Assembly (NCBI GenBank): GCA_900767715.1
Contig: CAAGAD010000005.1
Coordinates: 151,632 to 215,631, forward strand
Direction: 5' to 3'
DNA from: Clostridia bacterium
GTDB lineage: Bacteria; Bacillota; Clostridia; Christensenellales; UBA1242
Length of the DNA stretch: 64,000 bases
Shown here: positions 1 through 64,000 of the stretch, piece by piece
How positions within the stretch are numbered: position 1 is the first letter of the stretch
How the letters are laid out: each line of letters starts with the position of its first letter
The notes under the pieces: generated by a model
What the model saw: only the letters and a program-made list of their open reading frames with translations
The model's database searches: none
Told to the model about the DNA's origin: nothing
Program-made: the position numbers and the translations under genes

Positions 1-1
1 A

Positions 2-3000
2 AATGTGGTGCTCACACCAGACCTTGTTTACACTGAATTCAGCATTAATGTAGCAATCTATCTCAACCGTTCACTCTACAACCCAACTGACGTGCCAATG
101 GCGACAGCCACAATACTCGTCAACGGCGTTGACACAGCGTCAACAGCAACCAAAGTTCACTTCAAAGACAAAGTCGAATTAGTGGTTACATACAACCCAA
201 CCGGTTCACAAGACTATGTCAACGTGTATAAGTTTGAAGAGATTACTTGCGGTGGCTACCCAGTAAAAGACGTTGCCAATGTAACAATCGGTGATGACCA
301 AAGCGTGACATACACAATCAACGAGTTTGTCAGCGCCAAAAAGGGCAACTATCGTTTCAAATACGCAAGTAGTAAGTCTTCATTCACACTCACAGCCTCA
401 CCAGAAAAGGCTGTACAAGATTCCGCTTTGTATCAAGACAAAGCCGAATACGCACAAGGCGATTCGGTAACCATTCGCGTTGACCAAAACAAGATTAACG
501 CGGGCTATCGCTTCTTGGGCTGGTATTACAACGACGAATTAAAGTCAAGTGACCTTGAATACAAGTTCGACTACAATGTAAGTTTGTTCGGCAACACATT
601 CGAGGCGAGATTTGAAGCGCTTGACTACACCTTTGAATTCTTGTCAGTAGTCAATGGTAGCGTCACCAACGCTAACGATGAAGATTTGGTCGGCACAAAG
701 ACCTACAACGCATACAATGGCTTCACTGACGTCACTGACCAAAACACAAAGCAAATCATTTTCACCCCAGACTTTGTCAACGGCTATTGCATAGACGACA
801 TTGTGTACTATGCGTCCAACGACGCCGAGAACACGCATTCCGTTTATGACTTGCTCGCCATTGACGAAAACGGCGTAGGGGTGTGGGAGTTTGACTTTGC
901 ATTGGTTAGCGAGTTAATCTCAATCGACAACATTGCAAGCACCACATTTGTAATCAAGGCCACATTCAAGCACATCGTTTTGAACGTGAATGTACAAATC
1001 TTCTGCGAAGATGTTGCTACAACCCAAGATGACTTGATTGAATACACCATTTCTGGTTTTGATGGAACCAATCTAAAAACATTTGATATTGAATACGGCG
1101 AAAGTTTCGTACTCACAATCAACTCACTCAAAGACGGCTACAAACTCGTAACATCTGGTGCAGTTCAGTTTGCTGGCGAAAATCAAACCATTGATTCAAA
1201 TAGCGTCACAACTTTGGTTAAACAAAACGGCGTTTTGGCAATCTATATTGAGCGTATTGAATACACAATCAATTTGGGCTATGTCAAAGACTACGGTATT
1301 GTGACAAGGACTGGTAAAGCCAAAGTAGGCGAAACAATCATTTTCACATTGAATAGTGTAAATACAGGTTATGACTTTGCGGGTTTCTATCGCGGTTCGC
1401 GCATTGACGCAGACCAACTTTTGTCTAGCGAAAATCGTTACGAATTCACATTCGCAATCGAAAAAGACACGAGCGGTAACATCATCACCACATACAACTA
1501 TTACGCAGGCTTCATTCCTAAATCAATCACCTTTGTTGTCAAGGCGTATGACGGTAACAATAATTTGATTGATGTGGAAGTTCCACTCTATTACAAAGTT
1601 GACAGTCTAACCAATAGACTCTTGAATAATGCGTCATTCAAGTACGGCGACATTCTCGAACTAACAATCGGCAACATTGAGGGCTACACATTCTCGAAGT
1701 TCGCAGATAGCAGTATCATTCAAGGCACTAGAGTTACGGTCAACGACGCAATGTTGAAAGGCGAGGGCGAAAAAGCAGTTATTCTTATCTACACTGCCAA
1801 CCAGCACAAAATAACCATTTACCACAATATGTATGGCGCGACAGACAAAGACGGCGTTCCACTCGATATTGCCCCAGCACAGACCTTGCGTTATAGTAAA
1901 TCAGGTGGCGCTAACTACGGCTTTGGTTTTGTTAGACCAGAAGTCAGCGCTGAATACAATTCAACAATTAGATTCACAATCAATGCCATTTCTAGCGAAT
2001 GGACGTTTGTAGGTTTGCGCGAAATCAGGGACGACGGCACAGTTACCACAATCCTTGAAGGCACAAACTCAAATAGTTACTCATTCACCTACACAGTGGG
2101 CAACTATGACGCAGAAATCGTTGCATACTTCTCTCCAAAGGTAGAGTTCAAGGATTTCGACGATGTAAATGATAAGGCATACACCTATAAATACACTTCA
2201 AATCCAGTGAGCCTAGGCAATGCAAAAATCGGCATTTCAGCCAATAGTCCATTGAATGATTTGATGAGTATCACTTACAACGGCTCAGCCAATGCTCCAA
2301 CCAACGCCGGCGAATACACACTTGCCATCAAGTTTGACAGCAGTCGCATTCCGGGTTTAAAAGATTTTGTTAGCCCAACGGCAACACTCAAAATCACTCC
2401 AATCGAACTCAAATTCGCATACGACGGCAGAATTAGCAAGGTCTATGACGGCACATCGTCAATACTTGTTTACTCAGGCTTGAAGATTGCGGACGGAATT
2501 TTGCAGGAGAACGACGTCGATTGGCTCACACTTTCGACAGCGGACGCCAATTTCAGTGCCAACTTTGTACGCGCTGACAAGGACGTTTACTACAACCGCA
2601 TTGACGTGGGCGAGAATTACAGCGTAAGATTTGAGAATTTGAAACTAGTTAGCAGGGTGGGCGATTACTCGTCCAAGGTGAATAACTACGTGTTCCCAGA
2701 CAATTCAAACACAATCATATTCCACAACATCGGTAGCATTGTCAAACGCGACATTGACCTACAAAACGTATTGGTTGTCAACAAAATCTTTGATGACACA
2801 ACAAACATCAAGTTTAGAGAAGGCTACTCACTAGCCAACGCAGTTTTGAATCCAAGCCAAAAAGTGAAGATTGGCGACCTAGTTGATGATGTAAGTTTGG
2901 ACTTTGAAAACATTGAACTCTCTTACTCAACCAAGGAAGTAGGTGACAATGTGAGCGTCATCTTCAAATTGCTCAACAACAGCGTGGGTCTAGTTGGCGC

Positions 3001-3613
3001 AAAAGCGAACAACTATTCACTCAAATTCCCAACTCTAACAGGTTACACCATTCACCCAAACCAAGTGACTATAACAGGCGATTTCGGTGAAATTACTATC
3101 GTGGACGTGGACAATAATTTGTATATGCCATTAGACTTGCAAATTAAGGTCACTGCCATTCGTGAAACCAGTGAAAGTTATGCTTCGATTTATGGCATTA
3201 TCGAGCCACAACTTGCCAACAATAAAAACTTTGGCATAGGCTACAACATCGCATTGTACTCAAAAGGTTTTGAATACAAGATTATTAATGGCGCAGTAAT
3301 GGTATTCATTACTCCACCAGCAGACATGAATAATAGTCGAGTTGAAAATGTTTACAAACTCGTCACAGCGCAAGACAATACTTCGGTAGAAAATATGACA
3401 ATCACGACTGACGTGCAAAAGATTTCCTTCCGCACTAGCGAACTTGGCACTTTCGTATTAGTTGCCACTAGAAATCCAGTTCCTTTGTGGTTGATTATCG
3501 TCATCAGCGTAATCGTTGCATTGGCAATTCTATTCTTGTGCTTGTACTTGTTCGTAATCGTTCCTAGAAAACGTGAAAAAGCATACGCGAATTTTAGCAG
3601 ACTTGAACCATAA
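2..3613 (+). CDS. Large cell-surface repeat protein (adhesin-like), 5' end outside the window, C-terminal single TM anchor
   Basis: The frame is open from the window edge, with 1202 aa visible. Recurrent GYxFxGW/F motifs (GYRFLGWYYNDE, GYDFAGFYRGS, GYTFSKFADSS) are typical of Listeria-Bacteroides/InlB-B type repeats. Later segments YTYKYTSNP...NAPTNAGEYTLAIKF and KVYDGTSS resemble MBG/YDG adhesin domains. The hydrophobic stretch PLWLIIVISVIVALAILFLCLYLFVIV is followed by PRKREK at the C-terminus. Confidence 0.7.
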   Translation, partial: NVVLTPDLVYTEFSINVAIYLNRSLYNPTDVPMATATILVNGVDTASTATKVHFKDKVELVVTYNPTGSQDYVNVYKFEEITCGGYPVKDVANVTIGDDQSVTYTINEFVSAKKGNYRFKYASSKSSFTLTASPEKAVQDSALYQDKAEYAQGDSVTIRVDQNKINAGYRFLGWYYNDELKSSDLEYKFDYNVSLFGNTFEARFEALDYTFEFLSVVNGSVTNANDEDLVGTKTYNAYNGFTDVTDQNTKQIIFTPDFVNGYCIDDIVYYASNDAENTHSVYDLLAIDENGVGVWEFDFALVSELISIDNIASTTFVIKATFKHIVLNVNVQIFCEDVATTQDDLIEYTISGFDGTNLKTFDIEYGESFVLTINSLKDGYKLVTSGAVQFAGENQTIDSNSVTTLVKQNGVLAIYIERIEYTINLGYVKDYGIVTRTGKAKVGETIIFTLNSVNTGYDFAGFYRGSRIDADQLLSSENRYEFTFAIEKDTSGNIITTYNYYAGFIPKSITFVVKAYDGNNNLIDVEVPLYYKVDSLTNRLLNNASFKYGDILELTIGNIEGYTFSKFADSSIIQGTRVTVNDAMLKGEGEKAVILIYTANQHKITIYHNMYGATDKDGVPLDIAPAQTLRYSKSGGANYGFGFVRPEVSAEYNSTIRFTINAISSEWTFVGLREIRDDGTVTTILEGTNSNSYSFTYTVGNYDAEIVAYFSPKVEFKDFDDVNDKAYTYKYTSNPVSLGNAKIGISANSPLNDLMSITYNGSANAPTNAGEYTLAIKFDSSRIPGLKDFVSPTATLKITPIELKFAYDGRISKVYDGTSSILVYSGLKIADGILQENDVDWLTLSTADANFSANFVRADKDVYYNRIDVGENYSVRFENLKLVSRVGDYSSKVNNYVFPDNSNTIIFHNIGSIVKRDIDLQNVLVVNKIFDDTTNIKFREGYSLANAVLNPSQKVKIGDLVDDVSLDFENIELSYSTKEVGDNVSVIFKLLNNSVGLVGAKANNYSLKFPTLTGYTIHPNQVTITGDFGEITIVDVDNNLYMPLDLQIKVTAIRETSESYASIYGIIEPQLANNKNFGIGYNIALYSKGFEYKIINGAVMVFITPPADMNNSRVENVYKLVTAQDNTSVENMTITTDVQKISFRTSELGTFVLVATRNPVPLWLIIVISVIVALAILFLCLYLFVIVPRKREKAYANFSRLEP

Positions 3614-3637
3614 TTCATACACAATACAGGAGTTTTT

Positions 3638-4555
3638 ATGACAGATTATGATATTGTAGTTGTAGGAGGAGGCCCTGCGGGGCTTTCTTCCGCAATATAT
3701 GCTTTGCGTGCTGGCAAGCGTGTTGCACTCATCGAAAAAGGCTTTTTGGGCGGACAGGTGGCTTTCACTGCCAACATCAAGAATTACATCGGCTTTGAGA
3801 AAATTACAGGTATGGAACTGGCAGACAAAATGGCGAACCAAGCGCGCGAATACGGGCTTGTAAACATTACAGGCGAAGTGCTCGGCATTGAAAAACATCG
3901 CAACTATTTCACCATAAACCACACCAACGGAATGGTGAGTTGCAAGCGTATAATTTTGTGTATGGGCGTCACAGCCAAATATCTCAATGTGGTCGGCGAA
4001 CGCGAATTCACGGGCAAGGGCGTAAGTTATTGCGCGACTTGTGACGGCAATCTTTTCAAGAATTTGGACGTTGCCGTCGTGGGCGGTGGCGACACTGCTT
4101 TTGAAGATATTTTGTATCTCTCGGCGCTCTGCCATAAAGTTTACGGCATTCATCGAAGCAAGGTGTATCGCGCGAATGATAAACTGCAAAAAGAAGTCGG
4201 CAGACTAGTGCGCGAAGGCAAGGTTGAACTCATCACCGACAGCGTGATCAAGGAAATTAAGGGCGATAAATATCTAACCGAGATAGAAATTTACAACACA
4301 CTTGAACAAAAATCTTCAACACTCAAAGTTCGCGGGCTTTTCGTGGCAATCGGGGCAGAACCACGCACTGACTTTACGCGCGGATTAGTCGCCACTGATG
4401 AGCGCGGTTACATCAAGGTCAATGCACGCAAGCAGACGAGTGTCAAGGGCATTTACGCAGCGGGTGACATTACCAACACGAATTTGCGCCAGATTGTCAC
4501 CGCGTGTGCCGACGGCGCAATCGCGGGTAGCGAATCTGCAAAATCAATACATTAA
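3638..4555 (+). CDS. trxB: Thioredoxin-disulfide reductase
   Basis: N-terminal FAD motif DIVVVGGGPAGLSSAIY, redox-active CATCDG motif and second dinucleotide motif VAVVGGGDTA. SD AGGAG lies 6 nt upstream. Confidence 0.93.
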   Translation: MTDYDIVVVGGGPAGLSSAIYALRAGKRVALIEKGFLGGQVAFTANIKNYIGFEKITGMELADKMANQAREYGLVNITGEVLGIEKHRNYFTINHTNGMVSCKRIILCMGVTAKYLNVVGEREFTGKGVSYCATCDGNLFKNLDVAVVGGGDTAFEDILYLSALCHKVYGIHRSKVYRANDKLQKEVGRLVREGKVELITDSVIKEIKGDKYLTEIEIYNTLEQKSSTLKVRGLFVAIGAEPRTDFTRGLVATDERGYIKVNARKQTSVKGIYAAGDITNTNLRQIVTACADGAIAGSESAKSIH

Positions 4556-4578
4556 AAAACACAGCAATGTGTTTTTTA
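4556..4578 (+). terminator. Rho-independent terminator after trxB
   Basis: AACACA-gcaa-TGTGTT hairpin followed by a T-run, immediately after the trxB stop. Confidence 0.65.
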
Positions 4579-4579
4579 T

Positions 4580-4608
4580 TTGTCTATTGGCGCACTTTGT
4601 GTTATAAT
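4580..4608 (+). promoter_or_regulatory. Sigma-A type promoter abutting the ung start codon (leaderless candidate)
   Basis: TTGTCT(4580-4585), 17 nt, TATAAT(4603-4608) with upstream TGt, 6 nt, ATG(4615). No purine-rich SD. Confidence 0.55.
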
Positions 4609-4614
4609 GCAAGT

Positions 4615-5286
4615 ATGAGTAACTATGTTTTGAACGAAGATTGGCAAAAAGTTTTGACGCCTGCATTCACGCAAGAATTCAAGCAAAAATTATTTGGTTT
4701 CGTGAATGAACAGTACGCCACGCACCGTTGTTTTCCCACCAAAGAAAACGTTTTTCACGCACTCAATCTCACGCCAGTTGACAAGGTAAAAGTGGTGATA
4801 ATTGGACAAGACCCATATCACACACCTTTGCAGGCTGACGGCTTGGCTTTTTCGTGCGCAGACGGCAAGGCACAACCATCTTTGCAAAACATTTTCAAAG
4901 AACTCTCCGCAGATTTAGGCGTGCCAGCACCAACCAAAACCACGCTTAATGGCTGGGCAGAGCAAGGCGTTTTGCTACTCAACAGCGTTTTGACAGTGCA
5001 AATGGGTGTGGCAGGTTCGCACGCGGGGCACGGCTGGGAAGAAGTAACAAAGACTATCATCAAATATTTGGCAAGCCTTGACCGCCCAATCGTATTCATT
5101 TTGTGGGGTGGTTATGCACGAAAGTATGCCAGTTTCATCGACAAAAACAAGCATTTAGTGATTGAATCGGCGCACCCAAGCCCACTTTCTGCATACAACG
5201 GTTTCTTTGGCAGTAAACCATTTAGCCGTTGCAATGATTATTTAGTGAAAAATGGTTTGTCACCGATAAAATGGGAGAATAATTAG
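4615..5286 (+). CDS. ung: Uracil-DNA glycosylase
   Basis: GQDPYH water-activating loop and HPSPLS motif. The N-terminus MSNYVLNEDWQKVL fits the family. The ORF-track start at 4567 would run through the terminator and promoter. Confidence 0.9.
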   Translation: MSNYVLNEDWQKVLTPAFTQEFKQKLFGFVNEQYATHRCFPTKENVFHALNLTPVDKVKVVIIGQDPYHTPLQADGLAFSCADGKAQPSLQNIFKELSADLGVPAPTKTTLNGWAEQGVLLLNSVLTVQMGVAGSHAGHGWEEVTKTIIKYLASLDRPIVFILWGGYARKYASFIDKNKHLVIESAHPSPLSAYNGFFGSKPFSRCNDYLVKNGLSPIKWENN

Positions 5287-5294
5287 GAGAAAAT

Positions 5295-5828
5295 ATGTTC
5301 GTAAAATACATTTTGCCCACACTCATCATCGTGGGCGCGATTGCAATCAGCGCAATATTCATAGTGTTGAGTAAACATACAGCCAAGCACGCTAACCACA
5401 CGTTCAGTTCGGCGGACGGTTTTATGGCGAAGCCAAGATTCATCAAATCGCAATACATTGAAATGTATCGTGCAATCAAGTCGGTTTTGCCGGAAAATAT
5501 CATCATTCAAACCAAAGTTACACTTGACACTTTCATTCTGTACAACGGATATGAAGTTGATAAGAAAAAGTTGTTGAGCAAATATGTGGATATGGTGATA
5601 TTTGCAGAGAGTGATTTTATGCCGATTTTGGCGCTAGACTTGTACAATTACGACACCACTTTGGAGTCAATGCAGGTGTTGAGAAAGGACATCGTCGGCT
5701 TGCTTAATTCGTGCGGAATACCTTGTATCTCTCTGCCTGTGGAAATGGCAAAAGACCCAACCAATTTGCAAAAAACATTGCTCGGCGCAATGAAAGAAAG
5801 CGACTTGAATAAAATAGGAGTGATTTAA
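5295..5828 (+). CDS. Membrane-anchored DUF2726-like protein (restriction-endonuclease-like fold), function unknown
   Basis: N-terminal TM segment (ILPTLIIVGAIAISAIFIVL). The core YVDMVIFAESDFMPILALDL ... RKDIVGLLNSCGIPCISL resembles the DUF2726 pattern (D..hhh...ELD ... aGIPhhR). SD AGGAG. Confidence 0.45.
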   Translation: MFVKYILPTLIIVGAIAISAIFIVLSKHTAKHANHTFSSADGFMAKPRFIKSQYIEMYRAIKSVLPENIIIQTKVTLDTFILYNGYEVDKKKLLSKYVDMVIFAESDFMPILALDLYNYDTTLESMQVLRKDIVGLLNSCGIPCISLPVEMAKDPTNLQKTLLGAMKESDLNKIGVI

Positions 5829-6904
5829 TGACAGACAAAACAAAATGTATAATTATCGCGGGCTACACCAAGCAGGACAACATTGAATATAACTTGCAAG
5901 AAATTACCGAACTTGCACTGTCTTGCGGGCTTGATGTTGTAGGCAAGATTTATCAAATCATCACTACGCCAGACATACGCACTTTTCTTGGCAAGGGCAA
6001 GGTGGAAGAATTGGCAAGCCTTGTTGAACAAACGGGCGCAGAATTGGTGGTTGTAGATAATCAACTGACCGGCAGTCAACTCAACAATATCGAAGAAGTG
6101 GTCAACGTTCGCACAATCGACCGCAATATGCTAATCCTAGATATTTTTGCGGGTCGCGCGCAGTCACAAGAAGGCAAATTGCAAGTCAAACTTGCCCAAC
6201 TAAAATATAGCCTGCCACGCCTTGCGTCCATTAGCGGTAGCCAAGGTCGATTCGGTTCGTCAGGCGTCGGCTCACGCGGACCAGGCGAGAGCAAACTCGA
6301 ACTTGACCGCAGACGCGTTAAATATGAGATTTCAGCCGTCGAAAAAGATTTGAACGACATCGCCAAGGCTCGCCAAGTACAATCTTTTAAACGAAAATCC
6401 ACAATGAAAAATGTGGCAATCGTCGGCTACACAAATGCCGGCAAAAGTACGCTTATCAACAACATTACTAAGGCAAACACTTACGCTGATGACCGTTTGT
6501 TTGCCACACTCGACGTGCTCTCGAAAAAAGTTTGGGACGACGGCGTAGAATATGTGCTCACTGACACAGTGGGCTTTGTCAGTCGCTTGCCACACGAACT
6601 AATGAAGGCGTTTAGCGCCACATTGGGCGAAGCCAAAGACGCGGACGTCGTGCTTTTAGTTTTCGACCTAACTGACGACCTTTGGTACAACAAATTGCAA
6701 GTGGTCGAGAGCGTTTTAAACGACCTCGGCGTAGATAAAAATCGCATTATTTACGTGGGCAACAAAATTGACAGCGCGCCAAGCGAATATGTGGTCGGCG
6801 CGAGAGAGATTTTGAAGGAGAATTTGATAATGATTTCTGCGCGCAAAAACTCTAATATTGACGAACTGAAAAAAGCGATAAAAATTCGTTTGCAAAACAC
6901 TTAA
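5828..6904 (+). CDS. hflX: GTPase HflX
   Basis: HflX N-terminal domain, then G1 GYTNAGKSTL and G3 DTVGF. Length 358 aa. Confidence 0.9.
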   Translation: MTDKTKCIIIAGYTKQDNIEYNLQEITELALSCGLDVVGKIYQIITTPDIRTFLGKGKVEELASLVEQTGAELVVVDNQLTGSQLNNIEEVVNVRTIDRNMLILDIFAGRAQSQEGKLQVKLAQLKYSLPRLASISGSQGRFGSSGVGSRGPGESKLELDRRRVKYEISAVEKDLNDIAKARQVQSFKRKSTMKNVAIVGYTNAGKSTLINNITKANTYADDRLFATLDVLSKKVWDDGVEYVLTDTVGFVSRLPHELMKAFSATLGEAKDADVVLLVFDLTDDLWYNKLQVVESVLNDLGVDKNRIIYVGNKIDSAPSEYVVGAREILKENLIMISARKNSNIDELKKAIKIRLQNT

Positions 6905-6929
6905 CATAATTTTGATAGAAAGATATAAT
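6901..6929 (+). promoter_or_regulatory. Candidate sigma-A promoter for mcsA-mcsB-clpC
   Basis: TTAACA(6901-6906), 17 nt, TATAAT(6924-6929). It overlaps the hflX stop. No CtsR operator (GGTCAAA repeat) is visible in 6905-7005. Confidence 0.35.
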
Positions 6930-7005
6930 CAAATATGGAAATACTATATTAACGATAGTTTCTCTGCAAGATGACAGAGTGAGTAAAGAGTGATTGAGAG
7001 GTTTT

Positions 7006-7479
7006 ATGAAGTGCGATAATTGCGAAAATATGGCAACCTACACGAGCATATTAGTGCAAAACGGCAAAAAGACAGAAGTGCACCTTTGCACCGAATGTGC
7101 CATCAAGGCGGGCGTCTTGAAGAAAATTGGTGGTTTTCCGTTTGCCAACTTTTTTGAAGTGCTAGAACCAAAGTTGCAGTCAGTTGACAAACAACTCTCT
7201 TGTTCGCGTTGCCACACCACTGCTACCGAGTTTTTGAACACGGGCAAGGTGGGTTGCAGTCAATGTTTCAATGACTTGCGCGAAGTGATTGCTCCTATGG
7301 TCAAACGTTTCAATGCTGACCGCGGTCACAAACCGAACGCACACACAATGACGGACAAGCAAAAACAACTTTTCTCACTAAAAAATCAACTCAAAACAGC
7401 AATCGCCGAAGAACGCTACGAAGACGCGGGCGAAATCAATAAGCAAATCAAGATTTTGGAGGCAGAAAATGAACAATAA
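7006..7479 (+). CDS. mcsA: McsA-like zinc-finger/UVR-domain protein (activator of arginine kinase McsB)
   Basis: CxxC pairs (CDNCEN..CTEC, CSRC..CSQC) and a C-terminal UVR-like motif (AIAEERYEDAGEINKQIKILE). ATG at 7006 has SD GAGAGG. The track start at 6994 is TTG. Confidence 0.8.
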   Translation: MKCDNCENMATYTSILVQNGKKTEVHLCTECAIKAGVLKKIGGFPFANFFEVLEPKLQSVDKQLSCSRCHTTATEFLNTGKVGCSQCFNDLREVIAPMVKRFNADRGHKPNAHTMTDKQKQLFSLKNQLKTAIAEERYEDAGEINKQIKILEAENEQ

Positions 7480-8431
7480 TGGAGTATTTATTTCCACCAA
7501 AATTCAAATTTTGCGTAATTTAAAAGATTACAAGTTTATCAGCAAAATTAGCCTTGATGAAGCAAACAAAGTAATAGAGAAAGTTTCATCTTTAATCACA
7601 TCTGGATATAGGTTTAGGCACACAAAACAAATTGATGAGCGCGAAATAAACTATTTACTAAAAAAGCAACTCATCACCAAACCACTCGTTGCCCATAATG
7701 AGTTTAGCGCAGTGGGTGTGAGCAAAGACGGCAATATGAGTATTATGCTCAATGAACAAGACCACATTGTGACGACGGCTGTCGCATACGGACTTGATGC
7801 GTCGGGATTGTACGAACGTATGAAGCCTACACTTGACCAGATTGAGAACGGTCTGTCGCTCGCATACGATGACGAATACGGCTATCTCTGTTCGTCACTC
7901 AATGACATCGGCTCGGCAATGCACGTATCAGTTGTTATGTGCCTTGTGGGGCTTAGTCAAATAGGTGAATTAGACGGAATTGTGTCGCATTTAACTCAAA
8001 TTGGCTTTTCTGTGCGTCCATTGAAACTAAAAAACTCATATTTGTATGAGATTGAGAGCGCCAGTTGTTTGGGACAGAATGAACAAGACATCATCAACGG
8101 CATTCAAACAGTCGCTATGAGATTGCAAGAGTGCGAAATGAACGCTCGACGAATGATTTACGAAAGCCAGCCAGACAAAATTACAGATATGGTGCGCCGT
8201 GCCTATGGAGTGGTGAAGAATTGTTATCGCATATCATATCGCGAACTCAACGAACTAGGCAGTGAGTTGCGTATGGGTGCTAGCCTTGGACTAGTTGACA
8301 TCGATGTGAAGTCACTCGACGACGCAATAGCGCACAACAACATAGAAACACTTATTTTCAAGGGTGAAGAAATGAACGATTACGAAATCACTCTTGCAAA
8401 GAATATTCAAAACGCATTAAAGGAGAACTAA
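7469..8431 (+). CDS. mcsB: Protein arginine kinase McsB (guanidino phosphotransferase family)
   Basis: Sits between mcsA and clpC. It carries an NEQDHI motif (family NEEDH) and a SAMHVSVVM segment (family RASVMxHLP). Somewhat short at 320 aa. Confidence 0.8.
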   Translation: MNNNGVFISTKIQILRNLKDYKFISKISLDEANKVIEKVSSLITSGYRFRHTKQIDEREINYLLKKQLITKPLVAHNEFSAVGVSKDGNMSIMLNEQDHIVTTAVAYGLDASGLYERMKPTLDQIENGLSLAYDDEYGYLCSSLNDIGSAMHVSVVMCLVGLSQIGELDGIVSHLTQIGFSVRPLKLKNSYLYEIESASCLGQNEQDIINGIQTVAMRLQECEMNARRMIYESQPDKITDMVRRAYGVVKNCYRISYRELNELGSELRMGASLGLVDIDVKSLDDAIAHNNIETLIFKGEEMNDYEITLAKNIQNALKEN

Positions 8432-10905
8432 TGTACAATCTTACAGATTTGGCGCAAGTCGCAATAAAGAATGCCACAATCGTTGCCAGCAAGCAAGGCT
8501 ACATAGTCGGCACAGAGCACATTTTGTATGGGCTTGCGAGTGTGAGCGAGAGCAAAGCCAGTAAATTGCTGTCAAGTTTCGGCGTAAAGGAAGAAGAGTT
8601 GTATGACATTCTAATGTCGAACCAAGAGAGTATGCAGATTTCCAATTCTCTCGAATACACTCCCCGCACCAAAAAACTATTTGCCATCGCAGATATGATT
8701 GCAAAGAAAATGCGCCAGTCATTCATCAGCACCGAGCATATGCTTTTGGCACTTTTGTCGCAGAACGACAGCGTGGCAATCAAGATTTTGGCAGGCATTT
8801 ACAAACTTAACGTGTTTGAAATGCGTAACAAACTTGTCCGCATTCTTGCCAACAGTCCAACCGCGGAGAATAGTCAAAACAATGAAGTCAATTTTGACGG
8901 TTTTGAGCAGGTCGGCAATGTGAAAAATCGCCAGTACGACCCAGAGCCATCAACACAAACCGAGAGCAGTTTGCCAAAAGAACTTTTAGATATGGGCAGT
9001 GACGTCACTCTGCGCGCACGCCTTGGCAAAATCGACCCAATCATCGGGCGCGAAAACGAAATTGAGCGCGTGATTGAGATTTTGTGTCGTAAGACCAAAA
9101 ATAACCCAGTGCTAATAGGCGAAGCGGGTGTCGGCAAGTCGGCAATTGTCGAAGGCTTGGCATTGAAAATCGTCAAAAATGATGTTCCACAGATTTTGCG
9201 TGGCAAGACAATCTACTCGCTTGACATCGGCGGGCTAATGGCGGGCACGAAATATCGTGGCACAATGGAAGAGAAACTCAAAAATGCCATTGAAACCATT
9301 ATTAATGATAAAAATATTATCGTCTTTATTGACGAAATCCACACGCTTGCAATGGCGGGCAGTGACAAGGGCGATGTGAACCCAGCAGATATGCTCAAAC
9401 CATATCTCGCACGCGGAGAAATGCAAACAATCGGCGCAACAACCACGGACGAATATCGCAAATATATTGAGAAGGACAAAGCGCTTGAACGCCGTTTCCA
9501 ACCAATTATGGTTAATCCGCCATCGGTTGAAGATACCATTACCATTTTGAAGGGTTTGCGCGATAGTTACGAAGCCTTTCACAATGTGAAAATCAGTGAC
9601 GAAGCGATTGTTTCTGCGGTTAAACTTAGTGACAAATACATTCTCGACAGAAGTTTACCGGACAAGGCAATTGACCTTATAGACGAGGCGTCCAGCCGAG
9701 CCAAAGTGATGAATAATTACGACAGCAAAGACGCGGTCGAGATTGAGAAACGTTTACAAACTTTGGAAGCCAACAAACAAGACGCCATCGTGCAAGAAGA
9801 TTTTGAAAAGGCGACCCGACTTCGCGACGAACTCAGCCAAGCAAAGCAAGAACTTTTAGCCTTACGCAATCAAAATAGACCTAATGAGCGCAACGAAATC
9901 ATAATTGACGAGAACGCCATTGCGGAAGTGGTGAGCAAGTGGACGCAAATTCCACTCACCAAACTCACCGAAACCGAAAGCGAACGCCTTTTGAATCTCG
10001 AAAGCAAGTTGTCCTCGCGTGTCATAGGTCAGGACGAAGCCATTACGCAGATTGCACGTGCCATTCGCCGTAGTCGTATGGGCATTCGCGATGACCGTCG
10101 TCCAATCGGCAGTTTCTTGTTCTTGGGTAGCACGGGCGTGGGCAAAACCGAACTTTGCAAAGCCCTTGCCGACGCACTCTATGACAACGAAAACCAAATG
10201 ATTCGTCTAGATATGAGCGAATTTATGGAACCACACTCTGTTTCCAAACTCATTGGCGCACCACCGGGATATGTCGGCTTTGACGATGGCGGTCAACTCA
10301 CCGAGCAAGTCCGCCGTAAACCTTATAGCATTGTGTTGTTCGATGAGATTGAAAAGGCGCACCCCGACGTGCTCAACATCTTGCTCCAAATTCTCGACGA
10401 CGGCAGACTCACCGATACGCAAGGCAGAACGGTAAGTTTTCAAAATTGTGTTATAATCTTGACCAGCAACATAGGCAGTGATAAACTTTCAAGCAAGCGC
10501 ATTGATTTTGGTTTCAACCAGAACAGCGAAACCAGTCGCAACGAAGCCATTATGGACGAGTTGAAGCGAAAATTTAGACCAGAATTCATAAATCGCCTTG
10601 ACAACATCATCATATTCAACAAATTGACTAAGGAAAATATGGTACAAATCACCAAAAATATGCTTATCAAAGTGTCTAAGTCGCTTAAAGAACGCAATAT
10701 CAATTTGCGCTTGACAGATAAGGCGGTTGACTATCTGGTCGAAAAGGGTAGCAATGAAGAATACGGCGCACGTCCAATGCGTCGCCTAATTACAACCGAG
10801 ATTGAAGATGAACTTGCAGATATGATGCTTCGCGGTGATCTTTTGGACAAAACGGAAGTGTTGATTGATTGCGTCAACAAAAAATTAGTTTTTAACACAA
10901 AATAA
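8431..10905 (+). CDS. clpC: ATP-dependent Clp protease ATP-binding subunit ClpC
   Basis: Clp_N repeats, two AAA+ modules (GEAGVGKSAIVEG; GSTGVGKTELCKA) and a UVR-like linker (EDFEKATRLRDE). 824 aa. Confidence 0.93.
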   Translation: MYNLTDLAQVAIKNATIVASKQGYIVGTEHILYGLASVSESKASKLLSSFGVKEEELYDILMSNQESMQISNSLEYTPRTKKLFAIADMIAKKMRQSFISTEHMLLALLSQNDSVAIKILAGIYKLNVFEMRNKLVRILANSPTAENSQNNEVNFDGFEQVGNVKNRQYDPEPSTQTESSLPKELLDMGSDVTLRARLGKIDPIIGRENEIERVIEILCRKTKNNPVLIGEAGVGKSAIVEGLALKIVKNDVPQILRGKTIYSLDIGGLMAGTKYRGTMEEKLKNAIETIINDKNIIVFIDEIHTLAMAGSDKGDVNPADMLKPYLARGEMQTIGATTTDEYRKYIEKDKALERRFQPIMVNPPSVEDTITILKGLRDSYEAFHNVKISDEAIVSAVKLSDKYILDRSLPDKAIDLIDEASSRAKVMNNYDSKDAVEIEKRLQTLEANKQDAIVQEDFEKATRLRDELSQAKQELLALRNQNRPNERNEIIIDENAIAEVVSKWTQIPLTKLTETESERLLNLESKLSSRVIGQDEAITQIARAIRRSRMGIRDDRRPIGSFLFLGSTGVGKTELCKALADALYDNENQMIRLDMSEFMEPHSVSKLIGAPPGYVGFDDGGQLTEQVRRKPYSIVLFDEIEKAHPDVLNILLQILDDGRLTDTQGRTVSFQNCVIILTSNIGSDKLSSKRIDFGFNQNSETSRNEAIMDELKRKFRPEFINRLDNIIIFNKLTKENMVQITKNMLIKVSKSLKERNINLRLTDKAVDYLVEKGSNEEYGARPMRRLITTEIEDELADMMLRGDLLDKTEVLIDCVNKKLVFNTK

Positions 10906-10907
10906 AA

Positions 10908-10936
10908 TTGACAACATAAAAAATTTAATGTAATAT
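10908..10936 (+). promoter_or_regulatory. Sigma-A promoter for the 95-aa ORF (and possibly gpsA)
   Basis: TTGACA(10908-10913), 17 nt, TAATAT(10931-10936). SD AAAGGAG lies ahead of ATG 10963. Confidence 0.55.
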
Positions 10937-10962
10937 GAAATTACAAATTAAAGGAGAACATT

Positions 10963-11250
10963 ATGAATAGTCCAGAAAAATTAATGGAAAAATTTACTAA
11001 ACTCGGTTGCGAAAACGTTGCTGTTGCTTACAAAGTAACTAGTGGCAAGAAGGAAGATATGATTGTCGCTACCGTATCTTGCATTTATCACGGCAAGAAT
11101 ATGTCTGTGAAGGGCGAAGGCAAGAACAATTACGTTGCAGCATCAACCGCTTTTGATGTTCTTAGAGGTAAAATCGCAGAAGTTAAAGGCAAAAACAGTC
11201 CAAAAGGCAGACGTAAACCAAACGTTCCAGAGGAAACTAACGAACTTTAA
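10963..11250 (+). CDS. Hypothetical small protein (95 aa) with basic C-terminal tail
   Basis: Strong SD and its own promoter. No family recognised. The tail is KGKNSPKGRRKPNVPEE. Confidence 0.55.
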   Translation: MNSPEKLMEKFTKLGCENVAVAYKVTSGKKEDMIVATVSCIYHGKNMSVKGEGKNNYVAASTAFDVLRGKIAEVKGKNSPKGRRKPNVPEETNEL

Positions 11251-11263
11251 TATTTGATAGACA

Positions 11264-12295
11264 ATGAACATAACAATATTAGGCTCGGGAAGATGGGCAT
11301 CGACTATTGCTTGGCTTTGCGCCCAAAACGGCAACAAATTGCTAATTTGGGAGCGTAAGTTTGTAGAAAGACCCGAAAGTGAATTTTTCAAGACTAAGCG
11401 CAACGAATATGTCGATTTAATCGACGCCGACCTTGAATTTACTCACGACCTTGGCAGAGCGTTAAATTTTGGCGAGTATGTGATTATTTCCATATTGAGC
11501 CAGAATGTCAACGAACTTATGCAAGAAGTCAAGCGCATTCCCGACTACGAAAATAAAAAATACGTCCTTGCAATGAAGGGCGTGGAGCAGAATACTGGCA
11601 GAACATTGAGCGAAATTTTGCGCGACAATGGTGTACACAAGCAAAATATTTGTGTAATAGCCGGGCCAGGTCACCCACAGTCGATTGTCAAGGGAAAGAA
11701 CACGCATATGGTGGTTGCCGGCTATGATTCGGCGCTTGCCAATCGTTTGATTGGAGCGTTGAACAACCCAAACTACACGCTTTATCCAATGCACGATGTG
11801 AAAGGAGTTGAACTCTGTGGTGCTGCCAAGAATGTGTACGGCGGTTTGGCGGGTATGTGCGTGGGCTCAAACAACGACACTCTTCGTGGCTCGCTGATGT
11901 GTGCCAGCCTTGCAGAAATGGAAAGTTATCTCGAAGCAATGCAATGTATGCCAAAGACGGCACGACGCTTACCACTTTTGGGCGACTATGACGCAACAAT
12001 GTATGACTTGAATAGCCATAACCTTAATTATGGCATAGAGATTGTCAAACAAAACACCAAAGACCCAAAACTACCCTTTGTGTCAATAGAAGGTAGGCAA
12101 GCGGTTAGTGGCTTGCTTGAACGTATGAAAAGGTACAACAACCAAGTCAGCGACACAATGCAGTTGCAAGCACACTTGCTCGAAACTTATAAGGCAATCA
12201 TTGACGGGACAATTACGCCTGCCAATGCAATCATTGCCATTAAACAAGCAATCGGCAAGGTTTATGCCAGCGACAACTTATATAACAAATATTAG
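11264..12295 (+). CDS. gpsA: NAD(P)H-dependent glycerol-3-phosphate dehydrogenase
   Basis: N-terminal Rossmann motif ITILGSGRWAS, GAAKNVYGGLAG motif, 343 aa. No SD. TAATAT lies 10 nt upstream of the ATG. Confidence 0.88.
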   Translation: MNITILGSGRWASTIAWLCAQNGNKLLIWERKFVERPESEFFKTKRNEYVDLIDADLEFTHDLGRALNFGEYVIISILSQNVNELMQEVKRIPDYENKKYVLAMKGVEQNTGRTLSEILRDNGVHKQNICVIAGPGHPQSIVKGKNTHMVVAGYDSALANRLIGALNNPNYTLYPMHDVKGVELCGAAKNVYGGLAGMCVGSNNDTLRGSLMCASLAEMESYLEAMQCMPKTARRLPLLGDYDATMYDLNSHNLNYGIEIVKQNTKDPKLPFVSIEGRQAVSGLLERMKRYNNQVSDTMQLQAHLLETYKAIIDGTITPANAIIAIKQAIGKVYASDNLYNKY

Positions 12296-12297
12296 TC

Positions 12298-12329
12298 AAA
12301 AAAATACACATTCGTATGTGTATTTTTTT
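12298..12329. terminator. Bidirectional terminator between gpsA and the convergent ABC-like gene
   Basis: Perfect 10-bp stem AAATACACAT-tcgt-ATGTGTATTT flanked by an A-run and a T-run. Confidence 0.8.
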
Positions 12330-12927
12330 ATTCCACATTCTTGATTGAGCCGTTTTGCATATAGATAGTTTTTGTTGTGGCGAAATCCACTTTTTGATTG
12401 CACGCAAGCAAGCATATTTGGCAGTTTGCGATAAGGTCGTCAAGGATTTTTTTGGATTGTTCGTTTGGCATATATTCCACTAACAATAAGTCCACTTTTC
12501 TAACGCAAAGACGCAATAGTGACAAAATGTATTTTTCTTCACTAGTCAAATTGCACGCCAATTTGTCTGCGAGAATATTTAAGCCGTATTTGTCTAACAC
12601 TTTAAGCGCGATTTTTTCGCTTTCGTTTTCGTCAAGGTGACGAATTATGTTGGGGTAGCAGAGATTGTACAACACGCTTTTGTTTTCAAACAGTGTCGCC
12701 ACTTTTGGTGCATACCCGATAAGGTGATGGTCTATTTCTGTTTTGATTTTGCCAGAATAGAATCTATCAATGCCAGCCACCGCACGCAAAACAAACGCGT
12801 TCCCAGACGTTTCGTCGCCGACAAGTTGAAGTTTGTCGCCACAATTTAGTTCCGCGCAAAAGTTATACAGCGAATAATACTGTTTGACGTATTTGATAGA
12901 TAAATTCTCAATCTTTAACACCTTCAC
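12328..12927 (-). CDS. ABC-ATPase-like protein with degenerate catalytic motifs
   Basis: ABC fold-like order (ENLSIKY..., Q-loop region, signature, Walker B). Walker A reads GDETSGNA with no Lys. The signature reads LTSEEK instead of LSGGQ. Walker B reads LLLVEY. The GTG start is uncertain. No permease partner is adjacent. Confidence 0.5.
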   Translation of the reverse strand: MKVLKIENLSIKYVKQYYSLYNFCAELNCGDKLQLVGDETSGNAFVLRAVAGIDRFYSGKIKTEIDHHLIGYAPKVATLFENKSVLYNLCYPNIIRHLDENESEKIALKVLDKYGLNILADKLACNLTSEEKYILSLLRLCVRKVDLLLVEYMPNEQSKKILDDLIANCQICLLACNQKVDFATTKTIYMQNGSIKNVE

Positions 12928-12957
12928 ATTTTAACATATATTACTGTTTAGCGCAAA

Positions 12958-13242
12958 TCATTTTTTGTTTAAAGTGTCCATTATGTTATGTAGCATATTT
13001 TTTTGATCATTGTTGAGATATGGCATGAGCGTGTCGGTCATCTTTTGCATATTTTGTTCGTCCCACCTGCCTTGGCTCTTCATTGCTTGCGTTTGGCGCA
13101 AAAGTTCTGTCATCAATTCTTGCTGGCTCAAATCTTTATATTTGTTGATAGTCTGTTCATAGTCTTGCGTCGTTTGCTCCGCGCTAGGCTTTGGTTCGTT
13201 CTTTGGTGGGGTATAATTATTTGAAAATGTCTTGAAATCCAT
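12958..13242 (-). CDS. Hypothetical 94-aa helical protein
   Basis: SD GAAGGTG lies 6 nt upstream. Q/M/N-rich helical sequence with no family recognised. Upstream of and co-oriented with the ABC-like gene. Confidence 0.55.
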   Translation of the reverse strand: MDFKTFSNNYTPPKNEPKPSAEQTTQDYEQTINKYKDLSQQELMTELLRQTQAMKSQGRWDEQNMQKMTDTLMPYLNNDQKNMLHNIMDTLNKK

Positions 13243-13260
13243 AAATCACCTTCACTAATA

Positions 13261-13287
13261 AATGTATGCTTGCATATAAATAAGTGT
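13261..13287 (-). promoter_or_regulatory. Candidate mother-cell (sigma-K/E-like) promoter for the 94-aa gene
   Basis: The minus strand reads AC, 17 nt, CATACATT, then 18 nt to the ATG. CATACA-T is the sigma-E/K-type -10 core. No good sigma-E -35 is present. Confidence 0.25.
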
Positions 13288-13302
13288 GTAAAGGGGTGAA
13301 TT

Positions 13303-13800
13303 ATGGACATTGCGACACTTTTGCCGTTGATAAATATGCTCAATCAAGCGAACAATAGTCAACCAGTTAACGCAAAACCCACCGAACAACCACTCGTAAT
13401 GTCGCAAGCAGATAAGGACTTCGTAAAGAAAAACACATCAATGTTTCCGGCGTCCTTTGTTCCGCCAAAAGACTTTCCGCGTGCGCAAACTAGCCAACAA
13501 CCACAGCCCGCTGACACGCTAAACCAAGCCGAGCCAGTAAGCGTCCAGCCCGCACCAAAGCAGAGCGCTCCAAATATGGACTTGAACGCACTTTTGCCCC
13601 TGATTAACAATATGGCTGGCAACGGCGTCAACACCGAACAGATTACCAAACTTATGTCTGGGTTTAACGGCTCGGGTGATATTGGCGGACTCATAAATTT
13701 GGTGTCATCAATTAGTCAAAGCAAACTCAAAAACAATAAGCCAAAACCTAACAAACAGATTATCAACAATCGCAATCAAGATATAATTTTTACAGACTAA
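13303..13800 (+). CDS. Hypothetical P/Q/N-rich protein with duplicated MD..LLPLIN motif
   Basis: SD AAGGGGTG. MDIATLLPLINML occurs at the N-terminus and MDLNALLPLINNM mid-protein. The linker is low-complexity. Confidence 0.5.
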   Translation: MDIATLLPLINMLNQANNSQPVNAKPTEQPLVMSQADKDFVKKNTSMFPASFVPPKDFPRAQTSQQPQPADTLNQAEPVSVQPAPKQSAPNMDLNALLPLINNMAGNGVNTEQITKLMSGFNGSGDIGGLINLVSSISQSKLKNNKPKPNKQIINNRNQDIIFTD

Positions 13801-13827
13801 AAAAAAGAACAAAATTGTTCTTTTTTA
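13801..13827. terminator. Bidirectional terminator between the 165-aa ORF and yhbY
   Basis: AAAGAAC-loop-GTTCTTT hairpin flanked by an A-run and a T-run. Confidence 0.6.
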
Positions 13828-13830
13828 GTT

Positions 13831-14121
13831 TTATAAAACGTGTTTAATATTTTTCTTATCGCTTAATTTGTAGAATATAATTTTTTTGCCGATTGTGCAT
13901 ACCACGTCTGCACCGAGTTTCGTTGCAATGGCACACAATTCGTCGTCATTTGGCATCGCAATCGATTGCAAAAGGCTAACTTTCACTAACTCGTGGTTGT
14001 AAAGCGCTTCACTTATTGCGCCGATTGTATTTTCGCCGAAGCCGTCCTTACCGACATTGACAACGGGCTTCAACGTGCTTGCCAAACTGCGAAGTTTGAT
14101 TCTATCTTTTTTATTTAACAT
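13831..14121 (-). CDS. yhbY: RNA-binding protein YhbY (CRM domain)
   Basis: The segment KDRIKLRSLASTLKPVVNVGKDG matches the YhbY family. Located downstream of obg, as is common in Bacillota. Confidence 0.85.
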   Translation of the reverse strand: MLNKKDRIKLRSLASTLKPVVNVGKDGFGENTIGAISEALYNHELVKVSLLQSIAMPNDDELCAIATKLGADVVCTIGKKIIFYKLSDKKNIKHVL

Positions 14122-14131
14122 AACTTTCTCC

Positions 14132-15400
14132 TTAATCTACCATTTCGAATTGTTGGTCACCGAACAATACCGTGTCGCCCTCAACAGCGCCTTTTTCCTT
14201 TAACATATCAAAGATACCTTTTTCTTTGATTTTTGACATAAAGTAGCCAAGCGATGCCGTGTCAGTGAACACGATTCCGCGTTGCAATTCGTCAATGTAT
14301 CCACCGCTCACGCGATAGGTATGCGGTGCGACCATTTCAATGTCGATGCTGGTCACATCTCTTACATCGATTCGCTCAATCTCTGGCTTGATTGGCTCTG
14401 GCACTAGCAAATTTTTTAACTCGTTCCAAGTGGTTTTCAAGAGTTCGTCCACGCCTTGATTAATTATTGCACAGATTGGAACAATAGGGAACTTTGTCTT
14501 TGTTTTGGTCTTGAAAGATTTTACGCGCTCGTCCAAATCGTCAACCATATCAATTTTTGTAAGAGCGATAATCTGTGGCAGTGTTGCTAGGCGCGCATTA
14601 AACTTTTTCAGTTCATCGTTAACGACTTTATAGTCAGCCACTGGGTCATTGCCGTTCACTCCGCTGATATCCACAACGTGAATGAGTAGGCGAGTGCGCT
14701 CAATGTGTGACAAGAAGTCGTGACCAAGTCCAACGCCTTCGCTCGCGCCTTCAATAAGCCCCGGAATGTCCGCCACAACAAAACTATTGTCGTAATATTT
14801 CGCAATGCCGATATTTGGTGTGAGTGTGGTAAACTCGTAATTCGCTATTTTAGGTTTTGCACTAGTGATGATTGATAGTATTGTGCTTTTGCCAACGTTT
14901 GGTTTACCGATGAGTGCGACATCTGCAATCATTTTGAGTTCAAGTTGCACTTGATAAGGCTTGCATACTTCGCCTAGTTGTGAGAATTGTGGTGCTTGAC
15001 GTGTAGGCGTTTTGAAAAACGCGTTACCGCGTCCACCGCGACCGCCTTGCAAGATTACCGCGCGTTCGCCGTCGGCATACATATCTGCCACAACCTTACC
15101 GGTATCGACATCGCGAATAACTGTGCCACAAGGTACTTCAATGACGATGTCTTGACCGTCCTTGCCGTTGCGAAGTCCGCCATCACCATTCTCACCATTT
15201 TCTGCCACAAATTTACGCTTGTATTGAAAATCTATGAGAGTGTTCTTGTTTCGACTAGCCAGGAAAATAACACTGCCACCTTTACCGCCATCGCCACCCG
15301 ATGGACCGCCATTTGCGACATATTTTTCTCTGCGCCAACGTACGACGCCGTCACCGCCGTTACCCGCTTTAATTGTAATTTTAACTTTATCTATGCTCAT
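14132..15400 (-). CDS. obg: GTPase Obg/CgtA
   Basis: Glycine-rich Obg fold (GGDGGKGG, GGRGGRGN), G1 GKPNVGKST, and a C-terminal OCT-like domain. Confidence 0.95.
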   Translation of the reverse strand: MSIDKVKITIKAGNGGDGVVRWRREKYVANGGPSGGDGGKGGSVIFLASRNKNTLIDFQYKRKFVAENGENGDGGLRNGKDGQDIVIEVPCGTVIRDVDTGKVVADMYADGERAVILQGGRGGRGNAFFKTPTRQAPQFSQLGEVCKPYQVQLELKMIADVALIGKPNVGKSTILSIITSAKPKIANYEFTTLTPNIGIAKYYDNSFVVADIPGLIEGASEGVGLGHDFLSHIERTRLLIHVVDISGVNGNDPVADYKVVNDELKKFNARLATLPQIIALTKIDMVDDLDERVKSFKTKTKTKFPIVPICAIINQGVDELLKTTWNELKNLLVPEPIKPEIERIDVRDVTSIDIEMVAPHTYRVSGGYIDELQRGIVFTDTASLGYFMSKIKEKGIFDMLKEKGAVEGDTVLFGDQQFEMVD

Positions 15401-16025
15401 ACTTATCCTTATAATATTTACAATAATTTTGCATCTTACACTCTTCGCATTTTGGTTTCTTGCTAATGCAATGATATCTGCCGAAGAGAATCAAACGCAA
15501 GTGAAGTTTGTCCAAACAATCTTTGTCAAATACTTCATAAATTTTTCGCTCCACTTCCAAAGGTGAATCTTTTTCATCGCTAATGCCCAATCGGTCGCAT
15601 ACGCGATGAACATGAGTGTCAACCGCCACAACAGGTAGCCCGAAGCACTCGTTTAAAACTACGTTTGCAGTCTTTCGTCCAACCCCGCGCAAAGTTTGTA
15701 AAACGTCGCGGTCAGTAGGCATTTCGCCATTGTACTTTTCCACGATTTCGCGCGAGCATTCCTTAATGGCTTTTGCTTTGGAATTGTAGAACCCACACGA
15801 GTGAATAATATCTTTCAAAACTTGCTCATCAAGGGCAGTCATTTTGTCCGGAGTGGGTGCTATGGCAAAAAGTTTTGGCGTCACCATATTGACGCGCTTG
15901 TCCGTGCATTGCGCAGACAAAATTGTGGCAATTAAAAGTTGGTAGGGTGTTTCATAATTTAGTTCACATCTAGCCACGGGAAACATCTCTTCCAAATACG
16001 TTAACAATTCTTTTTGTTTTTCCAT
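15387..16025 (-). CDS. nth: Endonuclease III
   Basis: LLIATILSAQCTD, HhH-GPD LRGVGRKTANVV, and a C-terminal Cys cluster CISKKPKCEECKMQNYC. It overlaps the obg start by 14 nt. The track start at 16043 is GTG inside the promoter. Confidence 0.9.
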   Translation of the reverse strand: MEKQKELLTYLEEMFPVARCELNYETPYQLLIATILSAQCTDKRVNMVTPKLFAIAPTPDKMTALDEQVLKDIIHSCGFYNSKAKAIKECSREIVEKYNGEMPTDRDVLQTLRGVGRKTANVVLNECFGLPVVAVDTHVHRVCDRLGISDEKDSPLEVERKIYEVFDKDCLDKLHLRLILFGRYHCISKKPKCEECKMQNYCKYYKDKYEHR

Positions 16026-16060
16026 AAGTTTATTATAACACACAAGAGAATCATTTTCAA
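16026..16060 (-). promoter_or_regulatory. Sigma-A promoter abutting the nth start codon (leaderless candidate)
   Basis: Minus strand: TTGAAA(16060-16055), 17 nt, TATAAT(16037-16032), 6 nt, ATG(16025). No SD. Confidence 0.5.
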
Positions 16061-16359
16061 TGATTTGTAAAAATTTGTTTACAATTAATTTTATTTAAAT
16101 ACTATCTATACATTAAAAAAATGTATTTAAAAATTATTTAGTATTATAAAAAAATAAATAAATTTAATTAGGAATAAATAATTATTTAATTTATAAATTT
16201 TTTACAATTAAATAAAATTAATATTAATTTAATTAAAAATATATAAAATTATTGGTAAAATATATTGTTTTTTAAATTAATTTAAATATTTTAACCAAAT
16301 AATCATTAATTTTCAAATTAATAAATAAACGAATATTTAAACAATTAATTTATTAATTA
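16061..16359. other. Extremely AT-rich intergenic tract (about 7% G+C by hand count)
   Basis: About 300 bp of almost pure A/T lie between the DUF3343 gene stop and the nth promoter. It contains TACATtaaaaaaATGTA and TCATTttcAATGA palindromes. ACAATTAA(T/A) recurs at about 16081, 16204 and 16341. Confidence 0.9.
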
Positions 16360-16623
16360 TTAAAATATTCTACGAATAACATCTCGCTGACCATAGTTGG
16401 AATCAATCACATACATACCGTTAAAGCCGGACATATTTCTTCTGGACAAAATTGATTGCGCAGTGTAAACGTCATTCGGGTTTATCATCACAGCCAGACT
16501 GCAACTAGACACAATGCTTTTTGGTGCGTTTACCATTGATGAATACACACCATAACTTTGCAAAATACTTCTAAAATTCATTAGTTCATTTCTCGACCTA
16601 AAAAGCATATAGGCGTTTCTCAT
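16360..16623 (-). CDS. DUF3343-like small protein (putative S/Se carrier-like)
   Basis: 87 aa. The pattern MLFRSRNELMNFRSILQSYGV...VNAPKSIVSSCSLAV resembles DUF3343 (F.s...A...e..L...gi....P.P..i...CG.ai). It is divergent from a cysteine desulfurase. Confidence 0.55.
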   Translation of the reverse strand: MRNAYMLFRSRNELMNFRSILQSYGVYSSMVNAPKSIVSSCSLAVMINPNDVYTAQSILSRRNMSGFNGMYVIDSNYGQRDVIRRIF

Positions 16624-16691
16624 AATATACCTCTCACAAAAAGCGTTTGTTCATAATACATAATATATAGAAAGGTATAAAATGGTGAATA

Positions 16692-17828
16692 ATGATTTAT
16701 TTAGATAATTCAGCGACGACATATTTCAAACCGCAAATCGTGAAAGCGAGCGTGATTGATGCGATAAATAATTACACGGGCAACGCGGGTAGAAGCGGTC
16801 ACAAAATCGCGCTTGCATCTGGCGAAAAAGTTATGCAAACAAGACAGACCGTCGCAGACTTTTTTGACGCGAGTTTTGATAGAGTAGTGTTCACGCATAA
16901 TTGCACCACCGCACTCAATATGGCGATACTCGGTAGCGTGGAAAAAGGTATGCATGTAATCACTACCACGATGGAGCATAACTCGGTTTTGCGTCCACTT
17001 AATCGACTGCAAGAAAACGGCGACATAGAACTCACAATCGTGAGTATGAATGCTGATGGTTGTGTGTCGGTTGATGACATCAAATCTGTTGTCAAGCCGA
17101 ACACAAAACTCGTGGTCATCACGCAGACATCGAACGTCACCGGAGCGTCGAACGATGTAAAAGCCATTGGTGAGTTTTGCCACCAAAACGGTATCAAGAT
17201 TATAGTCGATTGTGCGCAATCGGCGGGGCATAAAAAAATATCTATGCGCACCGATAACATTGACATAATTTGTTTTGCGGGGCACAAAGGTTTGTACGCG
17301 CTCACCGGCATTGGCGGAATGGTGCTTGCCGACGACGTCCACTTGCGCCCAGTCATCTTGGGTGGCACGGGTGTAGATAGCATTTCGCTAAAACAAGAAG
17401 AATTATTTCCGGACAATTTTGAGAGCGGAACATTACCAGTTATGCAAATTATTTCGCTCGGTGCGGGCGTGGAATATGTGAACAAAAATTTTGAATATAT
17501 AAATAATCGCATACAAAATTTAACTAAATATGCATTAAATAGGTTAAAATATTTAAATAATATAAAAATTTATTCAAATATTGATAATTGTGCGGGAGTT
17601 ATCTCGTTTAATCTAAATAATTGTGATTGTAATGATGTCGCGAATTTTTTAGACAAAAAATATAATATCGCAGTTAGAAGTGGTTTGCATTGCGCACCAT
17701 TAATTCACAAACAACTTGGCACTGCTGAGCAAGGTGGCGCGATAAGAATTTCGCTCACTCACCATAATAACGCCAACGAAATCGACCGATTGATAGACGC
17801 CCTAATTGACTATCAAAACAGCAACTAA
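16692..17828 (+). CDS. Class V aminotransferase-fold cysteine desulfurase / selenocysteine lyase family protein
   Basis: MIYLDNSATT N-terminus, PLP-lysine context FAGHKGLY, and active-site loop RSGLHCAP. Confidence 0.85.
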   Translation: MIYLDNSATTYFKPQIVKASVIDAINNYTGNAGRSGHKIALASGEKVMQTRQTVADFFDASFDRVVFTHNCTTALNMAILGSVEKGMHVITTTMEHNSVLRPLNRLQENGDIELTIVSMNADGCVSVDDIKSVVKPNTKLVVITQTSNVTGASNDVKAIGEFCHQNGIKIIVDCAQSAGHKKISMRTDNIDIICFAGHKGLYALTGIGGMVLADDVHLRPVILGGTGVDSISLKQEELFPDNFESGTLPVMQIISLGAGVEYVNKNFEYINNRIQNLTKYALNRLKYLNNIKIYSNIDNCAGVISFNLNNCDCNDVANFLDKKYNIAVRSGLHCAPLIHKQLGTAEQGGAIRISLTHHNNANEIDRLIDALIDYQNSN

Positions 17829-18628
17829 TCAAGCCAGTTTTTACTAATAGATTTTCTCCATAGCGGGCGAATCAAACACAAGAAACTCAAACCCAAAAGC
17901 AGACTTCCCCAAACGATATAATAATTTCTAAATGGCACAACCATACTCACGAACAATATGAGTAGTCCAGCCCAAAAATATCTAAACCAATTTTTCTTTT
18001 GCAAGCACAATTCTAATACGTCGATAAACTTGACTTTTGGTTTAAATTTGTATGCAATTTTGCTTTGCGGGTAGGAGTTTGTTTTAGCATACAGAAGGTG
18101 ATACATTTGTTCCCTATCCAAAAGTACGATGTCAAAATTTAGATTGCTCGCAAGCGCACGCACATCGCTTTTCCATTCGGTCGCTACGAGTATGATTTTA
18201 TCACAATCTTTTTGGTAGTTAGATAATATTTCAAACACCTTTTCTTGACTCGCGCTCTCGCAATAAATCATTTTCATTTTTTTATGGTTAAGTTTGAACG
18301 ACAAATAGTTTTTATATGCTCGCTTGTTCACTGCGTCAGGAAATAGTGTGGCAAAAAATTTCGCTCGAAGCCCAACTTCCATACTGGCAAGTTTGAATGC
18401 GCACTCATCAATCTTGGATTGCTCCTGCGCATTATTTTTTTTGAGAGAGTTACGGTGATTAGTGACTGCGGAAATGGTAGTGTTGATTGCCACCGAAATA
18501 GCGAACGCAATCAAAGCACACACAACGCCGTTGTAGATGTAGAATCTAAGCCAAGCGAACGCGACGAAAAAGATGATAAGGTATCTAAATGCTATGTCCA
18601 AGACAAAAGCCAAACGAGATTTATTCAT
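17825..18628 (-). CDS. Hypothetical polytopic membrane protein with central soluble domain
   Basis: Two N-terminal and two C-terminal TM segments. The central part (KIILVATEWKSDVRALASNLNFDIVLLDREQMYHL) is faintly reminiscent of the C-terminal pattern of Mrr-type nuclease domains. The start is ambiguous (TTG 18646 or ATG 18628). Confidence 0.45.
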   Translation of the reverse strand: MNKSRLAFVLDIAFRYLIIFFVAFAWLRFYIYNGVVCALIAFAISVAINTTISAVTNHRNSLKKNNAQEQSKIDECAFKLASMEVGLRAKFFATLFPDAVNKRAYKNYLSFKLNHKKMKMIYCESASQEKVFEILSNYQKDCDKIILVATEWKSDVRALASNLNFDIVLLDREQMYHLLYAKTNSYPQSKIAYKFKPKVKFIDVLELCLQKKNWFRYFWAGLLILFVSMVVPFRNYYIVWGSLLLGLSFLCLIRPLWRKSISKNWLD

Positions 18629-18693
18629 AAACACAATTTTTGCCAATTAATAAAAAGACAAACAAATAATCGCTTTTTTGCGTGTTTTATGGT

Positions 18694-18722
18694 TTGACAA
18701 TACGGCTATAATGTTTTAGAAT
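18694..18722 (+). promoter_or_regulatory. Sigma-A promoter abutting the pdp start codon (leaderless candidate)
   Basis: TTGACA(18694-18699), 17 nt, TAGAAT(18717-18722), 6 nt, ATG(18729). No SD. Confidence 0.55.
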
Positions 18723-18728
18723 AATAAT

Positions 18729-20024
18729 ATGAACATTTTATCAATCATCAACAAAAAGCGATATGGCAAGGTTTTGACCACCGAAGAAATAGAATTTGTA
18801 ATCAAGGGCTACACCAAAGGAAAAATCCCTAACTATCAAATGAGTTCACTCCTAATGGCGATTTGCACCAAAGGAATGAATTATGAAGAGACTCTCGCGA
18901 TGACTTTGGCAATGAAGAATAGTGGCAAGGTTTATATTTTTGACAAATCACGTAATTTCATTCTCGACAAACACAGCACGGGCGGAGTGGGTGACTCGAC
19001 AACCTTTATTGTGATGAGCACGCTCGCCAGCCTTGGCTACAAAATGGTGAAGATGAGCGGACGCGGGCTTGGACACACGGGTGGCACGCTAGACAAACTT
19101 GAAGTCTTCCCAAAGGTTAAGCACAATTACTCAATCGACCAAGTAGAAGATTTCTTGGACAAAAATAATGCCGTCATCATTGGTGCACAGGCGGTTGCCC
19201 CAGCGGACAAGAAAATTTATCTTTTGCGCGATGTGACATCAACAGTTGAGAGCATACCTTTAATCTGCGCCAGCATTCTGTCTAAAAAGTTGTCTTGCGG
19301 TGCTCACGGCATTGTGTTCGACATCACATGTGGCGATGGCGCATTTATGCACAACCTAAAAGACGCGCAAACCTTGGCTCACCTTATGCGTAAGATTATG
19401 CAACACGAGAAAGTACGCGCGTCATTCGTCATTACAGATATGAATTCACCACTTAGCCGTGGCATTGGCAGAGAATATGAGATTGCCGATGTCGTTCGCG
19501 TGTTGAATGGTGAGAGATGTGCGCTTCGTGAAGTCTCACTAAAACTGATTGTTGAAGCAATGCGTCTGCAAAAGCCGGAACTCAACGAAAAGTACGCCTA
19601 CATTCAAGCGAGCCAGGCGATAGATAACGGACAAGCCAAGCAAAAGTTTGTTGACATTCTACGTGCCCAAGGCGCTGTGGTTGACAACATTGATGACTAT
19701 CAAACTGTGCCAAAGACTAAATACGCAACGAAAATCTATGCGGACAAGTCGGGCAGAGTAAGGCGCGTGTCTGCACGAGCGCTAGGTGATGCCGTGCGCA
19801 TTTTGGGTGGCGGACGCCTTGTCGAAACTGACACAATCACGCCTTACGTGGGTATGGAAATCAATTACCGTGTTGGCGACAAAGTGAAGAAGGGCGATTG
19901 CCTAGCCGTTGTGCATTATGAAGATAAAAAGAAATTTAAACAAGTCGAGGCTCAAATCAAAAACGCATTCCAGATTGGCTGTTTCGCGTTCAAGCCTAAA
20001 CTTATAATTCAGGAAATAAAATGA
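18729..20024 (+). CDS. pdp: Pyrimidine-nucleoside (thymidine) phosphorylase
   Basis: IINKKRYGKVLTTEEIEFVIKGY N-terminus, HSTGGVGD phosphate-binding motif, 431 aa. Confidence 0.92.
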   Translation: MNILSIINKKRYGKVLTTEEIEFVIKGYTKGKIPNYQMSSLLMAICTKGMNYEETLAMTLAMKNSGKVYIFDKSRNFILDKHSTGGVGDSTTFIVMSTLASLGYKMVKMSGRGLGHTGGTLDKLEVFPKVKHNYSIDQVEDFLDKNNAVIIGAQAVAPADKKIYLLRDVTSTVESIPLICASILSKKLSCGAHGIVFDITCGDGAFMHNLKDAQTLAHLMRKIMQHEKVRASFVITDMNSPLSRGIGREYEIADVVRVLNGERCALREVSLKLIVEAMRLQKPELNEKYAYIQASQAIDNGQAKQKFVDILRAQGAVVDNIDDYQTVPKTKYATKIYADKSGRVRRVSARALGDAVRILGGGRLVETDTITPYVGMEINYRVGDKVKKGDCLAVVHYEDKKKFKQVEAQIKNAFQIGCFAFKPKLIIQEIK

Positions 20025-20452
20025 TTAAACTAGATAATGAAGAAAAGACCAAACAACTGGCGACAGATTTTGCCAAGAGGTTGAAGCCGGGTGACCTTGT
20101 CGTGCTTAACGGCGACTTGGGTGCGGGCAAAACCACTTTCACGCGTTATACTTTTGAAGCACTGGGCGCAAAAGGTGTGGTGAATAGTCCAACTTTTGCC
20201 ATTATGAAGGTTTACGAAAGTCCGGTTGCGGAGTTATATCATTTCGACACCTATCGAATTGACGTGAACGAAGCGATTGAGTCGGGTTTCGATGAAATAT
20301 TATCCAACCGACAAGGCAAAATAATTTTCATCGAGTGGAGCGAAAATATTGCACCACTTTTGCAAAATATCACTTACACCATAAATCTAAAATATATAAC
20401 CGAAAATGAACGAGAAATAGAGATTGTAAACAATGAACAAACTAATAATTAA
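20021..20452 (+). CDS. tsaE: tRNA t6A37 biosynthesis ATPase TsaE
   Basis: Walker A GDLGAGKTTFTR, and SPTF plus HFDxYR motifs. Confidence 0.9.
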   Translation: MIKLDNEEKTKQLATDFAKRLKPGDLVVLNGDLGAGKTTFTRYTFEALGAKGVVNSPTFAIMKVYESPVAELYHFDTYRIDVNEAIESGFDEILSNRQGKIIFIEWSENIAPLLQNITYTINLKYITENEREIEIVNNEQTNN

Positions 20453-21479
20453 CACTGTCCTGCCACAATTACAAATCGTGCTCACCAAGAACGAGCAGAT
20501 ATACACAACCGTGCTCGACGCGGACAAAAATCACAACGAGAAATTGCTCGGCGAAATTGATATGCTTTTGCGTAAAGCCGAACTCAAAATGCAAGACATT
20601 GATGCTTGCCTTTGTTTCGTTGGACCAGGCAGTTTCACAGGCATTAGAGTAGGTGTCGCCACAGCAAAGGGCTTTAAAGACGCACTGGGCATAAAAGCAT
20701 ACGGCATAAACACGCTGGAATATCTGTCACGCCTAGCAATGCGCGAAAACGCTGACGCACAAGTGTTTGCGTTGTATGGAAGCCTAAATAGTTATTTCGT
20801 GGCGCACATCAAGGAAGGCAAACTCGTTTATGAATCAACCAACCAAACACTCGACCAACTTATGAATATCGCGAACGGCAGGGAAATCTATGTTTTCAGT
20901 GGTAGTAGTCATTGTGAATTCGCCCAAGGCGTAGAATTGAACGCCGAAGTGTTGGTGTCGCTAGCCGACGAAGTCATTTCTCGCGGTGATGAGCGTCTAA
21001 CGCCTGTATATTTCCAACTTTCGCAAGCCGAAGCACAGAAGATTAATCGTGATGTAGATATCTCTGTTGCCAACGAAACGGACGCAAAAGAAATCACCGC
21101 CATTGATAACCTTATCTTTGAAGATAAATGGAGTGCAGACGCATACAGTCGCGAATGCAAAAACAACAAGATTTTCGTTGCCAAACTTTTAGATAAAATC
21201 ATTGGCTTCATCGATTTGGAAATCGTTGCCGATGAAATGAATATTGTGAAGGTCGGCGTCTTGCCTGACTATCGTCGAAATAGAGTGGCAATTCAACTTA
21301 TCAATCACGCGCTCGAATATGCAAAGCAGAACAACATTGCTAGCATTGGTTTGGAAGTGTCGTCAAACAATATTCCAGCGCAAAACTTGTACAAGAAAAT
21401 GGGTTTCGAGTCAACGCGCGTTAGAAAGCAATATTACAAAGACCACAGCGACGGCATTGAAATGCGAAAACAAGTCTAA
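20433..21479 (+). CDS. tsaB: TsaB (t6A37 biosynthesis) fused to a RimI-type GNAT acetyltransferase
   Basis: The N-terminal half has VGPGSFTGIRVGVATAKG (TsaB). The C-terminal roughly 145 aa has the GNAT core RRNRVAIQLINHALEYAKQNNIASIGLEVSSNNIPAQNLYKKMGF (RimI-like). It is a single uninterrupted 348-aa frame. Confidence 0.85.
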   Translation: MNKLIINTVLPQLQIVLTKNEQIYTTVLDADKNHNEKLLGEIDMLLRKAELKMQDIDACLCFVGPGSFTGIRVGVATAKGFKDALGIKAYGINTLEYLSRLAMRENADAQVFALYGSLNSYFVAHIKEGKLVYESTNQTLDQLMNIANGREIYVFSGSSHCEFAQGVELNAEVLVSLADEVISRGDERLTPVYFQLSQAEAQKINRDVDISVANETDAKEITAIDNLIFEDKWSADAYSRECKNNKIFVAKLLDKIIGFIDLEIVADEMNIVKVGVLPDYRRNRVAIQLINHALEYAKQNNIASIGLEVSSNNIPAQNLYKKMGFESTRVRKQYYKDHSDGIEMRKQV

Positions 21480-23014
21480 TTGTAGTCGTCGGGTAGGTCA
21501 TTTAATAGAAGTAGACAGTCGCCCGAGCGCAATAGTTTTGAAAAGAACTCTTTTGCCATAGCCAAGTTTTTGGCATACATTATATTTTTAAATCCAACTG
21601 AAAGCAGTCCGTCCGTGATTGCTTTTTTGTTGGTATCGTTCACGATGATGAAATAATCCACAAACTTGCCCGCGCTCGCACCGAAATTGAAGTTGATGTC
21701 GTATTGCATTTTACCACCTTCAACCATACCGGGCGAAGCGATGATTTTGCGCGCGTCAATCGATGACAAAACTTCGAGCGCAACGCGAATGCTGTCCGCG
21801 CTAGCGTTGTAACTGTCGTCAATTATGAGAACGCCGTTCGCGTTCTCAATCAACTCTAAACGATGTGGTTCGGCTTTGACATTGTCGATATATGGTAAGA
21901 TGTTTTCGATGTCGTCATAAAGACAAGCGCACGCAATGGCAAGGGTCAAATTTAGCACATTATGTTTACCAATTAGGCAAGTGTGGATTTCATATTCTTT
22001 GCCACCTGTGTGCAAAACAAAACTACTACCAGACAAACCAAATTTTATGCCCGTTGCAAAATAGTCGGCATTTTGATTAATTGAAACAGAAATTTTATTC
22101 AATTTTCTTTCATCGTACATTTTTTTCACGTATTCGTTATCGATATTGTAGATGACTGTGCCTTTGCAATAATCGGCGAGTTCTTTTTTCGTTTTATAAA
22201 TATTTTCTACCGAACCAAACGTTTCGATGTGTGCAGGACTAACGTTCGTGATGATTGCATTTGTTGGGTTTGTGAGATGACAAAGTTCTTCAATTTGATG
22301 GCGTTTTCTAGCACCCATTTCAGCCACAAAAATTTCGCAATTATTGTCCAAATTATTTATGGCTTTTGTCAGCCCGAGTGGAGTGTTATAACTTAACGGA
22401 CTTGACACGGCGTTGTGTCCGCCGAGTAGGGTAGATAGATAGTTTTTTACACTCGTCTTTCCCACACTCCCCGTTATGCCGATGACTTCAATATTTTGTG
22501 AGCGCAATTTTTGTTTTGCACGCGTCATAAATTTTTTGTTAATCAATTTTTCATAAGGAAACCAACTCATATTGATGATAAATATCACCACGTCTTTGTA
22601 TAGCATAGAACCGCATGCGATGAGTGTAAAACATTTGGTAGATGCAAAATGCGACAGCAATAAATTAATCGCAAAAATAATAATTAAATTAGAAATAAAT
22701 AATCTTTTTATATTATGTGTAAATTTTAGACTTATCTTCTTCGATGCAAAATAATTCACAATCTCGAAAACTATGTAAAAAATAACTAAAAAACACGAAA
22801 AAACGGTGTAAATAATAGCATTTTCTATAAAAATTAAGCAAATGCACGCCAAAACGCTAATTAAACTATTAATTATTATTCTTTTTTTATTTTTGAAAAA
22901 ATGTAAATATTTATTTATCTTATAATTTTTAATTTGGTAAAAATATAAATTATTTAATATGTAAAAAATATTTAACGGCAATAAAAGTGCGAACAAAATA
23001 ATTTTAGTTATCAT
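21476..23014 (-). CDS. murF: UDP-MurNAc-tripeptide--D-Ala-D-Ala ligase (MurF) with N-terminal polytopic membrane module
   Basis: P-loop GITGSVGKTS, EMGARKRHQIEEL...ITNVSPAHIETFGS, and DDSYNAS, which are MurF hallmarks. The first roughly 150 aa are 4-5 hydrophobic helices (IILFALLLPLNIF.., CICLIFIENAIIYTVFSCFLVIFYIVF.., LIIIFAINLLL..) in place of the usual soluble domain 1. Confidence 0.85.
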   Translation of the reverse strand: MITKIILFALLLPLNIFYILNNLYFYQIKNYKINKYLHFFKNKKRIIINSLISVLACICLIFIENAIIYTVFSCFLVIFYIVFEIVNYFASKKISLKFTHNIKRLFISNLIIIFAINLLLSHFASTKCFTLIACGSMLYKDVVIFIINMSWFPYEKLINKKFMTRAKQKLRSQNIEVIGITGSVGKTSVKNYLSTLLGGHNAVSSPLSYNTPLGLTKAINNLDNNCEIFVAEMGARKRHQIEELCHLTNPTNAIITNVSPAHIETFGSVENIYKTKKELADYCKGTVIYNIDNEYVKKMYDERKLNKISVSINQNADYFATGIKFGLSGSSFVLHTGGKEYEIHTCLIGKHNVLNLTLAIACACLYDDIENILPYIDNVKAEPHRLELIENANGVLIIDDSYNASADSIRVALEVLSSIDARKIIASPGMVEGGKMQYDINFNFGASAGKFVDYFIIVNDTNKKAITDGLLSVGFKNIMYAKNLAMAKEFFSKLLRSGDCLLLLNDLPDDYN

Positions 23015-23831
23015 GCTTTTCTCCCAAAAATCTTTTTAGTTCATAACAAAAATTTTGTCGGTTTTCCAAATATGCGAAATGACCATAGTTGGTGATTATA
23101 CATCTTGATTTTTCGATGTGTTTATGAAAATATGAACACATATACATAGGTGTTTCTTTGTCACGCTTACCCCAATAAATTAGAGTCGGGCATGAGATGT
23201 CTTTTACTAAAATTTTTAGGTCAAGATTAACTACATTTTTAAACGTCGTTTTGTCAATATTTTTTAGAGCCAAATAATCTGTCGAACCCAACACATTTTC
23301 AAAATGCAGGTCGCGATTGTCCAGCCACTTTTTTGTGCTGTTAAGACCATTCAATTTTTTAGTTCTAGGTTTAATGCCCGCGCCCGAACAGATGACCAAC
23401 TTTTTGACGAGTACGTCACGATTTAATAGCAGTGCCACTCGACACCCAAAACTATGACAGACGACAATCGGCTCGCAAATATTTAACAATTTCAAAATAT
23501 TTACGACAATATTTTTGTAGTCGAGCATTGAGAGTGCTTGGTGTGACGCGTAACTTTTGTTTGGCGGAAAACTAATTTTCAGTGTTGAAAAGTTTTTAAC
23601 GAACGGGTCGCACTCGTCGAACGAGTTTTTGTTTCCGCCCCAGCCGTGCAAGAACACTACGCAATCCTTCCCGCGTTTTTGATAATCGTAATCAATGATA
23701 AAACTTTTATAAATGTATTTCACATATTGATATATGCGTATGCGCGCGTTTTCGTCCAAAGTGGCATTGTGCTCACCGCTACAGACTTTGTCGAGTTGAC
23801 GAATGCAAAAATTTTTCGTCACGCACAACAA
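23004..23831 (-). CDS. Alpha/beta hydrolase
   Basis: VVFLHGWGGNKNSF oxyanion region, nucleophile elbow CHSFGC, and C-terminal GHFAYLE. It overlaps the murF start by 11 nt. The start is uncertain: TTG in the track, with no internal ATG before the conserved core. Confidence 0.7.
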   Translation of the reverse strand: MLCVTKNFCIRQLDKVCSGEHNATLDENARIRIYQYVKYIYKSFIIDYDYQKRGKDCVVFLHGWGGNKNSFDECDPFVKNFSTLKISFPPNKSYASHQALSMLDYKNIVVNILKLLNICEPIVVCHSFGCRVALLLNRDVLVKKLVICSGAGIKPRTKKLNGLNSTKKWLDNRDLHFENVLGSTDYLALKNIDKTTFKNVVNLDLKILVKDISCPTLIYWGKRDKETPMYMCSYFHKHIEKSRCIITNYGHFAYLENRQNFCYELKRFLGEKHDN

Positions 23832-23886
23832 TCAATTTGTAAAGCACTCTTGCCCTAAACTTACCACTCGCACACCCGCCAAAACT

Positions 23887-23916
23887 GTGTCAGCCTACGC
23901 AAAGCGAACATATAAC
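23887..23916 (+). promoter_or_regulatory. Candidate promoter abutting the ddl start codon (leaderless candidate)
   Basis: TATAAC(23911-23916), 6 nt, ATG(23923). The -35 is weak (TGTCAG at 17 nt or GTGTCA at 18 nt). No SD. Confidence 0.4.
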
Positions 23917-23922
23917 CTTAAT

Positions 23923-24975
23923 ATGAAAAAAATAGGAATCATATTCGGTGGCGAATCGGTCGAACACGATGTGTCGATTGTCACCGCCTTGCAATGCTAT
24001 CAAATGATAAAATCGAACTTTGACATCAAACTTATCTACATAACGCACGATAACGAGTTCTATTTCGTGCCCTCAAATGTTCGTCCCAAAGACTTTGTAC
24101 GCTTGCCAAAGCACGCCAAACGCTTAAAAAACCTGCAATTCGGCGTTGACACAATCATCAATTGCTGTCACGGTGGGATAGGAGAGAACGGGCAACTCTC
24201 GGCAATGCTGTTGACGCTTGGCATTCGCTACACCAACGCGGATTGCCTATCAAGTATGCTGGCAATGGACAAATCGCTCACCAAACTCGCGCTCAAAGGC
24301 ACGAAAGTAAAGACTTTGCCCGCGAAAACCTATTATTCCTTGCCCGACAAAGCCGAACTCGACAAAACTGCCTATCCAGTCATCGTCAAACCGCGAAGCC
24401 TTGGCAGTAGCATAGGCGTGGTAAGGTGCGACACCGCCGACGACCTAATGCGTGCCATTCAAGCCGACCTAATGTATGACCGCGCTTGCATTGTGGAGAA
24501 GTGCATCGACCCGCTCATTGAGTACAACTGCGCCGTCTATCAGCACGGTGAAGATTTGATTGTCAGCGAAATCGAACAACCAGTCAAACACGACACGACA
24601 TTGAGTTTTGCCGACAAATATCTCATCTCCGCGCAAAAAGGAATGAAAGGTTCGTCACGCATTCTGCCTGCCGAGATTGATGACGCACTCCGCGACAAAA
24701 TCCACAACTGGACGCTCACGGCATACAAAGTTCTTGACCTAAAAGGCGTGGTAAGGGTGGATTATCTCTTCGACCCCACGACAAAATCTCTCTATCTCAA
24801 CGAAATCAACACCATACCGGGCTCGCTCGCGTTTTATCTTTTTGAACCGTTGGGAATCAGTTATGTGGAACTAATAAAAGACCTTATCGACGACTGCCAA
24901 AATTCACACATAGCAGACAACAAAATTACCAGATTTGACTCGCAAATCCTTGATATTGCTTTACATAAAAATTGA
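23923..24975 (+). CDS. ddl: D-alanine--D-alanine ligase
   Basis: MKKIGIIFGGESVEHDVS N-terminus, ATP-grasp core, and the LNEINTIPG motif. The upstream ORF-track extension (23803) overlaps the divergent gene. Confidence 0.92.
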   Translation: MKKIGIIFGGESVEHDVSIVTALQCYQMIKSNFDIKLIYITHDNEFYFVPSNVRPKDFVRLPKHAKRLKNLQFGVDTIINCCHGGIGENGQLSAMLLTLGIRYTNADCLSSMLAMDKSLTKLALKGTKVKTLPAKTYYSLPDKAELDKTAYPVIVKPRSLGSSIGVVRCDTADDLMRAIQADLMYDRACIVEKCIDPLIEYNCAVYQHGEDLIVSEIEQPVKHDTTLSFADKYLISAQKGMKGSSRILPAEIDDALRDKIHNWTLTAYKVLDLKGVVRVDYLFDPTTKSLYLNEINTIPGSLAFYLFEPLGISYVELIKDLIDDCQNSHIADNKITRFDSQILDIALHKN

Positions 24976-25015
24976 CTTATGGTAAACTAAAAATGTATTA
25001 AGGAGAGTATCGGCA

Positions 25016-25414
25016 ATGACTAATAGCGAACTAATAAATATTGCCAAATCGACTTTGCGGTCGGTTTTGGACAACCCTTACGACAGCGAGTGTCCGACCT
25101 TTGTAGTGGCGGTGCTTTTGGGCAAGTCGGGCAAGGTGTATACAGGCGTAAATGTTCATTGGTGGCATTCCAGTTGCGCCGAGCAGGTGGCTATTGGTTC
25201 GGCTTTTGCCAGTGGTGAAAGGGAATTCGACCGCATTGTTTCCGTTTCGCGCGGGGCGGACGGCAAAATTAATGTGGTTACGCCTTGTGGCATTTGCAGA
25301 CAGATGTTCGCAATCCATGCACCTAACATAAAAGTGATTATCAAGGACGGCAACAGAACTGTGACTAAATCGGTTGACGATTTGTTGCCATACTGTTACA
25401 GAGGAGAGTATTAA
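25016..25414 (+). CDS. cdd: Cytidine/blasticidin-S deaminase family zinc enzyme
   Basis: CAEQVAI (C/H-A-E) and PCGICRQ zinc motifs. 132 aa. SD AAGGAGAG. Confidence 0.8.
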   Translation: MTNSELINIAKSTLRSVLDNPYDSECPTFVVAVLLGKSGKVYTGVNVHWWHSSCAEQVAIGSAFASGEREFDRIVSVSRGADGKINVVTPCGICRQMFAIHAPNIKVIIKDGNRTVTKSVDDLLPYCYRGEY

Positions 25415-27360
25415 TGGCATACGGAGCAAAAGACCTAGTCGTATTGGAAGGCTTGGACGCAGTGAGAATGCGCCCAGGAATGTATATCGGTAGCACGGGC
25501 AATCGCGGAATGCACCACATTTTGTGGGAAATTATCGACAACTCGATTGACGAACTTGCCAACGGCTATGGCAATAAAATCACAGTCAAATTGCACAAAG
25601 ACGGCTCGGCAACGGTCAGTGATAATGGTCGTGGCGTGCCAGTTGACCCACACCCAAAGTTGAAAATCTCGGGTGTGGAAGTGGTGTATACCCAACTCCA
25701 CGCGGGTGGCAAGTTTGGTGACGGCAACTATCAATATTCGGGTGGTTTGCACGGCGTGGGTGCGTCGGTTACCAATGCGCTCAGTCGCTATCTTGAAGTC
25801 ACCGTTTGCCGTGAAGGTAAGAAATATTACGCAAGGTTCGAAAGCACGGAAAAGGGTGGCAAAATCCACAGCGGACAAACTGTGCAAAAACTTATCTGCA
25901 TAGGCGACACCAAAGAAACGGGTACGACAGTACACTTTTTGCCAGACGACCGCGTGTTTGGTGACAATTCGTTCGACCTAGAACTCATCACCAAGAAACT
26001 CCGCGAAGACGCTTATTTGAACCGCGGAATAGTAGTAGATTTGGTGGACGAACGCACCAATGTTAAACAACAATTTTGCTATGAAGGTGGCATCAAAGAT
26101 TACGTCACCTATCTAAACGAAGGCAAAAATACGCAATATTTCCCACCAATTTTCATAGAAGGCGAGAGCGACGGCGTGTATGTGCAATTAGCAATGCAAC
26201 ACACGGACGGGTTTAGCGAAAACATTTTTAGTTTCGTCAACAACATTCCAACCCCAGAGGGCGGTTGGCACGAAGTGGGATTCAAGTCAGCACTAACCAA
26301 GGTTCTCAATGACAACGCACGTAAGCAAGGGTTTTTGAAGGAAAAGGACGAGAACTTGCTCGGTGAAGACTACCGCGAAGGTATTACGGCGGTGCTCAGC
26401 ATAAAGATGAAAAACGTCCAATTTGAAGGGCAAACCAAGACCAAACTTGGCAACGTTGATGTCAAGCCAAAGGTGGAAGCCGTTTGCTCGCAAAAACTAG
26501 ACGAATTTTTCAATAGCATAAAGAATTTACCTATTTTGCAAGCCATTTGCGACAAAGCAAAGGGTGCACAAAAGGCTCGTATGGCTAGCCGACGCGCAAA
26601 AGATTTGGCGCGCGCCAAGAATAGCATTGAAGGCTCAAATCTTGTGGGCAAATTCGCGAACTGCAGTGGTAGAGATTACAAGCGCAACGAACTATTTATA
26701 GTCGAAGGCAAATCGGCTGGTGGCTCGGCAAAGGGCGGTCGTGACCGTATGTTCCAAGCCATTTTGGCATTGCGTGGCAAGCCTATCAATGCGGAAAAGA
26801 AGCGCATTGACCAAGTTTTGCAGAATGAAGAAATCCGCACAATCATCGGGGCATTAGGCACGGGCATTGGCGACAATTTCAAGATTGACAATTTGAAGTT
26901 TGACAAAGTTATCATTTTGAGCGATGCCGATGAAGACGGCGCACACATAAGGTCAATTTTGATTACATTCTTTTTTAGATATATGAAAGAACTCATCACC
27001 GAAGGGCACGTCTATTGCGGAATGCCACCATTATACAAAGTATCGTACAAGGACAAGCACGAGTACGTTTACAGTGACCGTGAATTGCCAGAAGCCATTG
27101 AACGCGCTGGCAAGGTGTATGAGTTGCAACGTTACAAAGGTCTTGGCGAGATGAACGCCGACCAGTTGCGTGAAACCACAATGAACCCAGCCCGCCGAAA
27201 TTTGATGAAAATCACCATCGACGACGCGGTGGAAGCCGACAAGGCAATCACCACTTGGATGGGCGACGAAGTGGAAGCCCGCAAGGACTACATCACAAGA
27301 AATGCAAACTTTAACAAGGTTGATGAACTTTTAACAAAGAATAACGATAATAACGATTAG
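25414..27360 (+). CDS. parE: Type IIA DNA topoisomerase subunit B (ParE-like; GyrB not excluded)
   Basis: [18 protein letters not shown], the GHKL ATPase [14 protein letters not shown], the Toprim [10 protein letters not shown], and PLYKV. Paired with an A subunit that lacks a GyrA box. Confidence 0.8.
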
Positions 27361-27368
27361 GAAGACTT

Positions 27369-29870
27369 ATGGCAAGAGATGACGAAAAGCAAGTAAATAT
27401 GTTTGATAACAAAGAGAAACATAAGCCAAAAAAGGCAACGAATATGGACGAAACACCAGCCGAAGAAACCGGCTTGGTTTTCACGCGCACAGTCGAAGAT
27501 GTGATGAATTCTAGTATGCTACCATATTCCGAATGTGTTATTTTGGATCGCGCCTTGCCAAGAGTGGAAGATGGCTTAAAACCAGTGCAAAGACGTATTT
27601 TGTACGCAATGCTTGAAGCAGGGCTCACCCCAGATAAACCATACAAGAAATGTGCCGCCACGGTCGGTGATGTGTTGGGTAAATACCACCCACACGGCGA
27701 CACATCGGTTTATGACGCAATGGTGCGTATGGCACAAGATTTTACCATAAACACGCCACTCATTGACGGTCACGGCAACTTTGGTTCGGTCGATGGCGAC
27801 CCAGCCGCTGCTTATCGTTACACCGAAGCCCGACTCAGCAAACTAGCAGTCGAACTTATGCAAGACATTGACAAAGACACGGTTAATTTCAGCCTAAGTT
27901 TCGATGACAAACGCAAAGAGCCAGATTATTTACCGGGACGTTTTCCAAACCTGTTGGTTAATGGTGCCAGCGGTATTGCTGTCGGTCTTGCCACCAACAT
28001 TCCACCACACAATTTAGGCGAAGTAATCGACGCCACAGTGGCATATATTGACGACGAAAACATAGATTTGGGTGGACTGCTCAAATATATCAAAGGACCA
28101 GATTTCCCAACGGGCGCAATGGTGCTCAAAAACCAGAATATGATTGACGCCTATGCCACCGGTCGTGGCAAAGTGCAAGTCCGTGCGGTGTGGAACTTGG
28201 AAGAATTGCCTAACGGCAAGACCAACATTATCATCACGGAGTTGCCATATCAGGTCAACAAAGCAGAGTTCTTGACCCACATTGTTGACGTCAAGGAAAA
28301 GTATAAAGGCTGTTTGAACGCAATAACAGAGATTCAAGATGAATCAGATATGAGTGGTATGCGCGCAGTCATCACAGTTAGAAAAGACGGCGATGTGCAA
28401 GGTATCATAAGCGAACTTTTGAAACGCACCGAAATGCAGGCCAGTTTCAGTTACAACGTGGTGGCAATCGCAGATGGCAAACCAAAACTTTTGCCACTTT
28501 TGGATATTATTAGATATTATGTCAATTTCCAAGTCGATGTCATCGTGCGTCGCACCAAATTCAATTTGGAGAAGGCAGAAGCGCGCGCTCACATTTTGGA
28601 AGGACTGTTAATCGCCATTCAAAACATTGATGAAGTGATTAAGATTATCAAGGGGAGCAAGAGCGTCCAAGAAGCCAAAATCGAACTGATGTCACGCTTC
28701 GGGCTCACCGAAGTGCAAGCCGTTGCAATTTTGGATATGAAATTGTCAAGGCTCACCAACCTTGAAACATACAAGATTGAAGAAGAACTTGCCGAACTCA
28801 ACAAAAAGATTAAGAAATATAAACATATCTTGTCTGCTAGAAAATATCAACTTGAAGTGGTTAGGGCAGAACTCTTGTCAATCAAAGAGCGCTATCCATT
28901 GCCACGTAAAACACAAGTGGTACGTAGTTTCGATGAATATGTGGCAACACCTATCGAAAAGGCTATCGAGAACGAAGAATGCGTGCTGTATGTGACGACA
29001 GATGGTTTGAGAGTGAAGAATGTTCCGTTCAAGTCAATCAAGGACGGAGATAACAGTTTCAACGCGACCAAGAATGCCAACCTTTTGTTTAGAGATAGCG
29101 CGCACGCCTACTCAAATGACACAATTTTGGCATTCACCAATCTCGGCAATGTCTATAAGTTTACCGCGCGTTTCATCGAGCAGTGCAAACTTAACGGCAA
29201 GGGTACACAACTATCGCAGATTTGTAAGTGCGAAGCCCACGAACAGATTGTCAACATCTTCAATTTGGCAGAAACAAATGTTGCCAATGACCTATTCTTC
29301 TTCACGCGTGATGGTTTCATTCGTAAATGCCCATTCAGTGAGTTTGACATTGCCAAGTCTAGCGCTAGCGCAATCAAGTTGAAACTCGGCGACGAAGTAA
29401 TCCGTGTGCAAGACAACCTTTATATGCCAAGCGCGGTTTGTGTGACCAAGAATGGTATGGTGCTCAACTGTGAACTCGGCTCAGTGCCTAGCCAAAAGCG
29501 TGGCGCGTCGGGCGTAATCGGTATTCAGTTGTCGCAGGGTGATGAAGTGGTGTTCGCTGGTCAAGTGATGTCGAGCGATAAATTGATTGTTTTGACCGAT
29601 AATAACCATATCAAACGCGTGAATATGACAGAGATACCAATGAGCGCGCGTAACCGCAAAGGCTTGCAGATTTGCGTTGCAAAAGAGAAAGTTGATTTCG
29701 CCATTGCACCGGTTGTCAGTGGTGAGTTTGTGGCTGTGTTCAAGTCGGGCGCAGTTGAAGTCGTCGATGTCAGCAAGATTGATGTCTTGCCACGCAACAA
29801 GACTGGCAAGCCAATGCAAAACGTGAAAAATGATGATAAATTGTTGTTGGCAACCATATATAATATTTAG
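27369..29870 (+). CDS. parC: Type IIA DNA topoisomerase subunit A (ParC-like; GyrA-like core, no GyrA box)
   Basis: [34 protein letters not shown] and [12 protein letters not shown] (catalytic Tyr). The first CTD blade reads [15 protein letters not shown] where GyrA has Q(R/K)RGG(K/R)G. There is a roughly 35-aa K/E-rich N-terminal extension. Confidence 0.8.
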
Positions 29871-29877
29871 GTGATTT

Positions 29878-30948
29878 ATGCAATACATAATTAGATTTAT
29901 TAAGGGAATATTGATTGGCTGTGTCAACATTATTCCGGGCGTTAGTGCGGGCACAATCGCGGTCGTCACCAACGTTTACGACGAACTTATTACAGCAATG
30001 AGCCTTGATTTCAAGTTTATCAAGAAGAACTTTTGGCGTCTATTGGCTCTCGGTCTTGGCGTCATCGTCGGTATTTTGCTGTTTAGCAAGGCAATAGAAT
30101 TTTTGTTTAACCACTGTTTCCGCAGTACGATGAACTTCTTTGGTGGATTGGTAATCGGCTCTGTGCCTTTGCTGATTAAGAACGCAATCAAAATGCCTGA
30201 AGACAGCAAAAAGTGGGTTAAATGGGTAGTGTTTGCAGTCTGCTTTGCGGGCGTTTTGTGCTATTCATTCTTGTGCAAGAAAGCAACCGACGCCGAGATT
30301 ATCACTTCAATCGACTTTAAATCATTTTTCAAGATTGCAGGATTGTTGTCAATCGCCAGCGTTGCAATGATTTTGCCAGGTCTTAGCGGTTCGCTTATGA
30401 TGATGTTCTTCGGCATTTATGACACGGTCATTGCAGCCCTTGCACACTTCAACTTTGCAGTTTTGTCAGCCGTTGCTGTCGGCGTAATCGTGGGTATTGT
30501 GGTTGGCTCAATCATCTTGAAATATTTGCTCAAACATTTCGGCAAAACGACCAACTTTGGCATAATCGCACTTGTATTGTCTTCGCTAATCGGCGTGTAT
30601 GTGGTTTATGTTATTCCAAAAATGGCATTCGACTGGATTCTAATCGCCGACATTTGCGCTTTGGTTGCAGGTCTTTTGGGCGGTTATGGCTTGTGCTATA
30701 TCAGCCAAAAAAAATCTAAATTTGAAGCCCAAGAAAACGATAATCTCGTCGGCTTCAAGGAATATGTGCCTGACGAAAAGGCTGGCACAATTAACGCTAA
30801 AACCGTGGCAAGCGACAATAAAGAAACCGAAAACGAGCCAGTCAAGGCAAAGGACGATACAAACGCCAGCCAGCCAACAAACAATGACTCTATCGCACCG
30901 ACAGAAAACAATAACTCATCAAACAATGAACAAAAAACTGACAAATAG
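29878..30948 (+). CDS. DUF368 family membrane protein (PopT-like candidate polyprenyl-phosphate translocase) with hydrophilic C-terminal tail
   Basis: Duplicated DUF368 motifs IIPGVSAGTIAVVTNVYDEL and ILPGLSGSLMMMFFGIYD. Polytopic. The last roughly 85 aa are N/T/E/K-rich low complexity. Confidence 0.8.
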   Translation: MQYIIRFIKGILIGCVNIIPGVSAGTIAVVTNVYDELITAMSLDFKFIKKNFWRLLALGLGVIVGILLFSKAIEFLFNHCFRSTMNFFGGLVIGSVPLLIKNAIKMPEDSKKWVKWVVFAVCFAGVLCYSFLCKKATDAEIITSIDFKSFFKIAGLLSIASVAMILPGLSGSLMMMFFGIYDTVIAALAHFNFAVLSAVAVGVIVGIVVGSIILKYLLKHFGKTTNFGIIALVLSSLIGVYVVYVIPKMAFDWILIADICALVAGLLGGYGLCYISQKKSKFEAQENDNLVGFKEYVPDEKAGTINAKTVASDNKETENEPVKAKDDTNASQPTNNDSIAPTENNNSSNNEQKTDK

Positions 30949-30981
30949 TCAGTTTTTTTGTGTAAATTTGATTTTATTTTA

Positions 30982-31010
30982 TTGACAGCCAAGTTTCGTT
31001 GTGCTAGAAT
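30982..31010 (+). promoter_or_regulatory. Sigma-A promoter for tRNA-Leu
   Basis: TTGACA(30982-30987), 17 nt, TAGAAT(31005-31010) with TGc. The mature tRNA 5' end is 10 nt downstream. Confidence 0.7.
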
Positions 31011-31020
31011 ACAAGCACAT

Positions 31021-31103
31021 GGGGGAGTGGCGGAATTGGCATACGCGCACGTTTGAGGGGCGTGTGGGCAACCTTGTGAGTTCAAATCTCATCTTCCCCA
31101 CCA
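31021..31103 (+). tRNA. tRNA-Leu (anticodon GAG), class II with long variable arm, CCA encoded
   Basis: Hand-folded. Acceptor GGGGGAG/CTTCCCC, D-arm with GG, and anticodon stem CACGT/GCGTG. The loop TTGAGGG gives anticodon GAG with G37. There is an 11-nt variable arm, T-arm GTGAG-TTCAAAT-CTCAT, discriminator A and CCA. Confidence 0.9.
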
Positions 31104-31109
31104 TATATT

Positions 31110-31130
31110 AAACCTAGTCACTAGGTTTTT
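31110..31130 (+). terminator. Terminator after tRNA-Leu
   Basis: AAACCTA-gtcac-TAGGTTT hairpin followed by a T-run. Confidence 0.65.
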
Positions 31131-31154
31131 ATTTTTCTAATAGTGGGGGAGTAA

Positions 31155-31325
31155 ATGTTGATAGAGCAAGAATTGAAGAAGAATCTTCAACGCGAGATGT
31201 TTTATGATTTGCTAGAAGAGTGCTATGATATGTCGCACCGCTATCGTCGTGTGAATGCGGACAAAAATCGTGGCAAGCATACTCAACCAAAAGCAAACGA
31301 AAAAGAAATAACCATAGAAAAATAA
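31155..31325 (+). CDS. Small hypothetical ORF (56 aa), below the ORF-track cutoff
   Basis: ATG preceded by GGGGGAG. It translates to MLIEQELKKNLQREMFYDLLEECYDMSHRYRRVNADKNRGKHTQPKANEKEITIEK and is followed directly by a terminator. Confidence 0.4.
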   Translation: MLIEQELKKNLQREMFYDLLEECYDMSHRYRRVNADKNRGKHTQPKANEKEITIEK

Positions 31326-31328
31326 AAA

Positions 31329-31353
31329 AAACACCCGTTTGGGTATTTTTTTT
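31329..31353. terminator. Bidirectional terminator (small ORF / thyX-like gene)
   Basis: AACACCC-gttt-GGGTATT hairpin (one mismatch) flanked by an A-run and a T-run. Confidence 0.55.
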
Positions 31354-31356
31354 TGA

Positions 31357-32628
31357 TTAAATTTTACGTTCGCCGGTGACGCCTTCTTTAAATCCGCAAG
31401 GACTAGAACACTTGTAGTCAGGGAAGGTGCAACGTGAGCCGTGAGTGTATTTTTCCAACATTTCGGCTTGTGGGTGACCTTTACGTTTGAGTTCGGCAAC
31501 GTAACGATTGAGCGTGTCAGTAGTTTGGTTGTCAATTTCCAGTTGAGCAGCAGCGCATTTACGCTCTTTCATCTTCAAAATGAATTTGTCCAAACTGCCA
31601 TATTCGTTGATGTTCACGAGCAAACCTTGTGGGAATACGCTTGCTTGGCTTTCGCAGTCATTCTTCCATTCGCGAGTGAGTTCGTCGCTCATACGAATAA
31701 TTTTTGGCACATAGAACTCTGGTGTGTCGAGCAAGGTCATATCGTAACTAATAGTGCGGTGGCGCTGTGCTTGCGCTAGTTGGGCAAGTGAGCCCTTGTA
31801 ACTGGTACAATACACATCACCGAAATAGGTTTCTGGTGCGATAGAGCGCTTGATGAGTGACAAGTGTGCGTTCTTGGCGTTGACACCTTCGGCAAGGTCC
31901 TTGTCATAATACACGCGATTTACGTTGCCGTCTTTGATGTAGTCGAACAAAATGCGTCTGTGCACTGGGTCGTCGTCTTGACTGAGTTTTTGCTCCCAAA
32001 CTTCCGTCTTCAAGCCGTTTTGAATGCTGGTGACGAAATCGCTCATTGCTGGCACGAGTGCCTTGTAAAAGTCGTTGGACGGATTGTCGATTTCACGTTG
32101 CATCATAGCGCACAAATAATTGAGTTGGCGAAGGGACACAGTGTAAACCATTGTGGTAGGGGTGAACACCGAAATTAGATAACGCGCATTCTCTTGCGCC
32201 AGTTTCTCAATCTTTTTCTCTGTGAAAATGTTTGGATATTTGGCTTGATATTCGTCGCGGATAAGATTTTTGTATGTGTCGAGCCATTTGTCGAACAACT
32301 TTTGTTCGCCTTCCTTCAACACCATTTTGGTGTAGCGAGCCGATTTTTCGCTGGTGTTGTAGAATTGCTCATTGTTGAGCACCATTGCCAAGCCCTTTGG
32401 AATGTTTTCCAGTGACAAGTTGATAAATGCGTGGTCAAACACACTGTGGTGACCGCTGGCTTTTGTTCCGTTGGCACGGCGCATAGTTTTTTCTTTCGGC
32501 TCACACATCAGCGCACCAAAAGTGTCTGGCATATAGCACACGCCCGCAGCGTGTCCGCATAGTTTGGTCAAATCTTCCATTGACGCCGCCATATTAGGCA
32601 TAGTCGTCCCGATAATAGATATTTTCAT
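31357..32628 (-). CDS. Double-length ThyX-like (flavin-dependent thymidylate synthase family) protein
   Basis: SGHHSVFDH (family GHxSxxEH). The first half has ...NEQFYNTSEKSARY (S-x-R-Y kept, RHR lost). The second half has QAQRHRTISYDM (RHR kept, SxRY lost). 423 aa, about twice a canonical ThyX. The C-terminal tail is Cys-rich (CTFPDYKCSSPCG). Confidence 0.6.
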   Translation of the reverse strand: MKISIIGTTMPNMAASMEDLTKLCGHAAGVCYMPDTFGALMCEPKEKTMRRANGTKASGHHSVFDHAFINLSLENIPKGLAMVLNNEQFYNTSEKSARYTKMVLKEGEQKLFDKWLDTYKNLIRDEYQAKYPNIFTEKKIEKLAQENARYLISVFTPTTMVYTVSLRQLNYLCAMMQREIDNPSNDFYKALVPAMSDFVTSIQNGLKTEVWEQKLSQDDDPVHRRILFDYIKDGNVNRVYYDKDLAEGVNAKNAHLSLIKRSIAPETYFGDVYCTSYKGSLAQLAQAQRHRTISYDMTLLDTPEFYVPKIIRMSDELTREWKNDCESQASVFPQGLLVNINEYGSLDKFILKMKERKCAAAQLEIDNQTTDTLNRYVAELKRKGHPQAEMLEKYTHGSRCTFPDYKCSSPCGFKEGVTGERKI

Positions 32629-32727
32629 TTTCCCCTCCCAAATTTTGCATTGAATATATCACGCTCGAACAGGTTTGTCAACTTAATTGATGTCATATTT
32701 GCGCTAAAAAATTAATAAATAATTAGT

Positions 32728-32955
32728 ATGGAAACAAGATTGGACAAGGCATATTTGGGTAAGGTTTACACGATAGTGAATTTGCAGTTAAACGACCCCA
32801 AAATGACCACAAGACTCAAAGAATTAGGCTTCATTTCGGGCAACGAGATAGTTGTCAAAGCCATTTCTCCGCATCGTAAAACGATAATTGTGGCATTGCT
32901 CGGCAGTATGTTCGCGTTGAAGACGAACATAGCAAAAGAGGTGGTGATAAAATGA
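32728..32955 (+). CDS. feoA: Ferrous iron transport protein A
   Basis: 75-aa SH3-like FeoA pattern (RLKELGFISGNEIVV...). It overlaps the feoB start. Confidence 0.85.
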   Translation: METRLDKAYLGKVYTIVNLQLNDPKMTTRLKELGFISGNEIVVKAISPHRKTIIVALLGSMFALKTNIAKEVVIK

Positions 32956-34820
32956 AAAATGTGACAATTATAGGCAATCCAAACACTGGCAAGAGCACGC
33001 TTTTTAATGCCATAACCAAAAGCGACTTGCACACGGGTAACTGGCACGGCGTGACTGTTGATGCCAGCAACAAGGTGGTTCAGTTTGGTGGCGAAAAGTA
33101 CACTTTCACCGACTTGCCGGGGTTTTATAGTATGACGGCATACTCGTTTGAAGAGCAGGTGAGCATTGACTACGTCCACAGCCACAAGGACGACCATTAC
33201 ATATACGTGCTTGACGCCAACAGCCTAAGAAGAAACCTATACCTTGCCGTACAACTGCTCGCCACGGGCATAAATATGGTTATATATATTAATAACTATG
33301 ATATATTTACTAAACACGGCGGGCAGATAGACATCAACGCCTTGTCCGCCATACTCGGCACGCGCGTGGTGATTGGCAACGCTCTCAAACAGCGTTTTGA
33401 CCCCAAACTTATTGCCGAAAACAACGATTTTAAAGTGCCAACGCTTGCCACCAGTGAGCAAATATACAAATTCATCTCTAATATTTACGCCAAATGCGTG
33501 AAAATAGACAAAAATTACACCTATGGAGTTAGCCGTTGGGACAAAGTTTTGCTCAATAAATGGCTGTTTTTGCCCTTGTTTTTGCTGTCGAGTTTCTTAA
33601 TAATGTATCTCACATTTTTTAGTGTGGGCGGGTTTTTGTCGGACAAATTCGTCGCACTGTTTGAACTAGTGGTCGGAAAGCCTATTTCCTATCTGCTTTC
33701 ACTCATCACACACTCGCAATGGTTGCTTGACCTATTCAATGACGGCATTTTTGACGCCTTCAACTCGGTTTTGTCCTTTATTGTGCCGGTGTGCTTATTG
33801 TACATCTTCATCGGGCTGATTGAAGACAGCGGAATAATGGCGCGAATGGCATTTATGTTGGACGACAGTCTGTCGAAAATAGGGCTAAACGGCAAATCTG
33901 CCTACACGCTTTTGCTCGGTTTTGGTTGCAACACGACGGCGGTCGTCACAGCGCAAGGAATGGCGAACAAAAACGCGAAAATCAAGACGGCATTGATGAC
34001 GCCATATATGACTTGCACGGCGAAACTCCCGATTTATAGCGTAATAGCGGGCGCGCTCTTCGGCGCAAAGTCCATATTTGTCATATTCGGGCTGTATTTA
34101 CTAGGCATCACAGTGTCAATCATGGTGGCTGGCGTGCTCGAAAAGACCATTTTGCCTACTCACGACGACAGTTTCTTGCTCGAATTTCCCGCCATTCGAC
34201 GCCCTAGCATCAAAAAAGTGACCAAAAACGCGCTCAAATCCGCCAAAACATTCTTGTCCAAGGTGGTGACGATTGTCGTGGGCGTGTCGGTCATAGTTTG
34301 GGTGCTAAATAATTTTAATTTTAGGTTTAGTTATCTGCCCAATAATGACACAAATATTCTGCCAACCATTGCCAAGTTTATCGCGCCCGTGTTCAGCCCG
34401 CTCGGTTTTGCCAGTGTGGGTGCAGTGACGGCACTCATTGTGGGCATTTTGGCGAAAGAACTCGTGCTTTCCAGCCTAGTTTTGACGGGTGCACTCGGTA
34501 CTCTCACGGGCGCAAGTGGAGTGGCGTTTCTAGTGTTCGTCGCGCTTTACGCACCTTGCATATCTACAATCGCCGTGCTGAAAGGCTTTGTCGGCAAGAA
34601 ATGGACGGCATTCTCGGTCATCTCGCAAATAATCATTGCATACACTCTGTCGCGCCTAATTTTCGTATTACTTACGGGCAAATTGGCAATAATTGATTTA
34701 ATTTTATCACTATTTGTAATAGTTTTCGTGATAGTGGCGCTGGTGCGAACCAAAAAAACAAGATTTTGCGCTTGCTCGTCAACTTGCACTAATCGAATTT
34801 GTAAAAAATGTCAAAAATGA
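32952..34820 (+). CDS. feoB: Ferrous iron transporter FeoB
   Basis: N-terminal G domain GNPNTGKSTLFN, DLPG, then a polytopic permease. Cys-rich C-terminal tail. Confidence 0.92.
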   Translation: MKNVTIIGNPNTGKSTLFNAITKSDLHTGNWHGVTVDASNKVVQFGGEKYTFTDLPGFYSMTAYSFEEQVSIDYVHSHKDDHYIYVLDANSLRRNLYLAVQLLATGINMVIYINNYDIFTKHGGQIDINALSAILGTRVVIGNALKQRFDPKLIAENNDFKVPTLATSEQIYKFISNIYAKCVKIDKNYTYGVSRWDKVLLNKWLFLPLFLLSSFLIMYLTFFSVGGFLSDKFVALFELVVGKPISYLLSLITHSQWLLDLFNDGIFDAFNSVLSFIVPVCLLYIFIGLIEDSGIMARMAFMLDDSLSKIGLNGKSAYTLLLGFGCNTTAVVTAQGMANKNAKIKTALMTPYMTCTAKLPIYSVIAGALFGAKSIFVIFGLYLLGITVSIMVAGVLEKTILPTHDDSFLLEFPAIRRPSIKKVTKNALKSAKTFLSKVVTIVVGVSVIVWVLNNFNFRFSYLPNNDTNILPTIAKFIAPVFSPLGFASVGAVTALIVGILAKELVLSSLVLTGALGTLTGASGVAFLVFVALYAPCISTIAVLKGFVGKKWTAFSVISQIIIAYTLSRLIFVLLTGKLAIIDLILSLFVIVFVIVALVRTKKTRFCACSSTCTNRICKKCQK

Positions 34821-34849
34821 TTGCCGAGAACAAATCTTTGTGATATATT
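34821..34849 (+). promoter_or_regulatory. Sigma-A promoter abutting the der start codon (leaderless candidate)
   Basis: TTGCCG(34821-34826), 17 nt, TATATT(34844-34849) with TGa, 6 nt, ATG(34856). No SD. Confidence 0.5.
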
Positions 34850-34855
34850 TATGCT

Positions 34856-36175
34856 ATGAGAAAACCTGTTGTAGCCATTGTAGGCACTCCAAATGTGGGC
34901 AAGAGCACATTTTTCAATAAAATCGCTGGCAGACGAATCAGCATAGTAGATGACCAACCGGGTGTAACGCGTGACCGTATTTACGCCGACGCCGATTGGA
35001 ATGGCTATGCTTTTTCCATTGTCGATACGGGCGGTTTGGATTTTAGCAAAGATGACGAAATGTATCACAATATTTTGAACCAAGCACAGATTGCCATAGA
35101 TTTGGCGGACGTGATTGTATTTTTTGTGGACGGTAAAAAGGGTTTGACCCACGCAGATATGGAAGTGGCGAATATGCTCCGCAAGTGCAAAGCACCAAAG
35201 ATTGTGGCTGTCAACAAACTTGACAACAACGAGATTGAGAAGACATACGAGTTTTACGAACTCCAACTCGGCGACCCAATGCCATTGTCCGCTTCGCACG
35301 GCAAGGGAATAGGCGACTTGCTTGACGCCATTACGCACCATTTAGAGCAGATTTCGCCCGAAGAGTTCGCCGACACGCTCAAAATTGCCATTGTGGGCAA
35401 GCCAAACGCCGGCAAGAGTAGTTTGACGAATAGACTTATAGGCGAAGATAGAATGGTTGTCAGCAATGTGGCTGGCACGACGCGTGACGCCATTGACATT
35501 CCATTTAAGTATAACGGCAAGAATTACACGCTTATTGACACCGCAGGCTTGCGTAAGAAGGGTAAAATAGCCCCAGACAGCATTGAGCGTTACAGCGCGC
35601 TTAGGTCGATTGACGCGGTGGAGCGTTGTGACATTGCGCTTATGGTGATTGACGCCACAGAAGGTATCACCGAGCAAGACTCCAAGGTTGCAGGTCTTAT
35701 TCACGACGAAGGCAAACCAAGTGTCATTGTGGTGAACAAGTGGGACAAGGTCGATAAGACCAAGATGACCACCGAGAAGTTTAAGAAACTCATTGAAACC
35801 GAACTGCCGTTTATGAAATATTATGTGCCAGTCTTCATCTCTTGCGAGAGTGGTCAACGCATTGGCAAGGTTATGGAAATGGCAGAAATGGTTTATGCCA
35901 ACGCCAGTCGTGAGATTACGATGGGCGTATTCAACTCAATTTTGCAGAATGCGACGGCGGTCAACGAGCCACCTATACACAATGGTCGCAAACTCAAAGT
36001 GCTTTATGGCAGACAATCGGGCAAAAATCCGCCAACCTTTACAATTTTCTGCAACCGCGCAGAATTAATGGATTTTGCCTATTCAAGATATTTGGAAAAT
36101 AGCATTAGAAACGCCTTTGATTTCAAGGGCACTCCTATCAAACTAATCTTCAAAAACAAAGGAGAAAAAGATTAA
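34856..36175 (+). CDS. der: Ribosome-associated GTPase Der (EngA)
   Basis: Tandem G domains (GTPNVGKSTFFN; GKPNAGKSSLTN) and a KH-like C-terminus. Confidence 0.95.
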   Translation: MRKPVVAIVGTPNVGKSTFFNKIAGRRISIVDDQPGVTRDRIYADADWNGYAFSIVDTGGLDFSKDDEMYHNILNQAQIAIDLADVIVFFVDGKKGLTHADMEVANMLRKCKAPKIVAVNKLDNNEIEKTYEFYELQLGDPMPLSASHGKGIGDLLDAITHHLEQISPEEFADTLKIAIVGKPNAGKSSLTNRLIGEDRMVVSNVAGTTRDAIDIPFKYNGKNYTLIDTAGLRKKGKIAPDSIERYSALRSIDAVERCDIALMVIDATEGITEQDSKVAGLIHDEGKPSVIVVNKWDKVDKTKMTTEKFKKLIETELPFMKYYVPVFISCESGQRIGKVMEMAEMVYANASREITMGVFNSILQNATAVNEPPIHNGRKLKVLYGRQSGKNPPTFTIFCNRAELMDFAYSRYLENSIRNAFDFKGTPIKLIFKNKGEKD

Positions 36176-36966
36176 TGGTCGTTACGATATTAGGAATGAC
36201 CGCGCTTGTTGTCTGTGGCTATATGCTCGGCAATGTGTTCGGCGCAAAGATTTTGTGCAAAATTACGGGCGATGACCTAAGTAAAAAGGGCAGTGGCAAC
36301 TACGGCACGATGAACACGCTCCGCTCAATCGGTGCATTTCAAGGCTTGGCAGTATTGCTGTTCGACGCATTGAAAGGCAGTTTGATTGCCTTTCTCGGCT
36401 ACCTAATTTGCGGTCAACTGGGGCTTTACATCGGCGGTCTTGCAGTTATCATCGGGCACATTTTTCCGGTATTCTATCACTTTAAGGGTGGCAAAGGCTT
36501 CGCCACATTCATTGGTGTAGTTTGCGTGGCGAACTGGATTGTCGGCGTGCCACTTTTCGTCTTGCTAGTGATAATGATTTGCATAACCAAACAAGGTGCA
36601 ATTTGCGATTTGTCATACGCTTTGATTATGGCGATTGTCAACACAATTATGAGCGGAAGCCATAACCCATTCGTATATATCTTGCTTTGGGGTATAACAG
36701 CGCTAGTATTCTGGGCACACAGAACCAACATCGTTCGTATTGTGCAACATAAGGAAAATAAGACCGAACTCGCCAGCCAAATTAAAAAGGCTTTTACGCA
36801 TAAGCACAAAGATAAAACGAATGACGACACAAACACCACCTTACCAACGGCGAATGCAAGCGAAAGTGTAGAAAGTAAAGTTGACGAGGCGGTTGCGCAA
36901 ACAGAACCCGATAAGGTTGAACAAAACGAAGAGTCAAAAAACATTGTAGATAACGGAGATAAATAA
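36175..36966 (+). CDS. plsY: Acyl-phosphate:glycerol-3-phosphate acyltransferase PlsY with hydrophilic C-terminal tail
   Basis: GSGNYGTMN and FKGGKGFAT motifs. The last roughly 70 aa are a K/D/T/E/N-rich extension. Confidence 0.85.
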   Translation: MVVTILGMTALVVCGYMLGNVFGAKILCKITGDDLSKKGSGNYGTMNTLRSIGAFQGLAVLLFDALKGSLIAFLGYLICGQLGLYIGGLAVIIGHIFPVFYHFKGGKGFATFIGVVCVANWIVGVPLFVLLVIMICITKQGAICDLSYALIMAIVNTIMSGSHNPFVYILLWGITALVFWAHRTNIVRIVQHKENKTELASQIKKAFTHKHKDKTNDDTNTTLPTANASESVESKVDEAVAQTEPDKVEQNEESKNIVDNGDK

Positions 36967-37805
36967 TGGAAAAGAAAGAATATATAATTTCAGCAGATAG
37001 CGCGTGCGATTTGCCAGAAGGCTATGCCAAGGCGCACGGCATTGAGATGGTCACTCTTGCCACCATTCTTGATGGGGTAGAGTATGAGACATTGGACAAT
37101 CACAAAGTGTTGCAATATGTAAAGGATACGGGCGAGATTCCAAAGACGGCTGCTCCAAGCATTGAACTTTTGGAAGAATTTTTTGCCAAACTATCTAAAC
37201 AAGCCGAGCACGTAATCCATTTTTCGATGAGCAGTGGCATTTCATCTACTTACAACAACGCTGTTAAGGCGGCGGAAAAGTTTGAGAATGTGACTGTTAT
37301 CGACTCGCAAAGTTTGTCTAGCGGAATTGCTTTGCAAGTGATGAACGCGGAAAAGTTGATTAACGAAGGCAACACCTTTGAACAAGTTATTGAAGGCGTG
37401 CGCCAAGCAGTCGGTAAAACGCGTGCAAGTTTCGTAATCGACAGCCTAAAACTTTTGTACAAGGGTGGCAGATGCTCAAAACTAGCACTATTTGGTGCTA
37501 ATCTTATGAAGATTAAACCATCAATCGTTGTCAAGAACGGCACAATGTGTGTGGGCAAGAAATATCGTAAGAATATAAAACTCGTGGCTCAAAATTACGT
37601 TGCTGACCAACTCAACAACGGTGAAGAAAAAGATATGACAAATTGTTTTATCACTTACACCACTTTTGACCAACCAACTGTTGACATTTTGGTACAAATG
37701 GCAAAGGACGCAGGTTTTAAAAATGTTTACACATCAATCGCCAGTGCGACAATCACTTGCCACTGCGGTGCCAACACAATCGGCATTCTCTATATCGCGA
37801 AATAA
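36966..37805 (+). CDS. DegV family fatty-acid-binding protein
   Basis: IISADSACDLPEGY N-terminus, SGISSTYNNA motif, 279 aa. Confidence 0.85.
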   Translation: MEKKEYIISADSACDLPEGYAKAHGIEMVTLATILDGVEYETLDNHKVLQYVKDTGEIPKTAAPSIELLEEFFAKLSKQAEHVIHFSMSSGISSTYNNAVKAAEKFENVTVIDSQSLSSGIALQVMNAEKLINEGNTFEQVIEGVRQAVGKTRASFVIDSLKLLYKGGRCSKLALFGANLMKIKPSIVVKNGTMCVGKKYRKNIKLVAQNYVADQLNNGEEKDMTNCFITYTTFDQPTVDILVQMAKDAGFKNVYTSIASATITCHCGANTIGILYIAK

Positions 37806-37832
37806 ATATGCTTTTAAGGCATATTTTTTTTT
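37805..37832 (+). terminator. Terminator after degV-family gene
   Basis: AATATGCTT-tta-AGGCATATT type hairpin followed by a run of 8 T. Confidence 0.55.
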
Positions 37833-37847
37833 GTTCTCTCATAGGTT
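37819..37847 (+). promoter_or_regulatory. Candidate sigma-E (mother-cell) promoter for spoIVA
   Basis: GCATATT(37819-37825), 14 nt, CATAGGTT(37840-37847). The B. subtilis sigma-E consensus as I recall it is (G/T)(A/C)ATA(A/T)(A/T)-14-CATACA(A/C)T. The -35 matches 7/7 and the -10 matches 5/8. Confidence 0.4.
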
Positions 37848-37875
37848 ATAGCAAAGCGAACCTAATGGAGGACTT

Positions 37876-39354
37876 ATGGATAGAACTTTTGATATTTATA
37901 ATGATATCGAAACACGTACAAATGGAGACATTTATATAGGCGTTGTTGGTCCAGTGAGAGTGGGCAAATCTACTTTTATTTCCAAATTTATGGACAATTT
38001 TGTATTGCCAAACATCGCCAATGCCAGTGAAAGAAAACGTGCAGAAGACGAAATGCCACAATCATCGGACGGCAAAACTGTGATGACCACACAGCCAAAA
38101 TTTGTGCCTAGCGAAGCAGTGAATGTGAGTGTCAAAAACATCTCAATGCGTGCTAGACTGATTGATTGTGTCGGCTTTATGGCTGATGGCGCACTCGGTG
38201 GCGCGGAAGACAAAAAACCACGTATGGTAAAGACTCCTTGGTCGAACGAAAAAATGCCTTTTGACCAGGCTGCTAAAATCGGCACGGAAAAGGTGATTAA
38301 AGACCACAGTACGCTCGGCATTGTGGTGACCACAGACGGCAGTTTTGGTGACTTGCCACGCGAGAATTTTGTGTCGGCAGAAGCCGAGAGTGTGCAGACA
38401 ATGAAAGCGTCGGGCAAACCATTCGTCGTTGTGCTCAACACCAGCAAGCCAGACGCAGAAGAAACCGCAACTCTTGCCAACAAAATCAAGGCAGACTATG
38501 ACGTGCCGGTGCTTGCGCTCGACGTGTCACAACTCTCGTCAAACGATGTGGAAAATATTTTCTCCACACTCACTACGCAATTCCCACTCAACTCAATTGA
38601 TATCATCGCTCCTAACTGGCTCAAAGCCTTGCCAATGGATAGCGACCTTATTCAAAATTTGCTCGGCGAAGTGGTAGATAAAACTCAAAACGTGGCAAAG
38701 ATTGGCGACTACAAAAACGACCAAATTTTGTTTGAAAACAGCGATGATTTTGAGTCGATAATTTCTAGCAACGTTGACATCGGTAAGGGCAGTATAACAT
38801 TTGAGATTGTGCCGAAAGACAACTTGTTTTATAAAGTATTGTCCATTCAAAGTGGCACGCAAATTAGCAATGATTTGGAACTCGTTGAGTTTATCAAAGA
38901 TTTGAATGTGGCGAAGCATAAATATGACCAACTCAAATCGGCACTCGACTCGGTGGAAGAAACGGGTTACGGCATTGTCGTCCCAAACGTAAATGATATG
39001 GAACTCAAAGCCCCAGAGATTGTAAAACAAGGCAATCGTTGTGGCATCAAACTCCGCGCAAGCGCACCAAGTTTACACATCATTAAGGTCGATGTAGAAG
39101 CCGAAGTAAACCCAATTATGGGCGAAGAACAACAGAGCGCAGATATGGTTGAATATTTGCAAAACGAGTTTGAAGAAAACCCACAAAAACTTTGGTCAAC
39201 AAAAATGTTCGGCAAGAGTCTTGAAGAAATGGTCGGCGACAGTTTGAAAAACAAAATCACAGCCGTGCCACAAGGCGTTCAAAACAAAATGCGTCGCACA
39301 ATGTCGCGCATTGTAAACGAAGGAAAGGGCGGAGTAATTTGCATTTTATTGTAG
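37876..39354 (+). CDS. spoIVA: Stage IV sporulation protein A (spore coat morphogenetic ATPase)
   Basis: DIYIGVVGPVRVGKSTFISKFM...LPNI...EMPQSSDGKTVMTTQPKFVP is near-colinear with B. subtilis SpoIVA. The length is the same (492 aa). Confidence 0.93.
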   Translation: MDRTFDIYNDIETRTNGDIYIGVVGPVRVGKSTFISKFMDNFVLPNIANASERKRAEDEMPQSSDGKTVMTTQPKFVPSEAVNVSVKNISMRARLIDCVGFMADGALGGAEDKKPRMVKTPWSNEKMPFDQAAKIGTEKVIKDHSTLGIVVTTDGSFGDLPRENFVSAEAESVQTMKASGKPFVVVLNTSKPDAEETATLANKIKADYDVPVLALDVSQLSSNDVENIFSTLTTQFPLNSIDIIAPNWLKALPMDSDLIQNLLGEVVDKTQNVAKIGDYKNDQILFENSDDFESIISSNVDIGKGSITFEIVPKDNLFYKVLSIQSGTQISNDLELVEFIKDLNVAKHKYDQLKSALDSVEETGYGIVVPNVNDMELKAPEIVKQGNRCGIKLRASAPSLHIIKVDVEAEVNPIMGEEQQSADMVEYLQNEFEENPQKLWSTKMFGKSLEEMVGDSLKNKITAVPQGVQNKMRRTMSRIVNEGKGGVICILL

Positions 39355-39397
39355 TGAAAAATTTTCGAAAAAAAATTAAAAAATATGTAAAAAATAG

Positions 39398-39426
39398 TTG
39401 CTATAAAAAATTTTGTATATTATAAT
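39398..39426 (+). promoter_or_regulatory. Sigma-A promoter for the K/A-rich membrane protein gene
   Basis: TTGCTA(39398-39403), 17 nt, TATAAT(39421-39426). SD GAAGGAGAG. Confidence 0.55.
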
Positions 39427-39451
39427 CAAGACATAAAACGAAGGAGAGAAT

Positions 39452-40255
39452 ATGTCAAGTTTATTAAATTTTTTCGAAAATAACTGGTACTGGATTGTTG
39501 GCGCAGTAGTATTGATGATAATTGTTTTGCTCATTATGCTCGTTGTGCTTGACAAGAAGGACATTAGATTGCAAGACGCAATTGAAGAGAAGCGCGTTCA
39601 AAAAGAAGCAGAGAAGAACGTAGCCAAAGCAGAAGCAATTGAGAACACAACAGTTGCTGAAGAAACTGTAGAAACAGTTGAAGAAAAGCCTGTTGCAAAG
39701 AAAGCCCCTGCAAAGAAATCTGCAAAGAAATCTGCAAAGAAAACAACTGCTAAAAAAGGCGCAAAGAAAGCCCCTACAAAGAAAGCAGAACCAGCAGTAG
39801 TAGCACCAGTTGCAACTGTTGAAACAGCACCAAAACTAGAAGAAAAGAAACCTGCTACAAAGAAGGCTACCGCTAAGACTAGCGCTAAAAAGCCAGTAGC
39901 GAAGAAGGTTGCTCCAAAGGCTGAAGTTAAAGAAGAACCTGTACTTGATGCAGAAGTTGTAAAGACTATTGCTGAACCAGAAGTTAAGAAAGTTGAAGAT
40001 AAAAAACCTGCAACTAAAAAAGCCCCTGCAAAAGCAAATGCTAAAAAGACAACCGCAAAGAAAACAACCGCAAAGAAAACCCCTGCTAAAAAAGCAGAAC
40101 CAAAAACTGCTCCAAAAGCAGAAGTGAAAGCCCCAGTTGCGAAGACCGCTCCAAAAGCAGAAGCAAAGAAGCCTGCAACTAAGACAACTGCTAAAAAACC
40201 AGTAGCAAAGAAAACTACTGCTAAAAAACCTGCAACTAAAAAGTCTGCAAAATAA
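39452..40255 (+). CDS. Membrane-anchored lysine/alanine/proline-rich repeat protein (histone H1/AlgP-like tail)
   Basis: One N-terminal TM segment (WYWIVGAVVLMIIVLLIMLVVL), an acidic linker, then about 190 aa of AKK/TAKK/PAKK repeats (e.g. KKTTAKKTTAKKTPAKKAEPK). Confidence 0.65.
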   Translation: MSSLLNFFENNWYWIVGAVVLMIIVLLIMLVVLDKKDIRLQDAIEEKRVQKEAEKNVAKAEAIENTTVAEETVETVEEKPVAKKAPAKKSAKKSAKKTTAKKGAKKAPTKKAEPAVVAPVATVETAPKLEEKKPATKKATAKTSAKKPVAKKVAPKAEVKEEPVLDAEVVKTIAEPEVKKVEDKKPATKKAPAKANAKKTTAKKTTAKKTPAKKAEPKTAPKAEVKAPVAKTAPKAEAKKPATKTTAKKPVAKKTTAKKPATKKSAK

Positions 40256-40284
40256 TTAGCAAAAATAAATTTTTAGAATATAAA
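40256..40284 (+). promoter_or_regulatory. Candidate promoter for alr embedded in the upstream terminator region
   Basis: TTAGCA(40256-40261), 17 nt, TATAAA(40279-40284). The predicted TSS falls in the hairpin loop, leaving GAAAGGTG as the SD 7 nt before ATG 40306. Confidence 0.3.
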
Positions 40285-40305
40285 AACACCGAAAGGTGTT
40301 TTTTT
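40284..40305 (+). terminator. Terminator after K/A-rich protein gene
   Basis: AAACACC-gaaa-GGTGTTT hairpin plus a T-run ending at the alr ATG. Confidence 0.7.
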
Positions 40306-41265
40306 ATGTTTAATAAACTTATTATTCATCTATCTAAAATTCGTCAAAATATTTTGAATATTAAATCTCGTACTGACCGCAAAATAATCTCGGTAGTTAA
40401 ATCCAACGCGTACGGTCACAATGCGGTAAAAGTGGCAAACTATGTGCAAGACATCGTTGATATGTTTGCTGTTGCCAATCTGTATGAAGCCAAAGCGCTA
40501 ATAATGGGAGGTATAACAAAAGATATTTTAGTGCTATCCAAAACCATCGATTATGACACCAGTTATTCCAACATTATTTATATGGTTGACAACATTCACA
40601 ATCTACCACACCGAACGCGCGTCCACATTGCAATCAACAGCGGAATGAATAGGTATGGCGTTGACAGTCAAAAAAAATTCCTTGCCTTGTATCGCCAACT
40701 TAAACGTAAACATAACTCTATTGAAGGGGTATTTAGTCATTTCTATTCGAGCAGTCTAACTAATTGCACTCGCCAAATCAAAAAGTTTAACGAGATTGTA
40801 GGCAACATTAATTTACCAACGCATTTTTCTAGTAGTCATTCGCTCGACATAGATTTTCCGCAAGACTATGTACGGCTCGGCATTTGCCAGTATATCGCTA
40901 GCAAAGAAATACACACCCAAATCGTCGAACTGCACAGGTTGAAAAAGGGCGACCACATAGGCTATGGTCGTACGCGCGCTAAATGTGATTGCACGATTGC
41001 CGTTTTGCCGATTGGTTACGCCGACGGACTTGATTTGCGTCTTAGCAACAAATGGCAAGTCACTATCAATGGCAAAGCGTGTAATTTAGTGGGCAAGATT
41101 TGTATGGACTGTTGTTTTGCCATTGTAGATAACCGGACAAAAGTGGGTGACGAAGTGATATTTTACGACGGCGACATTGATAAGATTGCCAGTGCTACTC
41201 ACTCGACAGAGTATGAGCAAATGTGTCGGCTGTATGGCGAAAGATACGAAATAATTTTTGATTAA
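40306..41265 (+). CDS. alr: Alanine racemase (short form)
   Basis: PLP-lysine motif VVKSNAYGHN. C-terminal beta-domain motifs (IGYGRT..., PIGYADG, VGKICMD). 319 aa. Confidence 0.85.
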   Translation: MFNKLIIHLSKIRQNILNIKSRTDRKIISVVKSNAYGHNAVKVANYVQDIVDMFAVANLYEAKALIMGGITKDILVLSKTIDYDTSYSNIIYMVDNIHNLPHRTRVHIAINSGMNRYGVDSQKKFLALYRQLKRKHNSIEGVFSHFYSSSLTNCTRQIKKFNEIVGNINLPTHFSSSHSLDIDFPQDYVRLGICQYIASKEIHTQIVELHRLKKGDHIGYGRTRAKCDCTIAVLPIGYADGLDLRLSNKWQVTINGKACNLVGKICMDCCFAIVDNRTKVGDEVIFYDGDIDKIASATHSTEYEQMCRLYGERYEIIFD

Positions 41266-41363
41266 CAAAATAAAAAGTTGGAAAGCCCAAAGCAACCGCC
41301 ACCATTCAATAATTTCGCAACCAAACCCAAGTTTGTCGAACATATTTTCGTTATACAATCCGC

Positions 41364-41392
41364 TTGATTTACAACTATAATTTTGGTATAAT
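41364..41392 (+). promoter_or_regulatory. Sigma-A promoter abutting the rsmD start codon (leaderless candidate)
   Basis: TTGATT(41364-41369), 17 nt, TATAAT(41387-41392) with TGg, 6 nt, ATG(41399). No SD. Confidence 0.55.
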
Positions 41393-41398
41393 GCAATT

Positions 41399-41938
41399 AT
41401 GAGAATTGTGGCAGGAAAATTTAGGGGCACGCACCTAGCAGACTTTGACCTTGACACCACCAAGCCGACACTCGACCGAGTGCGCGTCAGCATTGGTAAT
41501 ATTTTGCAATTCAATTTTGACGGGGCAGTAGCGGTTGACCTATTTTCCGGCAGTGGTTGGTTCGGTCTGGAAGCACTCTCACGTGGTGCGTCCAAAGTCT
41601 ATTGCGTAGATAGCAACAAACAAGCCATTAAAATTATTCGTGCCAATTTTACTCGCTTAAAGCAAGACGAGAGCCAAATTGTCAACAGCGATTATATGGA
41701 CTTTTTGCGCACTGCCAAAAATAAGGGCGATAAGTTTGACATTGTTTTCCTTGACCCGCCATACGCCACAGACTTTGCACAGAGGGCCGTTGACTATATC
41801 ATCGAGCACGATATGATGAACGCGGGCGGAGTCATTATGCGTGAGAGCGACTCGACGAGCACACCGCTCTTTGCCACGGATAAAGAAATTTCTAGTCGTA
41901 CTTATGGCCGACCTAGACTAGAATGGATAAGGTTTTGA
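41399..41938 (+). CDS. rsmD: 16S rRNA (guanine966-N2)-methyltransferase RsmD
   Basis: MRIVAGKFRGTHL N-terminus, SAM motif DLFSGSG, and VFLDPPY. Confidence 0.9.
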   Translation: MRIVAGKFRGTHLADFDLDTTKPTLDRVRVSIGNILQFNFDGAVAVDLFSGSGWFGLEALSRGASKVYCVDSNKQAIKIIRANFTRLKQDESQIVNSDYMDFLRTAKNKGDKFDIVFLDPPYATDFAQRAVDYIIEHDMMNAGGVIMRESDSTSTPLFATDKEISSRTYGRPRLEWIRF

Positions 41939-41939
41939 T

Positions 41940-42773
41940 ATGAGATACACAACGAATGACACATCAATTAAAATTTTGGACAAGCACGAATTCAATCCAA
42001 AGCAGATTTTGGAATGCGGGCAGGTTTTTCGCTATCGCAAGACGGACGAGGGCTATGAGGTTTACAGCCTAGACAAATGCGCCAAAATCGTGGAGAAAAA
42101 TGACTATTATCTCATCTACACCAGCGACGTAAAATATTTTGAGAAATATTTCGACCTTCGCACCGATTACAAGCAGATTAAACAAACCCTTTACAAACAT
42201 AAATGCTTGCAAGACGCAATCGTTTACGGTTCGGGCATAAGACTACTTCGCCAAGACATTTTTGAAACAATCGTTTCATTCATAATTAGCGCCAACAACA
42301 ATATTCCGCGCATTCAAGGTTCAATCGAGAAATTATGCACCAACTTTGGCAGTAAAAAGGACGGTTATTTTGCCTTTCCAACCTTGGCGCAACTGTCAAA
42401 AGCCAGCGTCCAAGACCTAAAAGACGCCGGGCTAGGCTATCGCGCCGAACAACTCAAAAAGACCCTTGAAATGCTTAAATTTATCAACCTTGAACAGATT
42501 CGCACCTACACATACACCGGCAAAAAGAAATTCTTAATTTCGCTTGCGGGAGTGGGCGAGAAAGTGGCAGACTGCATATTGCTGTTTGCATTCAACGAAA
42601 TGGGTGCTTTCCCAGTTGATACTTGGATTGCCAAATCGTACAAGCAGATATTCAACAGCGACGAAACCAACCGCACCAAAATGCGTGAGAACTTGTACGA
42701 AATGTTCGGCGAGTATTCGGGCTACGCTCAACAATACATATTCTATTATTATCGTGACAACAAACTCGGTTAA
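41940..42773 (+). CDS. ogg: 8-oxoguanine DNA glycosylase/AP lyase (Ogg, HhH-GPD family)
   Basis: CGQVFRY N-terminal domain, HhH LAGVGEKVADCILLF, and PVDTWI with the catalytic Asp region. Confidence 0.8.
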   Translation: MRYTTNDTSIKILDKHEFNPKQILECGQVFRYRKTDEGYEVYSLDKCAKIVEKNDYYLIYTSDVKYFEKYFDLRTDYKQIKQTLYKHKCLQDAIVYGSGIRLLRQDIFETIVSFIISANNNIPRIQGSIEKLCTNFGSKKDGYFAFPTLAQLSKASVQDLKDAGLGYRAEQLKKTLEMLKFINLEQIRTYTYTGKKKFLISLAGVGEKVADCILLFAFNEMGAFPVDTWIAKSYKQIFNSDETNRTKMRENLYEMFGEYSGYAQQYIFYYYRDNKLG

Positions 42774-42797
42774 AAACAGGCACGCCTGTTTTTTTAC
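42774..42797 (+). terminator. Terminator after ogg
   Basis: AACAGG-cacg-CCTGTT hairpin plus a run of 7 T. Confidence 0.7.
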
Positions 42798-42811
42798 TGC
42801 CTGATAACCAC

Positions 42812-42840
42812 TCATATTTAACCTATGCAGTTCATAAAAT
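42812..42840 (+). promoter_or_regulatory. Candidate sigma-E (mother-cell) promoter for yqfC-yqfD
   Basis: TCATATT(42812-42818), 14 nt, CATAAAAT(42833-42840). Against the sigma-E consensus the -35 matches 7/7 and the -10 matches 7/8. Confidence 0.45.
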
Positions 42841-42854
42841 ATCTTAGGTGAAAT

Positions 42855-43115
42855 ATGTCTTTTAATAATGAAATAAACAAATTATTGCTCAAATATTTCG
42901 ATTCGTCTTTTAGTGATTATCGCTATTTCAACATTGGCGGGCGCGCCGTATATATCGAGGGGCAGACGGGACTTGTTGAGTTTGATGAGAAAACTATCAC
43001 ATTTAAGGTAAAAAAAAAGATATTGTCTGTGGTTGGCACAAACCTTGTGATTGCCGAGTTCGACAATTCGACCGCGGTTGTCACGGGCAACATTGAGAGC
43101 GTGGTGGTCAAATGA
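42855..43115 (+). CDS. yqfC: Sporulation protein YqfC (YabP/YqfC family)
   Basis: 86 aa. The pattern ...VYIEGQTGLVEFDEKTITFKV...LSVVGTNLVIAEFDNSTAVVTGNIESVVV is typical of YabP/YqfC. It sits immediately upstream of yqfD. Confidence 0.75.
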   Translation: MSFNNEINKLLLKYFDSSFSDYRYFNIGGRAVYIEGQTGLVEFDEKTITFKVKKKILSVVGTNLVIAEFDNSTAVVTGNIESVVVK

Positions 43116-44215
43116 ACGGAATCCGTATTCGTCTAACGGGCTTGAACTTTGGACAACTCTTCAATCGATTGAAACGTGAAGACGTGTCCACCCAGTCGGT
43201 CAAGCGTATCGACAGCCGTACGCTCGAAGTCGCACTCGAAATGAGCGACTATCTCAAAGTCAAAGACTATTTATACAAGTTCTACAAAGTGGAGAAAATT
43301 GGCTATACGGGCAAGCGCCAGTTTAAATATCTGCTCACCAAAAACATAGGCTACATAATAGGTGTATTTATTTTTGCTGTATTTGCCATTTTTTCGTCCA
43401 GTTTCGTATGGCAAATTGAGATTTGCGGGCTCGAAACTACGCCTAAAAATGAGATAATTTCCGCCTTAAAAATGCACAACATTGCCGTCGGCAAGACATT
43501 TAACGCAGACATAACTAGCGTGGAAAATCAGTTGCTCATAGATTTGCCCACCATTGCGGACATCAGCATTGAGAAGCGTGGCACGACAATCGTTGTGTCG
43601 GTGAGCGAAAAACTTGTCTTTTCGCCGACCGAGTTCGACCCCATAATTAGTGAATACACGGGGGTCATAAAGTCAATAAACGTTAGCATCGGCACATCGA
43701 CCATTTCGGCGGGAGATTTCGTGCAAAAGGGAGATATTCTCGTTCAGCCGTTCATTCGCTCAAACGACGGCAATAATGTATCCGTGCGCCCTGTGGCGAC
43801 CATAGAGTTTGAATCGCAAGCGGTGGGCGTAACGTGCGTTGCCAAGCGCGAAGCCAAATTGACCTATACGGGCAAAACGGTCAAGCGCAGTTATTATAGA
43901 ATAGGCAAATTGAAATTATCTTCAATAAAACAAGACAAACCATTTGAATTTTGCGAAAAAGTCGTGTATAATAAATGCGTATCAAAGAATTGCTTTTTGC
44001 CAATCTATTTGGTCACGGTGGAATATCGCGAGTTTTATGTTGAGTATATCGACCACACTTTTGACCAAATCAAACAGCGCCTAATCGACGAAAGCATTGC
44101 CAATGCCCAACGCAATGTGGTTGGCGAGGCAGGCGAGTGCAACACGCAGATTATGGAAGTGGCAGGTTTGTATTTTGCCACCAGCACCATAATGTTCACC
44201 GCAATTCAAACATAG
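43112..44215 (+). CDS. yqfD: Sporulation protein YqfD
   Basis: Central TM segment followed by FVWQIEICG (family fIWxIeIxG). Located in a conserved yqfC-yqfD-...-ybeY-era context. Confidence 0.75.
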   Translation: MNGIRIRLTGLNFGQLFNRLKREDVSTQSVKRIDSRTLEVALEMSDYLKVKDYLYKFYKVEKIGYTGKRQFKYLLTKNIGYIIGVFIFAVFAIFSSSFVWQIEICGLETTPKNEIISALKMHNIAVGKTFNADITSVENQLLIDLPTIADISIEKRGTTIVVSVSEKLVFSPTEFDPIISEYTGVIKSINVSIGTSTISAGDFVQKGDILVQPFIRSNDGNNVSVRPVATIEFESQAVGVTCVAKREAKLTYTGKTVKRSYYRIGKLKLSSIKQDKPFEFCEKVVYNKCVSKNCFLPIYLVTVEYREFYVEYIDHTFDQIKQRLIDESIANAQRNVVGEAGECNTQIMEVAGLYFATSTIMFTAIQT

Positions 44216-44222
44216 GAGAAAT

Positions 44223-44702
44223 ATGCTTACAATCAACAAAAAAATTAAACCCGAATATTTTACCAATTTGCAACTGGTCTATGACACCGTGCTCACCACG
44301 CTCGGTCAGCCAAAGGCGAATTTGGACGTGAATTTGTATTTTATGCGCGACGGTCAAATGCGCAAACTCAACCGCGAGTTTAGGAATATCGACCGCACGA
44401 CAGACGTGCTGAGTTTTCCAATGACGGAAACCAAAGCGGGCAAGAAAGTTAGCCTTGCCACCTACAAAACGGAAATGGTGGACGGCCACTTGCTTTTGGG
44501 CGAGATATTCATCAGCCGTCACGTCGCCCGTCGCCAAGCCAAACAGTATGGTCACAGCATAATGCGCGAGATTTGTTTCTTGTTCTGTCACGGAATGTTG
44601 CACATATTAGGCTACGACCACATCGAAGACGCTGACCGCGAAATTATGGAAGAAATGCAAACCAATATTATGAATAAATGCAATATCAAAAGAGGAGAGT
44701 AA
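44223..44702 (+). CDS. ybeY: rRNA maturation endoribonuclease YbeY
   Basis: Zinc motif HGMLHILGYDH and TDVLSFP. Confidence 0.92.
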   Translation: MLTINKKIKPEYFTNLQLVYDTVLTTLGQPKANLDVNLYFMRDGQMRKLNREFRNIDRTTDVLSFPMTETKAGKKVSLATYKTEMVDGHLLLGEIFISRHVARRQAKQYGHSIMREICFLFCHGMLHILGYDHIEDADREIMEEMQTNIMNKCNIKRGE

Positions 44703-44703
44703 T

Positions 44704-45615
44704 ATGAGTGATTTTAGAGCGGGATTTGTAACAATATTAGGCTTGCCAAACGTGGGCAAAAGCACACTAATCAATCGTCTTGTGGGCGAAAAGGTGGCAA
44801 TCGTCAGCCCAAAACCACAGACCACGCGCAACACCGCAATCGGCATATATAATGACGACGACAGCCAAATCGTGTTTGTTGACACACCGGGCATTCACCG
44901 TTCGCACAACAAGATTGACGAATATATGTCCGCCAGCATAGATAGTGCCAGTAAGGACACCGATGTTTTGCTTTTCGTATTGTCTGCCAAGAAGCCACTC
45001 ATCGACCAGTTCAACAAACTCAACTCCAAATATCCAAACCACAGCGCACCAAAAATCGTGGTAATCAACAAGATTGACGAGTCAACATATGAGAAAATGT
45101 ACCCACTCCTTGCCGAATTCAGTCTTGCATGTCCTGTGAAAGAAATTTTGCCAATCAGCGCGCTCAAAGGACGTAACTGTGACGTGCTCGTCAATATGAT
45201 AAAGAGTTATCTGCCAAAGTATGAAACAGAAACACGTTTTTATCCAGTGGAGCAATACACTGACAAATCTGCTAGATACATTGCTAGTGAGATTATTCGT
45301 GAAAAAGTACTCCTATTCTATGATGAAGAGATACCACACGGCGTGGCAGTCGAGATACACCAGTTCGACGAGAGCGAAAGTTTGATTAAACTCGGCGCCG
45401 ACATCATAGTTGAAAAAGACTCACACAAAGCAATCATTTTGGGCAAGAACGGAGAAGCAATCAAACGTCTTGCCACCAGCGCCCGCCTAGAAATGCAGAA
45501 AGTATTAGGCAAGAAAATATTTCTGGAATTGTTCGTCAAGGTGAAGAAAGATTGGCGAGATAACTCCAAACTTTGCGCCGACTTTGGCTATGACACAAAA
45601 AGTTTGTCCAACTAG
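44704..45615 (+). CDS. era: GTPase Era
   Basis: GLPNVGKSTLIN, DTPG, NKID and a C-terminal KH domain. Confidence 0.95.
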   Translation: MSDFRAGFVTILGLPNVGKSTLINRLVGEKVAIVSPKPQTTRNTAIGIYNDDDSQIVFVDTPGIHRSHNKIDEYMSASIDSASKDTDVLLFVLSAKKPLIDQFNKLNSKYPNHSAPKIVVINKIDESTYEKMYPLLAEFSLACPVKEILPISALKGRNCDVLVNMIKSYLPKYETETRFYPVEQYTDKSARYIASEIIREKVLLFYDEEIPHGVAVEIHQFDESESLIKLGADIIVEKDSHKAIILGKNGEAIKRLATSARLEMQKVLGKKIFLELFVKVKKDWRDNSKLCADFGYDTKSLSN

Positions 45616-45661
45616 GGTATAAAGATTTATTCATCTCATATAATACAGTATGGAGATAAAT

Positions 45662-45802
45662 ATGAAGAAAAACGAAAGTATGACAGCAAGTGAAATCTGC
45701 AAAAGACTATTTTACGGAACAGGCGAAATAAACTATTATATGTTGTCCAAAGCGATTGACGACAGCAACAAAAGGACACACACGGACGATTTGATTAGAT
45801 AA
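45662..45802 (+). CDS. yqzL: YqzL-like small protein (46 aa), below the ORF-track cutoff
   Basis: MKKNESMTASEICKRLFYGTGEINYYMLSKAIDD... carries the F..TG.I..Y.L.K core of YqzL. It has the same era-yqzL-recO position as in B. subtilis, SD GGAG, and its TAA overlaps the recO ATG (TAATG). Confidence 0.55.
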   Translation: MKKNESMTASEICKRLFYGTGEINYYMLSKAIDDSNKRTHTDDLIR

Positions 45803-46470
45803 TGGAACAGAATACAAAAGCAATCATTTTAAATACGAGAGAGTATAAGGAAGCGGACAAACTTGCCACGATTTTTAGTCGTGACTTAGGCAAGATATGT
45901 GTGCGCTTTGTTGGTGTGGCGAAACCCAAAGCCAAACTCAAAGCCAATGCTCAACCCTTTTCCTATTCCGACCTTGAACTTATGCGCACGGGCGACTTTT
46001 TCAAGGTGAAGACTGCCAAACTGAATAATAGTTTTGCCGAGATTGTCACCGATTTTGACGCGATGAAAGTGGGTTATGCCATTTTGGAAACATTGGACAA
46101 GGTTCTGCCTAACGCAGAGCCCGAGCCAGAGATTTTTGACCTTGTGCTAGACACCTTGACCACGCTCAACGACAGCGCAAATAATAAGCAAAAAATCTTG
46201 ATTGACTTTTGGCTCAAATTCACCTTTTTACTAGGCAATCCTATCATCAGCGCAGACGCTGACGGCGGGTATAAATATGTCTATCTCGACGGCGTCGATG
46301 GGGTAATCACCCCCATACACACGCACGACAGTGTGGCGGTCGATGGCGCGGTCTGGCAGACGATTTGTGGCACGGGTGAAAAGTATGAAATGGCGCTCCG
46401 CCTTTTGTACAAAGCCTTGCGTATAAAATTTGACGTGGTTTTGAGTTCAATATCTATGTTTTTTGGTTAA
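45802..46470 (+). CDS. recO: DNA repair protein RecO
   Basis: N-terminal OB-fold pattern KAIILNTREYKEADKLATIFSRDLGK. Located directly after era/yqzL. Confidence 0.85.
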   Translation: MEQNTKAIILNTREYKEADKLATIFSRDLGKICVRFVGVAKPKAKLKANAQPFSYSDLELMRTGDFFKVKTAKLNNSFAEIVTDFDAMKVGYAILETLDKVLPNAEPEPEIFDLVLDTLTTLNDSANNKQKILIDFWLKFTFLLGNPIISADADGGYKYVYLDGVDGVITPIHTHDSVAVDGAVWQTICGTGEKYEMALRLLYKALRIKFDVVLSSISMFFG

Positions 46471-46481
46471 AATTGATAAAT

Positions 46482-46508
46482 AGCAAGCAATTTGTTTGCT
46501 TTTTTTTT
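46482..46508 (+). terminator. Terminator after recO
   Basis: AGCAAGC-loop-GTTTGCT hairpin plus a run of 8 T. Confidence 0.65.
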
Positions 46509-46560
46509 GACTTTGTTATATATTCATATAGTCGATATTTACTTAAAAAAGGAAAAAATT

Positions 46561-49200
46561 ATGTTTAACAAAAAAGGCAAATATGTTTATCTTTTCAGTG
46601 AAGGTAATGCAAAAATGCGCAACTTGCTTGGTGGTAAGGGTGCCAACCTTGCTGAAATGACTGGTTTGGGATTGCCAGTTCCTTACGGCTTTACAATCAC
46701 TACGGAAGCTTGTAACCAATTCTACAAAGATAACAAAACAATCAATCCTAAAATTATTGACCAGATTTACACTGCTCTATCTAAGGTAGAGAAGATTGCT
46801 GGTAAGACCTTTGGTGATAACGAGAATCCTTTCCTAGTATCTGTACGTAGTGGCGCTCGCGCTAGTATGCCAGGTATGATGGACACCATTTTGAACCTTG
46901 GTCTTAACGATGTGGCTGTTGAAGGTTTGTCAAAACAAACTAACAATCCACGTTTTGCATACGATAGTTATCGCAGATTTATTCAAATGTTCAGTGACGT
47001 CGTTATGGGCGTTGAGAAACCTAAATTTGAACAAATCATTGACCAACAAAAACAAAAACTCGGCATTAAACTCGACACAGAGTTCACTGCTGATGATTTG
47101 AAAGAACTCATCGTTCTCTTCAAAGCATTGTACAAAGAAGAGAAAGGCGAAGACTTCCCACAAGACCCTAAGACTCAACTTATCTTGGCAGTTAAGGCTG
47201 TCTTCAATTCTTGGGATAACCCACGTGCCATTGTTTACCGTCGTATGAACGACATTCCTTCAAACTGGGGAACTGCTGTCAACGTTCAATCAATGGTATT
47301 CGGTAATATGGGTGAAGATAGTGGTACAGGCGTTGCCTTCACACGTAACCCAGCCACTGGCGAAAAGAAACTTTATGGTGAATACCTAATGAACGCACAA
47401 GGCGAAGACGTTGTTGCCGGCGTTCGCACACCAAAGCCTATCGCTACTTTGAAAGAACAAAACCCTGCTATTTATGAACAATTCCAAAACATTGCAAACA
47501 CTTTGGAAAAACACTACAAAGATATGCAAGATATGGAATTCACTATCGAAAAAGGCAAGTTGTTTATGCTCCAAACTCGTAATGGTAAGCGTACTGCAAC
47601 TGCTGCTTTGCAAATCGCCGTTGACCTTGTTAACGAAGGTATGATTTCAAAGAAAGATGCTGTTATGAAGATTGAACCTAAGTCTTTGGACGCTTTGTTG
47701 CACCCAACATTTGACAAAGATTCACTCAAAAATGCAGAAGTTATCGCTACTGGTTTGCCTGCTAGCCCAGGTGCTGGTTGTGGTCAAATCGTGTTCACTG
47801 CTGAACGCGCAAAAGAAATTGTAGAAGCAGACAAGAATGCAAAAGTTTTGCTTTTGCGTCAAGAAACTAGCCCAGAAGACATCGAAGGTATGGTTGCATC
47901 ACAAGGTGTTGTCACTGCCCGCGGTGGTATGACTAGCCACGCTGCCGTTGTTGCTCGTGGTATGGGAACTGCTTGCGTTGCCGGCGTTTCTACAATGGTT
48001 ATTGATGAAGAAAACAAAACTGTTAAGTTCGGCGACAAAGTTTACAAAGAACTTGACACTATCGCTATCGATGGTAGCACAGGTAACATCTATGGTGGCG
48101 CTGTTAAGATGGTTCCAGCAAGTGTTACAGGTAATTTCGGCACAATTATGTCTTGGGCTGACGAATATCGTCGTCTAAAAGTTCGTACCAATGCCGACAC
48201 TCCAAGAGATGCTAAACAAGCCGTTGTATTCGGCGCAGAAGGTATCGGTCTTTGCCGTACTGAACATATGTTCTTCGGCGCTGACAGAATCCCAGCCGTT
48301 CGTGAAATGATTGTCGCTGACAACCTTGCTGAACGTAAAGTTGCTCTTGACAAACTTCTTCCAATGCAAAGAGAAGACTTCATCGGCATTTATGAAGCAA
48401 TGGAAGACCGTCCAGTTACTATTCGTTTCTTGGATCCACCTTTGCACGAATTCTTGCCACACACTGATGATGAAATTGCTTCTTTGGCAAAAGATATGGG
48501 CATTCCATTCGAAAGACTCAAAGCAAAAGTTGAATCATTGCACGAATTCAACCCAATGCTCGGTCACCGTGGTTGCCGTTTGTCAATCACCTTCCCAGAG
48601 ATTGCAGAAATGCAAACCAGAGCAGTTATCGAGGCTGCTTGTGACGTAATCGCTCGTAAGCATTACAATATTGTTCCAGAAATTATGATTCCACTTGTTG
48701 GCGACGTAAACGAATTGAAATACGTTAAGAACGTAGTTGACGAAACAGCCAAGAAAGTTATGGAAGAAAAGGGTGTCAACCTTCAATACCACGTTGGTAC
48801 AATGATTGAAGTTCCACGCGCCGCAGTTTTGGCAGACAAGATTGCAGAAGTAGCAGAATTCTTCTCATTCGGTACTAACGACTTGACTCAAATGACATTC
48901 GGTTTCAGCCGTGACGATGCGGGCAAGTTCTTAAATGACTACTATGCTAAGAAGATTTTTGAATCTGACCCATTCGCTCGTCTTGACCAAGAAGGCGTAG
49001 GCAAGTTGGTTGAAAACGCAGTTAAGTTGGGCAAATCTGTTCGTAAGAATATCAAACTTGGTATCTGTGGCGAACACGGTGGTGACCCTTCAACTATCGA
49101 ATTCTGCGACAAGATTGGCTTGACTTATGTATCTTGCTCACCATTCCGTGTACCTATCGCACGTTTGGCTGCTGCACAAGCCGCTATCAAAAACAAATAA
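46561..49200 (+). CDS. ppdK: Pyruvate, phosphate dikinase
   Basis: LLGGKGANLAEM ATP-grasp start, phosphohistidine loop GGMTSHAAVVARG, and C-terminal PEP-utilising TIM barrel (GICGEHGGDP). ATG 46561 has SD AAGGAAAA. The track start at 46492 overlaps the terminator. Confidence 0.95.
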   Translation: MFNKKGKYVYLFSEGNAKMRNLLGGKGANLAEMTGLGLPVPYGFTITTEACNQFYKDNKTINPKIIDQIYTALSKVEKIAGKTFGDNENPFLVSVRSGARASMPGMMDTILNLGLNDVAVEGLSKQTNNPRFAYDSYRRFIQMFSDVVMGVEKPKFEQIIDQQKQKLGIKLDTEFTADDLKELIVLFKALYKEEKGEDFPQDPKTQLILAVKAVFNSWDNPRAIVYRRMNDIPSNWGTAVNVQSMVFGNMGEDSGTGVAFTRNPATGEKKLYGEYLMNAQGEDVVAGVRTPKPIATLKEQNPAIYEQFQNIANTLEKHYKDMQDMEFTIEKGKLFMLQTRNGKRTATAALQIAVDLVNEGMISKKDAVMKIEPKSLDALLHPTFDKDSLKNAEVIATGLPASPGAGCGQIVFTAERAKEIVEADKNAKVLLLRQETSPEDIEGMVASQGVVTARGGMTSHAAVVARGMGTACVAGVSTMVIDEENKTVKFGDKVYKELDTIAIDGSTGNIYGGAVKMVPASVTGNFGTIMSWADEYRRLKVRTNADTPRDAKQAVVFGAEGIGLCRTEHMFFGADRIPAVREMIVADNLAERKVALDKLLPMQREDFIGIYEAMEDRPVTIRFLDPPLHEFLPHTDDEIASLAKDMGIPFERLKAKVESLHEFNPMLGHRGCRLSITFPEIAEMQTRAVIEAACDVIARKHYNIVPEIMIPLVGDVNELKYVKNVVDETAKKVMEEKGVNLQYHVGTMIEVPRAAVLADKIAEVAEFFSFGTNDLTQMTFGFSRDDAGKFLNDYYAKKIFESDPFARLDQEGVGKLVENAVKLGKSVRKNIKLGICGEHGGDPSTIEFCDKIGLTYVSCSPFRVPIARLAAAQAAIKNK

Positions 49201-49208
49201 TAAAAGAA

Positions 49209-49232
49209 ATACCCGCAAGGGTATTTTTTTTG
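49209..49232 (+). terminator. Terminator after ppdK
   Basis: ATACCC-gcaa-GGGTAT hairpin plus a run of 8 T. Confidence 0.8.
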
Positions 49233-49239
49233 TTGCGTA

Positions 49240-49268
49240 TTGACAACTAGCCAGTGTTGTGCTATTAT
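49240..49268 (+). promoter_or_regulatory. Sigma-A promoter for orphan gene P1
   Basis: TTGACA(49240-49245), 17 nt, TATTAT(49263-49268). Confidence 0.6.
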
Positions 49269-49294
49269 TCGATTCACAAAAGGGTAGGGAAATA

Positions 49295-50107
49295 ATGGCT
49301 AGTTTAATTGAAAAATATTTAAAAGAAGTAGCAGAAGAACAACACGCACTTGATTACGCAAAAGATGAGTTGATGGGCGCGCAAACTATGATAGAGCATA
49401 TGTTGCCAAAAGTAATGAACGCGTCAATTAATAGTGGCAAAAGTCCGCAAATCAGGAAGGCAGAGCGTGAAGACATCTTCCGCCAGATTCTAGAAGACAG
49501 ATATGATGTAGATGGTTCTAATAGACGCATTAATGAACGCACAGCGCGATTGGACGAACTATGCGACAAGTTTCACGGCGAAATGGAAGTTAGATTTGGA
49601 GATTTCGCAGAAGAAATGGAAAAAGACCTGCAAATACCAAAAGGTGTTATGCGCATAGAAATTCTCGACGGAGATGAGGGTTTGGCAGAAATATCGTCAC
49701 AAAATGTTCCTGTAAAGAGTTTGAAAATTCCGCACGAGCAACTTAAATCAAATATTTGTAATACATGGAAAAAGGTGATATTTCTGTTCTCATTGGACCA
49801 CATTTATCCGGTTATGACCATAGGAGTAGAGCCATCTAAGATTAAGTTTATGGACGAAAAATCACTTTATGAACATACGAATGTAACATTCGGTAAGCTG
49901 ATTATGGACCCGAATAATGAGCGATTGGGAGAAATTCCATACACGATTGAGATAGATGATGTGCGCCAGATTGTTTTGCCATATAAAATAGGCGATTTTC
50001 TAAATATTCCAGCCTATTTGCAAAACGCATTCATTCGCTCAGTCGCTAGATATAAAAAGACCGGAAAAGGTCAAGACAATCTCATTGATAACACAGAACG
50101 AGAATAA
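49295..50107 (+). CDS. Hypothetical protein P1 (270 aa), paralog of the next gene
   Basis: SD AGGGTAGGGA. The N-terminus MASLIEKYL... and the C-terminal segment DDVRQIVLPYKIGDFLNIPAYLQNAFIRSV parallel P2. No family recognised. Confidence 0.6.
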   Translation: MASLIEKYLKEVAEEQHALDYAKDELMGAQTMIEHMLPKVMNASINSGKSPQIRKAEREDIFRQILEDRYDVDGSNRRINERTARLDELCDKFHGEMEVRFGDFAEEMEKDLQIPKGVMRIEILDGDEGLAEISSQNVPVKSLKIPHEQLKSNICNTWKKVIFLFSLDHIYPVMTIGVEPSKIKFMDEKSLYEHTNVTFGKLIMDPNNERLGEIPYTIEIDDVRQIVLPYKIGDFLNIPAYLQNAFIRSVARYKKTGKGQDNLIDNTERE

Positions 50108-50131
50108 AAAGCCAGATTTATGGCTTTTTTT
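50106..50131 (+). terminator. Terminator after P1
   Basis: AAAGCCA-gattta-TGGCTTT hairpin plus a T-run. Confidence 0.75.
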
Positions 50132-50165
50132 ATAAAATTTTTATAAAATTTTTTCAAAAACCCTA

Positions 50166-50194
50166 TTGACAACCCGTTTTTTATGTTATATCAT
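50166..50194 (+). promoter_or_regulatory. Sigma-A promoter for orphan gene P2
   Basis: TTGACA(50166-50171), 17 nt, TATCAT(50189-50194). Confidence 0.55.
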
Positions 50195-50217
50195 CAAACT
50201 AATTAAGGATATGGGGT

Positions 50218-50856
50218 ATGGGAAGTTTAATTGAACAAATGTTGGCTGACATTAACGCTGTTGGCGACCAAAAAGCAGAAGCAGGTAAAAAGTTGCTTAT
50301 GGCTAGACGTCACGTTGATATCTTGACACGTGAAGCCGAGCGTGAATACAATGAGAAATTTGGCGTTGAAGAAAAACGCACATTGTTTAAAGAATTAATG
50401 GAAAAAGAAGCCGAAATGGCAACAAAAGTTAATAGTAAAATTGCTCTGCCTTTGGGCGCTCTTATCGACGAATATGTTGCTCAAAACAATTTGGAAAAAA
50501 ATGACGTAAATTGCAAATGCGGTGTTAGAATTAGTGCAATAAGATTTGGCAAACCAGTCATAATTTACAACTTCAAGGTTAAAGCCAAAAACAGTTATGA
50601 CGTGTTCGACTTCACACGTGACGAAAATCAAGTAAGATTCGCAGACGGCAATGGCATTCATAGTCACATCAACTACCGTCCATATAGTGAGTATAACGGA
50701 GATGAAGCATTATATGTAGTAAAAGACCCTAGAAACATCATCTTCAAACTGAACTACAAAGAACTTGATTTGCTCCGTCAAAACAAACCAAAAATATTCA
50801 AGGCAATGGTTGCCGTGCTTGACCGTCAACTAGCCGAAACCAGCGAACGTAAATAA
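50218..50856 (+). CDS. Hypothetical protein P2 (212 aa), paralog of the previous gene
   Basis: SD AAGGATATGGGG. The N-terminus MGSLIEQML... is followed by a coiled-coil-like region. The C-terminal segment KDPRNIIFKLNYKELDLLRQNKPKIFKAMVAVL parallels P1. Confidence 0.6.
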   Translation: MGSLIEQMLADINAVGDQKAEAGKKLLMARRHVDILTREAEREYNEKFGVEEKRTLFKELMEKEAEMATKVNSKIALPLGALIDEYVAQNNLEKNDVNCKCGVRISAIRFGKPVIIYNFKVKAKNSYDVFDFTRDENQVRFADGNGIHSHINYRPYSEYNGDEALYVVKDPRNIIFKLNYKELDLLRQNKPKIFKAMVAVLDRQLAETSERK

Positions 50857-50860
50857 GGAA

Positions 50861-50889
50861 AATACACCAGAAATCTGGTGTATTTTTTT
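50861..50889 (+). terminator. Terminator after P2
   Basis: AATACACCAG-aaat-CTGGTGTATT perfect 10-bp stem plus a T-run. Confidence 0.8.
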
Positions 50890-50930
50890 GTTGTGGAATA
50901 ACGATAGTTGTGCTTTGCGCACAAAAATAT

Positions 50931-50959
50931 TTGCGCTATGCAGAGATTTGTAGTATAAT
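50931..50959 (+). promoter_or_regulatory. Sigma-A promoter abutting the RNHCP-gene start codon (leaderless candidate)
   Basis: TTGCGC(50931-50936), 17 nt, TATAAT(50954-50959), 6 nt, ATG(50966). No SD. Confidence 0.5.
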
Positions 50960-50965
50960 GTATTT

Positions 50966-51292
50966 ATGAAAATTGCGAAAAACGATAACGGTTTCGTGTG
51001 CGAATGGTGTGGCAAGACGGTCAGCCCGCTCGGCTACACATCGCGCGACCATTGCCCATATTGCCTTGTGAGCAAGCACGTTGACATTTTGCCGGGCGAC
51101 AGAAGCAACGACTGTGGCGGGCATTTAATCCCTTATGACGTGGAAATCAGCGCCAAAAAGGGCTACATAATACACTACAAGTGCGATAAATGCAAGCAAA
51201 CGCACAACAACAAGTCGGCGACTGATGACAAAATGAGCGTTATTTTATCCTTGATGAATAAGTCATACAACCCAAAAGACTTTAAGAAATAG
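50966..51292 (+). CDS. RNHCP domain-containing zinc-ribbon protein
   Basis: FVCEWCGKTV...TSRDHCPYCLVSKHVD...GDRSNDCGG matches the RNHCP-domain pattern. There is a second CDKC pair. Confidence 0.75.
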   Translation: MKIAKNDNGFVCEWCGKTVSPLGYTSRDHCPYCLVSKHVDILPGDRSNDCGGHLIPYDVEISAKKGYIIHYKCDKCKQTHNNKSATDDKMSVILSLMNKSYNPKDFKK

Positions 51293-51360
51293 GACTTAAA
51301 ATCTATCATCGGGTCGCGAAAATTAAGCACTAATTAAGGTTAAATCATTTATTAAAAATA

Positions 51361-51392
51361 AAAGGAAGACAACTTCCTTTTAATTTTTTTTG
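51361..51392. terminator. Bidirectional terminator between RNHCP gene and convergent ABC importer operon
   Basis: AAAGGAAG-acaa-CTTCCTTT hairpin with A/T runs on both sides. It overlaps the permease stop codon. Confidence 0.65.
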
Positions 51393-52183
51393 TTCACCAA
51401 TTTTTCTATGAAAGCGACGAGCAGATACATCAAGGCTGCCATAATGCATAGAATAAGTGTCGCGCTCATAACAAGGTCAAGGTCAAATATTTGCCCGCCA
51501 TATTTGAGCAAGTTGCCAATACCCGCTTTGCACGCCATATATTCGCCCATAATTGTGCCAATCCAACTCAAACCAACATTGATTTTCAGCGTGCTGATGA
51601 TATCGCTTTTGCTTGCTGGCAACACCAATAACCAGAAAATCTGCATTTTGTTCGCGCCGAATGAACGCATCAGTTGAATTTTCGCATTATCTACCGACAT
51701 AAACGCCGTGAGAATGTTTAGGGTGGTGACAATCACCACAACCAAAACGCCCATAGTGACAATCGCTTTTTGCCCAATGCCCATCCAAATGATGATGATT
51801 GGACCGAGCGCGATTTTCGGCAGGCTGTTCAGCACGACGATATATGGTTCAAGCATTTTTCTTATGAAATTGCTCTGCCACAATAGCCCCGCGAATATGA
51901 AGCCCAGCACGGTGGCAATGATGAATGCCAGTACGGTTTCAAATAGCGTCACCCAAATGTTGTAAAAGAGTTCGCCTGACGCGTATAGTTCACCAATTTT
52001 TTTCACAATTCTAAGAGGCGAACTGAAAAAGAATACGTCCAGCGCACCCACATCGGTGAGCAACTGCCACAAGCCCAAAAATAGCAAGAGTAGGGCAATT
52101 CGGCATAGGTGGATTAGAATATTGTGCTTTGTTTGACGGCGCAAATAGAGTTTGTGCTCGTTTGAAAAATCACATTTTTTCAT
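51380..52183 (-). CDS. ABC importer permease (NitT/TauT, SsuC/TauC-like)
   Basis: Six TM segments and a BPD-type EAA-like loop (MRSFGANKMQIFWLLVLPAS). ATG 52183 overlaps the upstream ATPase gene by 14 nt. The track start at 52273 lies inside the ATPase gene. Confidence 0.85.
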   Translation of the reverse strand: MKKCDFSNEHKLYLRRQTKHNILIHLCRIALLLLFLGLWQLLTDVGALDVFFFSSPLRIVKKIGELYASGELFYNIWVTLFETVLAFIIATVLGFIFAGLLWQSNFIRKMLEPYIVVLNSLPKIALGPIIIIWMGIGQKAIVTMGVLVVVIVTTLNILTAFMSVDNAKIQLMRSFGANKMQIFWLLVLPASKSDIISTLKINVGLSWIGTIMGEYMACKAGIGNLLKYGGQIFDLDLVMSATLILCIMAALMYLLVAFIEKLVNKKN

Positions 52184-52937
52184 ATTGTATATCACTCCAA
52201 ATTTCTTCAAACAGTTTGTGGGCTTCGGCTGATTCGCGTCGTTTGAAAGGCGAACCATATTTGCCAAGGTCAACTTTCACTTCCTTGACAATATGCGCCG
52301 GTCTTGGCGACAAAATCAGCACGCGGTCGCTAAAACTTATGGCTTCTTTGATGTCGTGCGTGACGAGAATGACCGTTTTTTTCTCTTTTGACACAATCTC
52401 GTGCACGTCATCGCAAAGCGTCAGTCTTGTTTGATAGTCCAGTGCCGAAAATGGTTCGTCGAGCAAAAGTATTTCAGGTTTTAAGGCGAGAGTTCTAATC
52501 AAGGCAACGCGCTGACGCATACCGCCAGAGAGTTCAGTTGGCTTGTGAGATTTGAAGTCTGCAAGTCCATATTTTTCGAGTAGCGAGTTGGCGTAGGCGA
52601 TGTTTTCAGGCGTCTTTTTCTTTTGAATTTGAAGCCCGAGTAAGACGTTTTCTTCGATGTCGCGCCAATCAAACAAGTTGTCTTTTTGGAACATATAACC
52701 CGTTAGGCAATTTTTGGTGTCGGGATTTTGACCCGCCACCAAAATCTCACCATTGGACGGTTGCAACAATCCCGCAATTAGTGATAGAATTGTGCTTTTG
52801 CCACAACCGCTAGGGCCAACAATGCTGATGAATTCTCGTTCTCCAACATTAAAATTGATGTCTTTAAGTGCTTCGGTTTCACCTTTTTTGCTGTGATAAG
52901 TTAGGCTCAAGTTTGATACAGAAACAAGGTTTTTCAT
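52170..52937 (-). CDS. ABC importer ATP-binding protein (NitT/TauT family)
   Basis: Walker A GPSGCGKST, signature LSGGMRQR, Walker B LLLDEPFSALD, and H-loop VTHD. Confidence 0.9.
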   Translation of the reverse strand: MKNLVSVSNLSLTYHSKKGETEALKDINFNVGEREFISIVGPSGCGKSTILSLIAGLLQPSNGEILVAGQNPDTKNCLTGYMFQKDNLFDWRDIEENVLLGLQIQKKKTPENIAYANSLLEKYGLADFKSHKPTELSGGMRQRVALIRTLALKPEILLLDEPFSALDYQTRLTLCDDVHEIVSKEKKTVILVTHDIKEAISFSDRVLILSPRPAHIVKEVKVDLGKYGSPFKRRESAEAHKLFEEIWSDIQYEKM

Positions 52938-52963
52938 TTCGTTATTCCTTCGTTAATTTTCTA

Positions 52964-53968
52964 TTAATAGCCCATTGCTGTTACATAAGAGCAGTCGATT
53001 GCATTGGCGTAAGGCACGCGTGCTTTGAGTTCGCCCGCAGACTCGATTACGTCTTGCAATTTTGTCCAAGATGTTTCACTGAGTACGAAACTATCTGCGT
53101 ATGCGCCGATTGAGATATAGTTTCTCACCGCGCTTACCAAAATGTCGTCATCAGTAGATTTGAAACTTGGTTTGAGCGCAGCAATCAATTGTGCGTCGGT
53201 AGCAGAAAGCATATAGTCCTGACCCTTTTTGAGTGCGCGAATGAACTTTTCAATCTTTTCTGGGTTCTTCTTCAAATAGTTTTCCATTGAAGCAAAAGCC
53301 GTGAAAGGAATTGTGCCCGAGCCAGTGCTTACGCTTGTTATGATGTGGCAGTTGTTGTTGCGCACCATCATACTTGCGCTTGGCTCAAATGCGGTAACGT
53401 AGTCGCCAGTGCCGGCAAGGAAAGCCGATGTGGTGTTGGCAAAGTCCACAGTCAAGTCCAAAACAGTGTCAACATTTTCTCCAAGGCTCGCACCAGGTTT
53501 AAGACCGGATTGTTTGAGCGCATATTCAAGCGACATTGCAGGCAATCCGGCTTTTCGTCCACCGATAATTGACTTGCCTTTTAGGTTTGCCCAGTTGAAG
53601 TCGGTTTCAGCGCTTCGACCCATCAAGAATGAGCCATCGCAAGCGGTGAGTTGCGCGAATACCTTAGGAATCTTGTTCGCATTGCGGTTGTGAATGTACA
53701 CAACTGCTTCTGGACCAAGCAAGCCGATGTCCGCTTCGTCACTGATGAGCGCGGTCATCACGGCGTCACTGCCGTTGGCAATGTCGAATGTCATATTAAT
53801 GCCTTCATCTTTGAAATAGTCCATATTATATGCGATGTAGAGTGGGGCATAGAATACGCTACGTGTAACTTCGCTGATACGTATTGTATTGTTGTCGTGC
53901 GTGCAGGCAACAGCGAACGTGGAAACAAAAGCCAGCACTGTTGCCAACAAAAATTTTAATTTTTTCAT
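52964..53968 (-). CDS. ABC importer substrate-binding lipoprotein (NMT1/THI5-SsuA-like)
   Basis: Signal peptide MKKLKFLLATVLAFVSTFAVAC (lipobox Cys), SD AAAGGAGAAG, and a periplasmic-binding-type fold adjacent to the NitT/TauT permease and ATPase. The substrate is not inferable. Confidence 0.8.
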   Translation of the reverse strand: MKKLKFLLATVLAFVSTFAVACTHDNNTIRISEVTRSVFYAPLYIAYNMDYFKDEGINMTFDIANGSDAVMTALISDEADIGLLGPEAVVYIHNRNANKIPKVFAQLTACDGSFLMGRSAETDFNWANLKGKSIIGGRKAGLPAMSLEYALKQSGLKPGASLGENVDTVLDLTVDFANTTSAFLAGTGDYVTAFEPSASMMVRNNNCHIITSVSTGSGTIPFTAFASMENYLKKNPEKIEKFIRALKKGQDYMLSATDAQLIAALKPSFKSTDDDILVSAVRNYISIGAYADSFVLSETSWTKLQDVIESAGELKARVPYANAIDCSYVTAMGY

Positions 53969-54040
53969 ACTTCTCCTTTTAAGTACACAATGCATTCTAT
54001 TACTCAATCTTAAAAATTGTGAAAAAGTGCCGTCCACCCT

Positions 54041-54068
54041 TTGACAAAACGCGCTCATTTGTTATAAT
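54041..54068 (+). promoter_or_regulatory. Sigma-A promoter for the 175-aa membrane protein / valS transcription unit
   Basis: TTGACA(54041-54046), 16 nt, TATAAT(54063-54068), 10 nt, ATG(54079). There is no SD and only a very short leader is expected. Confidence 0.5.
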
Positions 54069-54078
54069 AAAACTAATT

Positions 54079-54606
54079 ATGAATTATTCTAAAAAGTATT
54101 TACGTTTCCTATTTGCATTACAACTGGCACTCTTGCCAATGATAATTTTTGGTCATTTGATGTTTGATAAAGTGTTGCCATTACTATTTTTCGTGGGTGT
54201 GATAGTGGCACGTCTGTGGAGTTTGGCTTTTGTCAACAAATTGGACAAGCAAGACACGATTTTGATGTCCATTGCCGACTTTGTCAACATCACTTTTTGC
54301 GCCATTTACATCGTGGTTGTCAAAGATTTCAGTTTGGCATTCAGCCTTGTGGTAATGCTCTTGAATGTGGCACTTTTGGTGCTTCAAATCTTGCAGTTTA
54401 ACAAGCCTCGCACCGACTTTTTGATTGCAATGGAGTTTAGTTTCAAATTCTTTGCATACGGCGCGTTGTTGCTTGCATTTATTCCAGCAGACTTGACATT
54501 TTGGGCAAAAGCGAGTATGCTGTCAGCAAGCATAGTAGGTGTGGTAGCACTTGGTTTCAAGTTGTACTATTACTTGCGTGAGAAAACTGGTAAAAAGAAA
54601 TATTAA
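54079..54606 (+). CDS. Hypothetical polytopic membrane protein (175 aa)
   Basis: Five to six hydrophobic segments. No family recognised. Confidence 0.55.
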   Translation: MNYSKKYLRFLFALQLALLPMIIFGHLMFDKVLPLLFFVGVIVARLWSLAFVNKLDKQDTILMSIADFVNITFCAIYIVVVKDFSLAFSLVVMLLNVALLVLQILQFNKPRTDFLIAMEFSFKFFAYGALLLAFIPADLTFWAKASMLSASIVGVVALGFKLYYYLREKTGKKKY

Positions 54607-54619
54607 TAAGGGGTAAAAT

Positions 54620-54853
54620 ATGAGTACATTATTGGGAGTAACATTAGTAGAGTTTTTGCAAAGACCAAACGTCTTGGTCGCTATTTTCTTGGCTGTCGTG
54701 GGCATCACTTTGGCGATTTTGTCGCGCAGAATTGCGAGAGCCGTGCGCAAAACGAAAGACATTCCCGACAACGACGGACTTTTAGTTGGTTTGAAGATAA
54801 CTGGACTAGTTATGATAATGATTGGTTTAATTCTAATGATTATTCCATTTTAG
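54620..54853 (+). CDS. Hypothetical small membrane protein (77 aa)
   Basis: Two TM segments flanking the basic loop SRRIARAVRKTKD. SD AAGGGG. Confidence 0.5.
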   Translation: MSTLLGVTLVEFLQRPNVLVAIFLAVVGITLAILSRRIARAVRKTKDIPDNDGLLVGLKITGLVMIMIGLILMIIPF

Positions 54854-54863
54854 GAGATTTTAA

Positions 54864-57449
54864 ATGCTAGATAAGACTTTCGATCCCGCTTCATTCGAGC
54901 GGGATATTTATAACAATTGGCTAGATAAAGGCTATTTCAAGGCAAAAGTAGATAAAACCAAGAAGCCTTTTTGCATTATTATGCCACCACCAAACATCAC
55001 ATCACGCTTGCACATAGGACACGCGTTTAATGGCACGCTTGAAGACACGCTCATTCGTTACAAGAAGATGTGCGGTTACGAAACACTTTTGCAACCGGGC
55101 ACTGACCACGCAGCCATTGCTACCGAGTCAAAAATTGTGACCGAACTTGCCAACCAAGGAATTGCCAAGGAAGACATTGGACGCAAAGAGTTCTTGAATG
55201 TGGCGCAGAAGTGGTATGACAAATACAACGCAATCATTCTCGACCAATTCAAATGTATGGGTCTGGCTTGCGACTGGGACAGATTGGCGTTCACAATGGA
55301 CGACCATTGTTCTTTGGCGGTGCGCACTGTGTTTGTCAAGATGTACAACGAAGGTCTTATCTACAAGGGCGACCGTATGACCAACTGGTGTCCACATTGT
55401 ATGACCGCATTGAGCGACATCGAAGTAGAGCACGAAGATAGCGAGAGCCGTTTGTGGTACATAAAATATAAGATTGCGGGCAGTGACAACTATGTCGAGA
55501 TTGCCACCACGCGCCCAGAGACGCTTATCGGCGACACAGCCGTGGCAGTCAATCCAAAGGATAAACGCTATACAAACATTGTAGGCAAACAAGTCGAACT
55601 TCCACTTTGCAACCGCACAATTCCAGTCGTTGCAGATATGATGGTGGAAACAGAGTTCGGCACAGGCGTGGTGAAAATCACCCCAGCGCACGACCCTAAC
55701 GACTATGAATGCGCGCAAAGACACAATTTGCCAATCATTCAAGTGATTGAGCGTAACGGCAAGATGAGTGCCAACGCGGGCAAGTATGCCGGAATGGACA
55801 GATTTGAAGCGCGTAAAGAAATTATCAAAGACCTAAAAGACGCGGGCTATCTAATCAAGGAAGAAAAATATCGCAACAGCGTAGGTCACTGCTGTCGTTG
55901 TGACACAATCGTTGAACCAGCCTTCACAAAGCAGTGGTTCGTCAAGATGAAAGACCTTGCACAACCAGCCATCGACTGCGTAAAGTCGGGCGAATTGCAG
56001 ATTTACCCAACTCGTATGAAAAAGGTCTATCTCAACTGGATGGAGAATATACACGATTGGTGTATCAGCCGTCAACTTTGGAGCGGACACCAAATCCCAG
56101 TTTACACTTGTGACCATTGTCATCACGAGTGGGCGAGCATAGATAAGCCAACCGAATGCCCACACTGTCATAGCCAAGAGTTTACGCAAGAGAACGACGT
56201 TTTGGACACTTGGTTCAGTTCGGCTCTGTGGCCAATGAGCACGCTCGGTTTCCCAGATCAGCACGAATATTTGGACTATTTCTACCCAACCGACGTAATG
56301 ATTACCGGTTACGACATCATCTTCCACTGGGTAGCACGTATGGTGTTCAGTGGCATTCACAATATGGGCAAAATTCCTTTCAAAAAGGTTTTCTTGAACG
56401 GTCTTGTTCGTGACGGACAAGGTCGCAAAATGAGTAAAAACCTTGGCAACGGCATTGACCCGGTTGACGTCATCAACCAATACGGCACTGACGCATTGCG
56501 TTTCTCGCTCGTATATAACGTAACATTGGGCTCAGACAGCCGTTATTCAATGAAAAACGCCGAAAATGCCTCAATTTTCTTCAACAAACTCTACAACGCG
56601 GGAAAATATGTGTTGTTGAACATTAACGGCGCAAAAGACCTAAAAGACGCCAAATTAAACCTATTTGATAAATGGATTTTAAACGAACTTAACGACACGG
56701 TTAGCCAAGTTCATAAACGCCTTGATAAACTCGACATCGGCGCATACACAACCATTATGTATGACTTTGTTTGGTCGAAGTTCTGCGACAAATACATTGA
56801 ACTCAACAAGGTTGAGCCTAACCCAAGCGTACTTTTGTACGTTTACGACGCAATACTCAAACTATTGCACCCAATCGCACCATTCATCACCGAGAAAATC
56901 TACCAAGAATTGCCAAACCACAAGGAAAGCATTTTGCTAGACAGTTTCCCAACCGTCCACAAAATTGCTTACACCAAGGACGAACAAAAATTGTGTGAAG
57001 ATATTTTTGAAATCGTCAAAATCATTCGTGGCACTCGCGGTGAAAACAAGATAGGCGAGAACATCAAGGTAGATATGGCAGTAGATTTCAAAGATAACGC
57101 CATCATCAAAGACTACGAACAATATTTCAAGCGTTTGTGCCTAATCAATGAAATCAGTTACGCAACCCCAGCGTCAACGAAAGAGTACTTTGCCAAGTCA
57201 CTCGTTCAAGGCTCGCTCTACATCAAGAACCCTAACTATAAGGGCGTGGACGCATTACGTACACAATATCTTGACAAAATTAAATTCTATCAAGCCGAAA
57301 TTGACCGTTCAAATCGAATGCTGAACAACGCTGGTTTCCTTGCAAAAGCGCCAGAAAGTTTGGTCAGCGCCGAACGTGAAAAATTGGCTAAAAATATGGA
57401 ACTAAAACGCCAACAAGAAGAACTTTTGGAGAAGTTGAATAATGAATAA
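54864..57449 (+). CDS. valS: Valine--tRNA ligase
   Basis: HIGH region PPNITSRLHIGHA, KMSKS region KMSKNLGN, CP1 editing domain, and a C-terminal coiled coil. Confidence 0.95.
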   Translation: MLDKTFDPASFERDIYNNWLDKGYFKAKVDKTKKPFCIIMPPPNITSRLHIGHAFNGTLEDTLIRYKKMCGYETLLQPGTDHAAIATESKIVTELANQGIAKEDIGRKEFLNVAQKWYDKYNAIILDQFKCMGLACDWDRLAFTMDDHCSLAVRTVFVKMYNEGLIYKGDRMTNWCPHCMTALSDIEVEHEDSESRLWYIKYKIAGSDNYVEIATTRPETLIGDTAVAVNPKDKRYTNIVGKQVELPLCNRTIPVVADMMVETEFGTGVVKITPAHDPNDYECAQRHNLPIIQVIERNGKMSANAGKYAGMDRFEARKEIIKDLKDAGYLIKEEKYRNSVGHCCRCDTIVEPAFTKQWFVKMKDLAQPAIDCVKSGELQIYPTRMKKVYLNWMENIHDWCISRQLWSGHQIPVYTCDHCHHEWASIDKPTECPHCHSQEFTQENDVLDTWFSSALWPMSTLGFPDQHEYLDYFYPTDVMITGYDIIFHWVARMVFSGIHNMGKIPFKKVFLNGLVRDGQGRKMSKNLGNGIDPVDVINQYGTDALRFSLVYNVTLGSDSRYSMKNAENASIFFNKLYNAGKYVLLNINGAKDLKDAKLNLFDKWILNELNDTVSQVHKRLDKLDIGAYTTIMYDFVWSKFCDKYIELNKVEPNPSVLLYVYDAILKLLHPIAPFITEKIYQELPNHKESILLDSFPTVHKIAYTKDEQKLCEDIFEIVKIIRGTRGENKIGENIKVDMAVDFKDNAIIKDYEQYFKRLCLINEISYATPASTKEYFAKSLVQGSLYIKNPNYKGVDALRTQYLDKIKFYQAEIDRSNRMLNNAGFLAKAPESLVSAEREKLAKNMELKRQQEELLEKLNNE

Positions 57450-57852
57450 AATTATGGGCATAGATTATGGTGATGCGCGTATTGGCGTCGCATTCAGCGA
57501 TTGGCTACACGTCATCGCCAATGCTTATGAAGTTTATCACAGACAAGATATGGACACCGACATGACACACTTCGCCGACCTAATCAAAGAGAATTCGGTC
57601 AACCATATCGTCATAGGTTTGCCACTCAATATGCGTGGCGAAGAACAAGAAATCGCCTCCAAGACGCGAGCATTCGCCACCGCACTCAAAGAAAAATTTA
57701 ATCTTCCCATAACTTTCATCGACGAACGCTTGACATCTAGCGAAGCGGAAGATATGCTTAAATCAGCAGGTTATGGCTGGCAAGAGCGCAAGCAAATGTT
57801 GGACGCCGTCAGTGCTCAAATCATTTTGCAAACTTATTTAGATAGGTTATAA
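57442..57852 (+). CDS. ruvX: Putative pre-16S rRNA nuclease / Holliday junction resolvase-like RuvX (YqgF)
   Basis: IMGIDYGDARIGVAFSD and DERLTS motifs. 136 aa. Confidence 0.9.
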   Translation: MNKIMGIDYGDARIGVAFSDWLHVIANAYEVYHRQDMDTDMTHFADLIKENSVNHIVIGLPLNMRGEEQEIASKTRAFATALKEKFNLPITFIDERLTSSEAEDMLKSAGYGWQERKQMLDAVSAQIILQTYLDRL

Positions 57853-57861
57853 GGAGTGTAT

Positions 57862-58158
57862 ATGCAAAAAGTTTCACCGATTGAACAAATTCTCGACCCG
57901 AACAACAGCGACAATGTGGTTCTTTACAACGAGAATGGCAAGCCAATGGAGTTTAGCCAGATTTGTGTGCTGACCTTGAAAGACAAGCCTTATTGCATCC
58001 TCAAACCTACCGCCAAACTCAAAAATATCGCCGATGACCAAGCCATCGCGTTCGCCATCGACTTTGACAATGACATCATACAAGCCGTCGCCGACGCGCA
58101 TATGGTGGACGAAATCTTTAAGGCATATGAAAAACTCTATTATGAATCACAAGACTAA
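57862..58158 (+). CDS. DUF1292 (YrzB-like) protein
   Basis: The VVLYNENGKPMEFSQICVL...KPYCILKP pattern follows ruvX, as in the B. subtilis yrrK-yrzB arrangement. ATG 57862 has SD AAGGAG. The track start at 57856 is GTG. Confidence 0.75.
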   Translation: MQKVSPIEQILDPNNSDNVVLYNENGKPMEFSQICVLTLKDKPYCILKPTAKLKNIADDQAIAFAIDFDNDIIQAVADAHMVDEIFKAYEKLYYESQD

Positions 58159-58179
58159 AAGGGCACACACCCTTTTTTT
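58158..58179 (+). terminator. Terminator after the DUF1292 gene
   Basis: AAAGGG-cacaca-CCCTTT hairpin plus a T-run. Confidence 0.6.
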
Positions 58180-58288
58180 ATGCAATGAGTAATACATACT
58201 ACCTATACGACTGGGCACGCATTACGACCAAGTTGTATAACAAAGCATTATAAGTGTAATCTGGCAAAACAACAATGAAAAATACACT

Positions 58289-58330
58289 AAACTCAATTTA
58301 GTTCACAATCGCAACTAAATTGAGTTTTTT
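58289..58330 (+). terminator. Strong orphan hairpin terminator
   Basis: Perfect 15-bp stem AAACTCAATTTAGTT-cacaatcgc-AACTAAATTGAGTTT followed by TTTTTT. No annotated gene ends here. Confidence 0.65.
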
Positions 58331-58344
58331 CTTTAAAAATTCGT

Positions 58345-58372
58345 TTGACATTCAACAATTTATTCGTATACT
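58345..58372 (+). promoter_or_regulatory. Candidate marR-operon promoter overlapping the first palindromic operator
   Basis: TTGACA(58345-58350), 16 nt, TATACT(58367-58372). The -10 sits at the centre of ATTCGTA-TACT-TACGAAT. Confidence 0.45.
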
Positions 58373-58477
58373 TACGAATGAATTGTTGTCAAACTTGATT
58401 TATTCGTATACTTACGAATGAATTGTTGTCAAACTTGATTTATTCGTATACTTACGAATGAATTGTTGTCAAACTTG
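58358..58477. repeat. Three tandem copies of a 40-bp unit, each containing a perfect 7-4-7 palindrome
   Basis: The unit TATTCGTATACTTACGAATGAATTGTTGTCAAACTTGATT occurs at 58361, 58401 and 58441. The third copy diverges after 37 nt. The palindrome is ATTCGTA-tact-TACGAAT. The minus strand of each unit reads TTGACA-16 nt-TATACG. Confidence 0.95.
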
Positions 58478-58570
58478 CAATTTATTCATTGGATTATAAG
58501 TATATTGCTTTCAGTTTTGCAATTTAGACTTTCAAACACAAATTGACAACATCTACACAAAGGATAAACT

Positions 58571-59035
58571 ATGGAAAAACATGATATTGGGGCTGAGATA
58601 AGGCTTTTGAACCTTATATTGTCGCGCCGTGTACATAACACGCCGATACTGTCATATTTGGAAACAATTACGGGCACGAACGCATATATTATCGGGTATT
58701 TGGTAGATAATAAAGACAAAGAAATTTACCAAAAAGATATTGAAAACGAGTTCGGCATAACGCGTTCAACCGCTTCAAAAGTGCTGAAACTTATGGAGCA
58801 AAAAGGCTTAATTGAAAGGCAGTCAGTTGACCTTGACCGCCGACTCAAAAAGGTGGTTGCCACGCCGAAGAGCGAAGAAATGAGCAAGCAAATTGAGAAG
58901 GAAATTCGCGACCTAAATCTTACACTCACGCGCGGAATCAGTAAAAAAGATTTAGACACGTTTAAAAGTGTAGCAGAGCAAATGCGTGCCAACTTAAAGG
59001 AGAGTTTATGTTCAAAAAATTGTCCAAAAGCGTAA
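58571..59035 (+). CDS. MarR family transcriptional regulator
   Basis: Winged-helix region QKDIENEFGITRSTASKVLKLMEQKGLIERQSVDLDRRLKKVVATPK. First gene of the operon with two ABC exporter genes. Confidence 0.85.
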   Translation: MEKHDIGAEIRLLNLILSRRVHNTPILSYLETITGTNAYIIGYLVDNKDKEIYQKDIENEFGITRSTASKVLKLMEQKGLIERQSVDLDRRLKKVVATPKSEEMSKQIEKEIRDLNLTLTRGISKKDLDTFKSVAEQMRANLKESLCSKNCPKA

Positions 59036-60750
59036 GGGAATACAAGCGTCCCGCACTTTTAACACCGCTTATGGTCATTTTGGAAGTAGGCGTGGAGATT
59101 ATCATTCCACTGCTTATGGCAGGACTTATCGACAAGGGCATTGACAAGGGCAATATGTCCGTCGTGACGAAATACGGCATTGTGTTACTAATTGTTGCGC
59201 TTGTGGGTCTTTTGCTCGGCTATTTGGCGGGCTGTTTTTCGGCGAAGGCAAGTTGCGGGTTTGCGAGAAACTTGCGTAAAGATATGTTCTACAATATTCA
59301 AACATTCAGTTTCAGCAATATCGATTCATTCTCGATTTCCAGCCTAATCACGCGCCTTACCACTGACGTAACCAACGTGCAAATGGCATTTCAGATGATA
59401 ATTCGTATGGCAATCCGCGCACCAATAATGCTCATTTTCAGTTTGACCGTGTGCTTCAACATCAGCGCCAAACTGTCACTAATCTATCTCGCTTGTATGC
59501 CGGTGATGATTATCGGTCTGCTCATCATTATGCGTCACGCACACCCAATCTTCAACCGCGTGTTCAAGAAGTACGACCGACTCAACAATGTCGTGCAAGA
59601 GAATGTCAAAGGTATTCGTGTGGTCAAGTCGTTCAATCAAGAAGAATACGAAAAGACCAAATTCAAAACAATATCTAACGATGTGTGCACCGACTTTTCC
59701 AAGGCAGAGAAGACGCTCGCGTGGAATATGCCACTCGTGCAGTTCTGTATGTATGCTTGTATGTTACTCATCTCGTGGTTTGGCGCGCGCCTAATCGTTT
59801 CGTCTGGTCAGACGGCACTCACGACGGGCGAGTTGTTGAGCCTTTTCACATACACCATTCAAATTTTGTCCAGCCTAATGATGCTGTCAATGGTGCTGGT
59901 GATGATTACGATGAGCAAGGCGAGCGCCAAGCGTATTGTCGAAGTGCTCGATACCAAGAGCGACATCACCAATCCAGCCAGACCGGTTACCAGCGTCAAA
60001 GACGGCAGTGTCGAGTTTGACAACGTTGACTTTGTCTATGCACGCAATGCGGACAAAAAATGCCTTGATGACGTTAATCTCAAAATCCGCTCGGGCGAAA
60101 CGGTGGGCATTTTGGGTGCAACTGGCTCATCAAAAACTACGCTCGTTCAACTAATTCCGCGCCTTTATGATACCACATCTGGCACGGTCAAAGTAGGTGG
60201 GGTGGACGTAAAAGATTACGACCTTGTATCGCTCCGCGATAGCGTGTCAATGGTCTTGCAAAAGAACGAACTTTTCAGCGGTTCAATCAAAGATAATCTC
60301 CGTTGGGGTAACGAAGAAGCCACCGATGAGCAAATTGTCAAGGCGTGTCAACTCGCGCAAGCCGACAGTTTTATCGAAACATTCCCAGACAAATATGATA
60401 CTCACATCGAACAGGGTGGAGCGAACGTGTCTGGCGGACAAAAACAGCGCTTGTGCATTGCGCGTGCGCTTCTCAAGAACCCAAAAATTCTAATCTTGGA
60501 CGACTCGACCAGCGCCGTTGACACCAAGACGGACGCACTCATTCGCCAAGCATTTATACACAACATTCCGGACACAACCAAGATAATCATTGCGCAACGC
60601 GTTTCGTCAGTTATGGACGCGGACAAAATCGTTGTTTTGGACGACGGCAAAATCGTGGCTTGTGGCAAGCACGATGAATTGATGAAGTCTTGTGACATTT
60701 ACCGCGAAGTTTACGAATCTCAACAAAAGGCAGGTGCAATCAATGGCTAA
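59008..60750 (+). CDS. ABC exporter permease/ATPase subunit with non-canonical nucleotide site (heterodimer partner 1)
   Basis: Six-TM type I exporter domain plus an NBD. Walker A is GATGSSKTT, the signature is VSGGQKQR, and Walker B is ILILDDSTSAVD (Asp replaces the catalytic Glu). Confidence 0.9.
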   Translation: MFKKLSKSVREYKRPALLTPLMVILEVGVEIIIPLLMAGLIDKGIDKGNMSVVTKYGIVLLIVALVGLLLGYLAGCFSAKASCGFARNLRKDMFYNIQTFSFSNIDSFSISSLITRLTTDVTNVQMAFQMIIRMAIRAPIMLIFSLTVCFNISAKLSLIYLACMPVMIIGLLIIMRHAHPIFNRVFKKYDRLNNVVQENVKGIRVVKSFNQEEYEKTKFKTISNDVCTDFSKAEKTLAWNMPLVQFCMYACMLLISWFGARLIVSSGQTALTTGELLSLFTYTIQILSSLMMLSMVLVMITMSKASAKRIVEVLDTKSDITNPARPVTSVKDGSVEFDNVDFVYARNADKKCLDDVNLKIRSGETVGILGATGSSKTTLVQLIPRLYDTTSGTVKVGGVDVKDYDLVSLRDSVSMVLQKNELFSGSIKDNLRWGNEEATDEQIVKACQLAQADSFIETFPDKYDTHIEQGGANVSGGQKQRLCIARALLKNPKILILDDSTSAVDTKTDALIRQAFIHNIPDTTKIIIAQRVSSVMDADKIVVLDDGKIVACGKHDELMKSCDIYREVYESQQKAGAING

Positions 60751-62650
60751 AACTAAACAATCTAGACAAATGCCAAAGGTCGAAAAGCACACAATCAAGC
60801 GCCTTTTGACTTATCTAAAACCTTATCGTTTTAGGCTCATTTTGGTGGCAATTTGCATTATTGCCAGTGCCATTGTCAATGTTATGTCGTCACTATTCTT
60901 GCAGACGCTCATCGACAAATACATTTCACCACTTCTTCTCGAAGCCACGCCAAACTATGCGGGTTTGTTACGCACGCTTTGCCTAATGGGTGGTGTGTTC
61001 CTAATCGGCGTAGTCAGTTCGCTGTTCTACAACCGCGTTATGTCGGTCATCGCACAAGGTGTACTCCGCAATATTCGTAACGAAATGTTCGACCATATGC
61101 AGAGTTTGCCAATACGCTATTTCGACGAACGCACCAACGGCGAAGTGATGAGTCATTACACCAACGATGCGGACACTTTGCGCCAAATGATTTCGCAGAG
61201 CATTCCGCACATTTTCTCATCAATCATCACCATAATTTCGGTAGTGATTTCAATGCTACTTCTCAGTCTGTGGCTCAGCCTTTTCACATTCGCACTAGTA
61301 TTTTTGAGTATGTTCCTTGTGAAATACATCGCCAAACGCAGTGGCAAATATTATATGGCGCGCCAGTCATCTGTGGCAGAGTTCAACGGCTACATCGAAG
61401 AGATGATGAACGGTCAAAAAGTGGTCAAGGTATTTAACCACGAAGAAAAGGTTAAACAAGAATTCGACCAAAAAAATGACGACGTGAACGATAACTCCAC
61501 GCTTGCCAATAAATACGCCAGCATTATGATGCCACTTATGAACAATTTTGGCTACATTCTCTATGTGCTTGTGGCAATTCTTGGTGCGGGGCTTGCAATC
61601 GGCGGGGTTATGAACGTATCACTCAAAGGTGTCAATACGCTTTCTCTCGGTATGATTGCGTCATTCTTGACACTCACACGCAGTTTCATCAACCCAATCA
61701 GCCAAGTGGCTCAACAAGCCAACTCAATCATTATGGCAATGGCGGGCGCATCAAGAATATTCAAACTCTTGGACGAACCAGCCGAAGTCGATGACGGCTA
61801 TGTTACTCTTGTCAACATTGAGAAAAACGGCAAGAAAATCATCGAAACCGACCACGTCACAGGGCATTACGCGTGGAAACACCCACACCACAACGGCAGT
61901 GTGACATACACCGAACTCAAAGGTGACATCGAGTTTGAGAACGTCACATTCGGCTACACTCCGGACAAAATTGTGCTCAAAAACATCAACCTTTTCGCAC
62001 ACTCGGGCGAAAAAGTGGCACTCGTGGGCGCAACTGGAGCAGGCAAAACGACCATAACCAACCTATTGAACCGCTTTTACGATTTGGACTCGGGCAAGAT
62101 TCGTTACGACGGAATAAATATCAAGAAAATCAAGAAAGCCGACCTACGTCGCTCAATGGGAATGGTTTTGCAAGACGTTAAGTTGTTTACCGGCAGTGTG
62201 CTCGACAACATTCGTTATGGCGACCTAAACGCCAGCGACCAAAACTGTATCGACGTCAGCAAGCGCGCCAATGCGGACAATTTCATTACAATGTTGCCAG
62301 AGGGCTACAATACCGTGATTGACGGCGAGGGCAGTGGGCTGTCACAAGGTCAGCGACAACTCGTGTCAATCGCACGTGCCGAAGTGGTTGACCCACCAGT
62401 AATGATTTTGGACGAAGCCACCAGTTCCATCGACACCCGCACCGAAGCCCTCGTTCAGCGTGGAATGGATGCCTTGATGAAAGGCAGAACAGTCTTTGTC
62501 ATCGCACACAGACTATCCACCATTCAAAACGCGGACAACATCATCGTGCTTGACCACGGCGAAATCATTGAGCAAGGCAATCACGACCAACTCATCAGGC
62601 AAAAAGGCACTTACTATAGCCTTTACACTGGTGCGTTTGAATTGGAATAA
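60743..62650 (+). CDS. ABC exporter permease/ATPase subunit with canonical site (heterodimer partner 2)
   Basis: Walker A GATGAGKTT, signature LSQGQRQL, and Walker B VMILDEATSSID. ATG 60743 overlaps the upstream stop (ATGGCTAA). Confidence 0.9.
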   Translation: MAKTKQSRQMPKVEKHTIKRLLTYLKPYRFRLILVAICIIASAIVNVMSSLFLQTLIDKYISPLLLEATPNYAGLLRTLCLMGGVFLIGVVSSLFYNRVMSVIAQGVLRNIRNEMFDHMQSLPIRYFDERTNGEVMSHYTNDADTLRQMISQSIPHIFSSIITIISVVISMLLLSLWLSLFTFALVFLSMFLVKYIAKRSGKYYMARQSSVAEFNGYIEEMMNGQKVVKVFNHEEKVKQEFDQKNDDVNDNSTLANKYASIMMPLMNNFGYILYVLVAILGAGLAIGGVMNVSLKGVNTLSLGMIASFLTLTRSFINPISQVAQQANSIIMAMAGASRIFKLLDEPAEVDDGYVTLVNIEKNGKKIIETDHVTGHYAWKHPHHNGSVTYTELKGDIEFENVTFGYTPDKIVLKNINLFAHSGEKVALVGATGAGKTTITNLLNRFYDLDSGKIRYDGINIKKIKKADLRRSMGMVLQDVKLFTGSVLDNIRYGDLNASDQNCIDVSKRANADNFITMLPEGYNTVIDGEGSGLSQGQRQLVSIARAEVVDPPVMILDEATSSIDTRTEALVQRGMDALMKGRTVFVIAHRLSTIQNADNIIVLDHGEIIEQGNHDQLIRQKGTYYSLYTGAFELE

Positions 62651-62659
62651 ACTAAAATT

Positions 62660-62688
62660 AGACAAGGCAGATTGTGTCTTGTCTTTTT
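62660..62688 (+). terminator. Terminator after ABC exporter operon
   Basis: AGACAAG-loop-CTTGTCT hairpin plus a T-run. Confidence 0.6.
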
Positions 62689-62752
62689 GAATTAGCGTCA
62701 CATTTTTTACATATTCCGCGAAAAATCGCAAACACTAATCACGGAGGTCGTT

Positions 62753-62890
62753 ATGAAAGACTCTTTTGGATTAGGACTCGTAATGGGTATGGTCGCTGGC
62801 GTGGTGCTTATCAAAGCGTGCAAGCCGGCAGATAAGTTGGCGGACAAGGCTGAACAAGCAATCAAAAGCAAACTTAAAACCAACGATTAA
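62753..62890 (+). CDS. Small single-TM protein (45 aa), below the ORF-track cutoff
   Basis: SD GGAGG lies 6 nt upstream. It translates to MKDSFGLGLVMGMVAGVVLIKACKPADKLADKAEQAIKSKLKTND and is followed by a terminator. Confidence 0.45.
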   Translation: MKDSFGLGLVMGMVAGVVLIKACKPADKLADKAEQAIKSKLKTND

Positions 62891-62896
62891 TCCATA

Positions 62897-62924
62897 AAAA
62901 GCACTCGTAAAGGGTGCTTTTTTG
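62897..62924 (+). terminator. Terminator after the 45-aa ORF
   Basis: AAGCAC-loop-GTGCTT hairpin plus a T-run. Confidence 0.55.
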
Positions 62925-62939
62925 CTTGTCTTTTGGGTA

Positions 62940-62967
62940 TTGACAACTCGGCCATCTGTGGTATAAT
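62940..62967 (+). promoter_or_regulatory. Sigma-A promoter for floA
   Basis: TTGACA(62940-62945), 16 nt, TATAAT(62962-62967) with extended TGg. SD AAGGTAGGG. Confidence 0.6.
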
Positions 62968-62990
62968 TTAACCAAAAAGGTAGGGCATAG

Positions 62991-63998
62991 ATGAGTTTAA
63001 ACCAACTATTATCTGTTTCAATAGCATTTTGGATTTGTCTTGGCGTAATCGTAGTCGCCATTGGCGTGCTTATAGCGCTTGTGCCAATGAAAGTGTACGT
63101 GCGTGCGCTTGTTTCGGGCGCACACGTGTCGATGACGCGACTGGTTGGTATGCGTTTTCGCAAATGTGACGTCAAGGGCATTATCGGTCAATACATTATT
63201 GGCAAAAAGGCTGGTTTGAAACTCTCAATCGACGAAATCGAAACGCACGCAATGGCGGGCGGGAACATCGAGAATGTGACCAGTGCACTCATTGCAGCCA
63301 AAAGTGCGGGATTGAACCTTACTAACGAAGAAGCCAAAGCTATTGACTTGGCGGGTCGAGATGTGCTCAGTGCAGTGCGCAACAGCGTCAAGCCAGAAGT
63401 TATTATGACTCCAGAAATCAGCGCCGTTGCCAAAGACGGTATTGAGTTGAAAGTTAAAGCGCGTGTAACCGTAAAGACAGATTTGAAGAAAATCATCGGT
63501 TATGCCGGTCAAGAAACAATCATCGCTCGTGTAGGCGAGGGCATCGTCACCGCAGTTGGTTGTGCCGATAGTCACAAACTGGTTATGGAGAACCCAGACA
63601 TCATCTCAAGGACAGTTTTTAGAAAAGGTCTTGACCAAGACACCGCCTATATCATCGTTTCGCTAGATATTGCCGACATTTCGGTAGGCGAAAACATTGA
63701 TAGTAAACTCATCATCGACAAAGCCGAAGCGGAGAAAAAGGTCGCCCAAGCGCGCGCCGAAGAGCGCCGTGCACAAGCGATTGCCACCGAGTACGAAATG
63801 CGTGCCAAAGCACAAGAAATGCGTGCCGTAGTGCTCGCCGCCGAGAGCGAAGTGCCAAAAGCCATTGCCGCAGCATTCAAGCAAGGCAAGTTGGGTGTTA
63901 TGGACTATTATCGTATGCAAAATATGGTTGCCGACACAGATATGCGCAAGAGCCTTGCAAAACCTGACGAGAACGGCAAGCCAACGGAAGAATTCTAA
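62991..63998 (+). CDS. floA: Flotillin-like protein FloA (YqfA/UPF0365)
   Basis: N-terminal membrane hairpin, then VSGAHVSMTRLVGMRFRK...AGGNIENV...AIDLAGRDVL is colinear with B. subtilis FloA. C-terminal A/E-rich coiled coil. Confidence 0.9.
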   Translation: MSLNQLLSVSIAFWICLGVIVVAIGVLIALVPMKVYVRALVSGAHVSMTRLVGMRFRKCDVKGIIGQYIIGKKAGLKLSIDEIETHAMAGGNIENVTSALIAAKSAGLNLTNEEAKAIDLAGRDVLSAVRNSVKPEVIMTPEISAVAKDGIELKVKARVTVKTDLKKIIGYAGQETIIARVGEGIVTAVGCADSHKLVMENPDIISRTVFRKGLDQDTAYIIVSLDIADISVGENIDSKLIIDKAEAEKKVAQARAEERRAQAIATEYEMRAKAQEMRAVVLAAESEVPKAIAAAFKQGKLGVMDYYRMQNMVADTDMRKSLAKPDENGKPTEEF

Positions 63999-64000
63999 TG

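Follow-up and report, generated by a model that had tools for sequence, protein, structure and literature searches.

About 12% of the genes in a 64-kb stretch of Clostridia DNA (the window), and about 23% of the genes that open an operon there, are probably leaderless: a σA-type promoter would fix the +1 position on the start codon itself. The geometry of these promoters, the absence of a Shine-Dalgarno (SD) sequence, the enrichment over chance, the position at the head of operons and the conservation in relatives are all present in the DNA. We infer both the transcription start, using the canonical seventh-base rule for σ70/σA promoters, and the route of translation. We propose that the first genes of the transcription units concerned carry a housekeeping σA-type promoter with a −35 element TTGnnn, a 17-nt spacer, often a TGn motif and a −10 element TAnnnT. 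The canonical +1, the seventh base after the −10 box, would be the first base of the start codon, A (or G). Such transcripts would have neither a 5′ UTR nor an SD sequence, and the ribosome and initiator tRNA would recognise the 5′-terminal AUG directly by the leaderless pathway. Downstream genes of the same operons would use ordinary SD sites. The trait would belong to a clade of uncultured gut Clostridia whose nearest named relatives are Candidatus Onthoplasma (Christensenellales, NCBI taxonomy).

We scored 59 curated gene starts with a promoter weight matrix (PWM) and took scores of at least 8 as strong. At seven starts (~12%) a strong promoter has a −10 hexamer separated from the start codon by exactly 6 nt (N6; other distances are written likewise). 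No strong promoter was found 1–5, 7–9 or 11–17 nt before any of the 59 starts. A second cluster, at 18–27 nt, comprises SD-led genes. By chance, 0.09–0.27 N6 cases are expected (binomial P 7.5e-12 to 1e-8), and only 3 of 2007 decoy ATGs (0.15%) have the layout. Thus, in the comparison that an earlier, sequence-only reading had suggested, N6 is commoner at genuine starts than at random ATGs and forms a sharp single-position peak.

Loci from relatives, and unrelated control loci whose GC matches or exceeds that of the clade, were processed by the same pipeline. The N6 layout occurs at 0.12 per ORF in the window and 0.08 in the relatives, whose loci are largely syntenic and whose counts are non-independent. 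The control values are 0.004 (GC <0.40, 502 ORFs), 0.017 (GC 0.40–0.50, 352 ORFs) and 0 (GC ≥0.50), and the pattern is 5–30 times rarer in these loci. Hence, the N6 signal is lineage-specific and goes beyond generic AT-rich intergenic DNA. The earlier estimate was roughly one gene in nine; the 7/59 starts here amount to about one in eight, and the rates are 8–12% in the clade compared with 0.4–1.7% in control ORFs, a genome-wide fraction being extrapolated from 64 kb and syntenic loci.

The promoters and neighbouring features are listed in Table 1. In all seven strong cases a TTGnnn lies at 17 nt; a TGn extended −10 is also present in five (ung, nth, der, rsmD and the ABC ATPase gene). In a promoter scan of 1–20 kb, which returned 67 promoter-like sites compared with 44.5 in shuffles, nth (the best match, 11/12 with TG), pdp (11/12) and ung (10/12 with TG) were among the best. 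The sequence-only reading had listed seven −35/17/−10/6/ATG layouts. All seven are present base for base; ung, nth, pdp, der, rsmD and the RNHCP gene are strong promoters and ddl is weak. The ABC ATPase gene, absent from that list, is an eighth candidate. Its GTG start was picked partly on promoter grounds, and another in-frame GTG lies 6 nt upstream. The nth coding sequence overlaps the obg start. pdp leads pdp-tsaE-tsaD, and rsmD leads rsmD-coaD.

Table 1. Promoters, start codons and terminator-like hairpins in the window. PWM scores refer to the promoter at the distance shown by the layout.
Feature	Position	Strand	Layout	PWM score	Remarks
ung promoter and start	4580..4617	+	TTGTCT(4580-4585)-17-TGtTATAAT(4603-4608)-GCAAGT-ATG(4615)	14.1	CDS 4615-5286
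ABC-type ATPase promoter and start	12919..12956	-	TTGCGC-17-TGtTAAAAT-GTGAAG-GTG(12921)	10.6	CDS 12328-12921
nth promoter and start	16023..16060	-	TTGAAA-17-TGtTATAAT-AAACTT-ATG(16025)	14.6	CDS 15387-16025
pdp promoter and start	18694..18731	+	TTGACA-17-TAGAAT-AATAAT-ATG(18729)	14.1	
ddl start	23911..23925	+	TGTCAG-17-TATAAC-CTTAAT-ATG(23923)	2.7	-10-like TATAAC at N6; weak candidate
der promoter and start	34821..34858	+	TTGCCG-17-TGaTATATT-TATGCT-ATG(34856)	12.9	
rsmD promoter and start	41364..41401	+	TTGATT-17-TGgTATAAT-GCAATT-ATG(41399)	13.9	
RNHCP-domain gene promoter and start	50931..50968	+	TTGCGC-17-TATAAT-GTATTT-ATG(50966)	9.7	
Membrane-protein gene promoter and start	54041..54081	+	TTGACA-16-TGtTATAAT-AAAACTAATT-ATG(54079)	15.3	N10
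Terminator-like hairpin	4558..4582	+	AACACAGCAATGTGTTTTTT		Abuts ung -35 box; upstream segment folds at ~-18 kcal/mol
Strong terminator hairpin	50861-50895				Upstream of RNHCP gene promoter, ~35 nt before -35

Predicted duplexes with the anti-SD sequence range from −2.9 to +0.6 kcal/mol across all leaderless candidates. Conversely, 43 of the 60 scored window genes reach −5.5 kcal/mol or stronger. This bears out the earlier observations that the seven listed loci lack an SD sequence and that most other genes have one. It had also been argued that family-typical N-termini pin the start codons, and the profile alignments agree. NCBIfam and Pfam profiles start at residues 1–4 of the ung, nth, pdp, ddl and der proteins; in pdp, profile position 1 is residue 1, and the NCBIfam UDG profile begins at the ung ATG. 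The rsmD ORF has no room for a longer form, and in the RNHCP gene product the Pfam RNHCP domain spans residues 8–93. In the products of der, pdp, rsmD and the RNHCP gene the alignments set in at residues 1–8, which practically excludes a start further downstream. Six of the seven strong cases start with ATG and one with GTG, and the N-termini are conserved in orthologues. Among the downstream in-frame starts listed for ung and nth, none is preceded by a convincing SD, and the best duplex (−5.9 kcal/mol) belongs to a GTG 16 codons into nth. Structure over the first 40 nt is not lower in the leaderless candidates than in other genes (P = 0.25).

Three further genes were considered. At ddl there is no −35 box and no SD, and the hexamer ends in C, without the invariant final T of a −10 element. 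In four Onthoplasma-like relatives ddl has no SD and has an A/T-rich TATAxx 3–6 nt upstream; in L106 a possible SD-led ATG lies three codons upstream. We consider ddl a weakly supported leaderless candidate. The sequence-only reading had assigned leaders of about 3 nt to gpsA (11264) and to the membrane-protein gene at 54079. The latter assignment stands: this gene has a very strong promoter at N10 and no SD, and its predicted leader would be ~3–4 nt, so not zero. The former is less likely: the 'TAATAT' of gpsA includes the last codon, a stop, of the gene before it, and that gene ends 13 nt upstream. It is more likely that gpsA is an internal, translationally coupled operon gene.

Across species and genera the −35/17/−10/6/start geometry is kept while the intervening bases turn over. 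L091 and L092 retain the ung layout and differ only in the spacer. That of nth is found in L091/L092, L093, L098–L100, L009 and L010. The ABC ATPase geometry occurs with a GTG start in L091 and with ATG in L093, L098, L099 and L100, at 28–35% protein identity. The predicted leaderless layouts of nth and the ABC ATPase gene, which persist at 28–53% protein identity, are old. The der promoter keeps N6 in three relatives: in L001 the discriminator has diverged, in L002 the discriminator and the spacer, and in L106 both of these and the −10 hexamer. The gene is SD-led, with a leader, in L104, L105 and L003–L006. Orthologues of the 54079 gene in L101 and L103 have the same promoter, followed by 18–19 nt that include a GGGTG or GGTG SD. 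The short SD leaders of relatives suggest that der and the 54079 gene lost theirs recently; a very short SD leader would have been deleted and the promoter retained. At rsmD, L001 keeps N6 and L002 has TGtTATACT at N8 with no SD. The syntenic gene to pdp in Onthoplasma-like relatives (~30% identical) has an SD, with a 25-nt leader in L093 and a GGGGA box in L098–L100. Further N6 or N7 genes in relatives are 11840 and 16808 in L101, and 5136, 15987 and lepA (N7) in L105.

We took as the first gene of an operon any gene that is divergently oriented or follows a gap of 30 nt or more. In the window, the strong N6 cases make up 7/31 operon-first genes (~23%) and 0/29 internal genes (one-sided hypergeometric P ~0.007). 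Counting ddl, feoA and the 54079 gene as well raises the operon-first share of this 64-kb sample to as much as 32%. Just before the ung and RNHCP gene promoters there are intrinsic-terminator hairpins, which leave no space for another promoter or leader. The first of these abuts the ung −35 box and implies that ung must be served by a promoter of its own in the final ~35 nt.

These terminators bear on a different account, which we consider unlikely: that the promoters are real but initiate a few bases off the A, or are secondary to longer upstream transcripts, giving short or long SD-less leaders. At der, 35 nt past feoB, the feoB stop codon immediately precedes the −35 box and there is no terminator between the genes. 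Hence, read-through with an internal SD-less start is possible at this locus. Spacing can also drift, as at rsmD in L002, the 54079 gene and lepA in L105. Nonetheless, a distance of exactly 6 is shared by 7/7 strong cases in the window and almost every orthologue, a precision unexpected if the exact start were unimportant, and the terminators immediately upstream of ung and the RNHCP gene argue against longer transcripts at those loci.

It is very unlikely that these are leadered mRNAs, transcribed from upstream promoters that escaped recognition and translated independently of an SD, with the TATAAT-like hexamers serving as A/U-rich unstructured translation enhancers rather than promoters. 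Such an enhancer needs no TTGnnn at exactly 17 nt, no TGn and no fixed distance, yet all three are conserved across genera, and the terminators just upstream of the ung and RNHCP gene promoters also stand against it. Some SD-independent initiation on leadered mRNA must occur in the window, since feoA (32728), recO (45802), ddl and the gene at 18646 are SD-less without a good promoter at N6, and the ddl genes of relatives have in common only the A/T-rich TATAxx motif. Finally, promoter-like sites are frequent enough for single matches to be weak evidence, and public gene calls differ on the ung and ddl starts, but coincidental hexamers in AT-rich DNA, or true starts downstream behind a hidden SD, are extremely improbable given the binomial P (1e-8 or lower), the decoy and control frequencies, conservation across genera, profiles that align near residue 1 and the lack of a convincing SD among the downstream ung and nth starts listed. 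Taken together, the spacing peak, operon-first position, terminators, conservation and rarity in control loci support leaderless transcription of the N6 genes, as the sequence-only reading had proposed.

Leaderless expression in the window would be a known mechanism in a lineage new for it, human-gut Clostridia, a group where leaderless mRNAs count as rare. With λ cI and Tn1721 tetR, the 70S ribosome or 30S-IF2-fMet-tRNA binds a 5′-terminal AUG that is the sole initiation signal. The same translation mechanism is proposed here. Unlike λ cI and tetR, each an isolated gene of a phage or transposon within an SD-dominated host, the candidates belong to the chromosome and are housekeeping genes conserved as such across genera. 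Their functions include DNA repair, ribosome biogenesis and nucleoside salvage. As conserved housekeeping genes without an alternative initiation signal, they offer an indirect argument that protein is made from the predicted leaderless transcripts.

GeneMarkS-2 places 36 of 1064 Firmicutes in a leaderless group, and in its group C 25–50% of operons are leaderless (PMC6028130). In group C, which includes Actinobacteria such as Mycobacterium tuberculosis and also Deinococcus deserti, as in the window, a Pribnow box lies 6–8 nt before the start of operon-first genes, and first genes lack an SD while internal genes have one. The operon-first share in our 64-kb sample is 23%, or up to 32% with weak cases. 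Mycobacteria accept leaderless starts with either GUG or AUG, and the ABC ATPase gene is the one GTG case here. Conversely, the window is from Bacillota, class Clostridia, and of low GC (43%). High-GC group C promoters have a bare TAnnnT, whereas those predicted here have a full TTGnnn −35 element and frequent TGn.

Among cultured Clostridia, C. difficile has 6–15 leaderless mRNAs, spoVAE among them, in about 1600–2000 mapped transcription start sites (PMC7438776; bioRxiv 10.1101/2020.08.10.244764), and leaderless candidates in C. phytofermentans keep a ribosome binding site and another transcription start site (PMC5171806). These share the class and the σA promoter type with the window, where leaderless genes are predicted to be about ten times more frequent and the candidates have no SD. 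The earlier statement that leaderless mRNAs are uncommon in Bacillota fits the GeneMarkS-2 and C. difficile counts. It needs qualifying for Lactobacillales and Mycoplasma, for which the passages of Zheng et al. (2011) considered here give 2.4–16.6% leaderless genes, predicted computationally (PMC3160421). That range spans the ~12% found here. As described in those passages, Lactococcus/Streptococcus, Oenococcus/Leuconostoc and Mycoplasma resemble the window in being low-GC Firmicutes with TAtAAT, a TG extended −10 and a fixed short distance. The clades named there are Bacilli or Mollicutes, with no Clostridia, and the Lactococcus −35 element is suggested to be dispensable; in the Clostridia window the −35 element is well conserved.

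A canonical promoter has its −10 box at −12 to −7, a 6 nt discriminator and a purine at +1. The sequence-only reading listed seven genes in which a −35 box, 17 nt, a −10 box and 6 nt lead directly to the ATG, and proposed that their mRNAs are leaderless. The sequence contains each of the seven layouts as described, base for base, and four (ung, nth, der and rsmD) carry a TGn extended −10. For 59 curated starts, each upstream distance of 0–60 nt was scored with a σ70/σA weight matrix that took in the −35 and −10 boxes, a spacer of 16–18 nt and a bonus for TGn. Scores of at least 8 were taken as strong promoters. At 7 of the 59 starts the −10 box of a strong promoter ended exactly 6 nt before the start codon (N6); the genes are ung, nth, pdp, der, rsmD, the RNHCP gene and an ABC-type ATPase gene. 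A single strong promoter was found at 10 nt (N10), upstream of the membrane-protein gene at 54079 (the 54079 gene), and there were none at 1–5, 7–9 or 11–17 nt. A second promoter class clusters at 18–27 nt, is scattered out to 44 nt, and belongs to genes with clear Shine-Dalgarno (SD) boxes. For any single fixed spacing, the window-wide density of sites predicts 0.09 cases (P = 7.5e-12) and the density in upstream regions predicts 0.27 (P = 1e-8). The N6 layout occurred at 7 of 59 true starts compared with 3 of 2007 other ATGs. In a separate promoter scan of the first 20 kb, nth (11/12, TG), pdp (11/12) and ung (10/12, TG) were among the best sites.

The leaderless reading is supported for six of the genes originally named, with the ABC-type ATPase gene added. 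The seventh, ddl, was downgraded; it scores 2.7, has the hexamer TATAAC and is missing a −35 box. The 54079 gene, also picked out earlier, is predicted to be nearly leaderless and has no SD. The suggestion that gpsA has a very short leader failed. Its hexamer shares bases with the stop codon of the gene before it, which ends 13 nt upstream; the site scores 4.6 and lacks a −35 box, and the sister species has no gpsA at that position. An internal, coupled gene is the better reading of gpsA. One further N6 match was false, arising from the minus-strand member of two 132-aa ORFs that overlap almost entirely on opposite strands. The plus-strand ORF matches the Pfam cytidine/deoxycytidylate deaminase family; it is preceded by an SD and has a promoter at N27.

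Coordinates of features in the window
Feature	Position	Strand	Detail
ung	4615		ATG
gpsA	11264		start
ABC-type ATPase gene	12328-12956	minus	TTGCGC-17-TGtTAAAAT-GTGAAG-GTG(12921); missed by the sequence-only reading
nth	16025	minus	ATG
pdp	18729		start
ddl	23923		start
der	34856		start
rsmD	41399		start
RNHCP gene	50966		start
54079 gene	54041-54081		promoter to start
Compact promoter-to-SD example	10908-10965		
Compact promoter-to-SD example	32628-32680	minus	
Compact promoter-to-SD example	49240-49297		
Compact promoter-to-SD example	62940-62993		
ung, public call	4567-5286		
ddl, public call	23803-24975		
Overlapping 132-aa ORFs	25016-25429	both	
False N6 match	25318		
Giant protein, C-terminal part	5-3613		
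tRNA-Leu(GAG)	31021-31103		
Segment identical in L002	31021-31107		87 nt
feoA	32629-32730		
recO	45616-45804		
ORF-free gap	58159-58573		412 nt
Gene after the gap	58571		TTGACA-17-TAAACT reaching its ATG (N0)

As the main alternative, the true 5′ ends may lie a few bases away, or some of the genes may be expressed mostly from longer transcripts. The upstream DNA bears on the second possibility. An automated terminator scan gave too much noise and overlooked the AT-rich hairpin at ung; hence, upstream segments were folded directly. At ung, a hairpin resembling an intrinsic terminator adjoins the −35 box and, at the RNHCP gene, a strong terminator finishes ~35 nt upstream of the −35 box. Thus, neither gene has space for another promoter or leader. 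The −35 box of der begins right behind the feoB stop codon; since no terminator separates the two genes, read-through into der is possible. In an Rfam scan of the whole window at gathering thresholds, none of the candidates was preceded by a leader RNA, riboswitch or T-box, which offers nothing in favour of long structured leaders; the scan gave zero matches window-wide, missing even the tRNA found by ARAGORN. All seven strong cases open transcription units (7 of 31 first genes compared with 0 of 29 internal genes). Downstream partners, among them obg-yhbY (nth), tsaE-tsaD (pdp), plsY (der) and coaD (rsmD), are SD-led.

The reported lack of an SD was borne out by anti-SD duplex energies of −2.9 kcal/mol or weaker for all seven genes originally named; 43 of the 60 genes scored reach −5.5 kcal/mol or stronger. 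The first 40 nt of the candidates showed no reduction in structure relative to other genes (P = 0.25); seven genes are too few for that comparison to be informative. Mis-called starts are ruled out as an explanation by profile alignments: NCBIfam equivalog profiles begin at the proposed ATG of ung, nth, pdp, ddl and der. The Pfam RNHCP domain starts at residue 8 of its protein, and the rsmD ORF permits no upstream extension.

The window (43% GC) belongs to a Clostridia bacterium of the human gut that has not been cultured. Long metagenome contigs, for example ERZ28570572 scaffold_2 (521 kb), encode proteins identical or 99% identical to those of the window; the samples behind ERZ28570572 and ERZ4561533, Hadza among them, contain this species or near relatives. 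A sister species, ~84% identical to the window in DNA, is represented by L001, L091 and L092; L002 and L103 (MAG JBKSMV01) have ~72% DNA identity. By protein identity (ValS 73%, Der 87%), the two loci from sample ERZ1462737, L101 and L106, lie at a comparable distance. Among named organisms, Candidatus Onthoplasma species are the closest; the NCBI taxonomy assigns them to Christensenellales, and their Obg is 61% identical. The Onthoplasma-like genomes L093–L100 have the gene order of the obg region in common with the window. Matches from an Obg metagenome scan were distant relatives (identity of at most 55%) that served as negative controls; for conservation, only nth in L009 and L010 was usable.

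All locus sets were processed by a single automated pipeline (greedy ORF calling, SD-less ATG candidates, promoter score of at least 8). There were 0.123 N6 matches per ORF in the window. The rate was 0.082 in six loci from other species of the genus and 0.084 in six Onthoplasma-like loci, counts that are not independent because these loci are mostly syntenic. Controls gave 0.004 at a GC content below 0.40 (502 ORFs), 0.017 at 0.40–0.50 (352 ORFs) and 0 at 0.50 or above (99 ORFs). Spacings other than N6 occurred at about 0.002–0.005 per ORF in every locus set.

The N6 layout of der is retained in L001, L002 and L106 (Der 87–99% identical). Across these loci and the window the −10 hexamer is TATATT or TATACT, the spacer varies, and the discriminator is TATGCT, TAAGCT, TAACAC or AAAAAC. 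For rsmD, N6 recurs in L001; L002 has TGtTATACT at N8 and no SD. In L091 and L092, ung and nth differ only in spacer and discriminator. Four Onthoplasma-like genomes, at 51–53% protein identity, precede nth with TTGACT-17-TGnTAAACT or TAGTAT-6-ATG. The more distant L009 and L010 (Obg 51–55% identical) also have a TGn-extended −10 at exactly N6 of nth, with no SD, and L016 has GGGGGAG in place of this layout. Leaderless nth may thus be older than the clade studied. Upstream of the ABC-type ATPase gene, TTGnnn-17-TGnTAnnnT-6-start is found in L091 (GTG) and in L093, L098, L099 and L100 (ATG), persisting at only 28–35% protein identity. Its mRNA in the window may be leaderless and GUG-initiated; a second in-frame GTG lies 6 nt further upstream. 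Relatives have further genes with this layout: in L101, one for a 329-aa protein and one of the RNase_T family; in L105, lepA (N7), a U32 peptidase gene and one for a 178-aa protein.

Some orthologues have leaders. In L104, der has a GAGGAG SD and begins 31 nt after the −10 box; in L105, TTGAAA-17-TGaTATACT is followed by 20 nt with an AGGTG SD. Four Oscillospiraceae-type outgroups have SD-led der. For the 54079 gene, L101 (6700-6763) and L103 (2760-2825) carry the same TTGACA...TATAAT promoter, then 18–19 nt containing GGGTG or GGTG. Only 10 nt follow the −10 box in the window, which looks like a recent truncation of the leader. The pdp-syntenic gene of Onthoplasma-like genomes is SD-led, at ~30% identity and with doubtful orthology. 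SD-led first genes throughout the window have strong promoters with the −10 box ending 18–27 nt from the ATG. Hence, their predicted 5′ UTRs are about 12–21 nt, with barely room for an SD, and this compact arrangement may ease leader loss. Taken together, the leadered orthologues and very short SD leaders suggest loss through small deletions. At der and the 54079 gene, a minimal 12–20 nt SD leader would have been lost and the promoter kept, leaving the gene leaderless or nearly so. Such leadered and leaderless pairs (der, the 54079 gene and pdp) offer a natural experiment on leader loss and its tolerance.

Public gene calls for this species (L089/L090) give ung 239 aa, versus a family-consistent 223 aa, and ddl 390 aa versus 350 aa. 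It is likely that gene callers sought an SD-supported or longest start; metagenome pipelines that assume an SD will misplace start codons in this clade. Other features of the window were recorded. The ATGs of feoA and recO are pinned by homology and lack both an SD and a good promoter at N5–7; TAAAAT stands at N5 in the feoA orthologues of L105 and L106, and recO follows a 186-nt gap. ARAGORN identified a tRNA-Leu(GAG) within a segment 100% identical in L002, the flanks being ~72% identical. Running off the left end is a giant protein (the L091 orthologue is called at 3241 aa, with a faint Flg_new_2 match), probably a large surface or adhesin-like protein. The gene at 58571 has a strong promoter-like sequence and a weak AAAGGA SD.

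We consider it probable, from promoter geometry, that transcripts of the N6 genes begin on the start codon and are translated by the leaderless pathway. Translation would follow the SD-independent, 5′-terminal-AUG route known from model leaderless mRNAs. On balance, we lean towards the view that the clade (the window's genus and its Onthoplasma-like relatives, uncultured Christensenellales of the human gut by NCBI taxonomy) independently expanded leaderless initiation to ~1/4 of operons, a process that losses of the der and 54079 type would show to be under way. If so, a leaderless-rich translation regime would have arisen a second time, in low-GC, Gram-positive bacteria. Bacillota are generally regarded as strictly SD-dependent; confirmation would add a Clostridia lineage common in the human gut to those with frequent leaderless translation. 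The finding is computational and leaves the known mechanism unaltered.

Actinobacteria and Deinococcus have many leaderless genes. Their rarity in Bacillota, assumed by the sequence-only reading, agrees with published surveys: GeneMarkS-2 placed just 36 of 1064 Firmicutes genomes in its leaderless-rich group (PMC6028130). Transcription start site maps of cultured Clostridia contain very few, with 6–15 in C. difficile (PMC7438776; bioRxiv 10.1101/2020.08.10.244764), and in C. phytofermentans leaderless mRNAs are described as 'much rarer' (PMC5171806). A literature search pairing leaderless with Christensenell- found no relevant paper. Zheng et al. predicted that 2.4–16.6% of genes are leaderless in 56 out of 209 Firmicutes genomes, mostly Lactobacillales and Mycoplasma, and remarked on a TG extended −10 in low-GC genomes (PMC3160421). 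The GeneMarkS-2 signature of leaderless first genes is a promoter box 6–8 nt from the start (PMC6028130), and the N6 geometry of the window agrees with it. This is a new lineage with a known mechanism, at a frequency at the upper end of predictions for the phylum.

Follow-up and report, generated by a model that had tools for sequence, protein, structure and literature searches.

The locus considered here raises the question of how to read a gene whose product is MurF-like from its P-loop onward and a polytopic membrane protein before it. MurF, an essential and conserved antibiotic target, has been studied almost solely as a soluble three-domain form; in this canonical form, domain 1 binds the substrate at its UDP end. 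Forms that are built into the membrane and lack the UDP-binding domain are carried by a large share of bacterial diversity, including the pathogens Helicobacter pylori and Campylobacter jejuni, many gut Clostridia, and Patescibacteria, so that inhibitors and mechanistic models of the E. coli type may not transfer to these organisms.

The gene is probably the organism's housekeeping MurF, i.e., the enzyme that adds D-Ala-D-Ala, in the membrane-anchored form that is also found in Helicobacter and Campylobacter. The unusual architecture pointed out by the initial annotation of this DNA is real, but it is shared by a family that is very widespread and had been noted before in H. pylori, and of which the gene is an ordinary representative. 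The alternatives are taken up below where the evidence bears on them.

The Locus and Its Features

The window, by which we mean the whole 64,000-nucleotide stretch of DNA that was analysed, has a G+C content of 0.4275 and includes the following features.

21476–23014, minus strand: membrane-type murF gene, 512 aa plus stop (ORF, Pfam and NCBIfam domains, AlphaFold2 model, MurF enzymes as best PDB matches)
22520–23014, minus strand: N-terminal membrane module, aa 1–165, with five transmembrane (TM) helices, predicted N-out/C-in (hydropathy, AlphaFold2 helices, charge counts, conservation)
22655–23014, minus strand: extreme low-G+C tract, aa 1–120, G+C 0.183, GC3 about 0.22 (composition counts)
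21926–22477, minus strand: Mur ligase central ATP-binding domain, aa 180–363, with TGSVGKTS, AEMGA, and NVSPAHIETFGS (PF08245, Mur_ligase_M, E 2e-40)
21506–21865, minus strand: Mur ligase C-terminal domain, aa 384–503, with PHR and DDSYNAS (PF02875, Mur_ligase_C, E 1.2e-10)
23021–23025, minus strand: Shine-Dalgarno motif GGGAG, 6 nt 5' of the murF ATG and within the 3' end of the hydrolase gene
23004–23831, minus strand: EstV-like alpha/beta serine hydrolase, 272–275 aa, overlapping murF by 11 nt (Pfam Abhydrolase_1 and Abhydrolase_6)
23923–24975, plus strand: D-Ala-D-Ala ligase, ddl (Pfam Dala_Dala_lig_N and Dala_Dala_lig_C; gene call in locus L001)

The coordinates and length of murF given by the initial annotation were recovered exactly, as was its 11-nt overlap with the upstream gene (hydrolase stop codon at 23006–23004, murF ATG at 23014–23012), and the ORF layout bears out the divergent orientation of ddl. 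The mechanical ORF of ddl begins at 23803, and relatives are called at 350 aa; its best NCBIfam match is TIGR01205 with 220.7 bits, under the cutoff of 245.65.

The N-Terminal Membrane Module

Five TM helices lie within residues 1 to about 165, in agreement with the claim that a polytopic membrane module stands in place of MurF domain 1. The Kyte-Doolittle profile has five peaks, at residues 2, 46, 67, 105, and 129, and the AlphaFold2 model (pLDDT 90.2) has helices at residues 2–28, 33–41, 44–62, 66–89, 100–123, 126–134, and 136–172. A normal domain 1 hidden in the first 170 residues would have spoken against the claim, and no remnant of it was detected: Pfam gives no match within residues 1–170 of the 512-aa protein, the first 170 residues alone match no NCBIfam model, and hhalign assigns a probability of 0.2% to the alignment of the module profile with a profile of canonical domain 1. 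A Foldseek search of the PDB with the module found no solved structural relative (best E 3.2).

The net charge, counted over 40 sequences, is +3.5 for the loop at residues 26–45, +5.7 for that at 88–104, and +4.9 for the stretch following TM5, and it is about zero at the N-terminus and in the remaining loops. By the positive-inside rule, these three basic segments are predicted to be cytoplasmic. The four residues that are invariant in alignments across the family, Q27, Y31, T99, and R104, all fall within the predicted cytoplasmic loops, where K93 is conserved as well. They belong to two conserved and strongly basic loops, with the motifs QxxxY following TM1 and K-x-P-L-x-x-T-x-R-x-x-R preceding TM4.

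The Catalytic Domains

The part that begins with the P-loop is indeed MurF-like, its closest relatives in sequence and structure being solved MurF enzymes. These account for the top eight Foldseek matches in the PDB and the top seven phmmer matches, the best being 4qf5 (E 1e-23), 3zl8, 4cvm, and 1gg4 (E 2e-28), and the central domain aligns with residues 100–378 of E. coli MurF (1gg4). Among NCBIfam models the murF model TIGR01143 scores best with 201 bits, followed by murE (77), murC (73), and murD (71). The match pairs residues 165–501 with positions 64–401 of the 418 in the model and stays under the curated cutoff of 288.6 bits since model positions 1–63, at the N-terminal end, are unmatched.

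When the central and C-terminal domains are superposed on the canonical structures from E. coli (1gg4), Acinetobacter baumannii (4qf5), Pseudomonas aeruginosa (4cvm), and Thermotoga maritima (3zl8), the fit extends over about 357 columns with an rmsd of 2.2–2.9 Å. The P-loop (TGSVGKTS, of the GxxGKT/S pattern), AEMGA, AH(I/L)E-FGS, HN, R, and DDSYNA motifs are retained. The protein differs from these enzymes in that five TM helices occupy the place of domain 1, and the membrane type alone has the C-terminal motif NDLPD(D/N)Y, its own clade, and an obligate hydrolase neighbour. In the window protein the C-terminal domain is followed by NDLPDDY; NDLPD is invariant in alignment A1, and an end resembling it occurs in 80 of the 87 full-length module matches among those listed.

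From this homology, the adjacency of ddl, and the essential role that MurF of this type has in H. pylori and C. jejuni, we infer that the enzyme adds D-Ala-D-Ala to UDP-MurNAc-tripeptide.

Family Distribution and Phylogeny

The phylogenetic spread of the architecture, which the initial annotation had proposed to survey, proved wide and not unique to this gene. A profile of the module alone matched 2,016 protein clusters, 895 of them at E ≤ 1e-10, with the module always at the N-terminus, and among the matches listed all 87 of at least 450 aa contain the P-loop. Clostridia, Bacilli, Campylobacterota, and Patescibacteria are among the groups that carry it. In a neighbour-joining tree of catalytic domains, those of the membrane type form one clade apart from the canonical enzymes (bootstrap 294/300), and, as judged from the sequences, the fusion of the module to MurF catalytic domains arose once.

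Alignment A2, in which Q27, Y31, T99, and R104 are invariant, includes three Campylobacterota sequences. Eight loci have hydrophobic N-termini that the module profile made from this alignment misses at E ≤ 1e-4; five of these loci are from Patescibacteria MAGs and the others from MAGs labelled Gammaproteobacteria, Clostridia, or unclassified. All eight were assigned to the membrane type by hydropathy, tree position, and hydrolase neighbour, and the evidence for homology of their modules is therefore weaker.

The MurFs of Campylobacterota (about 480 aa) align with the window module and share its invariant Q, Y, T, and R together with a C-terminus of the ND(L/A)P type; their modules, however, are only about 14% identical to that of the window. 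We take the MurF of H. pylori to be HP0740 and its EstV to be HP0739. The membership of H. pylori MurF in the module family is deduced from the other Campylobacterota and from its description in the literature. PMC9448923, citing Blair et al. (2018, Mol Microbiol 110:114), presents it as a protein of the inner membrane whose N-terminal part has four TM domains, so that the earlier statement that characterised MurF enzymes are cytoplasmic was too broad. The H. pylori enzyme is essential and a member of the Csd5 complex (PMC9448923, PMC9507126). In C. jejuni, ddl is Cj0798c, the hydrolase is Cj0796c, which "may be essential", and murF is Cj0795c, which is in a list of essential genes (PMC5530802, PMC3229698).

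Both organisms resemble the window in having several N-terminal TM helices and the MurF catalytic domains in one polypeptide, and C. jejuni also in having ddl, an alpha/beta hydrolase, and murF as neighbours. The differences are that ddl is co-directional in C. jejuni and divergent in the window, and that H. pylori has a Csd5/CcmA shape complex, with none known in the uncultured Clostridia lineage of the window. The searchable literature yielded no biochemical assay of a membrane-type MurF.

The Partner Hydrolase and the Gene Neighbourhood

The near-constant presence of a serine hydrolase gene upstream is the least explained feature of the locus. Such a gene lies directly upstream of murF in 48 of 51 membrane-type loci versus none of 32 canonical murF loci. 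Its best NCBIfam match by far is NF058580, the EstV family lipase, with 119 bits here and 140 bits in a Gracilibacillus relative; as the score is under the equivalog cutoff of 300, we call the protein EstV-like rather than a curated member. The catalytic triad, Ser127/Asp224/His251, is 97–100% conserved over 38 sequences, together with H-S-x-G, and is shared with the H. pylori family V carboxylesterase EstV. PMC3741291 reports that EstV hydrolyses short-chain (C2–C6) esters in vitro. Apart from the remark on Cj0796c of C. jejuni, no published functional link between EstV and MurF was found.

Of the 43 loci that the module profile recognises, 29 have ddl as the next gene downstream, and 33 have it somewhere in the locus. 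The window locus is flanked by core housekeeping genes (tsaB-rimI, tsaE, gyrB, and gyrA), with synteny kept in relatives at 97% and 49% identity. An alphaproteobacterial MAG (locus L043) has a division and cell wall (dcw) cluster, mraZ-rsmH-ftsL-ftsI-mraY-murD-ftsW-murG, whose usual murF slot holds no murF; 1.3 kb upstream of this cluster is the hydrolase-murF pair. An Rfam scan of the 64-kb window returned no RNA element.

Proposed Function and Its Alternatives

In the reading that we favour, namely a housekeeping MurF, the five-helix module would take the place of soluble domain 1 and hold the ATP-binding and C-terminal domains at the cytoplasmic membrane face, where the enzyme would ligate D-Ala-D-Ala, the product of the neighbouring Ddl, to UDP-MurNAc-tripeptide, beside MraY, the user of the product. 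The coupling of a membrane-tethered MurF to MraY, put forward by the initial annotation, is plausible. The basic conserved loops would do the work of domain 1, holding the substrate by its UDP end, and may also dock partner proteins, and the co-translated EstV-like hydrolase would act with MurF in some step.

That the pairing with a catalytically intact hydrolase is so strict suggests that the chemistry of the membrane type may not be identical to that of canonical MurF. The near-perfect linkage to this hydrolase, whose C. jejuni counterpart is reported as possibly essential, indicates a gap in the textbook pathway that is open to testing. In its boldest form, which we regard as rather unlikely, MurF and its obligate hydrolase would be a two-protein membrane machine running a variant of the final step in peptidoglycan precursor synthesis. 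If so, the machine would either use a lipid-linked or membrane-held substrate or carry out one more essential reaction, hydrolysis or acyl transfer; Campylobacterota, many Clostridia and Bacilli, and Patescibacteria would share the variant, and the hydrolase would be a previously unrecognised core cell-wall enzyme.

The closely related proposal that the loss of domain 1 is functional rather than compensated, and that MurF and hydrolase perform a modified last step, is likewise unlikely, slightly more so. The step might be the addition of D-Ala-D-Ala to a substrate held at the membrane, either lipid-linked (undecaprenyl-PP-MurNAc-tripeptide) or in some other way, or it might be one that needs an additional hydrolytic or acyl-transfer reaction. 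The complete absence of the domain that binds the UDP end is consistent with this proposal, as are the basic conserved loops at the membrane surface, the triad-intact hydrolase found upstream in the 48 of 51 loci and in none of the canonical ones, and the possibly essential counterpart of that hydrolase in C. jejuni. MurT offers an analogy: it has the Mur ligase fold, lacks the nucleotide-binding domain 1, as does the window protein, and works on a membrane-held substrate, lipid II. MurT, however, is soluble and paired with the glutaminase GatD, whereas the window locus has neither a MurT match nor a GatD-like or flippase-like partner gene; the NCBIfam MurT model is absent from the 20 families that match the window protein, and the Gracilibacillus relative reaches 37 bits against a MurT cutoff of 800. 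The catalytic domains, moreover, are nearest to true MurF and keep its motifs, basic loops could bind the diphosphate of UDP as readily as that of a lipid, and the papers on H. pylori and C. jejuni (PMC5530802, PMC9448923, PMC9507126) treat MurF as an ordinary UDP-MurNAc-pentapeptide synthetase.

Membrane attachment of a Mur ligase fold is also found elsewhere. In the poly-gamma-glutamate synthetase PgsB/CapB, a Mur ligase central domain stands behind an N-terminal membrane anchor; this anchor is a single helix, in contrast to the five of the window protein, and the reaction is another one. No PgsB/CapB model is among the NCBIfam matches of the window protein, for which MurF is clearly the best family.

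Quite unlikely, too, is a role as an accessory paralogue serving, for instance, an alternative precursor pathway or resistance module, with a canonical murF elsewhere doing the housekeeping. The genome is incomplete, with 64 kb visible, and this window contains no second murF or other Mur ligase paralogue. The TIGR01143 score under its cutoff and the occurrence of a compact hydrolase-murF-ddl unit in phylogenetically scattered MAGs, as might be expected of a mobile module, would suit such a role. Paralogues of murF do occur on plasmid records, and some of them belong to glycopeptide-resistance clusters; the membrane module, however, is covered by none of the 72 matching plasmid records, and plasmid carriage was rejected on this basis. 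The Ddl fits best as an ordinary D-Ala-D-Ala ligase, the Van-type models being far under their cutoffs. Housekeeping flanks with conserved synteny, the dcw cluster of L043 without a murF, and the essential MurF of the same type in Campylobacterota also argue against an accessory role.

Base Composition of the 5' Part

The DNA encoding the module is extremely poor in G+C. The initial annotation had counted about 18% for positions 22690–23010, with 8–30% per line of 60 nt, and the computed values agree: 0.184 overall and 0.08 to 0.27 in 60-nt blocks. The codons of residues 1–120 have 18% G+C versus 40% in the remainder of murF; the catalytic part is thus the richer one, as had been noted, although, set against the measured 0.405, the estimate of mid-40s was slightly high. 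Windows of 360 nt with at most 20% G+C make up 0.55% of those in the 64 kb, and they are confined to the module DNA and to the spacer at 16044–16691 and its borders.

Hydrophobicity was considered as a cause and rejected in view of the hydrophobic 40-codon windows in the window's genes, 40 in number including two from the module, which have a mean G+C of 0.43 and a GC3 of 0.53. Nor is low G+C a property of the whole family: over 38 loci the difference between module and catalytic part averages −0.043 in G+C and −0.003 in GC3, and the low value is absent from 37 other family members outside the clade of the window. Within this clade, the drop is common to relatives at 81% and 49% protein identity (GyrB about 83%). 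Identity to these two relatives is 71% and 31% in the module and 85% and 56% in the catalytic part, and the module evolves at about twice the rate.

It was suggested that the module is of different origin or under different constraint, and the two halves of this suggestion fared differently. Acquisition of the 5' part from a low-G+C donor, through recent recombination or horizontal transfer, would account for a sharp fall within one gene, from 0.40 to 0.18 with third codon positions included, that is unseen in other family members. The same drop, however, is found at 81% and 49% identity, by which time a foreign composition would have been lost, so that something must actively maintain the drop. 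Both parts of the protein, moreover, are closest to the same relatives, and the family's invariant residues are present in the module. Recent transfer is thus highly improbable and already largely ruled out, and a different origin does not agree with the family-wide homology and the single fusion either. A different constraint does fit, because the drop is shared within the clade and absent from the 37 other members.

The low G+C of the module fits best as a clade trait in which weak constraint on residue identity is combined with AT-biased mutation, given the roughly twofold faster evolution of the module relative to the catalytic part. The mean G+C between genes is 0.337, and some spacers fall to 0.18; since the GC3 of the module, about 0.22, is below this mean, simple drift is perhaps not the whole story. 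The composition is a local evolutionary curiosity and gives no indication of gene transfer.

Reading Frame and Start Codon

There is next to no probability that the architecture is an annotation artefact, with the true start of murF near residue 150–165 and an independent small membrane protein encoded upstream, and this reading is rejected already on the sequence evidence. ATG codons do occur inside the ORF, at residues 137, 149, and 163. Yet the scan of candidate starts found a Shine-Dalgarno motif at the first murF ATG only and none before the internal ATG and GTG codons at residues 86–163; neither a separate small membrane ORF nor a downstream start was found. The murF frame runs through 165 codons of 22% G+C DNA with no stop, the other five frames having 7–25, and none of 200,000 composition-preserving shuffles of this stretch was stop-free. 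In the AlphaFold2 model the helix at residues 136–172 is unbroken and continues across the junction into the catalytic domain. The fusion is kept in all 87 full-length module-profile matches among those listed; the 61 shorter ones among those listed resemble truncated genes, most of them stopping within the linker, at the P-loop, or shortly beyond it.

Domain architecture of the window MurF

The initial annotation had described the open reading frame at 21476..23014 (-) as a 512-aa MurF in which membrane helices replace the soluble domain 1, and both the reading frame and the observation as a whole are borne out. The protein is one of the membrane-type MurFs, a group that is known but has received little description, and the main gain of this analysis lies in comparison, which shows the family to be very large, to have arisen once, to lack domain 1 altogether and to be accompanied almost invariably by an EstV-like serine hydrolase. 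The features concerned are:

21476..23014, minus strand: murF, 512-aa ORF
22520..23014, minus strand: membrane module, residues 1 to ~165
Residues 180-363 of MurF: Mur_ligase_M (Pfam)
Residues 384-503 of MurF: Mur_ligase_C (Pfam)
23004-23831, minus strand: EstV-like alpha/beta serine hydrolase
23923..24975, plus strand: ddl, D-Ala-D-Ala ligase

As initially described, murF overlaps the upstream hydrolase gene by 11 nt and ddl is divergent. The low-G+C 5' stretch of murF is certainly coding: over its 165 codons the murF frame has no stop, stop counts in the other five are 7-25, and all 200,000 shuffles of the stretch contained stops. The first ATG is the only start equipped with a Shine-Dalgarno sequence (GGGAG, 6 nt upstream). 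Downstream, murF overlaps by 4 nt a convergent gene, 20433-21479 (+), whose product is a TsaB-like domain (Pfam TsaD family) fused to a RimI-like GNAT acetyltransferase; tsaE lies just upstream of this fusion gene, which is also kept in two of the relatives' loci (L001 and L083).

The window MurF has no Pfam match before residue 180. Its best NCBIfam family is TIGR01143 (murF; 201 bits, cutoff 288.6), and only model positions 64-401 of 418 align, to residues 165-501; the first 170 residues, searched separately, matched no NCBIfam family. When a profile built from 44 membrane modules was compared by hhalign with one from 25 canonical MurF N-termini, the probability was 0.2% over 12 columns. The replacement of domain 1 thus stands, with no trace of it in Pfam, NCBIfam or hhalign.

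The remainder is, as had been proposed, a normal MurF. Foldseek of the whole model against the PDB returned first the MurF of A. baumannii, T. maritima, P. aeruginosa and E. coli (E 1e-23 to 2e-20), with MurE and MurC ranking next, and the ~357 aligned columns cover MurF domains 2 and 3 only. Residues 175-447 align with residues 100-378 of E. coli MurF (1gg4, E 2e-28), with the P-loop, AEMGA, NVSPAHIETFGS, GxHN, the PHR arginine and DDSYNAS kept, and the catalytic core is accordingly predicted to be of true MurF type.

Topology and conserved residues of the membrane module

Five strong hydropathy peaks mark the N-terminal part of the protein. AlphaFold2, given an alignment of 40 sequences, produces a confident model (pLDDT 90.2, pTM 0.83) with helices at residues 2-28, 33-41, 44-62, 66-89, 100-123, 126-134 and 136-172, the last continuing directly into the ligase fold. 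Modelled alone (pLDDT 90.2), the module has no solved structural relative by Foldseek (best E 3.2, TM-score <=0.35). Averaged over 40 sequences, net charge is +3.5 in loop 26-45, +5.7 in loop 88-104 and +4.9 after TM5, and near zero at the N-terminus and in the two short loops. Because this pattern obeys the positive-inside rule, the predicted topology has the N-terminus outside, five TM helices and cytoplasmic catalytic domains, the last in agreement with their need for ATP. Within the 40-sequence alignment, Q27, Y31 and T99 are invariant and K93, R104 and P140 nearly so, as is the C-terminal NDLPD invariant; all the invariant module residues fall within the two predicted cytoplasmic loops.

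Distribution and origin of the family

A first homology search with the window MurF returned 2,100 proteins, some of them named MurF of Clostridia MAGs by NCBI; the best 120 of these are almost all 480-560 aa long, and nearly all have several hydrophobic segments preceding the P-loop. A module-only profile, searched against 1.84 billion representative proteins, matched 2,016 clusters at E<=1e-3, of which 895 reach E<=1e-10, with the module N-terminal every time. Among the matches listed, all 87 of at least 450 aa have the P-loop, and most of the 61 shorter ones stop in the linker, at the P-loop or shortly beyond it, with the appearance of truncated genes; therefore none of these matches shows the module by itself or joined to a different enzyme.

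When one genome was scanned for each species, carriers came to light in Oscillospiraceae, Lachnospiraceae, Christensenella and Peptococcaceae; in Bacilli, among them a cultured species, Gracilibacillus massiliensis, as well as RF39-like MAGs; in MAGs labelled Bacteroidales, Alpha- and Gammaproteobacteria and Bdellovibrionota; and in Campylobacterota and Patescibacteria. The window organism itself is of an uncultured Clostridia lineage, its GyrB being 84% identical to that of a Clostridia MAG and 66% to that of Candidatus Onthoplasma (Christensenellales). Since a neighbour-joining tree of the catalytic domains sets 44 membrane-type apart from 25 canonical MurFs (bootstrap 294/300), the module-ligase fusion had a single origin.

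The canonical order in Bacillus subtilis is ddl-murF. In the cultured Bacilli strain G. massiliensis Awa-1 (NZ_CZRP01000013.1), a tractable candidate for experiments, hydrolase, membrane-type murF and ddl are co-directional.

Helicobacter is already known to have a MurF of this kind. In one Campylobacterota MAG, a locus encodes Ddl, the hydrolase and a membrane-type MurF with the motifs LQWYDYK, KKLVLTWRVRRF and a C-terminal NDAPNF, whose near homologues are ~480-aa proteins of Sulfuricurvum and Helicobacteraceae; three such Campylobacterota proteins can be aligned with the window module and have the invariant residues in common. The H. pylori MurF has been described as residing in the inner membrane, with four TM domains at its N-terminus (PMC9448923, citing Blair et al. 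2018); it is essential, and the transmembrane protein Csd5 recruits it into the cell-shape complex (PMC9507126). The C. jejuni gene order is ddl (Cj0798c), alpha/beta hydrolase (Cj0796c), murF (Cj0795c); of two strain variants, one had more of both Cj0796c and MurF than the other, and the authors remark that this hydrolase could be essential (PMC5530802). Both Cj0795c and Cj0798c are in a C. jejuni essential-gene list (PMC3229698). Because the Helicobacter and Campylobacter enzymes are of the membrane type, the initial premise that MurF enzymes are cytoplasmic was too broad. In our literature search, no paper came up that describes how membrane-type MurF lacks domain 1, how widely it occurs or its link with the hydrolase.

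The partner hydrolase

Neighbour clustering places a co-directional gene for a ~250-aa alpha/beta hydrolase directly upstream of membrane-type murF; in most loci the next gene downstream is ddl. In a recount on six-frame translations, the hydrolase is immediately upstream in 48 of the 51 loci with a hydrophobic MurF N-terminus (loci L003-L082; of the three exceptions, two are truncated upstream by a contig edge) and within +/-10 kb of canonical murF in 0 of 32.

The best NCBIfam match of the window hydrolase is the EstV family lipase (119 bits; cutoff 300), EstV being an H. pylori carboxylesterase that favours C2-C6 esters (PMC3741291). Its nearest solved relatives are generic esterases, and matches to valacyclovir hydrolase are weak. 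Conservation is 97-100% for Asp224, His251 and the nucleophile elbow H-S-x-G, and for the D185-Y186 pair as well; the family is therefore predicted to be catalytically active.

In six loci, mostly of Patescibacteria MAGs (L040, L041, L042, L052, L056 and L082), the gene after the pair is not Ddl; a DegT/PseC-type aminotransferase and a FemAB-family protein follow, and several have a seryl-tRNA synthetase upstream and an FtsQ-like gene after (both by eye from the sequence). This is again a cell-wall context. Most of the MurF N-termini there are hydrophobic, yet missed by the module profile.

Probable housekeeping role and possible mechanism

No second Mur ligase was seen within the 64-kb window, and indirect evidence is consistent with the membrane-type enzyme being the housekeeping MurF of this organism: Campylobacterota rely on this type as their essential MurF, most loci have ddl linked to it, and core genes flank the window murF with conserved synteny. 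The MurFs on plasmid records, likewise in agreement, were all canonical. In an Alphaproteobacteria MAG (L043, 648-kb contig), a dcw cluster (12432-20642; mraZ-rsmH-ftsL-ftsI-mraY-murD-ftsW-murG) has neither murE nor murF between ftsI and mraY, and the hydrolase and membrane-type murF are found 1.3 kb ahead of it, upstream of mraZ; such a position is only suggestive of a housekeeping MurF, murE being absent too.

The basic, aromatic-containing cytoplasmic loops may replace domain 1 by gripping the UDP-diphosphate end of the substrate; instead of this, or besides it, they might dock the hydrolase or other partners. Anchoring would put pentapeptide synthesis next to MraY, and in H. pylori it also allows membrane proteins to position MurF (PMC9507126). 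It is improbable, in our view, that domain 1 was lost because the enzyme acts on a lipid-linked substrate, or that an additional essential step comes from the hydrolase.

Base composition of the module

The very low G+C initially noted for the module DNA was measured at 0.184 over 22690-23010 (60-nt blocks 0.08-0.27), far below the catalytic part, which at 0.405 does not reach the mid-40s % first estimated; the window averages 0.4275, and equally AT-rich 360-nt windows make up only 0.55% of the 64 kb.

The best reading is that residue identity and codon choice are weakly constrained here while mutation is AT-biased, in line with the different constraint originally suggested: identities to two relatives are 71 and 31% for the module against 85 and 56% for the catalytic part, so that the module evolves about twice as fast. 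Intergenic G+C is 0.337 overall and as low as 0.18; the module GC3 (~0.22) lies below that mean, which this reading does not fully cover. The alternative first suggested, a different origin, fails, as both halves have identical nearest relatives and these keep the drop (0.233 vs 0.391 at 81% protein identity; 0.242 vs 0.382 at 49%). Low module G+C is thus a property of the clade, and since synonymous sites would saturate over such divergence, the bias is maintained and not a relic of transfer. It is not family-wide, the module in 38 loci being only 0.043 below the catalytic part, with equal GC3. Nor does hydrophobicity account for it: among the window's genes, 40 hydrophobic stretches of 40 codons (two from the module) average G+C 0.43 and GC3 0.53, against 0.14-0.26 and ~0.22 in the module.

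A second low-G+C coding patch (17502-17600, G+C 0.13) encodes the N/K/I/Y-rich residues 271-300 (NNRIQNLTKYALNRLKYLNNIKIYSNIDNC) of a class V aminotransferase/cysteine desulfurase-like protein, 16692-17828 (+), and may reflect the same relaxed-constraint AT drift. The adjacent 648-nt intergenic spacer, 16044-16691 (G+C 0.21), matched no Rfam family and holds the lowest 360-nt G+C of the window (0.094, window start 16006). The lowest GC3, 0.26 against a coding mean of 0.49, is that of 39452-40255 (+), whose product has a hydrophobic N-terminus.

Follow-up and report, generated by a model that had tools for sequence, protein, structure and literature searches.

In the 64-kb stretch of DNA analysed in this study (hereafter the window), three identical copies of a 40-bp unit are arranged head to tail upstream of a marR gene and two genes encoding ABC half-transporters, and in short-read assemblies the number of units differs among conspecific strains. 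The interpretation that we favour, with confidence slightly above even, is that this array is a variable-number tandem repeat derived from the core of the marR-ABC promoter, that the operator of the MarR protein lies outside the repeat, and that the additional units fall within the leader of the operon. The features of the locus are listed in Table 1.

Tandem Repeats Finder placed the array at positions 58358-58487 (period of 40 bp, 3.2 copies, 97% matches) and assigned to it a score of 242, the highest in the window. A repeat search returned three 100% identical 40-nt copies (units 1-3) and, downstream of these, a further copy of 63% identity at 58480-58519. The latter matches the unit at 25 of 40 positions, a result bettered by none of 2000 shuffled sequences, and is a genuine decayed fourth unit (D1). 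The tandem triplication reported in the first-pass annotation of this DNA is therefore real, and the register given there (58361, 58401 and 58441) describes the same array shifted by 3 nt. With three exact copies and a decayed one following each other at a fixed period, the locus has the structure of a variable-number tandem repeat. Tandem Repeats Finder also pointed to two other regions of the window: a very AT-rich segment at 16125-16363 (periods of 10-64 bp), and a run of 12-39-bp periods at 39694-40250 that is built on CTGCAAAGAAA and is probably a coding repeat rich in lysine and alanine.

Table 1. Features of the marR-ABC locus and its upstream region (window coordinates).
Feature	Position	Strand	Basis and remarks
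Relic, last ~20 codons of an 897-aa gene	58194..58253	+	Identity to L005
Hairpin and T-run, relic intrinsic terminator	58289..58333	+	Perfect 15-nt arms; RNA fold -15.6 kcal/mol, z -8.5
Predicted MarR operator TTGTTGAATGTCAAACGA (GTT-N8-AAC)	58341..58358	-	Matrix match; overlaps the -35, outside the repeat core
53-bp imperfect palindrome	58343..58395	.	Operator/-35 arm, inner palindrome, and mirror operator copy lacking 4 nt (AATTGTTG----TCAAAC)
-35 hexamer TTGACA	58345..58350	+	Promoter scan; unchanged among all strains and in the two sister taxa
Unit 1	58358..58397	+	Spacer end, -10, predicted transcription start, first ~20 nt of the leader
-10 hexamer TATACT	58367..58372	+	16-nt spacer; inside unit 1 and the first 18-bp palindrome
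Unit 2	58398..58437	+	Identical to unit 1; in the predicted 5′ leader; 11-bp hairpin, -10-like TATACT
Unit 3	58438..58477	+	Identical to units 1 and 2
Decayed fourth unit (D1)	58480..58519	+	25/40 identical; extra CA between unit 3 and D1
marR ribosome-binding site AAAGGA	58559..58564	+	Read from the sequence
MarR-family regulator, 154 aa	58571..59035	+	Pfam MarR_2, 2.9e-14
ABC half-transporter 1, 580 aa	59008..60750	+	Pfam ABC_membrane and ABC_tran; overlaps marR by 28 nt
ABC half-transporter 2, 635 aa	60743..62650	+	Conspecific gene calls; start uncertain, open frame from 60692

Each of the exact units carries the perfect inverted repeat ATTCGTA-TACT-TACGAAT, as had been claimed. This 18-bp palindrome is present exactly three times in the 64 kb, at 58362, 58402 and 58442; no further copy with up to two mismatches was found in the window (chance expectation of 0.31), and a search for the 16-mer core of the palindrome with three mismatches added one poor match. 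The larger imperfect palindrome proposed around copy 1 proved to be real as well: its 16-nt arms (58353-58368 and 58373-58388) are 94% complementary, and the segment 58341-58397 folds as single-stranded DNA at -16.5 kcal/mol (z = -7.3). It had been suggested that the array arose by amplification of the right 40 bp of an ancestral palindrome of approx. 52 bp. The one-unit allele of contig L105 has exactly this structure, i.e. a single long palindrome directly followed by a decayed unit, which is the state that was proposed as ancestral.

A search of public contigs from metagenomes and viruses located the exact 18-mer at this locus (on one conspecific metagenome contig), and as single matches in 10 unrelated contigs and one viral contig. 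The unit does not recur at several loci or in several genomes, as would be the case for a dispersed, mobile or REP-like element, and the array is a single-locus element, not a member of a dispersed family. We know of no operator among the Zur/Fur 7-1-7 boxes, the LexA Cheo box, the ARG box, the PurBox and the sites of CtsR, FadR and BlaI/CopY that fits the palindrome in both spacing and orientation; the nearest operator word is presumably the Zur box TCGTAAT-N-ATTACGA, with a spacing that is off by a single base. A search of Rfam with the region 57800-58700 gave only sub-threshold matches to miRNA hairpins, reflecting the palindromes, and no known RNA family.

The presence of a marR-ABC exporter operon downstream of the array was corroborated by the Pfam matches of a MarR-family gene and two ABC half-transporter genes. 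In translation, half-transporter 1 has a non-canonical Walker A motif (GATGSSKT) and a Walker B motif (LILDDS) that lacks the catalytic Glu, and half-transporter 2 contains the canonical sequence MILDEATS. To judge from these sequences, the two proteins look like the subunits of a heterodimer with one degenerate ATP site. Searches of NCBIfam and PDB sequences yielded only generic MarR/SlyA and MsbA-like ABC matches. The genes located upstream of the array encode ValRS, RuvX and a DUF1292 protein.

The pair TTGACA-16-TATACT (58345/58367), previously proposed as the operon promoter, scored 11/12 in the promoter scan. In a sister taxon whose MarR shares 84% identity with that of the window (L011-L013), the upstream region reads CGTTTGACATTCAACA-TATTTTTTGC-CATAAT and is followed by a short leader; the hexamer CATAAT, preceded by a 17-nt spacer, occupies the position that matches the -10 of the window. 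The block GTTTGACATTCAACA, which includes the -35 hexamer, is thus common to the window and two sister taxa, and this conservation of the -35 region supports the assignment of the promoter. Transcription would then start at approx. 58378-58380, which would place units 2 and beyond within the 5′ leader. The only other plus-strand candidate that the scan detected upstream of marR, TTGACA(58543)-16-TAAACT, was rejected, since it lies directly against the start codon and its -10 is not conserved, being GAAACT or CAAACT in other strains.

No promoter was called by the scan for unit 2 or any later unit, and a usable -35 is absent there: the nearest -35-like hexamers upstream of the TATACT of these units are TTGTCA, with a spacer of 15 nt, and TTGTTG, with one of 18 nt. 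On the minus strand, each unit had been credited with a divergent promoter. We found no support for the three promoters, as their putative -10, TATACG, lacks the final T, none passes the scan, and there is no gene that they could serve. A minus-strand candidate, TTGCAA-18-TATAAT (58522 to 58493), was also noted; its -10 is TATAAC in many strains and no minus-strand gene is located upstream.

The "orphan" hairpin at which the divergent promoters were thought to be aimed has another origin. The segment 58194-58345 is 99.3% identical to positions 2664-2815 of contig L005, on which a gene for an 897-aa protein ends at position 2723. This gene is located between the DUF1292 gene and marR on contigs L001, L005, L094, L105, L111, L115, L118 and L132. 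The hairpin is the terminator of the plus-strand 897-aa gene, which the window strain has lost, with the terminator and the last ~20 codons remaining. The gene (897-901 aa) has no Pfam match, encodes a hydrophobic N-terminal segment and shows presence/absence polymorphism (L005, 30-2723; L111, 1915-3297). In a sister metagenome-assembled genome (MAG) with 94% MarR identity, only half of the terminator hairpin is retained.

In order to predict the operator of the MarR protein, a matrix was trained on 21 distant marR-ABC-ABC loci (roughly 36-49% identity), none of which comes from the clade of the window. These relatives contain one or two 18-nt sites with the consensus ATGTTGTATGTCAAACAG, a GTT-N8-AAC palindrome, which start at the 3′ end of the -10; where two sites are present, they are 15 bp apart and inversely oriented. 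The best match to the matrix in the whole window (~128,000 positions) is TTGTTGAATGTCAAACGA at 58341-58358 (score of 16.3), and L011, L014 and L105 share this site. The predicted operator covers the -35 of the promoter (58345-58350), the position expected if MarR represses its own synthesis through a 16-20-bp pseudo-palindromic site over its -35/-10 region. No position within the 40-bp units scores above zero with this matrix. Each unit does contain a mirror copy of the operator word, AATTGTTG----TCAAAC, which lacks 4 nt, so that its half-sites are separated by 4 nt instead of 8 nt. The marR-ABC-ABC layout is shared by about 45 related loci, across which the recognition helix TRSTASKV..LMEQKGLIER (ITRSTASKVLKLMEQKGLIER) is almost invariant, with no difference between the window, L014 and L011.

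The predicted operator is therefore located outside the units, and amplification would not multiply the expected MarR site. The claim that ATTCGTA-N4-TACGAAT is itself the MarR operator is supported neither by the matrix results nor by the 84% sister taxon, which has the identical recognition helix and neither the repeat nor this palindrome. Based on these comparisons, the operator of this MarR is most likely not ATTCGTA-N4-TACGAAT, and the array does not appear to be an array of cognate MarR sites.

Several features of the relatives may be mentioned in addition. In L014, a perfect palindrome, CTGTTGTT-AGCTATAA-AACAACAG (TGTT-N8-AACA; matrix score of 9), is present at ~2963-2986, i.e. 38-21 nt upstream of the marR ATG. 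It lies just upstream of the ribosome-binding site and may constitute a second MarR site; this palindrome is absent from the window species. Relative L054 contains three subfamily operator sites with a 15-bp period, located ~75 to 30 nt before the marR ATG. Tandem repeats are not a general feature of the promoters of the relatives. Unrelated tandem repeats occur upstream of the promoters in L046 (21 bp x 3) and L057 (62 bp x 2.9).

Copy-number variation was analysed on metagenome contigs. The exact MarR protein of the window is encoded on many human-gut metagenome contigs, and the promoter region was read on every contig that spans the array and encodes a MarR identical to that of the window or belonging to its 90%-identity cluster. 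The base at unit position 37 (C or T) was listed unit by unit, yielding a unit-SNP pattern for each array. In these short-read assemblies, where arrays of 120-160 bp approach the read length, the conspecific contigs contain (i) one unit (two contigs, L105 and L119; pattern T), (ii) two units (11 contigs; patterns CT, TT and CC), (iii) three units (six contigs and the window; patterns TTT, CCT and CCC) or (iv) four units (one contig, L008; pattern CTTT). Four independent assemblies yielded the three-unit CCC form. The first-pass annotation had anticipated such variation, and the number of units indeed differs among conspecific strains at this locus. The unit-SNP patterns are inexplicable by a single event, and point to repeated gain and loss of units combined with homogenisation.

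A single count can err by one unit: contigs L009 (three units) and L010 (two units) differ by 0 SNPs in 3465 nt downstream and may represent one sample assembled twice. Scaffold L117 has an N-gap inside the array and about ten contigs end within it. With its 80-160 bp, the repeat is a systematic point of breakage or collapse in short-read metagenome assembly. Many Logan contigs start about 126 nt upstream of marR. One contig, L134 (Logan SRR29133984, 1-95), lacks the extra CA, and its decayed unit continues the array exactly at the 40-nt period, which fits slippage or unequal exchange; the last ~45 nt of its leader are replaced by an unrelated sequence with a stronger ribosome-binding site (AAGGAG), which indicates that the leader is plastic beyond the number of units.

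The scan of a genome collection gave the 94% sister MAG as the best match, and the window species itself was not returned. This sister species (L014) carries two units, behind which partial, decayed copies are found. Its sequence agrees fully (100% identity) with that of the window in the segment 58341-58395 and in the core of unit 2, whereas marR has only 64.5% identity at third codon positions and no alignment is possible for the leader beyond the units. The identity of the promoter/palindrome block despite this divergence implies that the block is under selection. The conserved segment includes the right arm of the palindrome (58373-58395), which is perfectly preserved between the species and for which a model based on the MarR operator and the leader does not account. 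Its conservation keeps two other explanations under consideration: the right arm may serve MarR as a non-canonical site, or it may be bound by another protein such as a second regulator.

The units also influence the predicted structure of the leader RNA. The unit hairpin folds at -10 kcal/mol (z -4.0) in the sense orientation and at -5.3 kcal/mol in the antisense orientation; it is twice as stable on the sense RNA due to a G·U pair. The three-unit leader has a folding z of -3.3, which originates from the unit hairpins, compared with +0.3 for the one-unit leader. Both complete unit hairpins are retained in the centroid fold of the three-unit leader. Leader folding gave no convincing sequestration of the ribosome-binding site.

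These data can be combined into the following model, which is the one that we prefer. The operon would be transcribed from TTGACA(58345)-16-TATACT(58367), and MarR would repress its own synthesis via a single predicted site of the subfamily type at 58341-58358, over the -35 and just upstream of the repeated segment. Because the -35 and the operator precede only unit 1, this unit would be the sole working promoter. Every extra unit would make the leader 40 nt longer and contribute a hairpin of 11 bp, which is more stable in the sense RNA, as well as a -10-like TATACT in the non-template strand. Units would be gained or lost by replication slippage or by unequal recombination between neighbouring copies, both favoured by the palindrome and by the common ATTTATTC at the unit starts, and old copies would decay at the 3′ end of the array. 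In Escherichia coli, -10-like elements in the leader cause sigma-dependent pausing. Any effect of copy number would probably be limited to a gradual shift of leader-dependent expression, brought about by the hairpins or by such pausing. Since the repeat does not contain the expected repressor site, it would be a real, but fairly ordinary, variable repeat.

Other explanations assign a more specific role to the units. The array may act as a contingency "rheostat" in a prevalent, uncultured gut species, a reading that we regard as doubtful. Gain and loss of units would then determine how strongly, or how inducibly, the heterodimeric exporter is expressed strain by strain, possibly even within one host, with the palindrome serving as a target of a second regulator or of non-canonical MarR binding, or as a leader module for hairpin formation or sigma pausing. 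A second regulator, encoded elsewhere, could also bind the palindrome in its own right, the array determining how many copies of it occupy the promoter and the beginning of the transcribed region as roadblocks or decoys. Such a protein would explain the cross-species conservation of the palindrome and of its right arm, which goes beyond the MarR operator model, as well as the location of the palindrome astride the -10, and L014 has extra TACGAAC half-sites downstream of its units. However, these half-sites can equally be decayed units, no candidate protein was found, and the confinement of the exact 18-mer to this locus among the public contigs, apart from chance single matches, gives no sign of a regulon, which makes this proposal unlikely. 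In the model of the first-pass annotation, ATTCGTA-N4-TACGAAT is the MarR operator and each unit adds a site for one dimer, the copy number determining how strong or how cooperative autorepression is. As a perfect 7-4-7 inverted repeat with the -10 in its centre, the palindrome has the classic geometry of a repressor site; it is 100% conserved between two species whose neutral sites have diverged by ~35%, and for MarR proteins, binding to two or more sites of a promoter is common. Nevertheless, the conserved, RcrR-like operator of the subfamily is a different word, present once and at the -35, which shares no half-site with the palindrome, and the 84% sister taxon dispenses with the latter; furthermore, a spacing of 40 bp corresponds to 3.8 helical turns, and neighbouring sites would thus be out of phase. 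For these reasons, the model is in our opinion distinctly unlikely.

The two remaining explanations concern the copies beyond the first. Each of them could supply an additional, operator-free promoter (TTGTCA or TTGTTG with TATACT), so that MarR-independent expression of the exporter would rise with the number of units. TATACT is indeed present in every unit, with the 5/6 match TTGTCA upstream of it, but the spacer of this pair is only 15 nt, TTGTTG at 18 nt matches the consensus at 3/6 positions, there is no TG extension, and none of the combinations passes the promoter scan. A unit of 41 bp would give a good promoter, so the period of 40 bp does not look as if it had been selected for this purpose, and we judge the proposal to be very unlikely. 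Alternatively, the further copies might be functionless by-products of slippage, homogenised with a constrained first copy, and part of the variation might be due to assembly errors. The decay of old copies (D1 in the window and the partial units in L014), the existence of a one-unit allele and the assemblies of the same or a near-identical strain that differ by one unit are in agreement with this; against it, two or more intact units are retained in most strains and in the sister species, and collapse of repeats alone cannot produce differing unit-SNP patterns. This explanation seems highly improbable to us.

The main value of this analysis lies in correction: the array exists and is polymorphic, the comparatively predicted repressor site lies beside it, and the "orphan" hairpin is left over from the deletion of a gene. 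In addition, short-read metagenome assemblies are broken or blurred by arrays of such size, as this locus illustrates. If the number of units changes expression, the array would provide a common gut commensal with a simple, heritable and reversible adjustment of the exporter that leaves the repressor unmutated, with possible effects on tolerance to drugs, bile or metabolites, and it would be a ready strain marker.

One of the closest parallels is the rcrRPQ operon of Streptococcus mutans, which encodes the MarR-family regulator RcrR and the ABC exporters RcrP and RcrQ, and is autorepressed. The RcrR sites identified by DNase footprinting, ATTATAATAGTTTTCA / TGAGAACTATTATAAT, form a GTT-N8-AAC palindrome beside the -10 (PMC8407328). 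The locus analysed here resembles rcrRPQ in its layout, with marR immediately preceding two co-directional ABC half-transporter genes, and in the operator design of the relatives and of the predicted site 58341-58358; it is by this layout and design that we liken the two. They differ in that the predicted operator of the window lies on the -35, whereas the RcrR sites are next to the -10. In the portion of that report available to us, the rcrR promoter is described with no mention of a tandem repeat (PMC8407328). A search of the literature on tandem repeats in MarR operators or efflux promoters revealed no matching case.

In a wider sense, the array is one of the promoter-proximal variable tandem repeats, a known class. 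Well-known examples are (i) the TR34/TR46 repeats (2-4 copies) of the Aspergillus fumigatus cyp51A promoter, where amplified promoter elements raise expression, (ii) the 7-bp repeats upstream of Haemophilus influenzae hmw1A and hmw2A, whose variable copy number alters expression, and (iii) the TAAA repeats upstream of Neisseria meningitidis nadA, a gene controlled by the MarR-family repressor NadR, in which copy number likewise alters expression. Common to all of them and to the present array is a short promoter-proximal unit, whose number varies among strains through slippage or unequal recombination (a presumed mechanism in the present case), and nadA also shares with it the involvement of a repressor of the MarR type. 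In those systems the effect on expression has been measured, whereas for the array described here it is hypothetical. Its unit also differs from theirs in being 40 bp long, with a -10 and a hairpin, in being situated mostly within the predicted transcribed leader, and in that it neither multiplies the predicted regulator site nor alters the -35/-10 spacing. Intergenic minisatellites of 40-100 bp are represented by the MIRU-VNTR loci of Mycobacterium tuberculosis. The array is similar to these in the size of the unit (tens of bp), its intergenic location, the strain-polymorphic copy number and the decayed end copies, and is distinct from them in being confined to a single locus and in having a unit derived from the local promoter palindrome.
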